Positions 1-43,429 of a stretch of DNA of 43,429 nt are shown piece by piece. Position numbers and translations under genes: made by a program. Below the pieces are notes generated by a model, which did not search any database, had not been told where the DNA came from, and worked only from the letters and a program-made list of their open reading frames with translations. Within the stretch, counting starts at the first letter, position 1. The number at the start of each line of letters is the position of its first letter. Location of the stretch: the NCBI GenBank assembly GCA_030018915.1, contig JASEHE010000003.1, positions 1 through 43,429 of the forward strand. Reading direction: 5' to 3'. The stretch comes from Verrucomicrobiota bacterium. Its GTDB lineage: Bacteria; Verrucomicrobiota; Kiritimatiellia; UBA8416; SLMC01.

Positions 1-174
1 CGCACAGAGCGGCACTGAGGGCGATGCATGGAAAAGACGTGCAAGATTCAGGTGGCTAGTTGATCCGCGCTGGGCATTGCATGGCGCAGGAAGCCTCGTC
101 CGGCCCCCTTGCGTCCGGCTTGTTCCAGTGCCAGGAAACTTGGGAGCCGACAAAGCCAAAGCATCAAGAACGCC

Positions 175-618
175 TTATGGAAGACCAAAGCGGGGATTTC
201 CGGCTTCTGGCGCTGATCGCTGAGGCCGGCAAGTTCCCGATTCAGCTTGAATATCTTCTGCCCATATGCAAGCGCCCTGGAAAGCAAGATGCTGCTCCTT
301 GGCGAGACGTTTCCACGCTTCCTGACTGATCTGGTCCAGTAACGATCGGGCCTCTTGATAGGCCTTGATCCAACGGTGAACCATTCCTTCCCGATGTTTG
401 GCGATATGTTTCATCCGCGTCTTGCACTTCTGAGTGATGCCAAGATACCAGGATAGATGCTTCTGATCCTCCCTGGCGCAGCGACAGTTGGGGTTCCCGC
501 AGCGTCGCGCCATCTGAATGAATGAACCGTGAACCATGCCGTCAGCCTGATCCAGCAGCTTGCGCAACTGGCTGCGGGCGGCACGATCGGCGGCGGACAA
601 TCCTCTGCGATGTTTCAT
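175..618 (-). CDS. Small DUF6788-like protein with a Cys motif
   Basis: Starts at the internal ATG (MKHRRGLSAADR...) of ORF 175..777. The pattern ...GSFIQMARRCGNPNCRCAREDQKHLSWYLG...TRMKHI... matches my recollection of DUF6788 (CGKxxCxCxxxxxxHGPYW-type). The last ~45 aa after ...KRLAKEQ look unrelated, so the true 3' end or frame is uncertain. Confidence 0.5.
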   Translation of the reverse strand: MKHRRGLSAADRAARSQLRKLLDQADGMVHGSFIQMARRCGNPNCRCAREDQKHLSWYLGITQKCKTRMKHIAKHREGMVHRWIKAYQEARSLLDQISQEAWKRLAKEQHLAFQGACIWAEDIQAESGTCRPQRSAPEAGNPRFGLP

Positions 619-651
619 TGCCGACCTCCTTGTGTTGCTCGATTGGCCGTA

Positions 652-671
652 TGATATATCATAATATATCA
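652..671. promoter_or_regulatory. AT-rich palindrome or operator-like element in a divergent intergenic region
   Basis: TGATATATCA is a perfect 10-bp palindrome (652-661), followed by a second TATATCA. This is a sharp AT-rich island in GC-rich DNA, ~35 nt upstream of the minus-strand ATG at 618 and in the spacer to the plus-strand ACT gene. Confidence 0.3.
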
Positions 672-899
672 GATTAGCGCAACAAAAAAGAAACCAGGCG
701 AATGCGAATTTGCTCAAGGGGATGCCATAGGCGCAAAAACCGGCCAGAACAGCCTCTACGTGCGCCCCTCTCCGCACGCTATCCCGCCAGCTTTAGGAAC
801 TACTGAGTTCTCCACATGTTACAATTCCTTTGCGTTTTTCCGGCAAGCTCGTTATGCTGCTCATCAGAAAACAGCGGATACTCGGACGGAGGCCATACA

Positions 900-1310
900 A
901 TGATCAAGACACAGTTCACGCTCTACGTGGAGAACAAACCCGGCGCGCTGGCGGCCATCACCGGGAAGCTGGCCGCGAAGAAAATCAACATTGACGGCAT
1001 CTCGGTCTCCGAGAGCACCGACGTCGGCCTGGTCCAGGTGGTCGTGGATCATGCGGATGCCATGCGGAAGGTTCTATCCGGCATCGGGGTGCCGTTCACG
1101 GTCCAGGACGTCGCATTGCTGACGCTTCGCAACAAGCCGGGCGCGCTGTCCGACGTTGTCTCGAAGCTGGCCGCAGCCAGGGTGAACGTCAATTACGTGT
1201 ACGCCACCGGCTGCACCTGCGCGAACGATCACTGCGGCTGCTACGCCATCATCAGCGCGCCGGACCTTCAAGCGGTCGAGAAAGCCTGGAAGACCGTGAA
1301 CAATCGCTGA
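900..1310 (+). CDS. Tandem ACT-domain protein
   Basis: ATG at 900 lies 7 nt after GGAGG. Two ACT-like halves are present ([26 protein letters not shown]... and [26 protein letters not shown]...). Confidence 0.75.
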
Positions 1311-1821
1311 ATTCACAGCCACAGTAGTCCTGCCGGTAGAGGCCGTAGAGGCGGCTCAACACCGCGTTGCGCTGGAAGCCTCCCTGTTTCTTGAAGTCAT
1401 ATTTCAGGAACGGTCCCTGGGCCTTGCCGATCCGGAAAATCACGGCCGAGCGCTTGCGCGGGCTCACTGTCAGCGTCGTGGTGAACAGGCCGAACCCATG
1501 CTCCCTGGCGTGGGCCGCGGCGCGGGCAAGGTTGAACTCGAAGCACTTCTCACAGCGTTTCCCCTCTTCCGGTTCCTGCTCCAGGCCGCGGATGTGTGCC
1601 AGCCAACCGGTATGGTCGTAGGCGTCGGCAGTGAGGGGGAGCCCGAGTCGCGCGGCCAGCCCACGGGCGGCCGCGAGGCGCCCGTCGTATTCCTCCGGCG
1701 GCCACACGTTTGAGTTCGAGAAGAAAAGCGAGACATCAAACTCGGCCCGTAAGCGCTCGATCGGCGCCGTCGCGCAGGGTGCGCAACAAACGTGGAGGAG
1801 AATGGTCGGGCGGTGGGTCAT
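1252..1821 (-). CDS. queH: Epoxyqueuosine reductase QueH (DUF208)
   Basis: [20 protein letters not shown]...[11 protein letters not shown]...[12 protein letters not shown] carries the characteristic QueH Cys motifs. It is the 3' part of the chimeric ORF 1252..2604. Its 3' end overlaps the convergent ACT gene by 59 nt. Confidence 0.85.
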
Positions 1822-1865
1822 GAAGTCGGGAAGATGCGGAAATCTTTGAACACATGAACCGACCT

Positions 1866-2526
1866 TCATCCTGTTTCTCTCCTCTGTCCCATGGATTCCA
1901 GCAGTTCCTCCGGCGAGCAGGTGGCAGTGCCCAGCTTGCCCACGACGACGCCTGCCGCGTGGTTTGCCAGCGACGCGAACTCGTAGTAGCTTGCTCCGGC
2001 CAGGAGCCCCAGCATGGCCGCCGCAATCACAGTGTCGCCGGCGCCCGTGACGTCGAATACTTCCTTCGCCTTGGTAGGCAAATGCCGGGGCGGATGGCTC
2101 CGGCTCAAAAGGCACATTCCGTGGGCGCCCAGCGTGATCATGAGGTAATCGCAGTTCCATTTGCGCTGGACCTGCGCTCCCAGCCGGTCCAGCTTCTCGA
2201 ACGTGGCGCGGTCTTCCTTTAGGTAAAACTCCGGCGTGGAAACCGACGAACAGGCTTCCTTGTGATTCGGTGTCGCCGGTGTCAGCCAGAGCCTGGATGT
2301 TGGCCGCAACGTTCGCCGCGCCGCCGAGCCGGTAGTATTCGTCGGTGACTTCCACCACCGGCACTGGGGCCTCGGGCGAAATCCGGTGGACCTTGCCGCA
2401 GATGTACTTGTCCAGCATGATGTCGCCCACCACAAGAACGGTTTTGTTCTTAAGGGCGCCCAGGATTCGTCGCGCGTCGTTTGCGTTGGTCACTCGTTGT
2501 TCTCCGGTTCGGTCCGTCGTGCTCAT
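1866..2526 (-). pseudogene. Decayed rfaE/hldE-type sugar kinase (ribokinase fold) with an internal deletion and frame change
   Basis: N-terminus from ATG 2526: [12 protein letters not shown]...[31 protein letters not shown]...[16 protein letters not shown]. The C-terminal part is in another frame and runs to the stop at 1866: ...TPNHKEA...[13 protein letters not shown]...[22 protein letters not shown]...[14 protein letters not shown]. Roughly 100 residues of the middle of the fold are missing, with the junction near 2283-2295. Confidence 0.7.
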
Positions 2527-3248
2527 GCGTCGCCGGTTTCCGTGCCGGCGGGCCGCCACGGGGAGCGGCGCGGGCCGAAAAGCGCGGTCCCCAGCCGGAC
2601 CCACGTGGCGCCTTCAGCGACGGCTGCCTCGAAATCGTCGGACATGCCCATGGACAGCTCGTCCAGCGCCGTGCCGGTCGCCGCGCGGAGCGAATCTCGC
2701 AGTTCGCGGAGCCGCCGGAAGAATGGGCGGGCGTCCTCGGCCTCACGGCTGAACGGCGGAATCGTCATCAGGCCGACCACGCTCGCGCGCATAAAGCGGT
2801 TCGCTTGCTCGATCAATTCGCGCGTGGCTTCGGGCGCCACGCCGAACTTGGAGCCTTCCCCGGAAACGTTGACCTCGATGCACACGGGCATCATCACGCC
2901 TTGAGCCTCGGCCGCGCGGTCAATCGCTTCCAGCAGCCGCAACGAATCCACCGAATGAATCATACGGAACAGGCTGACGGCGTCCTTGGCCTTGTTGCGC
3001 TGCAAATGCCCTACCATATGCCATTCGGCGTCGCCCGGGCAAAGCGGAATCTTGTGCCCGGCCTCCTGGACCCGGCTCTCGCCGAAAACCCGCAGGCCGC
3101 ATGCGAGGGCCTCGGCGATCGCCTCGGGCCCGAACGTCTTGGCGACGGCCACGATCCGGACGCCGGCCGGATCGCGGTTGGCACGCGCGCAAGCCGCCGC
3201 CAGGCGTTCTTGAACGCTCCGAACTCGATCTGCGACACTGTCCGGCAT
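2523..3248 (-). CDS. yggS: YggS-family pyridoxal-phosphate homeostasis protein
   Basis: Family motifs: [10 protein letters not shown]...FGESRVQE...[13 protein letters not shown]...IHSVDS...[14 protein letters not shown]...GLMTIPP...[11 protein letters not shown]...[13 protein letters not shown]. The stop overlaps the ATG of the kinase remnant (ATGA at 2523-2526). Confidence 0.9.
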
Positions 3249-3302
3249 CCGTAACCCTCACGACACCAACCGACCACCGATTACCGACCACTTCTTCCAC
3301 GG

Positions 3303-3896
3303 CTATGCCTGCTGTCGCCCCTGGATCGCCTTGGCCAGCGTCAAGGGGTCGGAATACTTGATCCCGCTGCCGGCCGGCAGGCCGAACGCGAGGCGGGTCA
3401 CCCGGATCGGCCGACCCTTCAGCAGTTCCATGATGAAGCTTGCGGTCGTATCGCCCTCTACGTCCGTGCTCAGGGCCAGGATGACCTCCTTGAAGCCTTC
3501 GCGGTCCAGACGCTGGGCCAGGGTCCGAAGCCGAAGGTCAGCTGGCCCTTCGCCCTTCATAGGCGAGATTCTGCCCATCAGGGCATGGTACCGCCCGCGA
3601 AAGGCGCCCGACCGCTCGATGAGCGCGATGTCGTCCGGTTCTTCGACGACGCAGAGCGCGTCGGAGTCCCGGCCGGGATCTGAGCACAGCCGGCATGGAT
3701 TCCGGTCCAGCGGTGTAACGCTGCCGCAGAGGCCGCATCCACAAAGGCTGTTCCGGGCCGCCTCCAGCGCCTCGACGAGTTCCTTCATGATCCCGTCCCG
3801 GTCACGCGCCAGCCGCACCGCGATGCGCTCCGCCGAGCGGCGGCCGATGCCAGGCAGCCGGCTGAGCGCTGACAAAAGCCGTTCGAAAGCGGTCAT
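3303..3896 (-). CDS. recR: Recombination protein RecR
   Basis: Starts at the internal ATG (MTAFERLLSALSRLPGIGRRSAERIA...). Contains the C4 zinc finger CGCGLCGS...CRLC and a Toprim-like LCVVEEPDDIALIERSG...GRYHALMG segment. Confidence 0.93.
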   Translation of the reverse strand: MTAFERLLSALSRLPGIGRRSAERIAVRLARDRDGIMKELVEALEAARNSLCGCGLCGSVTPLDRNPCRLCSDPGRDSDALCVVEEPDDIALIERSGAFRGRYHALMGRISPMKGEGPADLRLRTLAQRLDREGFKEVILALSTDVEGDTTASFIMELLKGRPIRVTRLAFGLPAGSGIKYSDPLTLAKAIQGRQQA

Positions 3897-3908
3897 ATTC
3901 CCTTTCGC

Positions 3909-3953
3909 GGAAACTGAAGACTCGTGGAAGCCGGAAACTGGAAACTGGATTCC
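3909..3953 (-). repeat. 7-nt tandem repeat patch (minus strand CAGTTTC CAGTTTC plus degenerate units)
   Basis: The plus strand reads ggaaact gaagact ... ggaaact ggaaact ggattcc. It lies 13-57 nt upstream of the recR start, in the ybaB-recR spacer. Confidence 0.5.
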
Positions 3954-3989
3954 TCTGAAAGCAAAGCGGGCCGCTGCCCGCAACCTAAG

Positions 3990-4061
3990 CTTTGTCGCGA
4001 GCCTTGCTGCGCCTCGCCGAAGCCTCCTGGCGAAGGCGGATCGACAAAGCTCGCGACAAAG
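3990..4061. repeat. Long imperfect hairpin (REP-like) in the ybaB-recR spacer
   Basis: Outer stem CTTTGTCGCGAGC (3990-4002) pairs perfectly with GCTCGCGACAAAG (4049-4061). An inner stem pairs CGCCTCGCC with GGCGAAGGCG with one bulge. CGACAAAG is also directly repeated at 4042 and 4054. Confidence 0.5.
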
Positions 4062-4088
4062 GGGCAGTCGAAATCTTCTTGTTTTTCA

Positions 4089-4400
4089 TTACTGAATAAG
4101 ATTCCCAAGCCCCAGGGCGCCGGCCATTTTGGACATTTCGCCGCCGGCTTTCTTCTTGGCAGCCTTGAGCGCCCCGTTCACCCCGGCCACCAGCAGCTCC
4201 TGCAGGCGCGCCACGTTTGCCGGATCCACCGACTGCGGATCAATCGCGATGCTCTCGATGGACATGTCGCCGCGGGCAACGACCTTCACCCGGCCCCCGC
4301 TCACGGAATACTCGACGGTCTTCTTTTCCAGCTCGGCCTGAATTTCCCGCATCTCGCGGCGCATGGTCGCCGCCTGCTGCATCATCTTCAGCACGTTCAT
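4089..4400 (-). CDS. ybaB: YbaB/EbfC nucleoid-associated protein
   Basis: Starts at an internal ATG: MNVLKMMQQAATMRREMREIQAELEKKTVEYSVSGGRVKVVARGDMSIESIAIDP...LQELLVAGVNGALKAA. Sits in the conserved dnaX-ybaB-recR order. Confidence 0.9.
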   Translation of the reverse strand: MNVLKMMQQAATMRREMREIQAELEKKTVEYSVSGGRVKVVARGDMSIESIAIDPQSVDPANVARLQELLVAGVNGALKAAKKKAGGEMSKMAGALGLGNLIQ

Positions 4401-4498
4401 GTCTTCTCCTCGCTCTGATTGCGGGCCAAGCCCGCGCGATCGAACCCGCGGTTTTCCGCTTCCGGGCCCGGCGCGCGCGGTTGCCGCGCAACGCCTTA

Positions 4499-4536
4499 CC
4501 CCGCATATTTCACGCTCCCGCGTGAAATATGCGGGG
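4499..4536. terminator. Perfect 17-bp-stem palindrome between dnaX and ybaB
   Basis: CCCCGCATATTTCACGC tccc GCGTGAAATATGCGGGG. There is no flanking T or A run, so a terminator role is only a guess. It could equally be an RNA processing or stability hairpin, or a protein-binding site. Confidence 0.4.
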
Positions 4537-4569
4537 CGCCGCCATCGGCGGCCTGACGCCGGGTCCGCG

Positions 4570-6246
4570 TCAGGCGCGCACGTCCAGAATCTTGCCCTTG
4601 AACGTCTCCAGCGTTTTCCGGACAGCCGGGTCGTCCAGCAGTTGCTTAGCCGACTGCCCTTTGGACGGGTTGGTGGGGACGGTGGCCGGCGACTCGCCGT
4701 CCGGCGACCGGACCACGAACTCCGCCGTGACCGCGCGGCGCAAGACCTCCTGCAGACCATGCTCGACGGCCACCCTGTTTCGCTGCGCCTTGAAACTGTC
4801 GAGTTCACCGGCAAACTCCGGCTCGAACGCGATCACCACTTTCTCAGCGGCGACGCGAAGCGGCAGAGCGTCTTTGAGCAAATGTTGAATGCCGCCGCCG
4901 ACTGCTATGCGGCCGGCGGCAGCCAGGACATCGTCCCAGTGCTCGCGCAGTTTCGCGAGTTCGTCGGCGTTGCCGGATTCCGGTTCGGCCCGCGCCGCGC
5001 CGCCCGGCGCGGGCGAAACCGGCGGCTCGGTCATGGGCTTCTGGTCCGCGCCGGACGAACGCAGTCCCAGGTTGAGTTCTTCCGCTGGGGCGGGACCGCC
5101 GTTCGATTCCTGGCGCAGTTCGTTGATGCGCGCGAGAATCTCCTCCAGCGTGGCGACACTGACCGCCCGCGCGCAGCGGATGAGCGCGGTCTCCAACAGA
5201 GTCCGCCGCGACAGCGCGTAGCGCATCCGCTCTTCGACGTCCGTCAGAATGCCGACGATCCGCAGCGCGCGCTCCATGGTCGTCAGCGCGGCCTGCTTTT
5301 CCAGGACCACCGCCTGCGTCTCCGCCAGATCCTCGATCGCTGCGCCATTCTCCACGCTCAGGAACACCAAGAGGTTGCGGAAATGCTCGATGAGCTCGAA
5401 CACGAGCCGCTGCAGGTCCTTGCCCGATTGATCAATCTCGGCGACCCGGCGAATCAGTTCCGGAATGTCGCCGCGCAGAATTCGGCCGGCCAGTTCTTCC
5501 AGCAGGCTGCGCGAAACCAGGCCGAACACTGACAGCGCGTCCTCTTCCTCAATCGTCTTGCCCTTGAAGGCGATGAGTTGGTCCAGGGCCGATTCCGCAT
5601 CGCGCAGGCCGCCCTCCGCGCTGCGGGCGATGGCCAGCAAGGCGTCTTCGCTGATCGTGACGGCCTCCGCCTTGGCGATGAGTTTCAGGCGCTCGATGAT
5701 CAGGTTCACCGGGATGCGCCGCAGGTCGAAGCGCTGGCAGCGGGAGACGATCGTGGCCAGGACCTTGTGGGGCTCGGTGGTGGCAAAGATGAACCGCACG
5801 TAAGACGGCGGCTCCTCGATCGTCTTGAGCAGGGCGTTGAAGGCCGCCGGGCTGAGCATGTGCACTTCATCAATGATGTATATCTTGTACGGCCCGCGGG
5901 CCGGCGCATACTGGACCGTGTCGCGAAGGGCCCGCACCTGGTCCACGCTGTTGTTGGAGGCGCCGTCAATTTCCATGACGTCCAGGCTGGTTCCAGCCGC
6001 GATCTCGCGGCAAGCGTCGCAGGCGTCGCAGGGGGTCACGGTCGGCCCTTTATGGCAATTCAGCGCCTTGGCCAGAATCCGGGCCACCGACGTCTTGCCC
6101 GTGCCGCGGGGCCCCACGAAGAGATAGGCGTTTGCCAGCCGCTTGGATCGGACCGCGTTTCGGAGCGTCGTGGTAACGTGCTCCTGTCCGATGACGTCGT
6201 CAAACTGCTGAGGACGCCATTTTCTGGCTAGAACTTCGTATGCCAT
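4570..6246 (-). CDS. dnaX: DNA polymerase III subunit gamma/tau
   Basis: Motifs: MAYEVLARKWRPQQFDDVIGQEHV...YLFVGPRGTGKTS (Walker A)...CxxCxxC zinc module...IYIIDEVHML...SRCQRF. Confidence 0.95.
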   Translation of the reverse strand: MAYEVLARKWRPQQFDDVIGQEHVTTTLRNAVRSKRLANAYLFVGPRGTGKTSVARILAKALNCHKGPTVTPCDACDACREIAAGTSLDVMEIDGASNNSVDQVRALRDTVQYAPARGPYKIYIIDEVHMLSPAAFNALLKTIEEPPSYVRFIFATTEPHKVLATIVSRCQRFDLRRIPVNLIIERLKLIAKAEAVTISEDALLAIARSAEGGLRDAESALDQLIAFKGKTIEEEDALSVFGLVSRSLLEELAGRILRGDIPELIRRVAEIDQSGKDLQRLVFELIEHFRNLLVFLSVENGAAIEDLAETQAVVLEKQAALTTMERALRIVGILTDVEERMRYALSRRTLLETALIRCARAVSVATLEEILARINELRQESNGGPAPAEELNLGLRSSGADQKPMTEPPVSPAPGGAARAEPESGNADELAKLREHWDDVLAAAGRIAVGGGIQHLLKDALPLRVAAEKVVIAFEPEFAGELDSFKAQRNRVAVEHGLQEVLRRAVTAEFVVRSPDGESPATVPTNPSKGQSAKQLLDDPAVRKTLETFKGKILDVRA

Positions 6247-6642
6247 CGGTAAACCTTCTCAACAGCACAATGGCGCAAAATCTACACGTTTCCGTCCGGC
6301 TTTGACAAGCCCCAAGGCTGTTACCCAAATGCGCATAACTGCCGAGCGCCCCACGCGACAGCATGCGGCCACGGCTCGGCTGGCCGTCGTCGCGCCGAAG
6401 CGGCGCTATGCTGCGCCGCGAATGCGGAAGGCCTCGCCCTGTCTGACGACCCACCCTGGTTCGTATAGTATTGCAGGTAGGACGAGCCATCCTCGGCGAG
6501 CTGTGGCTACAGGGCGTCGCATGAAAGACCGCGAATCGGCGCGCTTGACTGCGAGCATGTTTCATATTACGTTCAAAACCAATTGAACGACGGTGTCGCG
6601 TTTCGGTGAGTCACAGCATAATGCGCGGGCACGGAGTGTGAT

Positions 6643-8172
6643 TTGAGGTTCCTGGATACTCTCCTGAGCTGGGCCGGGTTCGTCATGCTCGCCGCCGTTG
6701 CGCTGATTTCTCCCTGGCTCTTCGGGGCGTGGGAGATGTGGTGGTTCTGGCCTTTCGCGGTCCTCCTTTTTCTCTCGACCGCCTTCTTCGGGCTGCGCTG
6801 CCTGATCTGGGGAACTGAGCGACGCCGGCGACGCTTGCCCGCCGATAGGCTGGACTGGTCGCGCCGGTTGGCGGTTGACGTGTCGGACGAACCGTCGGCG
6901 CCGGCGTATCGGGTCCGGTTTCCCGGGATGGCTCTCTGGGCCGTGCTGAGCGCCGCGCCGTTCCTGGTCTACGCGTTCGCGCGGTTTCAGCAGGCGCCGG
7001 TCTTCATGGACGCCGAGCGGAGTTTCCTTCGCTACCTCACGCCCTACTTACTGGGGTTGCAGGTTATCTGCGGCTTCGACCGCCGGCAGCAGCGGATGCT
7101 TTTCGCCCTCTTGCTGACCGATCTCCTGCTGCTGGGCGGGTACGGTATCGTCAACCACTTCACGACCGGCAACGCGATGGCGCTGTGGAGGCCGGGCTAT
7201 CCGCAGTACCAGATCGGGACGCTGCGCGCCACGGGCTCATATTTTTGTCCGGATCATTTTTCCGGGCTCATGGAACTGGCGATTGCGGGCGCGGCAGGTC
7301 TCCTGCTGGCGCGCGAACGTGGCTGGCCCTGGAAACTCGGGGGGCTGCTGCTGCTCGGCGTGGGGCTCGTCGGCGTGGCGCTCAGCAAATCCAGGGGTGG
7401 CGGTCTGACGATCTTGGCAATGAGTCTGGCCGTGACGGTCTGGGGTTTTGGCCAGTGGCCGCCGCCGCAGCGCTGGTACGGCCGGTTGTGCCTGCTTTCC
7501 GCGCTGGCGATCGGGCTGGTCGCGTTCTGGCAGTTCGGGCAGACTTACGTGGAGCGCTTCACGAGCGCCGAGGGCTGGGGCGGCGGGGCAGTGCGGGGCG
7601 ATTCCTGGGCCGAGACCAAGACCCGTCTGATCGCCCGCGCGAATATGACCTCCCGGGGCATGATGATTGCCGGCGCGATCCGCGCCTGGAAAAGCAGTCC
7701 CGTGGTCGGCATCGGACCGGGCATGCACCAGAACCTCTGGCCGCATTTCGCCGCCAGCCCGGACGGGAACCGGGATATGGGCATCTGGCCCAGCCTGCCG
7801 TGCAACGACTTTCACTCCTACGAAGCGCACAGCGATTGGGTCCAGTTCCTCGAGGAATATGGCGCCGTTGGGCTCGGTCTTTTCGCGATCCCGATCTGCG
7901 CATGGTTCGCCATTCTTCTGGTCGGTCTGCGCCGCGAGCGCCTCGCGCGAATGGCCAACGACTGGGACAAAACGGACCATGAGGATCACGCCGCGCTGCT
8001 GGCCGGCCTGCTAGCGGCCGTGGCCATGGGGTTTCATTCGCTGGGCGACTTCAACCTGCAGATTCCGGCCACCGTCTGGCTACTGGCCGCGTTCGTGGCT
8101 CTGGCGCTCGCGCGCGTGATCAGGACTTACCCAGATCCCGTCCGGCCCGCGGCAGAGGACGACGACGCGTGA
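6643..8172 (+). CDS. O-antigen ligase / Wzy_C-family polytopic membrane protein
   Basis: Many predicted TM helices, with LSKSRGGGLTILAMSL and ...GIGPGMHQ...HSYEAHSDWVQFLEEYGAVGLGLF typical of the family. The TTG start at 6643 lies 6 nt after GGAG. An alternative ATG is at 6682. Confidence 0.72.
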   Translation: MRFLDTLLSWAGFVMLAAVALISPWLFGAWEMWWFWPFAVLLFLSTAFFGLRCLIWGTERRRRRLPADRLDWSRRLAVDVSDEPSAPAYRVRFPGMALWAVLSAAPFLVYAFARFQQAPVFMDAERSFLRYLTPYLLGLQVICGFDRRQQRMLFALLLTDLLLLGGYGIVNHFTTGNAMALWRPGYPQYQIGTLRATGSYFCPDHFSGLMELAIAGAAGLLLARERGWPWKLGGLLLLGVGLVGVALSKSRGGGLTILAMSLAVTVWGFGQWPPPQRWYGRLCLLSALAIGLVAFWQFGQTYVERFTSAEGWGGGAVRGDSWAETKTRLIARANMTSRGMMIAGAIRAWKSSPVVGIGPGMHQNLWPHFAASPDGNRDMGIWPSLPCNDFHSYEAHSDWVQFLEEYGAVGLGLFAIPICAWFAILLVGLRRERLARMANDWDKTDHEDHAALLAGLLAAVAMGFHSLGDFNLQIPATVWLLAAFVALALARVIRTYPDPVRPAAEDDDA

Positions 8173-8197
8173 GCTGCTTGCAAAACTTTGTTTGCGG

Positions 8198-8947
8198 ATG
8201 AAGACCATCATCACCAGCGACGCGCATCTGGGCGGGCGGCACTGCCGCGTCGAGCGGTTCGTGTCGTTCCTGGACCGGCTCCCGCCGGATGCGGCCCTGA
8301 TCTTGAACGGCGACATTGTGGACGCGTGGCGGTTTCCGTTTCGCGATCCGTGCATGATGAAGGCGCTGGATCGAATCCGGGCGGAGGCGCGGCTGCGGGA
8401 GGTCACCTGGATTCCCGGCAATAACGACGCCGATTTTGTGATACCGGACCCGGGAAGCATTCGATTTGTGTCCGATGTGACGCTGACGCGCGGGATATAC
8501 GTGACGCACGGCCATTCTTTCGACAAGGTCATGCACAATTTCCTTTTCAACATGCCGTTCCGACTGATGCACAAGCTCGAGATTTCTCTTGGGGCCGCGC
8601 CGATAGACGTGGCCACCTACGTCAAGGCGCGATGGGGGTGGCTCTACCGGCTTCTGCAGCGCCACGTGATCCGCGGCATGGCGGCGTACGCGCGGGAGCG
8701 CGGCTACGCGGCGATCGTGTGCGGCCATCTGCACGAGGCGGACGATCGCGTGATCGAAGGGGTCCGCTATCTGAACACCGGAGCGTGGACCGAGCCGGGC
8801 GAACACTATGTAATCATTGAAAATGGCGAGATACGCCTCCGCGCGGTGGAGGGAGCCGAGGCGCGGGCACCGAACACTCAACATGCAACACTCAACATCC
8901 AACGCTCAACGGAAGAGACTCCCCTTCACTTGGACGTTGGACGTTGA
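8198..8947 (+). CDS. LpxH-like calcineurin-type metallophosphoesterase
   Basis: MKTIITSDAHLGG...LNGDIVDAW...IPGNNDADF...VTHGHSFD...VCGHLHEA follow the metallophosphoesterase motif order, as in UDP-2,3-diacylglucosamine hydrolase. The last ~25 codons are encoded by the heptad hairpin repeat, so the native C-terminus is uncertain. Confidence 0.68.
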   Translation: MKTIITSDAHLGGRHCRVERFVSFLDRLPPDAALILNGDIVDAWRFPFRDPCMMKALDRIRAEARLREVTWIPGNNDADFVIPDPGSIRFVSDVTLTRGIYVTHGHSFDKVMHNFLFNMPFRLMHKLEISLGAAPIDVATYVKARWGWLYRLLQRHVIRGMAAYARERGYAAIVCGHLHEADDRVIEGVRYLNTGAWTEPGEHYVIIENGEIRLRAVEGAEARAPNTQHATLNIQRSTEETPLHLDVGR

Positions 8948-8966
8948 ATGTTGGATGTTGAGTCTC
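8873..8966. repeat. Hairpin made of 7-nt tandem repeats
   Basis: Left arm: aacactc aacatgc aacactc aacatcc aacgctc (8873-8907). Right arm: ggacgtt ggacgtt gaatgtt ggatgtt gagtctc (8932-8966), which is the reverse complement of the same AACRYYC unit. The loop is ~24 nt. The element spans the stop codon of the LpxH-like CDS. Confidence 0.75.
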
Positions 8967-9046
8967 GTTTCTTGTTGCATCCGGCCCATCTCGGGCCAGC
9001 GGCCCAACTGAATCCCGAATCCTGAACCTGGCGCCGTGAACTCACC

Positions 9047-9550
9047 GTGAACAAATCCGAATATGATCAGATCGTGAGCCGCATGATCGAGGCGGCAGGG
9101 CACCTGACCCGGTCGTTCGGAATCGGACGGGCGCTGGGGCAGCTTTATGCATGCCTCTACTTCAGTCGGGAGCCGCAATCTCTGAATGACCTGACGCGCG
9201 AACTGGGGATCAGCAAGGGGAGCGCGAGCATGGGGGCGCGCCAGCTCGAGCAGTGGGGCGCCGTGGCCAAGGTGTGGGTCAAGGGCGACCGGAAGGACTA
9301 CTACCGGGCAAATGACGCATTCGGCCGGATCATCAAGAACGCGATCAAGGACCTGGCCGGCAAGCGCATGGAGCGCTCCTCGACCCTGATGGACGAGGTG
9401 GAAGCCGAGCTGAGCCCAGCGCCGGCCGGAGGCGGAACGGCGGCGACTGACGATGCGTTCACGCGCGCGCAGATTCAAAAGATGCGCGCCTTTCAGAAAA
9501 AAGCGCAGGGCTTGTGGGACGGCGTGTTGCTGAGGATGCTGCTGAAGTAG
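9047..9550 (+). CDS. GbsR/MarR-family winged-helix transcriptional regulator
   Basis: FGIGRALGQLYACLYFSREPQSLNDLTRELGISKGSASMGARQLEQWGAVAKVWVKGDRKDYYRA matches the GbsR-type HTH pattern. The GTG start is assumed. Confidence 0.68.
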   Translation: MNKSEYDQIVSRMIEAAGHLTRSFGIGRALGQLYACLYFSREPQSLNDLTRELGISKGSASMGARQLEQWGAVAKVWVKGDRKDYYRANDAFGRIIKNAIKDLAGKRMERSSTLMDEVEAELSPAPAGGGTAATDDAFTRAQIQKMRAFQKKAQGLWDGVLLRMLLK

Positions 9551-9718
9551 AAGATGCGCGTAAAGCTATGCGCCTACGAATGCAGGAACGCCAGATACCG
9601 CAAGAGCAGGTGTGCCAGCAGGCCAATCCGGACCTGTCGCGTGATGGTGTAAGAATGCCCCGTCGGATTGCGTCTATGGGATGCCAGTGAAAGTAAAGGA
9701 GAAAGGAGAAAACGGAAC

Positions 9719-11374
9719 ATGGCTCATCGAGAAGTATCCGTAAGTCCGACCGGGCAGCGATTCCCGATTCCCGAGGCGGCCGACTACGCGAAGGAATTCG
9801 CCCGCCTGCGGAAACTGGTCGACCGGCATCGCCGGGAAGGCCGGGAGATTGTGGTGGTGGTGGGGCTGGGCTTTGTCGGGGCCGTTATGGCCGCCGTGGT
9901 GGCCGATTCGACGGGAAAGAACGGGAAACCCGGCAAGTTCGTGATCGGGATGCAGCGGCCGAGCACGCGGAGTTTCTGGAAGATTCCGCTGCTGAACCGA
10001 GGGATTGCCCCGATGAAGTCGGAGGACCCCGAGGTGGACGTCATCATCCGGCGCTGCGTGAATGAGAAGAAGACGTTCGCGGCAACGTACACGTATGACG
10101 CGCTGCGGCTGGCCGACGTGGTGATCGTGGACGTGCAGTGCGACTACCTCAAGGAATCGCTAGGCAACTGCCGGACCGGCGCCGCGGACATGGAGGCGCT
10201 CGAGGAATCGCTGGGGATAATCGCAGAGCGGATTCCGCCGTCCGCGCTGGTGCTGATCGAAACCACTGTGGCGCCGGGCACGACCGAGCAGGTGGCCTAC
10301 CCGATCATGAAGAGGGCGTTCGAGCAGCGCGGGATCAAGTCCGAGCCGCTGCTCGCGCACAGCTACGAGCGGGTCATGCCCGGGCGGAACTACGTGGGCT
10401 CGATCCGGGATTTCTGGCGCGTGTGCAGCGGAGTGAACGATGAAGCCAAGGCGCGCGTGGTGAAATTTCTCGGGGAGGTGCTGAACACGGCAAAGTACCC
10501 TCTGACGGTTCTGGATCGGCCGATCGAGTCGGAGACGGCGAAGATTGTGGAGAACAGCTACCGGGCTACGATTCTGGCGTTCCTCGACGAATGGTCGCTG
10601 TTCGCCGAGCGCAACGGCGTGGACCTCAAGAAGGTGATCGAGGCGATCAAGGTGCGGCCCACGCATTCGAACATCATCTTCCCGGGGCCCGGCATCGGCG
10701 GGTATTGCCTGCCCAAGGACGGCGGCCTGGGGGTCTGGGCCTACAAGCACGTCCTGGGCTGGGACGACGAGATATTCCGCGTGACGCCGCTGGCGATTGA
10801 CATCAACGATATGCGCGCTCTGCATGCGGCGGAACTGACGCGGGACGCGCTGCGCAACATGGGACGGCCGATCGCGGCCGCCGAAGTATTGCTGCTTGGC
10901 GCGGCGTACCGCGAGGACGTGGGGGATACGCGGTACAGCGGGGCGGAGCTTGTTGTTCGCAAGTTGACGGAGATGGGGGCCGACCTGCGCGCGCACGATC
11001 CATATCTCGATCACTGGTGGGAGTTCGAGGCTCAGGATTTCTACCCGAAGCCGGGCCACAGTTTGGGACGGTTCTTCCACCGCCAGGAGCGGCTCAAGGG
11101 CCTGCGGATCGAATCCGATCTGTGGAAGGCCATGAAGGACGCGGACGCGATCGTGCTGGCGGCGCGGCATGCGCCCTATCTGGCGCTCGATCCAGACCGG
11201 GTGGTGAAGGCCGTGGGCAAGCCGTGCGCGATCGTGGATTGCTTCTGCATCCTGGACGACGCGAAGATGCGCCGGTACTTCGAACTCGGCTGCGAGGTCA
11301 AGGGCATGGGCCGCGGCCATATCCAGCGCATCAAGGAATCCGCGCGGAAACAAACGAGAAAGGGCAGAGAGTAG
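9719..11374 (+). CDS. Nucleotide-sugar dehydrogenase (UDP-glucose/GDP-mannose dehydrogenase family, long form)
   Basis: The ATG follows AAAGGAGAAAGGAGAAAA. Contains the Rossmann VVVVGLGFVGAVMAAV, the motif ...ENSYRATILAF..., and the catalytic-Cys region PGPGIGGYCLPKDG. Confidence 0.85.
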   Translation: MAHREVSVSPTGQRFPIPEAADYAKEFARLRKLVDRHRREGREIVVVVGLGFVGAVMAAVVADSTGKNGKPGKFVIGMQRPSTRSFWKIPLLNRGIAPMKSEDPEVDVIIRRCVNEKKTFAATYTYDALRLADVVIVDVQCDYLKESLGNCRTGAADMEALEESLGIIAERIPPSALVLIETTVAPGTTEQVAYPIMKRAFEQRGIKSEPLLAHSYERVMPGRNYVGSIRDFWRVCSGVNDEAKARVVKFLGEVLNTAKYPLTVLDRPIESETAKIVENSYRATILAFLDEWSLFAERNGVDLKKVIEAIKVRPTHSNIIFPGPGIGGYCLPKDGGLGVWAYKHVLGWDDEIFRVTPLAIDINDMRALHAAELTRDALRNMGRPIAAAEVLLLGAAYREDVGDTRYSGAELVVRKLTEMGADLRAHDPYLDHWWEFEAQDFYPKPGHSLGRFFHRQERLKGLRIESDLWKAMKDADAIVLAARHAPYLALDPDRVVKAVGKPCAIVDCFCILDDAKMRRYFELGCEVKGMGRGHIQRIKESARKQTRKGRE

Positions 11375-11566
11375 CTTGTGACTCCGATCCGTATGCTGCC
11401 CATGTTGTTTAGAAGCGCGGAAGGCGCCAGAGCCGCCGGACGAAGCGCACTGGCTGATTGAGAATCGTGGGCTTCGTTTCATTCTCCGCGGCTCAAGCGC
11501 GCGCAAGCTCAAAAGGCACAAGAAGACACAAAAACTCCGCGCAAAAAGCGGCACGGGAGGCTGGTC

Positions 11567-13510
11567 GTGTGCGGCATAGCGGGTGAGATCAACCTGAGAC
11601 TGGGGCCGGTGAGGGCCCTGCGTTCAGATCTTGAAGTGATGAACCGGCTACAGCAGCACCGGGGTCCGGACGGCGAGGGCATATGGGTCCATCCGCGCGG
11701 GTGTCTAGGGTTCGGCCACCGGCGACTGAGCATCATTGATCTGGCCACCGGCGCTCAGCCCATGACGGACGGGCAGGGAAACTGGGTTACCCACAATGGG
11801 GAAATCTACAACTTCGAGGCGCTTCGCCGGGAACTTGGCGAAAGATTGTTTTCGACTCGTTCCGACACGGAGGTCATTCTGATGGCCTACCGAAAATGGG
11901 GGGAGGACTGCGTGGCTCGTTTCCGTGGTATGTTCGCGTTTGCCCTTTGGGATGAGGCGCGGCAGGCTCTGTTCTGCGCCCGCGATCGCTTCGGGATCAA
12001 GCCATTCTGCTATACGGTCCGGGAAGACGCGTTCTTCTTCGCATCGGAAGCCAAAGCGCTCCTGCCGTTTCTCCCGGACGTCGAGACGGACGTGGAGGGG
12101 CTGAAGGACTACCTGACTTTTCAGTTCTGCCTGGCCGGGAAGACGCTCTTCCGGGGCGTTCAGGAACTGCTGCCCGGGCATGTTCTGACGGTCGCCGGCG
12201 GGACCGTCCGGACGCGGCGATACTGGGAAGTGCAGTACGATATTGACTTCGGGATGGACGAGAGGGCTGCGGAGGCGCGGCTGCGCGCGGGCGTTGAAGA
12301 GTCCGTTCAGATGCACCTCCGGAGCGACGTCCCTCTGGGGGCCTATCTCAGCGGAGGCCTCGACTCCAGCATCGTCTGCTCCGTGGCCCGGCAGCGGGGC
12401 GCAGCGGCCTTCCCGGTCTTCACTGGGCGCTTCCCGGGCTATCCGGAGTACGACGAAAGCCGCTACGCCGGCGCGCTGGCCGACGCGCGCGGATTGGAGT
12501 TTTGCCCGGTTGATCTGGGGGCTGAGGACTTCATCAGGCGCCTGCCCGCCTTGGTTCGCGCATTGGACTATCCGACAGCCGGCGCCGGCTCGTTCCCACA
12601 GTTCATGGTCTCGGCTTTCGCGCGGAGGCATCGCAAAGTTGTGCTGGGTGGGCAAGGTGGCGATGAGGTCTTCGGGGGTTACACGCGCTACTTGATTGCC
12701 TATTTCGAGCAGTGCATCAAGGCTGCGATCGAAGGGACCATGCGGGATGGCCGTTTCGTCGTGACCTATGAATCGATCATCCCAAATCTTGTTGCGCTCA
12801 GGAAATACAAGCCGGCCTTGCAGGAATTCTGGAGGGAAGGACTGTTTGAGGATATGGACCGACGGTACTTCCGGCTCGTGAACCGAGCATCGGGGTTTCA
12901 TGGCGAGGTTCGATGGGAATTACTGGGCGACTACTCGCCGTTCGAGGCCTTCCGGGCGATCTTCCACGGGCCAAACGTGCGGAAAGAGTCCTACTTTGAC
13001 CTCATGACGCACTTCGATTTTAAGACGCTGCTTCCGGCTCTGCTCCACGTGGAGGACCGCGTGAGCATGGCACACGGCATTGAATCCCGGGCGCCCCTGC
13101 TGGATCATCCGCTTGTCGAATTCGCCGCCACGATCCCCGCCAACATCAAGTTCAAGGACGGGAACCTCAAGCACGTCCTCCGCGGCGCCTTTGTGGGCCA
13201 GATCCCCGCGCTGGTCGCGCAGCGCCAGGACAAGATGGGATTCCCGGTTCCGTTCACGGAATGGAGCCGTGGGCCGGCGCGGGAGTTCGTGGTTGACACG
13301 CTTTCGTCGGACAGGGCCCGAGGCCGGCCCTTGGTGGACAACGCCAAGGTCGTGGAGAATCTCGATCGAGAGCCGCGATTCGGCCGCAGGCTGTGGGGCC
13401 TTCTGTGTCTGGAATTGTGGCAACAGGAGTTCCATGACAGGCGCCACGAGTTTCGGAGGCCGGCGCCGGGCGACGCCGGAGACTCCGTGCCCGGCGTTCC
13501 GCGAGGCTAA
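11567..13510 (+). CDS. Asparagine synthase (glutamine-hydrolysing) family amidotransferase
   Basis: GTG start followed by CGIAGE (the Ntn Cys2 nucleophile), then HRGPDGEG...HRRLSIIDL...HNGEIYN and the PP-loop LSGGLDSS. Confidence 0.9.
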   Translation: MCGIAGEINLRLGPVRALRSDLEVMNRLQQHRGPDGEGIWVHPRGCLGFGHRRLSIIDLATGAQPMTDGQGNWVTHNGEIYNFEALRRELGERLFSTRSDTEVILMAYRKWGEDCVARFRGMFAFALWDEARQALFCARDRFGIKPFCYTVREDAFFFASEAKALLPFLPDVETDVEGLKDYLTFQFCLAGKTLFRGVQELLPGHVLTVAGGTVRTRRYWEVQYDIDFGMDERAAEARLRAGVEESVQMHLRSDVPLGAYLSGGLDSSIVCSVARQRGAAAFPVFTGRFPGYPEYDESRYAGALADARGLEFCPVDLGAEDFIRRLPALVRALDYPTAGAGSFPQFMVSAFARRHRKVVLGGQGGDEVFGGYTRYLIAYFEQCIKAAIEGTMRDGRFVVTYESIIPNLVALRKYKPALQEFWREGLFEDMDRRYFRLVNRASGFHGEVRWELLGDYSPFEAFRAIFHGPNVRKESYFDLMTHFDFKTLLPALLHVEDRVSMAHGIESRAPLLDHPLVEFAATIPANIKFKDGNLKHVLRGAFVGQIPALVAQRQDKMGFPVPFTEWSRGPAREFVVDTLSSDRARGRPLVDNAKVVENLDREPRFGRRLWGLLCLELWQQEFHDRRHEFRRPAPGDAGDSVPGVPRG

Positions 13511-13517
13511 CGGGGAA

Positions 13518-15023
13518 ATGGCGGCAGAAACCATGGCGGCAGGCGTGAACACGCGCGGGGAAATTACCCGGCTGACACGGAGTGTCGTGATCTACGGTTC
13601 AGGGGATGTCCTGGTGAAGCTCGCCAATTTCCTGCTGCTCCCGGTGTTCACGGCGTATCTTTCGCCGGCCGACTACGGGGTGGCCTCGATCCTCTGGGTC
13701 ATCGCCTTCTTGGCCACCTCGGTCTTCTCCCTTGGTCTGACGGCCGCGATGGGCCCCTGTTTTTACGCGGACCGGAGCGCCGAACACAAAGCCGCCACGA
13801 TCTGGACCTCGATGGCAATCCTGTTGGCCGGCGCCCTATGCCTCGTGGCCGTCGCGGAACTGCTCTCGTGCCGTATTTCCGGCTGGGCTTTCGGCAGCGG
13901 GGCGCATGCCCACCTGGTCCGCCTGACGCTGTGGACGGCGGCGCTGACCATACTCGTGGACCCGCTGCATCTCTACCTCCGGTTTGAGGAGCGCGCCCGG
14001 ACCGTCGTCATCCTTGGTGTCACCTCCTCGCTGGCGACGATCGGGCTCGGGGTCTTGTTTGTGGTGGCGTTGCGGAGGGGGGTGACTGGTTTGATCGAGG
14101 CGGGGTGGCTTGGCCGGATGGTAACGCTCGCGATGTTCCTCTGGCCCGTGGCGAGGGAACTGCGGCCACATGTGTCGCGGGATATCGGGAGAGAACTGCT
14201 GAAGATGGGATTGCCGCTCCTGCCATCTTTCTGCTTCATCTTCATCCTCCAACACGGGAGCAAATGGGCCCTCCAAAGAACTTTGGGGAGCGGGACCCTG
14301 GGCGTCTACCAGGTCGGATTCAGCATGGGGATGCTGATGGGGATCGTGGTGTCAGCCTTCCAAAGCGCCTGGTATCCCTACTTCATGTCATTCTCGGAAC
14401 GGCTGGACGAGGCTAAGGGACTCTTCGGCCGGGTGCTTGCCTACTATCTGTTGAGCGCAGGAGGGCTCGGGATTCTCTTCTTCATCTGGGCCAGACCGGT
14501 AGTTATGCTCATGGCAACCGACGAGTTCCATGGCGCCTTCCAAGCGGTCGGTTTGGTGGCCTTCGGGCAGGTTCTCCAAGGAGTATACTACATTCTACTG
14601 CCCGGCATGTATTTTGCCCGGGAAATCCAAAGCCAGACGCCGATCCAGTCCGTGGCGGCCGCGGGCGCCATAGCCCTGAACCTGCTGATGATCCCTGTCT
14701 TCGGGGTGCTGGGGGCGGCGCTAAGCCTGGCCGGAGGGTTCTTGATCCTGATCATCCTCACACACGCCTGGAACCGATTCCGGCGCCGCGCCTACCTTCG
14801 TGTGGTCTACCCCGCCAGGCAACTGGCATCCTTCTCGGTAATCGTCATTGCCGTAGGCGGCGCGTTGACGGTCCCCCGCTCCTGGCCGCTAGGCGTGGAG
14901 ATCGGCATGGCTTTCGCCCTGCTGCCGGTAGTGGCCGGCCTCGTGCTGGCGCTGTTGACCCGCCAGGAACGCGAGGGCCTTGGGGCAGTGCTGAAGCGGT
15001 TGTGCCGCGCGCCTGCCGGCTGA
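13518..15023 (+). CDS. Wzx-type oligosaccharide flippase (MOP superfamily)
   Basis: Starts at an internal ATG 8 nt after the upstream stop. About 12-14 hydrophobic helices, with an N-terminal pattern (VIYGSGDVLVKLANFLLLPVFTAYLSPADYG) typical of polysaccharide biosynthesis flippases. Confidence 0.8.
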   Translation: MAAETMAAGVNTRGEITRLTRSVVIYGSGDVLVKLANFLLLPVFTAYLSPADYGVASILWVIAFLATSVFSLGLTAAMGPCFYADRSAEHKAATIWTSMAILLAGALCLVAVAELLSCRISGWAFGSGAHAHLVRLTLWTAALTILVDPLHLYLRFEERARTVVILGVTSSLATIGLGVLFVVALRRGVTGLIEAGWLGRMVTLAMFLWPVARELRPHVSRDIGRELLKMGLPLLPSFCFIFILQHGSKWALQRTLGSGTLGVYQVGFSMGMLMGIVVSAFQSAWYPYFMSFSERLDEAKGLFGRVLAYYLLSAGGLGILFFIWARPVVMLMATDEFHGAFQAVGLVAFGQVLQGVYYILLPGMYFAREIQSQTPIQSVAAAGAIALNLLMIPVFGVLGAALSLAGGFLILIILTHAWNRFRRRAYLRVVYPARQLASFSVIVIAVGGALTVPRSWPLGVEIGMAFALLPVVAGLVLALLTRQEREGLGAVLKRLCRAPAG

Positions 15024-15093
15024 AAGGGCGCCGGGACGGAGCGGTTGCGGCGGATATTGTGGACAGGCGAACGACCGAACGGAGGTCTGCTTC

Positions 15094-16053
15094 ATGAGGA
15101 TACTGATCACGGGAGGCGCGGGGTTCATCGGCTCGAACTTGGCGGATAAGCTCCTGGCGCGAGGCGACGACATTCTGGTTATCGACAACTTCACGACCGG
15201 GCGGCGCGATAATCTGCCCAAAACCGGCAGGATCGCGGTCGAGGAGGGCACGATCGCCGACTGTGAATGGGTTGGCGGGATCGTCCGCTCCTTTGGGCCG
15301 GATACCGTGGTTCATGCCGCCGCTTCCTACAAGGATCCCGAGAACTGGGCCGAGGATGCTCGGACCAATGTGCTGGGCACGGTGAACGTGGTCCGGGCGT
15401 GCGAAGCCGCCGGCGCGCGACGCCTGATCTATTTCCAGACGTCCCTGTGTTATGGCTTGCGCCCCCGGGAACAGCCGATCACGTTGAAACACCCGGTCCG
15501 CGCGGAGGGGAGCAGCTACGCGATCAGCAAGACGGCGGGGGAGCAGTACATCATGCTGAGCAAGCTCGACTACCTCTCGTTCCGGCTGGCCAATGTCTAT
15601 GGGCCGCGGAATCTCAGCGGGCCACTGCCGACCTTCTACATGCGACTAACCACCGGGAAGCCCTGCTTCGTTGTCGATACCCGACGGGACTTCATCTTTG
15701 TCCAGGATCTGGTGGACGTCGTCGCGCGGGCCATTGACGGGAAAGGGCGGAGAGGCGTCTACCACGTCGCCACTGGAAGCGACTATGCCATCAAGGATCT
15801 CCTCGTGGCCGTTCTGAAGGCGCTTGGCCGACAGGTCCCCGCCATCGAGGTTCGTCCGCGCAACGAAGACGATGTTTACACCATTCTGCTCGATCCGTCC
15901 GAAACCGCGCTGGACTTCGAGTGGCGCGCCACGACTCGGCTCGAAGACGGGGTCCGGCAAGCGGTTGAGTGGTACAAGACCCATCCGTTCGGGCAGACCT
16001 TCACTCACCTGAAGGAGGTCCAGGTGGCGAGCGATCCGAGGCCGGTCCGTTGA
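15094..16053 (+). CDS. NAD-dependent epimerase/dehydratase (extended SDR)
   Basis: MRILITGGAGFIGSNL..., then S..YAISK (the YxxxK catalytic motif). GGAGG lies upstream. Confidence 0.88.
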   Translation: MRILITGGAGFIGSNLADKLLARGDDILVIDNFTTGRRDNLPKTGRIAVEEGTIADCEWVGGIVRSFGPDTVVHAAASYKDPENWAEDARTNVLGTVNVVRACEAAGARRLIYFQTSLCYGLRPREQPITLKHPVRAEGSSYAISKTAGEQYIMLSKLDYLSFRLANVYGPRNLSGPLPTFYMRLTTGKPCFVVDTRRDFIFVQDLVDVVARAIDGKGRRGVYHVATGSDYAIKDLLVAVLKALGRQVPAIEVRPRNEDDVYTILLDPSETALDFEWRATTRLEDGVRQAVEWYKTHPFGQTFTHLKEVQVASDPRPVR

Positions 16054-16054
16054 C

Positions 16055-17362
16055 ATGCCCAGGGTTCTAGTCATCTACTGGTACCGCGGTGTCTATCCGC
16101 TTCGATCGACCATCAGGGATCACCTGTTCTGTTTCCGGAGGGAGGCCCGGGATGCGAGGACGGTCTACCTCAACCTGGCCTTTCGATGGGCGCTTGACGT
16201 TGTGGCCAAGATGTCCTTCGATCTTGTCATCTTTCATACGCTTTTCTTCGAGGTGAGGGGGAGCGCGCCGGAGGAGTTCGCGCGGGTTCTGGAAGAGGCC
16301 AAGCGAGCGGCTAGTCGGACTCCCTGCCGGGTCGGCATGCCCCAGGATGAGCATTTCAAGACAGACCTGATTCATCGCCTGGCCTTGGAACTCGGGATGA
16401 CCCACATCCTGACCTGTGCCCCCGAATCGGAATGGAAGGCCCTCTACGATCCGGCGCGATTCGGTGGTGTGGCGTTTTGCCGGGCGCTCCCCGGGTATCT
16501 GTCCTCCGAGTTCATTTCACGTGTCGAACGGCTGGGCCGAACGGCGGGTAGGCGGGCGATCGACATCGGGTACAGGGTGCGCCCTGCCCGGCCATCGGAC
16601 GGACGGCATGGGATGCTAAAGTCCCAGGTGGCCGATGCGGTTGCCGTGCGAGCGCGCCGGAGGGGCATGAAGGTAGACATTGCCGTCGGGGAGAACCGCG
16701 CGCTGCTCGGCGCCCGGTGGACGCGGTTCCTCCTCCGGTGCCGATGCGTGCTGGGAGCGGAAGGCGGGGCGAGCCTCCTGGATTGCGACGGCTCCATCCG
16801 TCGGCGTGGAGAAGGCTACATGGCCACACACCCGGGCGCGGAGTTCGACGAGGTTGAGGCAGCTTGTTTCCCGAATCTGGATGGGGGCATTCGGTACGTC
16901 TCGATATCGCCTCGGCATCTGGAGGCTTGCGCGACCCGAACCTGCCAGATACTCGTTGAAGGCGAGTACAACGGGATTCTCCAGGCAGGGGTTCACTTCC
17001 TGGCGTTGCGCAAGGATTTCAGCAACATTGAGGAGGTCCTGGACAACGCATGCGATGAAGAACTTACCAACCGAATCGCCGAACGGGCCCGCCGCGAGGT
17101 TGTCGATTCGGGACGCTTCGACTACGGGTCTTTTGTTTCCAGCGTCCTGCGCCTAAGCGCCGACGCCGGGCCGCGGACCCCAGCGTCCTGGACGCCCGGT
17201 CGGCAGGCCCTGGCCGATCTGCAGGACGCCTTCAACTGGCTCCTGGTCATCCTGCGCCACTGCCTCTGGACGAGGCCTAGGCGACTTGTGAAGGCGCTCT
17301 GTTCGCGGGGAAATCTTCCGTTCCCGAGAGGCAGGACTCCTGCTGCCGACGCCGCTCCATGA
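16055..17362 (+). CDS. Hypothetical protein, possibly a CgeB/DUF3880-like glycosyltransferase-related protein
   Basis: High third-position GC and tight operon packing support coding. The C-terminal ISPRHLEACATRTCQILVEGEYNGILQAGVHFLALRKDFSNIEEVL...IAERARREVV resembles the CgeB-type xPRxFEAxaxG...f...eEl pattern, from memory only. Confidence 0.45.
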   Translation: MPRVLVIYWYRGVYPLRSTIRDHLFCFRREARDARTVYLNLAFRWALDVVAKMSFDLVIFHTLFFEVRGSAPEEFARVLEEAKRAASRTPCRVGMPQDEHFKTDLIHRLALELGMTHILTCAPESEWKALYDPARFGGVAFCRALPGYLSSEFISRVERLGRTAGRRAIDIGYRVRPARPSDGRHGMLKSQVADAVAVRARRRGMKVDIAVGENRALLGARWTRFLLRCRCVLGAEGGASLLDCDGSIRRRGEGYMATHPGAEFDEVEAACFPNLDGGIRYVSISPRHLEACATRTCQILVEGEYNGILQAGVHFLALRKDFSNIEEVLDNACDEELTNRIAERARREVVDSGRFDYGSFVSSVLRLSADAGPRTPASWTPGRQALADLQDAFNWLLVILRHCLWTRPRRLVKALCSRGNLPFPRGRTPAADAAP

Positions 17363-18912
17363 TCGTACTGAACACCAGACTGCTCACGCCTCTCCTAACG
17401 GTCGCCTTCTCCATTGCGATTCTCATTTGCGGCGTGACAATGGGTGTGACGGGGCTCTGGGTTCCTTTGGCCCCGGTCCTGCTTTGCCTCCTGGTCGGCC
17501 GACCCAAATGGCTGCTGACAACCTACTTCCTTTGGGTCATGGTCTATGAATTTGTCTCTTTCCTGTTTCGGGGGGAGTGCGTTCGATGGGTGGACAAGGG
17601 TCTGACGTTGCTCCTGCTCTTGGTCCTCGTCGCCCATCGGATTCGGTCGTCATCCGGTTTCGAGCGGTTCCGGATTCTGGAAGCTGCGGCCGGCGTCCTT
17701 CTCGCTTTGACCATCGCTTCCGGAGTGGCAAACCTGGCGCCGGCGCTTGGCGCGGCGCATTTCGTGCTGTCCTATTTCCGATTCTTTCTCATCTTCGCCT
17801 GCGCGCGGCACTTCCTGACCGATCGCGACTCCAGGTTTATCTATTATCTTATGGGGGCATGCCTGCTCTTCCAACTGGCCATCAACGTCGGCTGGCAACT
17901 GGGGATCAATCCGATTCCGAATTTCCGGGCTGGATCCGTGGACTTCGCCATCGGGACCCTTCAAGGATGCGATCTGGTGTCCTATTTCGCCATCGCGTGC
18001 GCGACCCTGTTCGTCGTCGGCTTCTTCAACTCCCGCCGGCCTCTTTGGAAATTCGTCAACCTGATCATGGTCCTGCTCGCCGTCTACCAGGTCTGGATCA
18101 GCTACACCGTTCATGCCTACGCGCTGCTTGTCGTGTCCCTCGGAATCCTGCTCCTTCTGCCGTTTCGAGACCCCAAAAAGCGCCTGTGGCTCGGCGCGAC
18201 TGCCCTCACGATCCTCCTGGTGTCCTGCCTCCCGCAGTTGCCGGGCATAGGAACCGGAACGAGAAGCAGGAGCGCCCTGGGGTATCTGACCGACAATTTC
18301 AACGCTCGAAACATGAGGCAACGGTGGGAGCGGATGATCCGGGGAAGCAAGGGACAGGCCTATCGGGACGTCTGCTACCACTCCACGTGGGAACTCCACT
18401 GTCCCTGGCTGGGGGCCGGGCCGGGGAACTTCGCCAGCGCCGTCGGCCGGCACTATCGTCGGCCTCTTGCCGAAAAGTACATCAACTATGTCATAAGCGC
18501 CCCCACGACGCAGCGATATATCCAGCTTTCCGAAGGCAGCAGCGTCACCGGCCATACGGATAGCGGATTCCTCGCCATCTGGAGTGAACTCGGGCCCCTG
18601 GGCGCGCTGTTGTACTGGGGACTGCATGTTTACGCGGCCGCGCGCGTCCTGCGCTTGATCCGACGGGGCGTCCTGCCCGATGATTTCCACCAGCGCATAC
18701 TGGCGGAGGCCTTTGTCCCGACGATGGCTGTGTGGGTGATCATCAATCTGCTCGTGGACGTCGCCTACAATCCATTCCTGGCCGGAGGGCTTTGGGCCTG
18801 GGCGGGAATGGTCTGGGGAGCGCGGCCAAGCAGGACCGGACCGGAGAGCCGTTCCGCGGCTCCTGCGGACAGCGGGGATCAGGGGAGATTCCCGGTCCCT
18901 GCTCAATCTTGA
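17359..18912 (+). CDS. Wzy-like O-antigen/EPS polymerase (Wzy_C family membrane protein)
   Basis: Polytopic membrane protein with LGAGPGNFASAV...HTDSGFLAIWSELGPLGALLY typical of the family. ATGA overlap with the upstream gene. Confidence 0.7.
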   Translation: MIVLNTRLLTPLLTVAFSIAILICGVTMGVTGLWVPLAPVLLCLLVGRPKWLLTTYFLWVMVYEFVSFLFRGECVRWVDKGLTLLLLLVLVAHRIRSSSGFERFRILEAAAGVLLALTIASGVANLAPALGAAHFVLSYFRFFLIFACARHFLTDRDSRFIYYLMGACLLFQLAINVGWQLGINPIPNFRAGSVDFAIGTLQGCDLVSYFAIACATLFVVGFFNSRRPLWKFVNLIMVLLAVYQVWISYTVHAYALLVVSLGILLLLPFRDPKKRLWLGATALTILLVSCLPQLPGIGTGTRSRSALGYLTDNFNARNMRQRWERMIRGSKGQAYRDVCYHSTWELHCPWLGAGPGNFASAVGRHYRRPLAEKYINYVISAPTTQRYIQLSEGSSVTGHTDSGFLAIWSELGPLGALLYWGLHVYAAARVLRLIRRGVLPDDFHQRILAEAFVPTMAVWVIINLLVDVAYNPFLAGGLWAWAGMVWGARPSRTGPESRSAAPADSGDQGRFPVPAQS

Positions 18913-20123
18913 TGTCATCGTCACGCAAACGGGTCCTCTACCTTCAGCACAGCGCCGACCTGGATGGCGGCGCGTCGTTCTCTCTGTTGGAGGCGCTTCG
19001 CCGTTTGGACCGTTCGCGCTATGAACCGCTGGTCGTTGCCGGTGGCGACGGCCACCTGCTGCGCGCCGTTAAGATGCTCGGGATCGACGTATTCGTGTGC
19101 TCCTCGATTCGTCCTTTGTTGTGGGCCGCTCCATCCGAGAATCCGATGACCAGCGCCCACGATATGCTGCTCCGCGTATTGGCGAGGCAGGGCATTCGGG
19201 CGGTCCGTGCCATCTGCGCCTGGTATCGCCCGGCGTTGGTCCACGTCAATTCGAGCGTCATGTTTCACCTTGCGGCGGGCGTCGATCGTTCGTCGGGGGC
19301 GCGCGTCGTGCTCCATGTTCGTGAACATTGGCGTATGGGCGGCTCATCGGATCGCCGGGAGCGATTCAAGAACGATTTGGTGGCAAACCGGGTGGATGCT
19401 ATTGTGGGGATTTCCGAAACCTCAGTCAGGATGTTCGGCTTCGCCGACAGGAGTCGAGTTATCTACTCTTGGCCGAACTTCAGGGATCGGGACGGGCCTC
19501 TTGAACTTGGAAACGTCCTGGGCCTCCGTCATCGCCATCCGGTTGTGCTGGATTTTGGGGGGCGGCTGGCCCACAAGGGGGCTTTGGACTCGTGTCGGGC
19601 CATCCGGCGGGCTGCGACGCCCGATGTCGTATTGGGCATATTTGGGGGTGTCCGGGCCCGACGGGGGCGGTTGTACGAACTGGCCCGATCCTTGTTTCTG
19701 GCGGCCGGGAGAAAAACATACGGCGCGCGGATGGACGCTTTCGCCGCGGAGGCCCCGCAGCGAATTCGGCTTCTACCCTTCGTTTGCCAGGTGAAGTCGG
19801 CCATCGAGCAGGCTGCCGTAGTTGTGAGTCCGTTCACCTTTCCGCACTTCTCCTGTCCAGCGATGGAAGCTGGAGCGCTGGGCAAGCCGGCGATTGTGAG
19901 CGATGGAGGGGAAGCCCGGGAAATCGTGCTGCACGGACAGACCGGGCTCATCGTGCCGCCGGGTGACCCCGCGGCGCTGGCGCAGGCCATTGATGCGATC
20001 CTCTCCCAGCCGGAGCTGACGGATTTGCTGGGCCGAAACGCCCGACAGTTTATCCGGCAGCGGTTTGACCCGGACCGGAGCATGGCGGAACTGCATCGCC
20101 TTTACGCGGAACTCGCGCCCTGA
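18912..20123 (+). CDS. Glycosyltransferase family 4 (GT-B)
   Basis: The internal ATG overlaps the upstream stop (TGATG). Sequence runs RVLYLQHSADLDGGASFSLLEAL... to the C-terminal E(x7)E-like PFTFPHFSCPAMEAGALGKPAIVSDGGEAREIV.HGQTGLIVPPGD. Confidence 0.85.
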   Translation: MSSSRKRVLYLQHSADLDGGASFSLLEALRRLDRSRYEPLVVAGGDGHLLRAVKMLGIDVFVCSSIRPLLWAAPSENPMTSAHDMLLRVLARQGIRAVRAICAWYRPALVHVNSSVMFHLAAGVDRSSGARVVLHVREHWRMGGSSDRRERFKNDLVANRVDAIVGISETSVRMFGFADRSRVIYSWPNFRDRDGPLELGNVLGLRHRHPVVLDFGGRLAHKGALDSCRAIRRAATPDVVLGIFGGVRARRGRLYELARSLFLAAGRKTYGARMDAFAAEAPQRIRLLPFVCQVKSAIEQAAVVVSPFTFPHFSCPAMEAGALGKPAIVSDGGEAREIVLHGQTGLIVPPGDPAALAQAIDAILSQPELTDLLGRNARQFIRQRFDPDRSMAELHRLYAELAP

Positions 20124-20156
20124 ACGACGAGGCCGGGTTGAAAGACTGGAAAGCCG

Positions 20157-21146
20157 ATGATCCGCGAGACGCCGGATCTCTCCGTGGTGATCGTGAGCTG
20201 GAACTCGCGGGACTTCCTTGGCCCCTGTCTCCGCTCTGTTCTCGCTACGACCCAGGATCTCGCCGTCGAGATCATCGTGGTTGACAACGGCTCCACCGAC
20301 GGCGCCGTCGATCATATCCGATGCGAATACCCCGGCGTCCGCTTGATGGCGCCGGCCCGGAACATCGGATTTCCTGCGGCGAACAATATGGGCTTCGGCG
20401 CCGCCAAGGGCCGATACCTGCTCGCCTTGAACCCCGACACGGTGGTCCACCCGGGAACCATCGCGCGGGCTTTGTCCTTTCTGGAGGAGCATCCGGACTG
20501 CGGATGCGTGGGGGTCAAGACCTTGAAGCCCAACGGAAAGATCCAGTTCTCCTGCGCGCGGCGCGTCCCAACCTTGCGCAGCGCATTGGCCAGCATCCTG
20601 ATGATCGACAAGGTGTTCGCCCGCGCGGGATGGCTGCAGTCATTTGATATGACCGAATGGGATCACGAGGAAAGTCGGGACGTGGACGCCATTGCGGGGT
20701 CGTTCATGATGTTTTCCAGGAAACTGATCGGGGACATCGGGGGATTCGACGAGCGCCTGCCCATGTTCCTGGAGGACATCGAGTTCTGTCTTCGGCTGCG
20801 GCGGCGCGGGCTTCGCATCCGCTACCTGGGCAACGTCAGCATCCTGCATCACGGGGGGCAGAGCACGAATCGCGCCTCGCCGCGGCGGATCGCCGAGTTG
20901 CGCTACGAGGCGTGGAGGCTGCTGCTCCAGGACTTGGGAGGGGTCAATTGCGGGCGACAATTCGCGCGGGCCCTTCTCTGGGTTCTGCCGCTCAAGGTCC
21001 TGCTGCTGCCCGCTCTCTGTCTCGGGGTTTACATCCGGAACCGAGAGCGCCGTCTGGTCCGCGAACTGATTGACGCCTGGGTCGGCATCGAATGGGCTTT
21101 GAGCCGGTTGTCGTCTCGGGCGCCCATCGGTGAAAGGCAGGGCTAG
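20157..21146 (+). CDS. Glycosyltransferase family 2
   Basis: DLSVVIVSWNSRDFLGPCLRSV...IIVVDNGSTDG...NIGFPAANNMG...LLALNPDTVV...EDIEFCLRLRRRG are classic GT2 (GT-A, DxD) features. Confidence 0.9.
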   Translation: MIRETPDLSVVIVSWNSRDFLGPCLRSVLATTQDLAVEIIVVDNGSTDGAVDHIRCEYPGVRLMAPARNIGFPAANNMGFGAAKGRYLLALNPDTVVHPGTIARALSFLEEHPDCGCVGVKTLKPNGKIQFSCARRVPTLRSALASILMIDKVFARAGWLQSFDMTEWDHEESRDVDAIAGSFMMFSRKLIGDIGGFDERLPMFLEDIEFCLRLRRRGLRIRYLGNVSILHHGGQSTNRASPRRIAELRYEAWRLLLQDLGGVNCGRQFARALLWVLPLKVLLLPALCLGVYIRNRERRLVRELIDAWVGIEWALSRLSSRAPIGERQG

Positions 21147-21148
21147 TC

Positions 21149-21973
21149 GTGCCGACCTCGGGCAACGGGGATTCTCCTGTTCGGGCTCTCAACGCCGATG
21201 CGTTTGACACATACTACGACAAGCCCAGATGGTGGTTCTTCTGGCGGTACGACACACAGGTCAAGCGGAAGACGTGCCTGACGCTCGTCCGCCGGCATAG
21301 ACGAGACTGGCACGGGAAGAAAATCCTTGAGCTCGGCTTTGGATCCGCAGACACGCTGTTTTCGTTCCCTCGCGACTGCCACATCGTCGGGATCGAGATG
21401 GCCCGGTCAGCAGTTGAACGGGCGAAAACCCTTGCCGTTCGGAAGGGATATGGCGAGTGTCACTTCCATCAAGGGGATGCGAGCGGACCGCTGCCCGTCG
21501 GGCCCGAGAGTTGTGACCTGGCCATCGCCTCGCATGTTCTGGAGCACCTGCCGGACGACGGGGCGTGTCTGCGGCGGATTCATGCCGCTCTGAAGCCGGA
21601 GGCCGCCCTCGTGGTCCTAGTTCCGGTCAACGAGCGGTTCATGGATCCCAAGCATGTAAGGCCATACACGTTCGAGAGTTGCAGACTGGCTTGCGCCGAC
21701 GCGGGTTTCCACATGGTATGGGGCTTCGAGAATGAACGGCTCTTTTATCTCGTGGAGCGCCTCTACTTGTCGCCGAACTCGCCGCGACACCCTGCGTGGG
21801 CCACTCTAGCCAAGGTCGCTTTCAACGTGATGACCTCTTGTTGGCCATTCTGGATGTGCCGCGTTGCCGACGCCGTCTTGGCCGGCGTGTGGCGGCTGCC
21901 TCCGCGGCAGGCGGCCCTGTTGTTGGTGAAGGAGACAGTCGGCGCGGCCCCTCGTCAGGCTGGCAAGCTGTGA
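21149..21973 (+). CDS. Class I SAM-dependent methyltransferase
   Basis: Motif I KILELGFGSADT, followed by DLAIASHVLEHLPDD...LKPEAALVVLVP. The GTG start lies 2 nt after the upstream stop. Confidence 0.85.
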   Translation: MPTSGNGDSPVRALNADAFDTYYDKPRWWFFWRYDTQVKRKTCLTLVRRHRRDWHGKKILELGFGSADTLFSFPRDCHIVGIEMARSAVERAKTLAVRKGYGECHFHQGDASGPLPVGPESCDLAIASHVLEHLPDDGACLRRIHAALKPEAALVVLVPVNERFMDPKHVRPYTFESCRLACADAGFHMVWGFENERLFYLVERLYLSPNSPRHPAWATLAKVAFNVMTSCWPFWMCRVADAVLAGVWRLPPRQAALLLVKETVGAAPRQAGKL

Positions 21974-23310
21974 CTGCCGAGTGTCATATTCTTGCGTCCC
22001 CGAGCGTAAGCGATGACGTCCGCGAGTTCATCCGGCGGCATATGCCGGATGGTGATTTTCGGAGAATCGTGATCAAGCCCAACTGGGTCCGGCACCAGGT
22101 GGCGCCGGAGTTTCCCATACGGGCCCTGGTCACGAGTCCGCTCTTGATTGAGGCGGTCATCGCGGTTTGCCTGGACCGGTATCCCCAGGCGGAGAGCCTG
22201 ACGGTGGCGGATGTCCCGCTGCAGAGCTGTCGGTGGGATCTTCTCGCGGAGCAGTGCGGGCTTGCGGAGATGGCAGAGAGGTGCGGCCGCCTGAAGCGCC
22301 CCCGGGTTAGATTCCTCGATCTGAGGAGGGAACGATATGTCTTGCGCCGCGGATTCCTCTCCCGGGATGTCGCGGGGCCCGAGGGGGATCCGCGGGGGTA
22401 TCGCGATGTTGTCCTTGGGCGCGAGAGCTTCGTTGATCCGGTCAGCGATCCCCAGGGGCGCCTTCGGGTTTCCGACTACGATCCGGCCCGGATCGCAAAC
22501 AGCCACCGGTCGGGGATGCATCGCTACTGCATCGCCGGGACCATCCTGGATGCCGACCTCGTGATCAACATGCCGAAGATGAAGACCCATCAGAAGGCGG
22601 GGATCACCGGAGCGCTGAAAAATCTTGTGGGAATGAACGGGGAGAAGGGGTGCCTGGTCCATCATCGCCGTGGGCGGGCAGGGCGTGGCGGTGACGAGTT
22701 CCCGCGGGACATATCCTTCTGGATTCCCCTGCAGGCGCGCGCCCGGGAACTCCTCCAGAAACGTTCCCGGTTCGGTTATTGGATCGGTCGCTTCGCGTGG
22801 GCATGGATCAAGGCATGGACGGGAATTCGCACCGAAGGGCGCCGGGAGAATCTCGGGAAACGGTTCTACACGGGAAGCGGATCCTGGTACGGCAACGACA
22901 CGGTCTGGCGAATGGTCTACGATCTCAATCGCATCCTTCGCTACGCGCCGCGGGATGGCGGGACGCTGGCGACAAGGCCTCAGCGAGCTTATGTCGCGGT
23001 GCTGGACGGCATCATCGCCGGGGAGGGGGACGGCCCTCTTCAGCCGCTTCCGGTGGAGACCGGCGTTGTGGCCGTCTCCGCCAATCCCTTTCTGGTCGAC
23101 ATGGCCATGGCGCGTATGATGGGCTACGATTGGCGCAAGATTCCTCTCCTCGCCAACTTCAGGACGTTGGGCGACCCGGAATGGTCGGCCATCGATCCGG
23201 ACCGCGCGCAACTGTCCTGGGATGGACGGACGATCATCGGGATCATGTCGCTGCCTGTTCTTCACCCGTTTCTAGCGCCTCCGGGCTGGAAGGGACACAT
23301 CGAACTGTGA
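21970..23310 (+). CDS. DUF362 domain protein (copy 1, with a long insertion)
   Basis: The GTG start overlaps the upstream TGA (GTGA). Contains IVIKPNWV..., ...LVINMPKMKTHQKAGITGALKNLVGM..., ...VLDGIIAGEGDGPL, the DUF362 hallmarks as I remember them. Confidence 0.72.
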   Translation: MTAECHILASPSVSDDVREFIRRHMPDGDFRRIVIKPNWVRHQVAPEFPIRALVTSPLLIEAVIAVCLDRYPQAESLTVADVPLQSCRWDLLAEQCGLAEMAERCGRLKRPRVRFLDLRRERYVLRRGFLSRDVAGPEGDPRGYRDVVLGRESFVDPVSDPQGRLRVSDYDPARIANSHRSGMHRYCIAGTILDADLVINMPKMKTHQKAGITGALKNLVGMNGEKGCLVHHRRGRAGRGGDEFPRDISFWIPLQARARELLQKRSRFGYWIGRFAWAWIKAWTGIRTEGRRENLGKRFYTGSGSWYGNDTVWRMVYDLNRILRYAPRDGGTLATRPQRAYVAVLDGIIAGEGDGPLQPLPVETGVVAVSANPFLVDMAMARMMGYDWRKIPLLANFRTLGDPEWSAIDPDRAQLSWDGRTIIGIMSLPVLHPFLAPPGWKGHIEL

Positions 23311-24689
23311 CCGGCATCCGGGCAACGGTCTTTCTGGCCCTTCAGAGCGCCTTAGGCTCCCGGGCGGCGCAATACTACCGGGAGTTCCTGCGTCTCGATT
23401 GTGGCAGCCCGGACGCGCTGAGGGATCTGCGCTCGCGGCGCCTCGAAGGCGTGCTCCGGGATGCCGTTCGCAACTGTCCTTTCTACCGGGAACGTGTGCG
23501 AGGAAGTCGCTCCCCGGTGCTGGAGGATTTTCCAATCCTGGCGAAGAGCGATATCCGGGACAACTTCCTGAACTTGGTGTCGGATGGAAAGCGGGCGGAG
23601 GTTGCCGGCGGCCGACCGCGCTCGCCGGGCTACTCTTGGATCGAGGTCAGGACGGGAGGCACGACGGGGATGCCCATTCGCGTCATTCACGACGCCGGCT
23701 TCCGTGACCAGGGCCGCGCTTCGCGACTCTACTCGCAGCGCCTTTGCGGGTTCCCTTTCGGCGCCCCCTACTTCAGGCTCTGGGGTTCCATGGAGGAGGT
23801 CCGAAAGATGCGCCGGGCGTGGCCGGCTCGCCTGACGGGATGGCTTGCCCGGGAACACCTGCTCAATGCGTTCGAGATGAACCATGCCCGACAACGCCGG
23901 TACATCGGCCTCATCAACGAACGCGTGGACGTGGACTACCTGATGGCCTACGTGGACGCGGCCTGCCAACTGGCGAGCCATGCGCAAGCGGAGAACATGC
24001 GGGTGCGGCCCCTTGCCGCGATCATGGCCTGTGCCGGAACGGTGACGCTCGAAGCCCGCTCGTTGCTGAGCGAGGTTTTCTCGGCGCGAGTTCACAACAA
24101 GTACGGCTCCCGCGAGTGCGCCGACATGGCCTGTGAGTGCGAGGACGGCGGGTTCCACGTGTACGCCCATCAGGCGCATCTGGAAGTCGTGGACGAACAG
24201 GGCAACCGGGTTCCCGCCGGGCAATCGGGCCGTATCCTTGTAACGCTGCTCGGCAACTCGACTTTCCCCCTCGTACGCTACGAAATCGGCGACCGGGGCG
24301 CCCTGCGGGACGGCCTCTGTCCATGCGGTCGCCCATTTCCTCTTCTGGAAACAGTCGAAGGACGGACGGTTCAGTTCTTGGAGGTTTCCGGGGGGCGTTA
24401 CGTGTCGCCGGTCTACATCCGCCATCTCATCGGTGTCGTGCATGGGGCGAGCGGTGTGCGCCGGTTTCAACTGCGGCGGGTCGGGACGGCGCAATTCGAT
24501 CTTCTCGTCGTGCTTGACGACTCCGCGGGGGACGGTGTGTTCGCGAAATTCGCGCCGGCGATTGTCCGGGACTTGCAGGCCGCGTTTGGAGCAGAGGCGC
24601 AGATATCCACGCGGCGTGTCGCCGAGATTCCGCCTGCGCCCAGCGGGAAGCATTTGTACGTTGTCGATGAACTGAAGCAGACGCCGTGA
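23307..24689 (+). CDS. PaaK/coenzyme-F390-synthetase-like adenylate-forming enzyme (COG1541, often annotated CapK)
   Basis: GTGA overlap at the start. RTGGTTGMPIRV matches the family P-loop SGTTGxP. Also ...YGSRE... and ...LVRYEIGDRG... typical of the family. Confidence 0.8.
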   Translation: MTGIRATVFLALQSALGSRAAQYYREFLRLDCGSPDALRDLRSRRLEGVLRDAVRNCPFYRERVRGSRSPVLEDFPILAKSDIRDNFLNLVSDGKRAEVAGGRPRSPGYSWIEVRTGGTTGMPIRVIHDAGFRDQGRASRLYSQRLCGFPFGAPYFRLWGSMEEVRKMRRAWPARLTGWLAREHLLNAFEMNHARQRRYIGLINERVDVDYLMAYVDAACQLASHAQAENMRVRPLAAIMACAGTVTLEARSLLSEVFSARVHNKYGSRECADMACECEDGGFHVYAHQAHLEVVDEQGNRVPAGQSGRILVTLLGNSTFPLVRYEIGDRGALRDGLCPCGRPFPLLETVEGRTVQFLEVSGGRYVSPVYIRHLIGVVHGASGVRRFQLRRVGTAQFDLLVVLDDSAGDGVFAKFAPAIVRDLQAAFGAEAQISTRRVAEIPPAPSGKHLYVVDELKQTP

Positions 24690-25864
24690 AGATACTTTTT
24701 GTTCACAGTGGGGCCGACCTCTATGGCGCCGGTCGGTCGCTCCTTCGGCTGAGCGCGAGGTTGGTCCGGGATTCCCACGGGGTCCGTGTGGTATTGCCCT
24801 GGGAAGGCCCCCTCCGCGCGGAACTGGAAAAGGCCGGCGCGCAAGTGCGTGTGCTCACGCGGCTGCCGATCCTTCGCCGCGATCGGTTCCGGAACCCCGC
24901 GCGATTCCTCGCGCTGTGGTTCCGCGCGGCCACGGCCGTCGTTGCTTTGCTTCGCCTTATCAGGGAGGATCGTCCAAACATCGTGCACACGAACACGGCG
25001 ACGGTTTTCCTTGCTTCCGCCATCGCGGCCCGCTGGGCCGGGATTCCGCATGTCTGGCACGCGCGCGAGTTCTTCTCGGAGTTCGGCTGGGCCTGGCCGC
25101 TGTACCGGTGGATGATCCTGCGCCTCTCGGACCGAGTCGTGTGCGTGTCGAGCGCCGTGGCGCGACAGTTCGGCGACCCGGCCGATGACGATCGCCTCGC
25201 TGTCATTCACAACGGCCTGCCGATCGAGGAGTTCGGTCCCGTGCACGCGGAGCGGATCGCCGCGTTTCGTCGGGCGGTTGCCCCGGGACCGGGACGTCTC
25301 GTGGGTGTGGTCGGGCGGGTCAAGCTGGCACGAAAAGGCCAGGAGACCCTGGTCCGCGCGGCTCAGCTCCTCGACGCCCGATATCCGGATGCGCGGTTCC
25401 TGATCGTGGGGAGTCCTTTCCCGGGCAACGACAAGCACTTGGACAGGCTCAAGGAGATCATACGCCAGACACTGCAGGAGGATCGGGTGCTCTGCGTGGG
25501 TGAGGCGCAGGACATCAAGGCTGCCCTGGCGGCGTTGGATATCCTCGTGCTGTCGTCCGGCCTTCCTGAGCCCTTCGGCGGAGTGGTGCTGGAGGCGATG
25601 GCGCTCGGCAAGCCAGTGGTAGGAACGCGGATCGGCGGGACTCCGGAGCAGATCGAAGACGGTGTGACGGGCTTTCTGGTTCCGCCCGGCGATGCGGCGG
25701 CAATGGCGGAAGCGCTGGCCCGGTTGCTCGGCGATCCTGCGCTCTCCAGTCGGATGGGGCAGGCCGGCCGGCGCAAGCTCGAGCGGGAGTTCCTGTTCGA
25801 CGGGTTCTACAAAAAAATGTTCGGCGTGTATGATGAGCTGGTTGAAGACCGGCCAATGGGGTAG
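24686..25864 (+). CDS. Glycosyltransferase family 4 (GT-B)
   Basis: GTGA overlap at the start. KILFVHSGADLYGAGRSLLRL... to the C-terminal EPFGGVVLEAMALGKPVVGTRIGGTPEQIEDGVTGFLVPPGD. Confidence 0.9.
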   Translation: MKILFVHSGADLYGAGRSLLRLSARLVRDSHGVRVVLPWEGPLRAELEKAGAQVRVLTRLPILRRDRFRNPARFLALWFRAATAVVALLRLIREDRPNIVHTNTATVFLASAIAARWAGIPHVWHAREFFSEFGWAWPLYRWMILRLSDRVVCVSSAVARQFGDPADDDRLAVIHNGLPIEEFGPVHAERIAAFRRAVAPGPGRLVGVVGRVKLARKGQETLVRAAQLLDARYPDARFLIVGSPFPGNDKHLDRLKEIIRQTLQEDRVLCVGEAQDIKAALAALDILVLSSGLPEPFGGVVLEAMALGKPVVGTRIGGTPEQIEDGVTGFLVPPGDAAAMAEALARLLGDPALSSRMGQAGRRKLEREFLFDGFYKKMFGVYDELVEDRPMG

Positions 25865-25871
25865 ACAAGCG

Positions 25872-26888
25872 ATGGGCAAGGTGAGGCTTTTCGTTGACGA
25901 TTTGGATCCTCGCGACTATGCGGGAGCGATTCGCCGGGGCCTCGCTTGGATAGGCATTGAGCGCCGAATACGGCCCGGGGATCGAGTCTTGGTCAAGCCC
26001 AACTTGACCTTCCCAAGGTACCGGAAAGGCGTCATGGCCAGTCCGATGTGCGTCGAGGCGCTGGTCGAGGCGCTCAAGGACTACACGGACCGGATCATGG
26101 TCGGCGAGGCAGACTCCGGGGGATACAATCGCTTCTCGATGGACGAGGTCTTCCGGGAAACGGGGTTGCTGGATCTGACGAAGAAGTATGGAGTGAACGT
26201 CGTCAACCTGACGGGGAGGCCAGCGCGCGATGTCGAGGTGGTTTCCGGACATCGGCGGTTGAAGATCCCGCTGCCGGCCGTTGTCCTGGACGACACGGAC
26301 TGCGTGGTGTCTCTCGCCGTACCCAAGATACACATGAACACCCGAGTGTCACTGTCCGTCAAGAATCTCTGGGGCTGTATCCCTCTCCCGCCGGCCAGAC
26401 TGAGGCTGCATCCCTACCTTGACGATGTCTTGTGCGCGGTGGTGAACGCGCTGCGGAAGCCGGTGGCGGTTGTGGACGGACGATACGGGTTGAATCGAAG
26501 CGGGCCCATGAGAGGCGAGGTCGTGGAACTGAACTGGCTGCTGATGTCGGACGACTGTTACACGGCAGACGCCACGTGCTGCCGTCTGATGGGGATCGCC
26601 CCGGCGAGTGTCAGTCATCTGGTTGATGGAACCACGCGGAAGCCTCGTTCCGCGTCGGAGACCGAGGTCGAGATGAATCGCGATCTCGCTCGCATGCCGG
26701 TCACGCGATTCTATCTCCGCCGGTCCTGGACGGACTACCTGAGTCTGCTGGCCTTCCGGTATGCCGTGCTGTCGCACCTGGCCTATCGCTCACCCCTCGC
26801 AGCCTGGCTGCATCGTATTCTGTATTGGTTCCGGGAACCGTTCTATGACTACGACCATCCCTTCGAGCCACGATCCGGGTCGGAGTAG
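25872..26888 (+). CDS. DUF362 domain protein (copy 2)
   Basis: Starts at an internal ATG 8 nt after the upstream stop. Contains RVLVKPNLT..., ...VVSLAVPKIHMNTRVSLSVKNLWGC..., ...VVDGRYGLNRSGPM... Confidence 0.72.
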   Translation: MGKVRLFVDDLDPRDYAGAIRRGLAWIGIERRIRPGDRVLVKPNLTFPRYRKGVMASPMCVEALVEALKDYTDRIMVGEADSGGYNRFSMDEVFRETGLLDLTKKYGVNVVNLTGRPARDVEVVSGHRRLKIPLPAVVLDDTDCVVSLAVPKIHMNTRVSLSVKNLWGCIPLPPARLRLHPYLDDVLCAVVNALRKPVAVVDGRYGLNRSGPMRGEVVELNWLLMSDDCYTADATCCRLMGIAPASVSHLVDGTTRKPRSASETEVEMNRDLARMPVTRFYLRRSWTDYLSLLAFRYAVLSHLAYRSPLAAWLHRILYWFREPFYDYDHPFEPRSGSE

Positions 26889-26949
26889 CGCCCGCGACAC
26901 CGGCGGCGCGCGACGCGAGCGCCGCAACGCTTGCTGAGGAAAGACGCGC

Positions 26950-27720
26950 ATGACTGATCTCCCCCGATTCGACGTCCTTGGAATCGGTATCCACGCGGTC
27001 AACATGGACATGGCCGTCGAGGCGATTGCCGAGGCGATTCGGGCCGATCGCAAAGGCTACGTTTGCGCGCGGGATGCGCATGGGATTGTGGAGGCGCAGA
27101 AATCGCCTCGTCTGCGGTCCGTCATCAACTCATCCTTCCTCACGGTTCCGGACGGCATGCCGTTGGTGTGGATTGGCTGGCTTCGCGGACATCGGCAGAT
27201 GGACCGTGTGTACGGCCCGGACCTCATGGAGCGCGTGTGTCAAACGTCATGCCTGAAGGGCTGGACTCATTTCCTGTGCGGAGGTCGTCCAGGCGTGGCC
27301 GAGGAATTGAAACGGAAGTTGGAGATTCGATTCCGAGGCATTCGCGTGCTGGGGGCCTTCTGCCCCCCGTTTCGTCCGCTGACCGCCGAAGAGGAGGAGA
27401 AACTGACCGCCCAACTGCGCGCGCTGCAGCCCGATATTGTTTGGGTGGGCATGAGCACCCCGAAGCAGGAATTCTTCATGGCGGATTATTTGCCCCGCCT
27501 GGAGACCAAGATCATGATCGGTGTCGGCGCCGCATTCGATTTTCACACCGGTCGAGTCCGGCAGGCTCCCCGATGGATTCAGCGGTCGGGCATGGAGTGG
27601 TGCTTTCGCCTGTGTATGGAACCGCGGCGCCTGGGACGCCGCTATATGTCGACGATCCCTCGATTTGCCTTTCTGGTTCTTCTCGAGCAGATGCGTATTC
27701 GCGGAGACGCCCGCGGCTAG
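26950..27720 (+). CDS. WecB/TagA/CpsF-family glycosyltransferase (GT26)
   Basis: Family motifs: VNMDMAVEAI...LTVPDGMPLVWIGW...VYGPDLM...LCGGRPGVAE...PDIVWVGMSTPKQEFFM...IGVGAAFDFHTG. Confidence 0.9.
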   Translation: MTDLPRFDVLGIGIHAVNMDMAVEAIAEAIRADRKGYVCARDAHGIVEAQKSPRLRSVINSSFLTVPDGMPLVWIGWLRGHRQMDRVYGPDLMERVCQTSCLKGWTHFLCGGRPGVAEELKRKLEIRFRGIRVLGAFCPPFRPLTAEEEEKLTAQLRALQPDIVWVGMSTPKQEFFMADYLPRLETKIMIGVGAAFDFHTGRVRQAPRWIQRSGMEWCFRLCMEPRRLGRRYMSTIPRFAFLVLLEQMRIRGDARG

Positions 27721-27727
27721 CCCCGTT

Positions 27728-27748
27728 TGCGCCCGCCAGGCGGGCGCA
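27728..27748 (+). terminator. GC hairpin after the GT26 gene
   Basis: TGCGCCCG ccagg CGGGCGCA lies 8 nt after the stop. No U-tract follows. A degenerate copy of the 4499 palindrome motif (GCGCATATTTCGCGC...TATGCGGGC, 27764-27792) comes next. Confidence 0.3.
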
Positions 27749-27837
27749 TCACGGCCCGAACGGCGCATATTTCGCGCGGGAGTATGCGGGCTAGAAGCGA
27801 CACTCAAGACACCAATGCCAGGGAAAAGGATTGAGGA

Positions 27838-28737
27838 ATGAATGCGCGCTTGTGTCGGGCGGTGGAGTCGGCGCCGTTCGTCGCGGTTTTGGGCCTACTC
27901 GTCCTGCTTTTCGGCTTCATGGGCAACAGCCATGATCCCGGAACGTACGGCCCATCCATCCTGACCTGGACGGTCAGGCAATGGAATGACCCCGGAGGGG
28001 AAGCGATGCACGGCTGGCTGATTCCTCTGGTCAGCCTCTTCTTCCTCTGGCGAAAACGGCGGGAGATCATGCGCGCCTGCGGCGACATGGACGCGCGCGC
28101 CCTGGCGGTTGTCGTCGTCAGCTTGTTTCTCTACTGGGCCGGCTGTCGCGCGCAGCAACCGCGGCTGGGCATGCTGGCCTTCATCGGCCTGGCCTGGTCA
28201 ATCCCCTGGCACTTGTTCGGCTACGGGATGGCGCGTCAAGTCCTGTTCCCGTGCGTCTACCTGGTATTCGCCATTCCCATGGGCTTCCTGGTCCCCTTCA
28301 CGTTCCCGCTCCGCCTGCTTTCCTGTGTGGTCTCAGCCGGCCTCCTGAACGGGTTCGGCGTGGCCGTGCATCGCGTGGGCACGGCCATCCTTGACGCGCG
28401 GAACCAGGCCTTTGCCTTGAATGTTGACGACCCCTGCAGCGGGATCAACTCCCTGATTGCCCTCGGAGCGCTCACGGCCGCCTACGGCTATGCCACGCAG
28501 AAGACGGCAACGCGGGCCTGGCTCCTGTTCCTGAGCGCCGCGCCGATCGCCGTGGCAGGGAACGTCGCGCGCATCGTGACCATCGCCGTCGTGGCCAAGA
28601 CGCTCGGGACCGAGGCGGCAATGAGGGTGTATCACGATTTCTCGGGGCTCATTGTCTTTCCACTGGCCACCCTGGCCACGGCGGCTTTGGGCGAATGGCT
28701 GCGGCGGATAGCGCCGCGAAAGAAAAGTCCGGCATGA
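27838..28737 (+). CDS. Exosortase-family transpeptidase
   Basis: Polytopic membrane protein with the signature DDPCSGINSL (catalytic Cys), AGNVARIV (Arg motif) and YHDFSG (His motif), in the order expected for exosortase/archaeosortase. Confidence 0.85.
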   Translation: MNARLCRAVESAPFVAVLGLLVLLFGFMGNSHDPGTYGPSILTWTVRQWNDPGGEAMHGWLIPLVSLFFLWRKRREIMRACGDMDARALAVVVVSLFLYWAGCRAQQPRLGMLAFIGLAWSIPWHLFGYGMARQVLFPCVYLVFAIPMGFLVPFTFPLRLLSCVVSAGLLNGFGVAVHRVGTAILDARNQAFALNVDDPCSGINSLIALGALTAAYGYATQKTATRAWLLFLSAAPIAVAGNVARIVTIAVVAKTLGTEAAMRVYHDFSGLIVFPLATLATAALGEWLRRIAPRKKSPA

Positions 28738-29474
28738 CCCCATCACGAATCAAAGCATGCGGAGCGCTCTCCGTGCTCCTGCTGGCCACGTTCCTCAGCG
28801 TTCGTTTCGGAGAGACGCCCCGGCTTGACGCGCGACTGCCTGTCGCCATGGCGCTTCCGGATGTCTTGGGCGGATGGACAGGCGAAAACGTCTGGTTCTG
28901 CCGGAATCCGGCGTGTGGGGCGCGTCATGTCGGGGCGGGCGATCGGCAGGTGTGCGATCGTTGTGGTCATGCCTTGGGGGCTCTCTCCGCAGCGGAACGG
29001 AAAATTTTACCCCAGGACACCGTGATTGTCCGAAAGGAATACCGGAACGTGTCGGATAAACGGATCAACGTGGCGATCGTGCTGTCGGGGAAGGAACGTT
29101 CCAGTATCCATCCACCCCAGTGGTGTCTGTCGGGTCAGGGATACTCAATCAAGGCCCAGCATGTTTTGCCGATCCGCCTTGCCGACGGCCGGAATCTAAA
29201 CGTTGCCTTGCTTGACGTCGAGCCTGCGGCCGACGCCGGCGCGCGCAACGACGGCCTCGCGTTTGCCTATTGGTTCGTGGGGGGCGGGCACGAGACCTCC
29301 AGCCGGCTCGCGCGTGTGGCCTGGATGGCGTTCGGCAGTATTTTCCGAGGAGTCCACGAACGATGGGCCTACGTCAGCGTCATGACCGCTCGCGAGAGGG
29401 ATGGGGAGAAACACATCCATCAACTGAAGGAGTTTATCGGCTGTCTCCATCCTGCCGTCGTCCTTCCCCGCTGA
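28734..29474 (+). CDS. EpsI-family exosortase-associated protein with a four-Cys insertion
   Basis: ATGA overlap with the exosortase gene. N-terminal TM helix, then LPDVLGGWTG...KEYRN...VAIVLSGKERSSIHPPQWCLSGQGYSI...YWFVGG follow the EpsI pattern. The insertion is CRNPACGARHVGAGDRQVCDRCGH. Confidence 0.72.
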   Translation: MTPSRIKACGALSVLLLATFLSVRFGETPRLDARLPVAMALPDVLGGWTGENVWFCRNPACGARHVGAGDRQVCDRCGHALGALSAAERKILPQDTVIVRKEYRNVSDKRINVAIVLSGKERSSIHPPQWCLSGQGYSIKAQHVLPIRLADGRNLNVALLDVEPAADAGARNDGLAFAYWFVGGGHETSSRLARVAWMAFGSIFRGVHERWAYVSVMTARERDGEKHIHQLKEFIGCLHPAVVLPR

Positions 29475-29646
29475 GGTCCCCGGAGCGCCGATCCATCAAA
29501 ATCAGGCGCTTGGGAGAGCCTTGCCTCCCGCGCATGAACGGGGTCGCCCGCGGCGCGCGTTGTCAATGCCGGTCCGACCATGTATCACTTGGCCGGCGGT
29601 GTGTGTGCCAGGCAAACGAGGTTACCCCATAAGGAGAGGCCCGCTA

Positions 29647-29715
29647 ATCGCGCGAATGAACGCGAATGGAAGAGGTTTAGGGACGGCTGCCTGGATTCGC
29701 GTCAATTCGTGTGAT
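29647..29715. terminator. Inverted repeat between the convergent EpsI and sugar-transferase genes
   Basis: ATCGCGCGAATGAACGCGAAT (29647-29667) pairs with ATTCGCGTCAATTCGTGTGAT (29695-29715). That is 17/21 Watson-Crick pairs plus 2 G-U. The loop is 27 nt and there is no U-tract. Confidence 0.4.
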
Positions 29716-29741
29716 CGGTAATCCGACTGCTCTTTCCAGGC

Positions 29742-31220
29742 TCAATACGCTCCACGGGCGAACAGCACCGCCCGGACCGTTCTGAGAATGATCTTCAGGT
29801 CCAGAGCCCAGTTCTTGTTGCGCAGGTAGTACACATCGAGAATGCACATGTTGTGGAAGTCAATGTCGCTCCGGCCTGAAACCTGCCACAGGCACGTCAG
29901 TCCCGGCATTCCATCGTGCCGGCTGTAGTGCCAGTCCTCGTAGTAGTTCTCGAAGTCCCGCCGGGGCAGCGGCCGCGGCCCCACCAGCGTCATCTCCCCC
30001 CGCGCCACGTTGAACAACTGCGGCAGCTCGTCCAGACTGAACCGCCGCAGGAACCGCCCCACCTTCGTCACCCGCGGATCCTCGCGGATCTTGAACAGGC
30101 CCGCCCCGGACTCGTTGAACTCCTCCACCTGCGCCTGCATCTCGTCGGCCCGGTGGCGCATGGTGCGGAACTTGAACATCCGGAACGGCTGCCGGTTCAC
30201 TCCGATCCGCTCCTGCGCGAAAAGCGCGGGGCCTGAACTCGTCCGCTTGATGAGCAGCGCAATGACCGCAAGCACGGGCGAGAGAACCAGGAGAGCGGCC
30301 ACGGCCGCCAGGACCGATGCAACGTTCCGAATCGGCCGGAACCACCGGACAGCCGACGGCGCCTCGAAGTGGACCAGCGGCGTTCCCAGGATCGTATCCG
30401 TCGGGATTCTCGCCCGGTTGACCAGAATGTTCATCGCGTCCGACAAAACTTTCGCCGGCGCGTCCAGCCGGTCCGCCGCCTCCAGCAGTTCCATAATCTG
30501 CGCCGTGGAGAAATCTTTCTGGGCGGCAATGATCATGCGGATGTCCTCTCGCCGGCACCGCTCTTCCAGAGCGGCGATCCAGTTCTCAAAGGAACTGCCG
30601 GGATTCCACGCCTCCTCGGCAACAACCTCGATCCCGTGAGGATGAAACTCGGCGAGCAGCGCGCTGAGGTGGCCGGCCTCCTTGCCGTGGCCGAGCAGGA
30701 TGGCCCGGCAGCGGTCGAACTGCCGGTTGCTCCGCCATCGCCGCAGGGTCCGGTCGAGACCGGCCCTGAACAGGAGGCAGAAGATCACGTTCAAGAAGAG
30801 CGCCGTGGCGAAGAAGCCGCGCGGGTGGAACACGTTGCGGCTCAAGTAAAAGTAGGCGTAGAAGATCGCCAGGGCAAGCAGGTTGGCCACGATGACGTTC
30901 CAGGCCACCGGCCTTCGCGTGATGAATCGCCGGCCCGGATACAAATCCCGGAGCCCGTAAAGAGCGCAGATCGTAACCGCCATGATCGCCGTGATCCGCG
31001 GCGCGCTGCCGATGTAGAAATCCTCGTGCGTCTCGGGCAGCGCGCCGGTCTCGCGGACACCGAGCCAGCGGTTGAGCACGGAGAAGAACCGCACCCCCCA
31101 TTCGCCATGAAAACGGACCAACAGGGTGGTGAAGTAGGCGACGACGATCGCGAAATAATCCGCCCCGAACTGCAGCAAGCCGAGGGCGCCGATTCGCTTC
31201 CCCTGAAACATGCCGCGCAT
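29742..31220 (-). CDS. Polyprenyl-phosphate glycosyl-1-phosphate transferase (WbaP/EpsB-type initiating sugar transferase)
   Basis: N-terminal TM bundle plus a C-terminal bacterial sugar transferase domain: ...PALFAQERIGVNRQPFRMFKFRTM...KIREDPRVTKVGRFLRRFSLDELPQLFNV.RGEMTLVGPRP... An alternative start is at 31211. Confidence 0.9.
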   Translation of the reverse strand: MRGMFQGKRIGALGLLQFGADYFAIVVAYFTTLLVRFHGEWGVRFFSVLNRWLGVRETGALPETHEDFYIGSAPRITAIMAVTICALYGLRDLYPGRRFITRRPVAWNVIVANLLALAIFYAYFYLSRNVFHPRGFFATALFLNVIFCLLFRAGLDRTLRRWRSNRQFDRCRAILLGHGKEAGHLSALLAEFHPHGIEVVAEEAWNPGSSFENWIAALEERCRREDIRMIIAAQKDFSTAQIMELLEAADRLDAPAKVLSDAMNILVNRARIPTDTILGTPLVHFEAPSAVRWFRPIRNVASVLAAVAALLVLSPVLAVIALLIKRTSSGPALFAQERIGVNRQPFRMFKFRTMRHRADEMQAQVEEFNESGAGLFKIREDPRVTKVGRFLRRFSLDELPQLFNVARGEMTLVGPRPLPRRDFENYYEDWHYSRHDGMPGLTCLWQVSGRSDIDFHNMCILDVYYLRNKNWALDLKIILRTVRAVLFARGAY

Positions 31221-31243
31221 TCTAGCAGGGATCGGGCGGAGAG

Positions 31244-31257
31244 GGAAACTGGAAACT
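31244..31257 (-). repeat. Two-unit heptad (minus strand AGTTTCC AGTTTCC) in the sugar-transferase leader
   Basis: GGAAACT GGAAACT on the plus strand, 24-37 nt upstream of the minus-strand start at 31220. The same 14-mer occurs at 3933-3946. Two units alone are not statistically remarkable. Confidence 0.35.
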
Positions 31258-31392
31258 CGGGCCGAAGCATTTTTTCGATTGCGGCCAAGCTCCGCGCTAT
31301 GCTATCCCTCGAGAGGATGTTTGACGGAAGGCAAGGTTGCCTCGTGAACGCCTGACTCTATGGAAAACGGCTAACGAAACGTTTCTCCCAGC

Positions 31393-32640
31393 ATGAACGC
31401 GTTTTACTACCGGCGGAATGAGCTGTATGCCGAATCGGTCCTGGTGAGCCGCCTCGCCGAACGATACGGCACGCCGCTGTACGTGTACAGCCGCCGCCAT
31501 ATCCAGGCGCAGTACCGCGCGCTCGCCGGCGCCATGGCCGAAGTCCGGCCGCTCATCTGCTACTCGGTGAAAGCCAACACGAACGCCGCCGTGATCCGGA
31601 CTCTGGCCGCCGAAGGCGCCGGCGCCGACGTCGTCTCGGGCGGCGAACTGTTCCGGGCGCTGCGCGCCGGCGTCCCGGTCTCGAAGATCGTGTTCGCCGG
31701 CGTCGGCAAGACCGGCGAGGAAATCGAATACGGGCTGAGGCGAGGCATCCTGTTCTTCACGGTGGAATCCGAGCCGGAAATCCGCCGCATTGCCGCCTGC
31801 GCCGAGCGGCTGGGGCGGACGGCCCGGATCGCCGCGCGGGTCAACCCGGACGTGGACCCGGCCACCCACGCTCACATCACCACGGGGGAAAAGGAAAACA
31901 AGTTCGGCGTCGCGCTCCAGGACGTCCGCGGGCTGTGCCGCCTGGCCGCCAGGCTGCCGGGCATCGAGATCGCGGGAATTCACATGCACATAGGCTCGCA
32001 GATTCTCTCCGCCGCGCCGTTCGCCGAGGCGCTTCGCCGGACGCGCGAGCTGTGCGCGGAGTTGAAACGGGCATACCCCTCGTTTCGCTATCTCGATATC
32101 GGCGGCGGAATCGGGATTGACTACCGGCCCGGTCAAAAGCCGCTTCTGCCTGAAACCTATGCCCGGCAGGTCGCGCCGGCCCTCAAGAAACTTGGGATCT
32201 CGGTGGTGCTGGAACCCGGCCGATTCCTGGTCGGCAACGCCGGCCTGCTGGTGTGCCGGGTCCAGCACGTCAAGCACAGCCCCCACAAGACGTTCATCGT
32301 CGTGGACGCCGCTATGAACGATCTCATCAGGCCGCTGCTCTACGAGGCATACCACGAGGTCCTGGCCGTCCGGCGCGGTCGGCGCGCGATTCGCGCGGAC
32401 CTCGTTGGGCCCATCTGCGAGTCAGGGGATTTCCTCGCGTTGGACCGGGACCTGCCCGCCGCGCGGGAAGGGGACTTGCTCGCCATGCGGAGCGCCGGCG
32501 CCTACGGTTTTGCCATGGCGTCCACCTACAACAGCCGGCCCCTGGCCGCCGAAGTCATGGTGGACGGCCGCAAATCGTTCCTCGTCCGGCGCCGCCAGAC
32601 GTGGCGGGATCTGGTGCGCGATGAGGTCATTGGCAATTAG
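31393..32640 (+). CDS. lysA: Diaminopimelate decarboxylase
   Basis: Family motifs: GTPLYVYS...ICYSVKAN...GADVVSGGEL...HMHIGSQ...LDIGGGIGI...EPGRFLVGNAG...GPICESGD...AGAYGF. Confidence 0.93.
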   Translation: MNAFYYRRNELYAESVLVSRLAERYGTPLYVYSRRHIQAQYRALAGAMAEVRPLICYSVKANTNAAVIRTLAAEGAGADVVSGGELFRALRAGVPVSKIVFAGVGKTGEEIEYGLRRGILFFTVESEPEIRRIAACAERLGRTARIAARVNPDVDPATHAHITTGEKENKFGVALQDVRGLCRLAARLPGIEIAGIHMHIGSQILSAAPFAEALRRTRELCAELKRAYPSFRYLDIGGGIGIDYRPGQKPLLPETYARQVAPALKKLGISVVLEPGRFLVGNAGLLVCRVQHVKHSPHKTFIVVDAAMNDLIRPLLYEAYHEVLAVRRGRRAIRADLVGPICESGDFLALDRDLPAAREGDLLAMRSAGAYGFAMASTYNSRPLAAEVMVDGRKSFLVRRRQTWRDLVRDEVIGN

Positions 32641-32646
32641 CCCGGC

Positions 32647-33828
32647 ATGAAGATCGTTTGTTCTTCTGACATGCCGTTTGCCCGCGAGGCATTCGGCGCG
32701 CTCGGCGAGACCGTGATCCTGGACGGCCGCGCGATCGGCCCACGCGACGCGCGCGACGCCGACATCCTGGCCATCCGCTCCACCACGCGAATCAACCGCA
32801 GGCTGCTCGAAGGGAGCCGAGTGCGCTTCGTTGGCACGGCGACGATCGGCTTCGACCACATGGACACCGCCTACCTGGAAAAGGCCGGCATCCGCTGGCG
32901 CTATTCGCCGGGCTGCAACGCCAACAGCGTGTCGGAGTACATCGCGGCCGCTCTTTCATGCCTCGCCGCGCGGCACGGCTTCGCGCTGGAGGGCTTGACC
33001 GTCGGGGTAGTCGGCGTCGGCAACGTGGGCCGACTCGTCGTGGAAAAGGCCGAGGCGCTCGGCATGCGCGCGCTACAGAACGATCCGCCAAGACAGAGGT
33101 CAGAGGTCGGAGGTCAGAAGTCAGCTGGCAGAGGGCCCTTCGTGTCGCTCGACCGGATTCTGGACGAATCGGATGTGGTGACGCTGCACGTGCCGCTGAC
33201 CAAGGAGGGACCCGATGCCACGTTCCAGATGGCGGATGCCGCGTTCTTCGCGCGGCTGAAGCCCGGCGCGATCCTGATCAATTCCGCTAGGGGCGCAGTG
33301 GTTCAGGCTGACGCGCTGCTGGCCGCCATGAGTCGAGGCATCGTCTCGCATGCCGTGATTGACACCTGGGAAGGCGAGCCGCGCATCCGGCAGGACCTGC
33401 TGGAGCGCGCGGACCTGGGCACGCCGCACATTGCCGGCTATTCCTACGAGGGCAAGGTCATGGGGACCGTCATGGTGTACCGGGAAGCGTGCCGATTCCT
33501 GGGCGTCGAGCCGTCGTGGCAACCCGACCGGCTGCTGCCCGCGCCGCCGGCGCCCGAGGTTCGATGCGACGCGGCCGGCTTGAGGGACGAGGAAGCGCTT
33601 TGGAACATCGCTCGCCAAGTCTACGACATTGAATTCGATGACCGGAACCTGCGCGCGCCTCCACCGGACGCGAGGCCGGGGGATGAGACCGAACGCGCCC
33701 GGCATTTCGACGGGCTCCGGATTCACTATCGGATTCGCCGTGAATTCCGATTCACGCGGGTGCGACTGACCGCCGCCTCCGAACCGTTGGCCCGCAAAGT
33801 CGGGGGACTGGGGTTCTCGATTGTGTGA
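32647..33828 (+). CDS. pdxB: 4-phosphoerythronate dehydrogenase
   Basis: FVGTATIGFDHMD...PGCNANSVSEY...VGVVGVGNVG...NDPPR...TLHVPLT...LINSARGAVV...VIDTWEGEP...TPHIAGYSYEGK, plus a PdxB-type C-terminal dimerisation domain. Confidence 0.88.
   Translation: MKIVCSSDMPFAREAFGALGETVILDGRAIGPRDARDADILAIRSTTRINRRLLEGSRVRFVGTATIGFDHMDTAYLEKAGIRWRYSPGCNANSVSEYIAAALSCLAARHGFALEGLTVGVVGVGNVGRLVVEKAEALGMRALQNDPPRQRSEVGGQKSAGRGPFVSLDRILDESDVVTLHVPLTKEGPDATFQMADAAFFARLKPGAILINSARGAVVQADALLAAMSRGIVSHAVIDTWEGEPRIRQDLLERADLGTPHIAGYSYEGKVMGTVMVYREACRFLGVEPSWQPDRLLPAPPAPEVRCDAAGLRDEEALWNIARQVYDIEFDDRNLRAPPPDARPGDETERARHFDGLRIHYRIRREFRFTRVRLTAASEPLARKVGGLGFSIV
33094..33128 (+). repeat. 7-nt tandem repeat inside the pdxB coding sequence
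   Basis: CAGAGGT CAGAGGT CGGAGGT CAGAAGT CAGCTGG, translated in frame as ..QRSEVGGQKSAG.. This falls in the variable loop after the conserved DPPR motif. Confidence 0.65.
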
Positions 33829-33847
33829 GCGGGTCTCCCGCAGGAGA

Positions 33848-33874
33848 GGTGGCGTTGGGCTTCCGGACCGACGC
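33848..33874 (+). repeat. 27-nt hairpin repeat, copy 1
   Basis: GGTGGCGTTGGGCTTCCGGACCGACGC, 20 nt after the pdxB stop. It matches 37949-37975 at 25/27 positions. The internal stem is GCGTTGG/CCGACGC. Confidence 0.6.
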
Positions 33875-34252
33875 TTATGCTTATACACGCATTCGCAAAT
33901 ATTGTGACGATTCGCGGCAGATGGCCCGCGACCTTCCAGCCTTCGCAGCCGAAGCGGCTGCTTCGGCGGAGCAGGCCCGGGCGCGGGCAGGCGCCGCCCG
34001 AAGGTCGGTTGGAGAATACGTCACCATCATTCGGCTTGACTCAAATCCAGCCATCCTCCATCAATGTGCTCGGATCGCGCTCAGAAGCAGAAGAATATTA
34101 CGCCGATTTTTCGGCGGCGATTCCTTCTCTTGCTCTGAGGAGGAATGCGACTTGCTCAATGCGGACAACGTTGCGCTATCCGTTGTCCAGCCTCGGCTGG
34201 ATTTCATGGCGCGAATTGCGGCGGCTGACTGAGCCGCCTAGGGAGGCTCGAT

Positions 34253-35119
34253 ATGTTCAGCGGCGTCTATACAGCCATTGTCACACCTTTCAACAAGGAC
34301 GGCAGCATTGACTTCGGCCGGTTCCGCGCGCTCATTGACAGGCAAGCGCAGGCCGGCGTGGCCGGCATAGTCCCGATGGGCTCGACCGGTGAATCTTCGA
34401 CCGTGAGCTTTGACGAGCACGACGAAGTGATCACAGCGGCTGTCGAGCGCTGCCGGGGACGCTTGCCCGTGATCGCGGGGACCGGCGCAAACTCGACCGC
34501 CGAAGCGATTCATTTCACAAAACACGCGATGGAAATCGGCGCCGACGCCTCCCTGCAGGTCACGCCATACTACAACCGGCCGAACCAGGACGGGCTTGTC
34601 CGCCACTTCACGGCCGCGGCGGACCTCGGTCTGCCCATGGTGCTTTACAATGTGCCCAGCCGGACCGGCCGCGAGATCGAGGTGGAGACGATCGTGAAGT
34701 TGTCCAAGCACCCGAAGATCGTGGCGATCAAGGAAGCCGGCGGCAGCGTGGATCGCGTGAGCGCGATCGTCAGCCAGTGCGACATCTGTGTGCTGTCGGG
34801 CGACGACTCGCTGACGATTCCGATGATGTCCGTGGGCGCCAAGGGAATCATCAGCGTGGCGTCCAACGTGGCGCCCGGACCGCTGGTCGAGATGGTCGGG
34901 GCGGCGCTCGCCGGCCGGTGGGACAAGGCGCGGCAAATACACCTCCAATACTACCGCCTGTTCCGGGACCTGTTCATTGACTCCAACCCGATCCCGGTCA
35001 AAGCCGCTTTGGCCATGATGGGGCTGATCGAGGAAACGTATCGGCTGCCCTTGTGCTCGATGTCTGACGCCAAGAAGGCGGCTCTTCGGCAGACGTTGAA
35101 GGAACTCGGATTGCTATGA
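34253..35119 (+). CDS. dapA: 4-hydroxy-tetrahydrodipicolinate synthase
   Basis: MFSGVYTAIVTPF...GIVPMGSTGES...VIAGTGANST...VTPYYN...LYNVPSRTG...IVAIKEA. GGGAGG lies upstream. Confidence 0.95.
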   Translation: MFSGVYTAIVTPFNKDGSIDFGRFRALIDRQAQAGVAGIVPMGSTGESSTVSFDEHDEVITAAVERCRGRLPVIAGTGANSTAEAIHFTKHAMEIGADASLQVTPYYNRPNQDGLVRHFTAAADLGLPMVLYNVPSRTGREIEVETIVKLSKHPKIVAIKEAGGSVDRVSAIVSQCDICVLSGDDSLTIPMMSVGAKGIISVASNVAPGPLVEMVGAALAGRWDKARQIHLQYYRLFRDLFIDSNPIPVKAALAMMGLIEETYRLPLCSMSDAKKAALRQTLKELGLL

Positions 35120-35176
35120 CACGTCGGCCGAACCAGGTCTCGTCGGTCTGAGGCGCAGCGTCGCCAGGAGCTTCTC

Positions 35177-35983
35177 ATGTCAAGCACGGTCACAGTCGCC
35201 ATTTTGGGAGCGGGCGGACGAATGGGGCAGGCGCTCGTTCGGTGCGCGGGACGGATCGGTTCGGTAAAGTTGGTTGCCGCGATCGAGCGGAAAGGCCATC
35301 CCGCAGTGGGCCGGGACGCGGGCGTCGCGGCCGGCATCGCCGCAACCGGCGTGATGATCGGCGACAACCCGCGCGGGTTCGGAGACGCCGACGTCCTCGT
35401 TGATTTCACGCTGCGCGACGCGGTCCCGGCCAATTGCCGCGTCGCCGTCGAGAACCGGCGGGCCATGGTGATCGGGACAACGGGCCTGAACGACGACGAG
35501 AAGGCCGCCGTGGAGCGGGCCGCGGCCTTAGTGCCGATCGTGCAGGCGCCGAACATGAGTCTGGGCGTCAATGTGTTATTCGCCATGGTAAAGAAGGCCG
35601 GCGAAATTTTGGGCTCCGGCTACCGTATTGAGATTGACGAGACGCACCACATCCACAAGAACGATGCGCCGAGCGGCACCGCCCTGCGGCTGGGCCAGAA
35701 GGCGGCCGAGGGGCTGGGCCGCGATTTCAAGGCCATGCTGGCGCACGACCCGGAGGGCCAGGGCAAAATTCGGGCGGACGACAAGTTGGTGATCCGCTCC
35801 TTCCGACGCGGGGAGGTGGTGGGCGACCACACCGTGAGTTTCGAAAACGCGAGCGAAAAAATCGAGTTCACGCATCATGCATGGAGTCGGGAAGCCTTTG
35901 CCATGGGAGCGCTTCGGGCCGCCGAATGGGTCGTGAGCCAACGGCCCGGCCTCTACGACATGCAGGATGTCCTGGGGCTATAG
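35177..35983 (+). CDS. dapB: 4-hydroxy-tetrahydrodipicolinate reductase
   Basis: VAILGAGGRMGQAL...VDFT...VIGTTGL...APNMSLGVN...EIDETHHIHKNDAPSGTAL...FRRGEVVGDHTV.F. Confidence 0.93.
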   Translation: MSSTVTVAILGAGGRMGQALVRCAGRIGSVKLVAAIERKGHPAVGRDAGVAAGIAATGVMIGDNPRGFGDADVLVDFTLRDAVPANCRVAVENRRAMVIGTTGLNDDEKAAVERAAALVPIVQAPNMSLGVNVLFAMVKKAGEILGSGYRIEIDETHHIHKNDAPSGTALRLGQKAAEGLGRDFKAMLAHDPEGQGKIRADDKLVIRSFRRGEVVGDHTVSFENASEKIEFTHHAWSREAFAMGALRAAEWVVSQRPGLYDMQDVLGL

Positions 35984-35993
35984 GGGGAGTGTC

Positions 35994-36028
35994 CATGTGT
36001 CAGGTTTCAGGTGTCAAGTGTCGGGCCG
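35994..36028 (+). repeat. 7-nt tandem repeat directly after dapB
   Basis: CATGTGT CAGGTTT CAGGTGT CAAGTGT CGGGCCG begins 11 nt after the dapB stop. It shares the 14-mer GGTTTCAGGTGTCA with the array at 39609-39639. Confidence 0.62.
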
Positions 36029-36120
36029 GAGGTCTCCCGTGGGGCAGGTCGGCGGCCTGATCTGCCGAGCCGGACGGGTTTGTTTCCCTGCGAAGCGCTT
36101 GTACTACTACCCCAAATCAT

Positions 36121-36624
36121 ATGGAATCCGGATTGAGCCTCGGATCGAACCTCGGAGACCGGCTGGCGAACCTGCGGCGGGCGCGGGACCGGGTTGCCGC
36201 GATCCCCGGCTGCGCGCTCCGGGCGCAGTCGCCGGTCTACGAAACCGAACCCGTGGGCGTTCGCCCGGAACATCAGCCCCAAGCGTTCTTGAACGCGGTC
36301 CTCATCCTGGATGCCGACCTGGTCCCGGAAACCCTTGCCGGGCGCCTGCTCGCGATCGAGACGGAAATGGGCCGCCGCCGGGGCGCCGCGCGCAACGAGC
36401 CGCGGGTCATTGATCTTGACCTCATCTACGCGGGGTCCCTCAGCATCCGCGCGCCGGACCTTGCGGCGCCTCACCCGCGCTGGGCGTCCCGCCGGTTCGT
36501 CGTGCAGCCGCTGGCCGACGTCCGGCCGGACCTGGTGCTGCCCGGCGAGCGGAGGACCGTTCGCCAGGTTCTTCTCTCCCTGCCCGAAGCGCCGGGGGCG
36601 ACGCTGCTCGCGGCGCGGTGGTAG
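36121..36624 (+). CDS. folK: 2-amino-4-hydroxy-6-hydroxymethyldihydropteridine diphosphokinase
   Basis: LSLGSNLGDR...SPVYETEPVG...FLNAV...IE.EMGR.R......PRVIDLDLI...HPR...R.FVV.PLA. Confidence 0.9.
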   Translation: MESGLSLGSNLGDRLANLRRARDRVAAIPGCALRAQSPVYETEPVGVRPEHQPQAFLNAVLILDADLVPETLAGRLLAIETEMGRRRGAARNEPRVIDLDLIYAGSLSIRAPDLAAPHPRWASRRFVVQPLADVRPDLVLPGERRTVRQVLLSLPEAPGATLLAARW

Positions 36625-36685
36625 TGTCGGCTTCGCGTCAGGAGGTTAGCCCTGCGGCGCAGACCGGGCTGCCTCTTTTCCCCTT

Positions 36686-36713
36686 GTAACCTGCAACCTG
36701 TAACCTGTAACTT
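36686..36713. repeat. 7-nt tandem repeat abutting the panB start codon
   Basis: GTAACCT GCAACCT GTAACCT GTAACTT ends 8 nt before the panB ATG. Its reverse complement reads CAGGTTA/CAGGTTG units, related to the CAGGTGT family. No Shine-Dalgarno sequence is visible in the remaining 7 nt. Confidence 0.65.
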
Positions 36714-36720
36714 CCAGCAC

Positions 36721-37515
36721 ATGACCCCATGGACCGCGAGCAGAATCCGGGCAGCCAAGGACAGGCAGAAGCTGGCCTGCCTCACGGCCTACGACTACTC
36801 GACCGCGCGGCTCGTGGACGAGGCCGGCATCGAACTGATCCTGGTGGGCGATTCCCTGGCCATGACCATGCTCGGGTATCGCAACACCTTGCCCGTGACC
36901 GTGGACGAGATGTTGCACCACACGAAAGCGGTTACGCGGGGCGTGCGGAACGCCCTGGTCGTGGCTGACCTGCCGTTCCTTTCCTATGAGGTGTCCAGCG
37001 CGCAGGCGGTAGCCACGGCCGGCCGGTTTATCAAGGAAGGCGGCGCGGGAGCGGTCAAGATCGAAGGCGGCACGTTCCGCGCCCCGGTGGTCCGGGCGCT
37101 TCTGGACAACGGAATCCCCGTGTTGGGTCACATCGGGCTCACGCCCCAGAGCATCAACAAGACGGGCGGCTACCGGGTCCAGGGCAAGGGCGCGGCTGAT
37201 GCCGCGCGCCTGGTGCGAGACGCCAAGGCCCTGGAGAAGGCCGGAGTCTTCGCCCTGGTTATCGAGTGCGTTCCGGCCGCGTTGGGCGGCCGGATCACCC
37301 GCGCCGTGAAGATTCCCACGATCGGCATTGGCGCCGGCCCGAAGTGCGACGGCCAAATCCTCGTGGTGCACGACCTGCTCGGCCTTTACTCCGGCGTGAG
37401 CCCAAGGTTCGTCAAGCGCTATGCCGCCCTCGGCTCGACGATGAAGAAGGCTTTTGAGACGTACCGCCGTGAAGTCCAGGAGGGGGCCTTCCCCGCCGCG
37501 GAACACTCCTACTGA
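36721..37515 (+). CDS. panB: 3-methyl-2-oxobutanoate hydroxymethyltransferase
   Basis: KLACLTAYDYSTARLVDEAGIELILVGDSLAMTMLGY..TLPVT.DEML.HTKAV...VVADLPF.SY...VKIEGG...GIPV.GHIGLTPQS...GGY.VQGK. Confidence 0.95.
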   Translation: MTPWTASRIRAAKDRQKLACLTAYDYSTARLVDEAGIELILVGDSLAMTMLGYRNTLPVTVDEMLHHTKAVTRGVRNALVVADLPFLSYEVSSAQAVATAGRFIKEGGAGAVKIEGGTFRAPVVRALLDNGIPVLGHIGLTPQSINKTGGYRVQGKGAADAARLVRDAKALEKAGVFALVIECVPAALGGRITRAVKIPTIGIGAGPKCDGQILVVHDLLGLYSGVSPRFVKRYAALGSTMKKAFETYRREVQEGAFPAAEHSY

Positions 37516-37558
37516 TCGGCTTTGACCTCCGCTTGCGGCGCGGCTTGGTCGCATCCCG

Positions 37559-37588
37559 GGCTCTCACACTTTTTGAAGTGTGAGAGCC
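37559..37588. terminator. Perfect 13-bp hairpin after panB
   Basis: GGCTCTCACACTT tttg AAGTGTGAGAGCC begins 44 nt after the panB stop. It coincides with the point where homology of the convergent TIGR02757-like remnant ends. No U-tract on either strand. Confidence 0.45.
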
Positions 37589-37589
37589 T

Positions 37590-37925
37590 GACCCGCGCGG
37601 CAGTTCGCGGATGTCCAGCTCCCGCCGGATCCCGAAGCGCGTGAGCGCGAAGTCATATTTCACCGGGGTCGAACGGAGGATGAACCGGTGCGGGCTGGGC
37701 CCCAGGCGGTCGAGGACGCGGCGCACGCTCCGGAGAATCTGAGCGACCCGGCCGTAGGCGAGCGCCGCAGCGAGCAGCCCGACGATTTCGCGGTCCCGTA
37801 CGTCCGGATACCCGTAAAGGAACTCCAGCGGATCGGAACGCGAACCGGCGCCGGTTCAACGCGCGGTAGAGACGCTCAAGCATCTCGCGATCCGGAATCG
37901 CTCTCCGAACACAGGGGCTGTTCAT
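37590..37925 (-). pseudogene. Remnant of a TIGR02757/DUF2400-family gene (N-terminal third, frameshifted)
   Basis: Frame 1: MNSPCVRRAIPDREMLERLYRALNRRRFA. It continues in another frame as SDPLEFLYGYPDVRDREIVGLLAAALAYGRVAQILRSVRRVLDRLGPSPHRFIL..., the family pattern L..LY...N...F..DP..F...Y....D.EI.G..AA..AYG as I recall it. The remaining ~2/3 of the family is missing. Confidence 0.5.
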
Positions 37926-37948
37926 CAAGGCCAAGACTCAATTGCGGT

Positions 37949-37975
37949 GGTGGCGTTGGGCCTCCGGACCAACGC
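37949..37975 (+). repeat. 27-nt hairpin repeat, copy 2
   Basis: GGTGGCGTTGGGCCTCCGGACCAACGC, 25/27 identical to 33848-33874. The stem is GCGTTGG/CCAACGC. Confidence 0.6.
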
Positions 37976-38010
37976 GTCACTGCTCCAAGGGCCTTGTCGA
38001 TGTCACGCTC

Positions 38011-38031
38011 GTCCGGAGGCCGAGCGCCACC
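38011..38031 (-). repeat. Partial inverted copy of the 27-nt repeat
   Basis: The reverse complement of GTCCGGAGGCCGAGCGCCACC is GGTGGCGCTCGGCCTCCGGAC, matching 19/21 positions of the first 21 nt of copy 2. Together with copy 2 it forms a longer-range inverted repeat. Confidence 0.5.
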
Positions 38032-38115
38032 ACGGAGGAATGATCCCGTTCTGACGGGCCAGACGCAGGTCTGTGCATGTGCGCAGGTGGCCTGCCTGTG
38101 TCCCCGGTTGGACTC

Positions 38116-38280
38116 TCAGTCTTCTGCCGGCGAGAACTGGTCCTTGCCCACGCCGCAGTCCGGGCAGACCCAGTCGGCCGGCACGTCTTCCCATTTCGTG
38201 CCCGGCGGCGCGCCGTTGGCGGGATCGCACTTCTCGGGGTCGTAGATGTATCCGCACACATCGCGGACGTATTTCTTCAT
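38116..38280 (-). CDS. Rubredoxin (54 aa, below the ORF-track size cut-off)
   Basis: My own translation of the minus strand gives [54 protein letters not shown]. It has the two CxxCG knuckles and the Y.Y.P..GD.......F..LP.DW.CP.CG..K..F pattern of rubredoxins. Confidence 0.88.
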
Positions 38281-38818
38281 GGCTTCGCCTCCGTGATGCT
38301 TCCGGCGTGTTTCTCGAAATCGCGGCAGTCCCCGATCATCTGGACGCCGACCGTTACGCCGGCCCGCGCGACGCGCACCCGGCGCGACTGGATCCCGATG
38401 ACCTCACCCTGTCTGACGAGCGCGTCCGCCTGGCTCGCCGGCTCCCAGCGCGCGTGAGGCGGCGGGCGATCGATCTCGGCCGCTACGCCAGGCTGAGGGC
38501 GGGGTCGACGCCGATGGAGAGGTCGTGTCGTCCGAGCGGCGTGCCGGGATCCTGACGGACATAGCCGTCGTCGTATTCGCGGTCGGCATAGGATCCGAGC
38601 GATCCAACGTCCACCCGGCTGCCGGACCGCGTCGGGGCGGGCGAGCACTGCACGTCGGATCTTTGGACCGCGGGAGGGAATACACCGCGGTCGGGTTCTA
38701 TGTCCCATTGATCGTCTACACAGACAAACCCAGTTACTACACCGAACTTGAATGTGCGCTCGCGGCCGTCAAAAGCAGCCTGTTCAATCGCGCCGTTGTG
38801 TGATAATCCTCGGGGCAT
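38277..38818 (-). pseudogene. Unassigned coding-looking region with a frame break, coupled to rubredoxin
   Basis: High GC3 in frame A (..VQCSPAPTRSGSRVDVGSLGSYADREYDDGYVRQDPGTPLGRHDLSIGVDPALSLA*, stop at 38483). Downstream of ~38480, frame B has high GC3 ([68 protein letters not shown]). The frame B stop overlaps the rubredoxin ATG (ATGA). No family recognised. Confidence 0.3.
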
Positions 38819-39089
38819 GAGCTTGAAACGTCAGACGGGTCCGGAGACGACGTCGGGCAAGGCCACCGCGCGGCTGCCGGTCGAGGGCCGGCCCCACTAC
38901 CCGGCCGCCGCGCGGGCTAGGGTCCATGACGCCGAGTACTTCCGCACCCTGATCGAGAGCGCAACGGACGGCGTGGCCGTCGCCTTGCCCGACGGAACGG
39001 TCCAATACCACAACCCGGCGCTGACGGCGCTGTTGGGCTACGCCTCCCGCGAGTTCTACGCTGAGGGCCTGACCTCGCTGGAGCGGTAG
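38817..39089 (+). CDS. Short ORF encoding only the N-terminal half of a PAS domain
   Basis: MSLKRQTGPE...DAEYFRTLIESATDGVAVALPDGTVQYHNPALTALLGYASREFYAEGLTSLER*. High GC3. The PAS core beta-strands after the ...GY...E.. segment are absent, and the stop is 2 nt before the next gene. Confidence 0.45.
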   Translation: MSLKRQTGPETTSGKATARLPVEGRPHYPAAARARVHDAEYFRTLIESATDGVAVALPDGTVQYHNPALTALLGYASREFYAEGLTSLER

Positions 39090-39091
39090 GC

Positions 39092-39610
39092 GTGGAGAAG
39101 AAACCCATCGTCATCATCGATGCCTGGAACACCATTCGCGGCGTGCCACGCCTGCGGCAGGCCATGACCGGCGGTCTCGAGGCCGCCCGGCAGGCCGTGG
39201 TTCGGTTCGCCGCCGCCTGGCTCGCGCGCCGGGGGGATGTCGGCCAGTTCTGGCTCGTGTTCGACGGCGGGGCGCCTGCCTACGACGCCGAGCCGGCGGC
39301 CGGCATCCGCGTCATTCACAGCGGCGCTGATCTCAAAGCCGACGACCGGATCGTTCAACTCGTGGAGCGGCACATCCGCGACCACGCCTTGGTGATCGTT
39401 TCCGACGACCGCGAGGTAATTGACAGATGCCGGCAACTCGGAGCGGACTCGCAGTCCACCGCCGAATTCTTCGGGATACCGGAAGACACGAGACGGCCCG
39501 CTGCCGCCCGCCGCGGCGGGCGCGGCAAAGCCGATGCGAAGAATATGCTTTCCCCGGCCGAAGAGAAGGCCATCAATGACGAGTTGAAGAAAGTGTGGGG
39601 GATTGAATGA
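39092..39610 (+). CDS. NYN-domain (YacP/Rae1-like) predicted ribonuclease
   Basis: GTG start. KPIVIIDAWNTIRGVP.L...........AR.AVV.....W........LVFDGG....................VIHSG.DLKADDRIVQLV matches the YacP pattern (IVDGYN...VVFDA...ADD.I). Confidence 0.7.
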   Translation: MEKKPIVIIDAWNTIRGVPRLRQAMTGGLEAARQAVVRFAAAWLARRGDVGQFWLVFDGGAPAYDAEPAAGIRVIHSGADLKADDRIVQLVERHIRDHALVIVSDDREVIDRCRQLGADSQSTAEFFGIPEDTRRPAAARRGGRGKADAKNMLSPAEEKAINDELKKVWGIE

Positions 39611-39639
39611 GGTGTCAGGTGTCGGGTTTCAGGTGTCAG
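39609..39639 (+). repeat. 7-nt tandem repeat abutting the NYN gene stop
   Basis: GAGGTGT CAGGTGT CGGGTTT CAGGTGT CAGG starts inside the TGA stop (39608-39610). Same unit family as 35994-36028. Confidence 0.62.
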
Positions 39640-39803
39640 GAAAGAGTAGAAGTGAAGAGAGATCGGGAGGTGGGCGCATGCCGTGGCTCGGAGCAGATTC
39701 TGTTCGTTCGGTCTCCCGCCTCGAATCCCCAGTTTCCCCTCCCGGTTTCTGTTGTCGCCCCCAAAATTACGTTTCGCGTCTCCTTCCGCCCTGACACCTT
39801 CTC

Positions 39804-40259
39804 ATGACAAAACTGATTGTGACCTGGTCCGTGCAGCGGTTTCGGCGGCTTGCAAAGGAGTTGCCGAACGCCGAGGACTCAGTTCTCGAGATCGGCTGCT
39901 CGACCGGTGGAACCACGCGGTGTCTTGCCGGGCGCTGCGCGCGGGTGGTTGCGGTGGACCTGGGCGCCGAGGTGGTAAAGAACCTGCAAGCCGAGCTCGC
40001 CGCAAAGCCCAACGTGACGGTCGCCCGCGTGGACGGGCGTGACGCAGCCCGCCTGCGTTCGCTGCTGCCGGATCCCGATCTGATCTTCCTGGACATCGGC
40101 GGGACGGCGCTGCTGGGCAACATTGCCGTGGTGCTCCGGGAGTGCCTCCAGGCGTTCATGCCGCAGGCGCTGGTGGTGCGGAATACCGAGCTGGCGACCG
40201 TGGGCGGCGCTGATCGCGGAGGCCGAGCGGCCCGAGGAATTGAGTTTCCGCCCGATTGA
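39804..40259 (+). CDS. Small class I SAM-dependent methyltransferase (3' end probably frame-shifted)
   Basis: Motif I VLEIGCSTGGTT, followed by VVAVDLG...and LIFLDIGG. After ~residue 133 the GC3 signal moves to the +1 frame. Confidence 0.6.
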   Translation: MTKLIVTWSVQRFRRLAKELPNAEDSVLEIGCSTGGTTRCLAGRCARVVAVDLGAEVVKNLQAELAAKPNVTVARVDGRDAARLRSLLPDPDLIFLDIGGTALLGNIAVVLRECLQAFMPQALVVRNTELATVGGADRGGRAARGIEFPPD

Positions 40260-40476
40260 CGGCCCGGATGGCGCTGCCGGGAGCCTGCGGAGTTTGCTCG
40301 ATCTGTCGCGCAGCGCGAACGTGAGCGACCGGATTTTTGCCGCGCGCAAGCTGCGCAAACTGAAGACACCGGAGGCTCGCGCCCGGCTCCGTGAAATGGC
40401 CGCCGACCACAAAGGCCGCGTGCGCCGGATCGCGGAACTGGCTCGCCAGGATATGCGGTATTCGGCTTTGAAATAG
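40200..40476 (+). pseudogene. HEAT-like C-terminal segment in a different frame from the methyltransferase
   Basis: LIAEAERPEELSFRPIDGPDGAAGSLRSLLDLSRSANVSDRIFAARKLRKLKTPEARARLREMAADHKGRVRRIAELARQDMRYSALK* has high GC3 but no plausible own start or RBS. This is either one gene with an indel near 40190-40215 or a sequencing error. Confidence 0.4.
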
Positions 40477-40496
40477 CCACGCCCGGGCCCCGCCTG

Positions 40497-42131
40497 TCAC
40501 GGCGAAAAGAACAAAGCGTTCCGCGAGCGGTCTGATTCTCCGGGCCGTAAAACGACATAGGTCGGGAGTCCGCGCGCCTGCAAGCGGTCCAGGACGGGCT
40601 TGATGTCCGGCGCCTTCATGTCCTCGACACGGAACTTGACCTTCACGTAGCGCTCCAGCCGGCGGATGACGGCGGGGTCGCGGAAGGTGGTCTGCTCCAT
40701 CTTGAGGCAGCTCTTGCACCAGCTTGCCCAGCAGTCCACGAACACGGGCTGGCCCCGGCCCGCGGCGAGCTCCAGGGCATGATCCAGCGAGGTGAGCCAG
40801 GCGCCCCCCTGCTCCGCGCTCTGCGCCTGGGCCTCGGCGATCGCCTGGTGGCGCGATGCCGCGCGATCGATGAGGAGGTTCGCACCCAGCCAGGCATAGT
40901 AGCCCGCGAAGCCGAGCACGATGACGCCGAACCCGTTCTTGATCCACGCCATCCAGCGGCCCGGCTTGGGGAGGAAGGCGAGCCCTGCGCCCGCCAGCGG
41001 CCAGGGCAAGGCCATCCCGACGCCCAGCACGAACGGCAGGAGAAGCCCGGCGGCCTTGCCCTGCGCGTACAAGCCGGCGGAGAGCAGGAGCACGGAGATC
41101 AGGATCGGCGCCACGCAGGCGCCGGCCAGGAGCGCCGCAATCCCGCCGAACACAAATGCCGCGGCGAAACGACTCCCGCCGGCACTGCCCGATCCGACCC
41201 GGGTCTGGAAGCGGCTGAAGTCTATGCTGAACGCGCCGAACGTGGCGAGCGCCAGCAGCGTGAACACCAGGGCGATGCCCAGGTTGAACCAGGGGGAGGA
41301 GTTCAGGGCGCCGAACCGGGCGCCCGCCACGACCACGGCCAGCCCGAGCAGGCCGTAGACCACGGCCATGCCGGCGCCGTAAGCCGCCCCAATAGCAAAG
41401 CTGCGGGCCCGTGAGCCGGCTTGACCGCCGGCGCCTATAATCGCGACGTTGATTGGGATCATGGGCAGGACGCATGGGGTGAGGTTCAGCGCCAAGCCGC
41501 CGAGCAGGATCAGGAACAGCGTAATCCATGGCCCCTTCCGCTTCAGCGCGTCCTGAAGACGGTCCGGCGCAAGCCCCTTCCCGGTTTCGACGAAGTCAAG
41601 AAAAGCGAGGAATTCTTCCGGGGCAAGATAACCGGTGGCGCGCCCCGTGATCGCGAATCCCTTCAGCGAATCGCCCGCAGGCGGCGGCGCGACGGCCGGC
41701 GGGGCGGCCGGCGCTCCCGGTCCGGGAAGCCGGGCCACGAGGTCCCGGTGGGTCGGCTGGTAGCAGATCTTCTCCCCGCAGCCCTGGTAGTCAACGGCAA
41801 GGCGGATCTCGTTGCTGCTGAGGCCGGACACCCCGTAGTGGAAGACGGCGTCATGCTCATAGACGCTGACCGTCTTCTTCAGGAATTCGTCGTGCTTCTG
41901 CTTGGCGGCGGGGATGGTCAACGGCGCCAGGCTGGCTCCGGCGCCGGCCTTGACCTGGATATGGTCGGCATAGAGGTAGGCGCCGCCGGCCTTGACCTGG
42001 AACGTCACGGCAACGACTGTTTGAGTCTGGTTCGTGGCCAGGAGGCGGGCCGAGACGCCGAACGGATCGTCCTGGGCCGTTGCACGGGATGCCAGAAGAA
42101 CGAGAGCTGTCAGAATCGCGCGTGTCGTCAT
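40497..42131 (-). CDS. dsbD: Thiol:disulfide interchange protein DsbD (protein-disulfide reductase)
   Basis: Signal peptide MTTRAILTALVLLASRATAQ, an N-terminal DsbD-alpha-like domain, a TM core with LNLTPCVLPMIP and ...AGACVAP..., and a C-terminal thioredoxin fold VFVDCWASWCKSC. ATG 42131 lies 8 nt after GGAG. A GTG alternative is at 42152. Confidence 0.88.
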   Translation of the reverse strand: MTTRAILTALVLLASRATAQDDPFGVSARLLATNQTQTVVAVTFQVKAGGAYLYADHIQVKAGAGASLAPLTIPAAKQKHDEFLKKTVSVYEHDAVFHYGVSGLSSNEIRLAVDYQGCGEKICYQPTHRDLVARLPGPGAPAAPPAVAPPPAGDSLKGFAITGRATGYLAPEEFLAFLDFVETGKGLAPDRLQDALKRKGPWITLFLILLGGLALNLTPCVLPMIPINVAIIGAGGQAGSRARSFAIGAAYGAGMAVVYGLLGLAVVVAGARFGALNSSPWFNLGIALVFTLLALATFGAFSIDFSRFQTRVGSGSAGGSRFAAAFVFGGIAALLAGACVAPILISVLLLSAGLYAQGKAAGLLLPFVLGVGMALPWPLAGAGLAFLPKPGRWMAWIKNGFGVIVLGFAGYYAWLGANLLIDRAASRHQAIAEAQAQSAEQGGAWLTSLDHALELAAGRGQPVFVDCWASWCKSCLKMEQTTFRDPAVIRRLERYVKVKFRVEDMKAPDIKPVLDRLQARGLPTYVVLRPGESDRSRNALFFSP

Positions 42132-42266
42132 CGGGGCGTCTCCGCTTGTCACGGCGAGCGGGCCGGTTTCGTCCCGCCGGATGGAGCCGAGGCTCCCGCC
42201 GTTGTCGGATGGTGGCCGCCTCGCTTCGGCCAGTTCTTCACCGTCTGGCGCGGGCAGGCGGGGCGG

Positions 42267-42863
42267 TCACCCGCCGGGCCGGTTCGACCACCAGTTTTCC
42301 CCGAGCAGTTCGAAGTAGGCCTGGGGATGCGCGCAGGCGGGGCAGGCGTCCGGGGCCGTGGCGCCCTGGTGCAGGTATCCGCAGTTGCGGCAGCGCCACA
42401 CGACGGGCTTGTCCCGCTTGAAGACCCGGCCTTCCTCGATATTCTTCGCCATGGCGAGGTAGCGCTTTTCGTGCTGCTTTTCGGCCACGGCGACGGCCTC
42501 GAACACCTTGCCGATCTCGTCGAAGCCCTCCCGGCGGGCGACCTTGGCGAAGGACGGGGACATGTTCGACCACTCGTGGTGCTCGCCCGCGGCCGCCGCT
42601 TTCAGGTTGTCGGCGGTGGCGCCGATGACGCCGGCGGGGAACGCGGCGGTGATCTCCACCTCGCCGCCTTTGAGGAACTTGAAGAAACGCTTGGCGTGCT
42701 CCTTCTCCTGGTTGGCGGTCTCGGTGAAGATGTCGGCGATCTGGACGAATCCTTCCTTGTCGGCCTTGCCGGCAAAGAAGGTGTAGCGGTTCTTGGCCTG
42801 GGACTCGCCCGCAAAGGCGGTCAACAGGTTCCTCTCGGTCTGCGTCCCTTTCAGCGACTTCAT
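42267..42863 (-). CDS. rbr: Rubrerythrin
   Basis: MKSLKGTQTERNLLTAFAGESQAKNRYTFFA...ETANQEKEHAKRFF...AAAGEHHEW...AEKQHEKRY is the diiron four-helix bundle. The C-terminal rubredoxin-like module is WRCRNCGY...CPACAHP. Confidence 0.92.
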   Translation of the reverse strand: MKSLKGTQTERNLLTAFAGESQAKNRYTFFAGKADKEGFVQIADIFTETANQEKEHAKRFFKFLKGGEVEITAAFPAGVIGATADNLKAAAAGEHHEWSNMSPSFAKVARREGFDEIGKVFEAVAVAEKQHEKRYLAMAKNIEEGRVFKRDKPVVWRCRNCGYLHQGATAPDACPACAHPQAYFELLGENWWSNRPGG

Positions 42864-42891
42864 GCGCGCCTCCTTCGTGCGGTCTGCGTGC

Positions 42892-42905
42892 TTCTGCCTT
42901 CTGCC
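42892..42905 (-). repeat. Two-unit heptad in the rubrerythrin leader
   Basis: Plus strand CTTCTGC CTTCTGC, minus strand GGCAGAA GGCAGAA then GCACGCA GACCGCA. It lies ~29-42 nt upstream of the rbr ATG. It is weak on its own and noted only because it fits the pattern elsewhere. Confidence 0.3.
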
Positions 42906-42911
42906 TGCCGG

Positions 42912-43429
42912 TCAGGCCGGCGCCTTCTTCGCCCGGCGACGCGGGACTCTGGCTGACTGCGCCTGCCGCGCCGCGCGGCGGACCGCCGCGATGCGGCGCG
43001 GGCTGACGCTGACGGTGTCCACGCCCAGTTCGATCAGCCGCGGGGTAAAGCGGGGAGCGCCGGCGAGTTCGCCGCAGATCGATAGGGGCTTGCCGGCCCG
43101 GCGGGCGGCCCGGGCAGTGGCGGCGATCAAATCCCAGAAGACCGGCCGGTCCGAGTTGTAGTCGCAGGAGACGAGATCGTTGTCCCGGTCGACGGTGAAG
43201 AGATACTGGGTGAGGTCGTTGCTGCCGATGCTGCCGAAGTCGATCTCGCGGTAGAGCGCGTCGGCCTTGAGGCAGGCGGAGGGTGCCTCGAACATGGGGA
43301 GGTTGCTGTGGCGGTGTTCGTTGAGGCGGCAGGTGCGCGTCACGGCATAGCCGTCGCTCAGCGATAGCCCGCGCAGTCGCGTTTCGATGCGTTCCGGTTT
43401 CATGGGTTGGGGGGGCGCGCCGCCTCCGG
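42912..43429 (-). CDS. PEP-utilising enzyme C-terminal (TIM-barrel) domain, PtsI/EI-like; partial at the window edge
   Basis: LPMFEAPSACLKADALYREIDFGSIGSNDLTQYLFTVDRDN...LSICGELAGAP...LIELGVDTVSVSP matches the EI C-terminal motifs (MIE.P...DFFSIGTNDLTQY...DR.N...CGE.A). The frame stays open upstream of ATG 43403 to the window end. Confidence 0.7.
   Translation of the reverse strand, partial: GGGAPPQPMKPERIETRLRGLSLSDGYAVTRTCRLNEHRHSNLPMFEAPSACLKADALYREIDFGSIGSNDLTQYLFTVDRDNDLVSCDYNSDRPVFWDLIAATARAARRAGKPLSICGELAGAPRFTPRLIELGVDTVSVSPRRIAAVRRAARQAQSARVPRRRAKKAPA

Follow-up and report, generated by a model that had tools for sequence, protein, structure and literature searches.

Why do short tandem arrays with a 7-nucleotide unit recur at gene ends in an uncultured PVC-group bacterium resembling Kiritimatiellota and Lentisphaerota? 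The question arises from a 43,429-nt stretch of its DNA (the window), in which such arrays had been listed by inspection of the sequence. We address it by measuring how far the arrays exceed chance, comparing them with related loci and placing them relative to genes.

Period-7 arrays in the window

A mismatch-tolerant, lag-based detector finds 9 period-7 arrays in the window against 0.46 expected (100 second-order Markov simulations, maximum 3), whereas periods 4, 5, 8, 10, 11 and 13, likewise not divisible by 3, yield 0–1 arrays each. Exact tandem duplications number 10 at 7+7, against a chance level of ~2.7 for a window of this size, with 0 at period 8 and 2 at period 9. The excess of period-7 arrays is confirmed as real and far beyond chance. 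The original prediction held that arrays of 4–5 units are not random and that two-unit cases individually could be; both statements stand, the latter for the repeats at 31244, 42891, 9695 and 9758, the last of which could be of chance origin. Each listed array was recovered at, or a few bases from, its predicted position, and three further arrays (3269–3291, 9695–9711 and 9758–9774) were added. By Tandem Repeats Finder, arrays in the window are short (2–5 units) and their units degenerate (83–91% match). Positions relative to genes (Table 1) follow our own heuristic gene calls, checked with Pfam.

Table 1 Heptamer arrays in the window and their genetic context (TRF, Tandem Repeats Finder, period 7 or 14)
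Array	Position	Strand	Units and detection	Context
recR-3′ array	3269–3291	−	Sense GTGGTCG GTAATCG GTGGTCG GT; own detector, periods 7 and 14 merged	54-nt spacer between recR stop and Ala_racemase_N-domain gene (2523–3248)
CAGTTTC-type array, recR leader	3909–3953	−	Sense TCCAGTT TCCAGTT TCCGGCT TCC...; TRF 3925–3949, period 7, 3.6 copies	ybaB–recR spacer; 3926–3949 lies 29 nt upstream of ATG at 3896, downstream of terminator-like hairpin (3981–3966)
Inverted pair of heptamer arrays	8871–8967	+	TRF; arm 1 8873–8910 (CAACRYY)n, arm 2 8930–8960 (TTGGAYG)n	Spans last ~24 codons and stop codon (8945–8947) of metallophosphoesterase ORF (8198–8947)
AAAGGAG ×2.4, duplicated Shine-Dalgarno-like heptamer	9695–9711	+	TRF, 100% match	7 nt upstream of ATG (9719) of UDP-glucose/GDP-mannose dehydrogenase-family gene
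CGATTCC ×2.4	9758–9774	+	TRF	Within 5′ end of UDP-glucose/GDP-mannose dehydrogenase-family gene
GGAAACT ×2 (AGTTTCC ×2 on minus)	31244–31257	.	Exact two-unit repeat, sequence	Divergent spacer, sugar transferase gene (start 31220, minus) and lysA (start 31393, plus)
CAGAGGT ×4.4	33094–33124	+	TRF; translated QRSEVGGQKS	Inside pdxB
GTGTCAG/GTTTCAG array, dapB-3′	35988–36022	+	TRF (35997–36022), sequence	137-nt dapB–folK spacer; begins about 5–16 nt past dapB stop (35981–35983)
panB-leader array	36685–36711	+	TGTAACC TGCAACC TGTAACC TGTAACT (reverse complement CAGGTTA); TRF	Ends 9 nt ahead of panB ATG (36721)
yacP-3′ array	39610–39640	+	AGGTGTC AGGTGTC GGGTTTC AGGTGTC AGG; TRF, sequence	First base is last base of yacP (NYN domain) stop codon (39608–39610)
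GGCAGAA ×2.3 (sense)	42891–42906	−	TRF, 100% match	48-nt spacer, 5 nt past stop of PEP-utilising-enzyme gene, 27 nt ahead of rubrerythrin start; followed by GAAGGAGG ribosome-binding site

The conserved CAG anchor proposed for the units is present in about 7 of the 11 window arrays and becomes a mere tendency across 138 arrays in related loci, where CAG/CTG occurs in 27.5% of units against a 19.2% background (p=0.011, uncorrected); there the robustly enriched motif is CTGA/TCAG, with TGAA enriched as well. The arrays were also proposed not to be simple duplicates of one element. Although unit sequences do differ at many loci, local alignment shows variant units arranged in one and the same order along ~28 nt at two unlinked sites, 35988–36016 and 39611–39638, which indicates that these two arrays are copies of one ~28-nt element; no similarity between the sites was found by local alignment beyond the arrays themselves. 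The same unit order occurs in locus L162, a related alternating GTGT/GTTT pattern occurs in L147, and the panB-leader array belongs, reversed, to the CAGGTNN family of the dapB-3′ and yacP arrays. The inverted pair folds into an extended, interrupted hairpin with a U-rich tail behind it (−47 kcal/mol by RNA folding, z = −8.0, 0 of 200 shuffles as good), and the Pfam domain of the overlapped metallophosphoesterase ORF stops at residue ~203 of 251.

Occurrence in related loci

For comparison we used ~1.5 Mb of loci collected around dapB and panB rather than whole genomes, with Bacteroidota loci as controls. PVC loci (697 kb) contain 64 period-7 arrays against 16 at period 8, 8 at period 5 and 4 at period 10, and the Bacteroidota control loci (395 kb) show no such excess, with 5 period-7 arrays. 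Within sampled PVC loci the excess is thus specific to period 7, weaker at period 8 and spread over many different units, a pattern that fits the predicted shared generating mechanism tied to this period. Exact 7+7 duplications in PVC intergenic DNA number 59 against 9.4 expected (period 5, 97 against 93.8), and those in PVC coding DNA number 45 against 57.7 expected. The units CAGGGTT, CAGGTKT, CCAACRT and CTGAATT turn up again in unrelated genomes, and locus L163 is almost free of arrays over 20 kb. Array copy number is flat at 2–4 units and then falls (22, 22, 22, 4, 3), a distribution to which detection bias could add. The AATGATG array counts 9.6 units in L021, and its orthologue in L032 has 4.6; the surplus L021 units are perfect copies. 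In both loci, inverted AATGATG/CATCATT arrays stand on either side of an inserted gene for a 23S-rRNA-intervening-sequence protein.

Position and strand relative to genes

The expected concentration of arrays at gene boundaries is borne out, within the limits of our heuristic gene caller, on which every position statistic depends. Intergenic DNA makes up 12% of the sampled loci and holds 74% of the arrays. Of 76 arrays, 20 begin at most 5 nt from the stop codon upstream against 6.3 expected, a count reached in 0 of 200,000 simulations, and this anchoring is also seen in long spacers (10 against 2.0 expected); only 4 arrays come within the same 5-nt distance of a start codon. A predicted relation to the direction of transcription also appears, as a composition that flips between the two gene ends. 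On the mRNA strand, arrays abutting stops are G/T-rich and C-poor, and those just upstream of starts are C/A-rich and G-poor (G>C in 22 versus 7 stop-side arrays, C>G in 13 versus 4 start-side arrays; Mann–Whitney p=0.0015). Spacers without arrays have G>C at both ends. A Shine–Dalgarno motif is no rarer in genes with upstream arrays (43%) than otherwise (39%).

Conserved arrays at panB and dapB

The panB-leader and dapB-3′ arrays recur, variant units included, in contigs from other samples that were assembled independently (L081, L161, L162 and L167), and so are not assembly artefacts, a possibility that had been left open. The panB-leader array lies within a conserved non-coding block and is kept in register in L081, L161 and L167 (PanB 75–88% identical), with four units and variant units in place in all four genomes, the window included. 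The three closest leaders (window, L081 and L161) differ by 6 substitutions, every one of them in the 12 NNN positions, leaving the 16 AACC/AACT positions unchanged (roughly P~0.006). Inclusion of the more distant L167 brings changes to core positions as well (A to G), and the conserved stretches could just as well represent promoter-like hexamers, TTGTAA ... TAACTT. The panB leaders yielded no consensus RNA structure, and the spacer is less structured than its own shuffles (z = +1.7). Over 36 aligned nt the dapB-3′ array shares about 90% identity with that of L162, the remaining spacer being unalignable; nucleotide identity in dapB itself is 77%, and at this divergence of about 23% the irregular first unit is retained and unit number is 5 in the window and 4 in L162. 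The array is absent from L161, where the dapB–folK spacer is 4 nt as opposed to 137–140 nt in the window and L162.

An array inside pdxB

Since 7 is not divisible by 3, the original prediction held that these are not coding repeats. The pdxB array is nevertheless translated, as is the first arm of the hairpin (8873–8910) within the 3′ end of its ORF. Aligned to solved PdxB structures (PDB 3oet and 5dt9), the pdxB array corresponds to a 7-residue insertion (21 nt, 3 units) in a surface loop. Across 80 homologues this loop varies in length and includes 7-residue periodic peptides, and other PVC PdxB proteins have 7-residue periodic insertions of differing lengths at the same place, for example QRSEVRGQRSEIRGQR. 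The conserved PPRQRSE motif, as encoded by window pdxB (CAGAGGTCAGAG), already contains 1.7 units.

Origin and possible roles of the arrays

On balance we favour, with some reservation, an origin of the arrays in slipped-strand duplication of DNA that prefers a 7-base step, with purging from coding sequence and retention of a subset that probably acts in cis. An origin at the DNA level is argued for by the 7-residue pdxB insertion, by the 1.7 units within PPRQRSE, by the varied periodic loop insertions of other PdxB proteins and by the perfect-copy surplus units of L021 relative to L032. Such slippage would act genome-wide. Selection purges arrays from coding DNA, since the 7-nt step breaks the reading frame, and leaves them to last in spacers; a coding array survives when a net three units (21 nt, 7 residues) fall in a protein loop that tolerates them, pdxB being the example. 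Persistence further depends on position and strand, which would reflect either orientation-dependent selection on the transcript or a real cis-acting role of some arrays. Some features, namely stop-codon abutment, the strand-composition flip, shared unit order and the conserved non-coding blocks that hold the panB-leader and dapB-3′ arrays, exceed neutral slippage, and they suggest that a subset probably acts in cis. Long-kept members such as the panB-leader and dapB-3′ arrays would probably be unstructured leader or intercistronic elements, and inverted pairs would form strong hairpins with a possible part in transcript termination or stability.

Several observations sit awkwardly with stepwise slippage. 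A net gain of three units in pdxB is hard to reach because the intermediates are frameshifts, and copy numbers are flat at 2–4 units instead of declining steadily. Slippage also leaves unexplained the common variant-unit order at two unlinked window loci, the recurrence of four units across unrelated genomes, the CTGA/TCAG enrichment and the sharp stop-codon anchoring in long spacers. The reason for a 7-base step is itself a published conjecture.

Arrays serving mainly as functional periodic binding sites, with one 7-nt unit per subunit or domain of an oligomeric or multi-domain protein, would account for stop-codon anchoring, composition set by strand and position, substitutions confined to NNN positions in three panB leaders, a dapB-3′ array conserved without its flanks, recurring units with CTGA/TGAA enrichment and a typical length of 3–5 units. 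Binding would then govern translation initiation, coupling or mRNA fate at gene boundaries. Candidate readers of RNA are OB-fold proteins (cold-shock proteins or ribosomal protein S1) or a HutP/TRAP-like ring protein, and of DNA a ribbon-helix-helix repressor like omega of pSM19035. Cold-shock domains contact about 6–7 nt, HutP reads UAG-N4 triplets, and omega polymerises on contiguous 7-bp heptads, whether these are direct or inverted. For TAACTGA repeats ahead of start codons, MacGregor has suggested that S1, Csp or CsrA binds. We nonetheless regard this explanation as unlikely: a single protein cannot cover dozens of unrelated units in one 43-kb window and its relatives, and the analysis turned up no candidate for such a protein. 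Some arrays encode protein loops, a close relative dispenses with the whole dapB–folK spacer, L163 is nearly array-free, the panB core varies in L167 and could be promoter-like, and Shine–Dalgarno frequency is not lowered.

It is less likely again that the arrays, or at least the CAGGTKT and CCAACRT families and the inverted pairs, are small dispersed elements copied as blocks rather than built by local slippage, whether through mobility like that of miniature inverted-repeat elements or through templated repair or gene conversion from another copy. The 28-nt unit order shared by two window loci and L162, its relative in L147, the presence or absence of the dapB–folK spacer among near relatives, the pdxB block of 21 nt, a hairpin that has overrun an ORF end and the inverted arrays flanking an inserted gene in L021 and L032 all point this way, as does a four-heptamer element with 49 dispersed copies in Geobacter metallireducens. 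However, similarity is confined to the arrays, which show no target-site duplications or terminal structures and have no linked transposase or other mobility gene; most units are confined to their own locus, the pdxB unit derives from local coding sequence without need of import, and the L021 expansion resembles ordinary slippage. Rapid gain and loss of units switching flanking genes by phase variation, suggested earlier as slippage-prone contingency tracts, is very improbable. Tandem repeats near start codons, with a unit length not divisible by 3, are its classical architecture, and unit number differs between L021 and L032, but the arrays here are short and degenerate, flank housekeeping genes (recR, dapB, folK, panB and pdxB), keep unit number and variants in relatives about 25% diverged, as at panB and dapB, and mostly lie past stop codons, where a change of frame does nothing. 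Chance or faulty assembly has next to no claim on the set as a whole, given the simulations, the recurrence of arrays in independent assemblies and an excess throughout sampled PVC loci, even if the two-unit cases fit chance one by one. For multi-unit arrays it is refuted by the simulations and by panB leaders kept across genomes.

Relation to known heptanucleotide repeats

The preferred origin, slippage in 7-base steps, has precedent. Published surveys already single out heptanucleotide repeats as over-represented. They are reported to be the most abundant long simple repeat, with polymerase slippage proposed as the cause, by Mrazek 2007 as summarised in PMC4679880 and PMC4692102. Among the simple-repeat classes tabulated in one such survey, pattern 7n3 has the most and the largest positive phylum medians, the highest being that of Planctomycetes (PMC4060949, Table 2). 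Period-7 repeats are accordingly not new, as had been thought possible; the window arrays belong with the heptanucleotide repeats long known in cyanobacteria (STRR), Xanthomonas, Geobacter and Beggiatoaceae. What the window adds to this long-standing class of bacterial repeats is its occurrence in an uncultured bacterium of the PVC superphylum.

Heptamer arrays in the window

The heptamer arrays of the window are a real feature of its sequence. Tandem Repeats Finder (TRF) assigns period 7 or 14 to 10 of the 27 rows that it returns for the window and, with period 14 counted as 2 × 7, seven window arrays carry 2.7–4.4 copies and four more carry 2–2.4. All array coordinates in the original prediction proved correct on checking the sequence, but its list omitted three arrays, at 9695–9711, 9758–9774 and 3269–3291. 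A mismatch-tolerant lag detector identifies 9 period-7 arrays in the window, where 100 second-order Markov simulations yield 0.46 on average and never more than 3, and 0–1 arrays for each of periods 4, 5, 8, 10, 11 and 13. Exact duplications follow the same pattern, with 10 of the 7+7 type, 0 at period 8 and 2 at period 9. The seven larger arrays fit the arrangement that defines heptanucleotide long simple repeats, a 7-nt unit in at least 3 head-to-tail copies.

Period-7 (or period-14) arrays reported by TRF in the window
Coordinates	Setting
3925–3949	recR leader
8873–8910	arm of inverted pair
8930–8960	arm of inverted pair
9695–9711	upstream of dehydrogenase-family gene
9758–9774	
33094–33124	within pdxB
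35997–36022	dapB 3′ side
36685–36711	panB leader
39610–39640	
42891–42906	

The window has a G+C content of ~63% and, by Pfam and heuristic gene calls, encodes recR, ybaB and dnaX on the minus strand, then a long polysaccharide-synthesis cluster, and further lysA, pdxB, dapA, dapB, folK, panB, a yacP-like NYN gene, a DsbD-like gene, rubrerythrin and a PEP-utilising enzyme. All gene positions and position statistics rest on our heuristic gene caller, with which Pfam agrees for the window. Rfam covariance models gave no match at gathering score anywhere in the window, and a tRNA search of the window found none. A GC-rich hairpin with TTTGCTTTCA behind it (3966–3981, minus strand) lies downstream of ybaB, immediately ahead of the array in the recR leader, and has a terminator-like look; ybaB–recR is usually regarded as a single operon. 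The array at 9695–9711 reads AAAGGAG AAAGGAG AAA, a Shine–Dalgarno-like heptamer duplicated in tandem, and ends 7 nt short of the start codon (ATG) of a gene in the UDP-glucose/GDP-mannose dehydrogenase family.

Period-7 excess across PVC loci

In species-representative genomes, the best DapB matches reach only 57–60% identity and come from MAGs labelled Lentisphaerae, Victivallales, Kiritimatiellae or Verrucomicrobiota, which places the source of the window among uncultured PVC bacteria. The DapB or PanB proteins of the nearest relatives are 77–88% identical to those of the window. PVC loci fetched around dapB (697 kb), a sample biased to dapB and panB neighbourhoods in which close relatives are few and contigs short, contain 64 period-7 arrays, compared with 16 at period 8, 8 at period 5 and 4 at period 10. 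The same scan of Bacteroidota control loci finds 5 period-7 arrays in 395 kb. Exact 7+7 duplications number 59 in PVC intergenic DNA versus 9.4 expected, with period 5 at expectation; PVC coding DNA is purged of them, with period 7 at 0.8 of expectation. The excess over both a sequence model and neighbouring periods holds in the window and in PVC intergenic DNA alike. Intergenic DNA carries 74% of arrays in 12% of the sequence; an excess limited to non-coding DNA is characteristic of the heptanucleotide simple-repeat class. Across the loci sampled, the period-7 excess is a lineage property, and arrays are near-absent in some relatives (loci L163, DapB 66% identical, and L082). Spacers are not built wholly of decayed arrays: after masking, lag-7 autocorrelation is 0.268 versus a baseline of 0.264, and with this signal gone the arrays are discrete islands rather than a general spacer fabric.

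Several other repeats were observed in these loci. PVC intergenic DNA also has a lesser period-8 excess (9 versus 1.9 expected), and in one pre-panB spacer (L168:563–678) two period-8 arrays, one GGCACAAA-type and one its complement, lie inverted to each other and would pair as a hairpin. Within the 290-nt folK–panB spacer of another relative lies a ~100-nt tandem duplication (L165:1040–1328 and L166:1–204), another kind of repeat at the same position. A 22-unit CAACATC/CAATATC array (L040:13–169) lies terminally on a Limisphaerales contig; its unit family is that of the window 8873–8960 arms and of the array before folK in the related locus L162. At L009:5893–6113, G-rich heptamer arrays (GGGTCGA, CAGACCG, GGGCGTC, GGGCCGC) follow one another over ~220 nt; by analogy with the Xanthomonas and Nostoc repeats, this block could form G-quadruplexes.

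Array growth and the PdxB loop

Arrays also survive in frame in a protein loop. The pdxB array translates as QRSEVGGQKS, and comparison with solved PdxB structures shows the window protein to be exactly 7 residues longer at the array loop, equivalent to 21 nt or 3 units. The conserved PPRQRSE motif, encoded in the window by CAGAGGTCAGAG, already contains 1.7 units of CAGAGGT and is for that reason a natural slippage seed. Among 80 PVC homologues (including P0122–P0200), the loop after PPRQR is a length hotspot with 0 to ~50 extra residues, and many inserts, among them QRSEVRGQRSEIRGQR, SEARGQKSEDRGQR and LNTEHQTLNTR, have the 7-residue periodicity that a translated heptamer array must have. 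The process that makes arrays therefore also acts in coding DNA, where the only survivors are multiples of three units.

Unit number changes between relatives. Loci L021 and L032, whose dapB genes are 78% identical at the nucleotide level, share orthologous AATGATG arrays of 9.6 and 4.6 units, respectively; variant units are common to both and the additional units of L021 are perfect copies, a difference that points to growth by slippage. Both loci also carry a 23S-rRNA-intervening-sequence protein gene (PF05635, E = 3.5e-19) inserted between dapB and folK (L021:5920–6396; L032:993–1431), flanked by inverted heptamer arrays, with (AATGATG)n before the gene and (CATTCAT)/(TCATCAC)n after it. 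As in rRNA intervening sequences, these flanking arrays could pair as a long stem enclosing the gene.

Position and strand of arrays

We analysed the positions of 76 arrays in spacers between co-directional genes. Twenty of the 76 start no more than 5 nt from the upstream stop codon versus 6.3 expected under uniform placement, a count reached in 0 of 200,000 simulations, and the excess persists in long spacers (10 versus 2.0 expected) and where the upstream gene encodes at least 200 residues (14 versus 4.2 expected). Start codons have only 4 of the 76 at a distance of 5 nt or less, compared with 6.3 expected. Composition follows position: on the mRNA strand, arrays on the stop side are rich in G and T but poor in C (G>C in 22, C>G in 7), and those on the start side rich in C and A but poor in G (C>G in 13, G>C in 4; Mann–Whitney p = 0.0015). 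Spacers without arrays have G>C at both ends. The window obeys this strand rule, with G-rich arrays after stops at 39610, 36000, 42891 and 3269 and C-rich arrays before starts at 36688 and 3926.

A heptamer containing a stop triplet presents a stop in every one of the three frames within 21 nt, but a multi-frame stop trap was rejected since stops in all three frames are equally frequent in the sense and antisense orientations of stop-side arrays (4 versus 4; 7 versus 7). Arrays as Shine–Dalgarno substitutes found no support, with an SD-like motif in 43% of genes that have an array no more than 35 nt upstream versus 39% of other genes (p = 0.73). SD-like pairing of G-rich arrays (AGGUG, GAGGU), an idea drawn from window arrays only, was dropped when other stop-side arrays proved on inspection to be without such motifs. 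Consensus scans for sigma-70-type promoters and simple terminators beside arrays returned matches at or below shuffle expectation.

Single arrays are essentially unstructured, with a minimum free energy of 0 in half of them. Avoidance of structure beyond composition was not retained as an explanation: the minimum free energy of arrays is −1.42 versus −1.52 for shuffles, a tiny gap that is mostly a composition effect. The inverted pair at 8871–8967 forms a long stem with a single mismatch roughly once per repeat unit (−47 kcal/mol, z = −8.0) followed by a U-rich, interrupted tail, UCUCGUUUCUUGUUG, and may be an intrinsic terminator; its stem and loop exceed the limits of the terminator consensus scan, which therefore omitted it. 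The last ~24 residues of the neighbouring phosphoesterase ORF (NTQHATLNIQRSTEETPLHLDVGR; window 8873–8947) are encoded by this repeat hairpin, beyond the end of the Pfam domain. The hairpin element seems to have overrun the original end of the gene, and the annotated metallophosphoesterase C terminus is probably a by-product of the repeat element.

Conserved arrays at dapB and panB

Two arrays are individually conserved. The array after the dapB stop is ~90% identical between the window and L162, including an irregular 8-nt first unit and a TTT variant, with 5 versus 4 units, whereas the remaining spacer is unalignable and dapB itself is 77% identical. The dapB–folK spacer measures 137–140 nt with the array in the window and L162, and 4 nt in the related locus L161. 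The panB leader has four units in 4 of 4 genomes (window, L081, L161 and L167; PanB 75–88% identical) with variant units in place, and all four keep the block TTTTCC-CTTGTAACC ... CATG; in L167 another gene lies upstream, in divergent orientation. In the three closest genomes 6 of 6 substitutions fall in unit positions 1–3 and AACC/AACT is unchanged (roughly P ~ 0.006), a pattern that weakens once L167 is included. This pattern could reflect promoter-like hexamers (TTGTAA, ~18 nt, TAACTT), which by our reckoning could be placed for a leaderless transcript or a very short leader. No consensus RNA structure was found for the panB leader or other spacers, and the panB spacer is less structured than its own shuffles (z = +1.7).

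In locus L164 (PanB 76% identical), arrays with other units occupy both the dapB–folK and folK–panB spacers (928–985 and 1490–1536); GTTCTTA x5 abuts the folK ATG and GAAACTT x4 ends 5 nt before the panB ATG. Presence of an array at the panB/folK position is kept more widely than any single unit.

Individual units recur. By counts of exact shared units, used here because single linkage at no more than 1 mismatch is too permissive and merged nearly all units, CAGGGTT is shared across 6 loci, CAGGTGT/CAGGTTT across 5, and CTGAATT and CCAACAT across 4 each. The CAG anchor of the original prediction is no more than a tendency across related loci, where the enrichment of CAG/CTG (27.5% versus 19.2%) loses significance on correction. 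CTGA/TCAG occurs in 13.8% of units versus a background of 5.3% (p = 1.2e-4) and remains significant after correction for ~136 tetramers. Within the window, 35988–36016 and 39611–39638 align over 28 nt with an identical order of variants (GTGTCAG, GTGTCNG, GTTTCAG, GTGTCA); L162 has the same order, and locus L147 a related alternating GTGT/GTTT pattern. The panB array belongs to the CAGGTNN family on the opposite strand to these two. Within its 43 kb, the window shows the CAGGTKT family two or three times and CAACRYY as a single inverted pair.

Relation to known heptamer repeats

Heptamers have been on record as an oddly over-represented class among bacterial simple repeats since 1990 (STRR) and, from genome surveys, since 2007. 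Mazel and colleagues are said to have described in 1990 the cyanobacterial STRR elements, tandem heptamers of CCCCAGT, TTGGTCA and CAACAGT; STRR families are defined by the high genome-wide copy number of particular units. The window arrays share with STRR the tandem heptamer form, a small set of recurrent families and a scattered location in non-coding DNA, and the window units CAACACT and CAACATC are one or two bases from STRR3 (CAACAGT), with CAACACT nearest at one base. STRR units are a feature of heterocystous cyanobacteria, however, whereas the present host is a PVC bacterium and its dominant CAGGTKT family is not an STRR unit.

Heptanucleotides have been reported as the most abundant class of long simple repeats in most prokaryotic genomes, and a DNA segment in contact with the polymerase has been proposed to favour 7-nt slippage (Mrazek 2007, as cited in PMC4679880 and PMC4692102). 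In Table 2 of a later survey, positive phylum medians are more numerous and larger for the ‘7n3’ pattern than for any other simple-repeat class (PMC4060949; Huang and Mrazek 2014), with Planctomycetes highest at 2.0 and Verrucomicrobia at 0.5. As represented there, such surveys cover cultured genomes and give counts only (PMC4060949). Our search for literature on heptamer repeats specifically in Verrucomicrobia, Planctomycetes, Kiritimatiellota and Lentisphaerota found none beyond this survey table. The arrays studied here resemble this class in having 7-nt units in at least 3 copies, a period-7-specific excess, intergenic concentration and many units; relative to the 7n3 surveys as represented in that source, stop-codon anchoring, the strand flip, in-frame 3-unit loop insertions and conservation of single arrays appear here only. 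Given the published heptamer excess and families, the window arrays are a fresh instance of a known phenomenon.

Particular families offer closer comparisons. Geobacter metallireducens carries GGACCGG x4 at 49 sites and MTYCTGA x5, between and within genes, with a proposed regulatory role (PMC2700814). Both systems comprise discrete elements of 4–5 heptamers at many loci, and the MTYCTGA class contains the CTGA that is also enriched here; a 4-unit architecture with shared unit order occurs at two window loci and L162, and a related pattern in L147, but the consensus is not GGACCGG. Units and phylum differ between the two systems. Geobacter families have one consensus and many copies, whereas here 2–3 copies are visible per family and most units are locus-unique. 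TAACTGA repeats of marine Beggiatoaceae, some Cyanobacteria and Bacteroidetes consist of 2–6 tandem heptamers in intergenic DNA close to gene starts (MacGregor 2015, PMC4679880), with a post-transcriptional role suggested via S1, Csp and CsrA (PMC4679880). That unit also contains CTGA, as do enriched units in PVC arrays, but it is a single dominant unit a few nucleotides upstream of starts, whereas here many units occur with a significant excess after stops; the TAACTGA unit was in no window array found by TRF or the lag detector, and comparable start-codon placement occurs in single cases (panB; L164 folK and panB). Intergenic GGGAATC/GGGGAYT repeats of Xanthomonas and Nostoc mostly have 4 units, sometimes in inverted pairs with possible stem-loops (Rehm et al. 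2015, PMC4692102), and G-quadruplex formation has been proposed (PMC4692102). Unlike these, window units lack G-tracts, although the L009 block is G-rich.

Discussion

Stop anchoring, strand composition, recurrent units, shared order, conservation and presence or absence are not readily explained by neutral slippage. We favour, with moderate confidence, a joint reading that combines 7-nt slippage birth, orientation-dependent selection and co-option of a subset. Slipped-strand duplication that prefers a 7-nt step would give rise to arrays and enlarge them, and transcript-level, orientation-dependent selection would decide where they persist. One rationale is that C-rich, G-poor untranslated RNA after a stop would invite Rho, and a G-poor, unstructured leader would favour initiation. 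Some arrays may have been co-opted, either in leaders or between cistrons, with inverted pairs serving as hairpins.

The main rival holds that the arrays are primarily heptad-spaced binding sites. The omega repressor of pSM19035, a ribbon-helix-helix protein, uses contiguous heptad operators and MetJ uses tandem 8-bp metboxes, in each case 2–10 contiguous repeats, direct or inverted, with one protein dimer per repeat; a 7-bp period is therefore readable on DNA. The resemblance is confined to this possible way of working; units vary by locus here, and most arrays lie after stops rather than in promoters. We consider binding sites an unlikely primary explanation. Spread of the recurrent families as blocks would agree with the shared order of variant units at the two window loci and L162; most units are unique to a locus, and we judge it improbable. 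The slippage-prone contingency tracts raised in the original prediction are made very unlikely by several observations. Window arrays are short and degenerate (83–91% match, TRF) rather than long and perfect, their neighbours are the housekeeping genes recR, dapB, folK, panB, pdxB, yacP and rubrerythrin instead of surface or variable genes, and relatives keep the variant units (panB leaders 4 units in 4 of 4; dapB 3′ 5 versus 4). Most arrays also lie after stop codons, where a contingency tract would be expected in a reading frame or promoter spacer.

Beyond the favoured combination of slippage, selection and co-option lies a broader proposal, which we regard as a long shot. In PVC bacteria, and perhaps in all heptamer-rich lineages, heptad arrays would be a general strand-specific punctuation of polycistronic transcripts, G/U-rich directly after stops and, as C/A-rich reverse complements, directly before starts, with a conserved heptad-spaced binding factor reading both and setting translation coupling, Rho access or mRNA processing. 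If so, the ‘mutational’ heptamer excess would be largely the footprint of such a system.

These results reveal an uncultured PVC lineage rich in heptanucleotide repeats, with practical consequences for annotation: gene callers run ORFs through arrays, as in recR and the phosphoesterase C terminus, and arrays that are translated show up in real proteins as low-complexity inserts with a 7-residue period. The in-frame 3-unit insertion hotspot of PdxB records array birth and growth in protein sequence, and the panB leader and dapB 3′ arrays are conserved sufficiently for mutational tests. The general phenomenon was already known; the positional and strand rules, together with the PdxB loop record, make the question of function versus mutation testable and, if the positional rules hold genome-wide, mutation bias and function could be set against each other directly.
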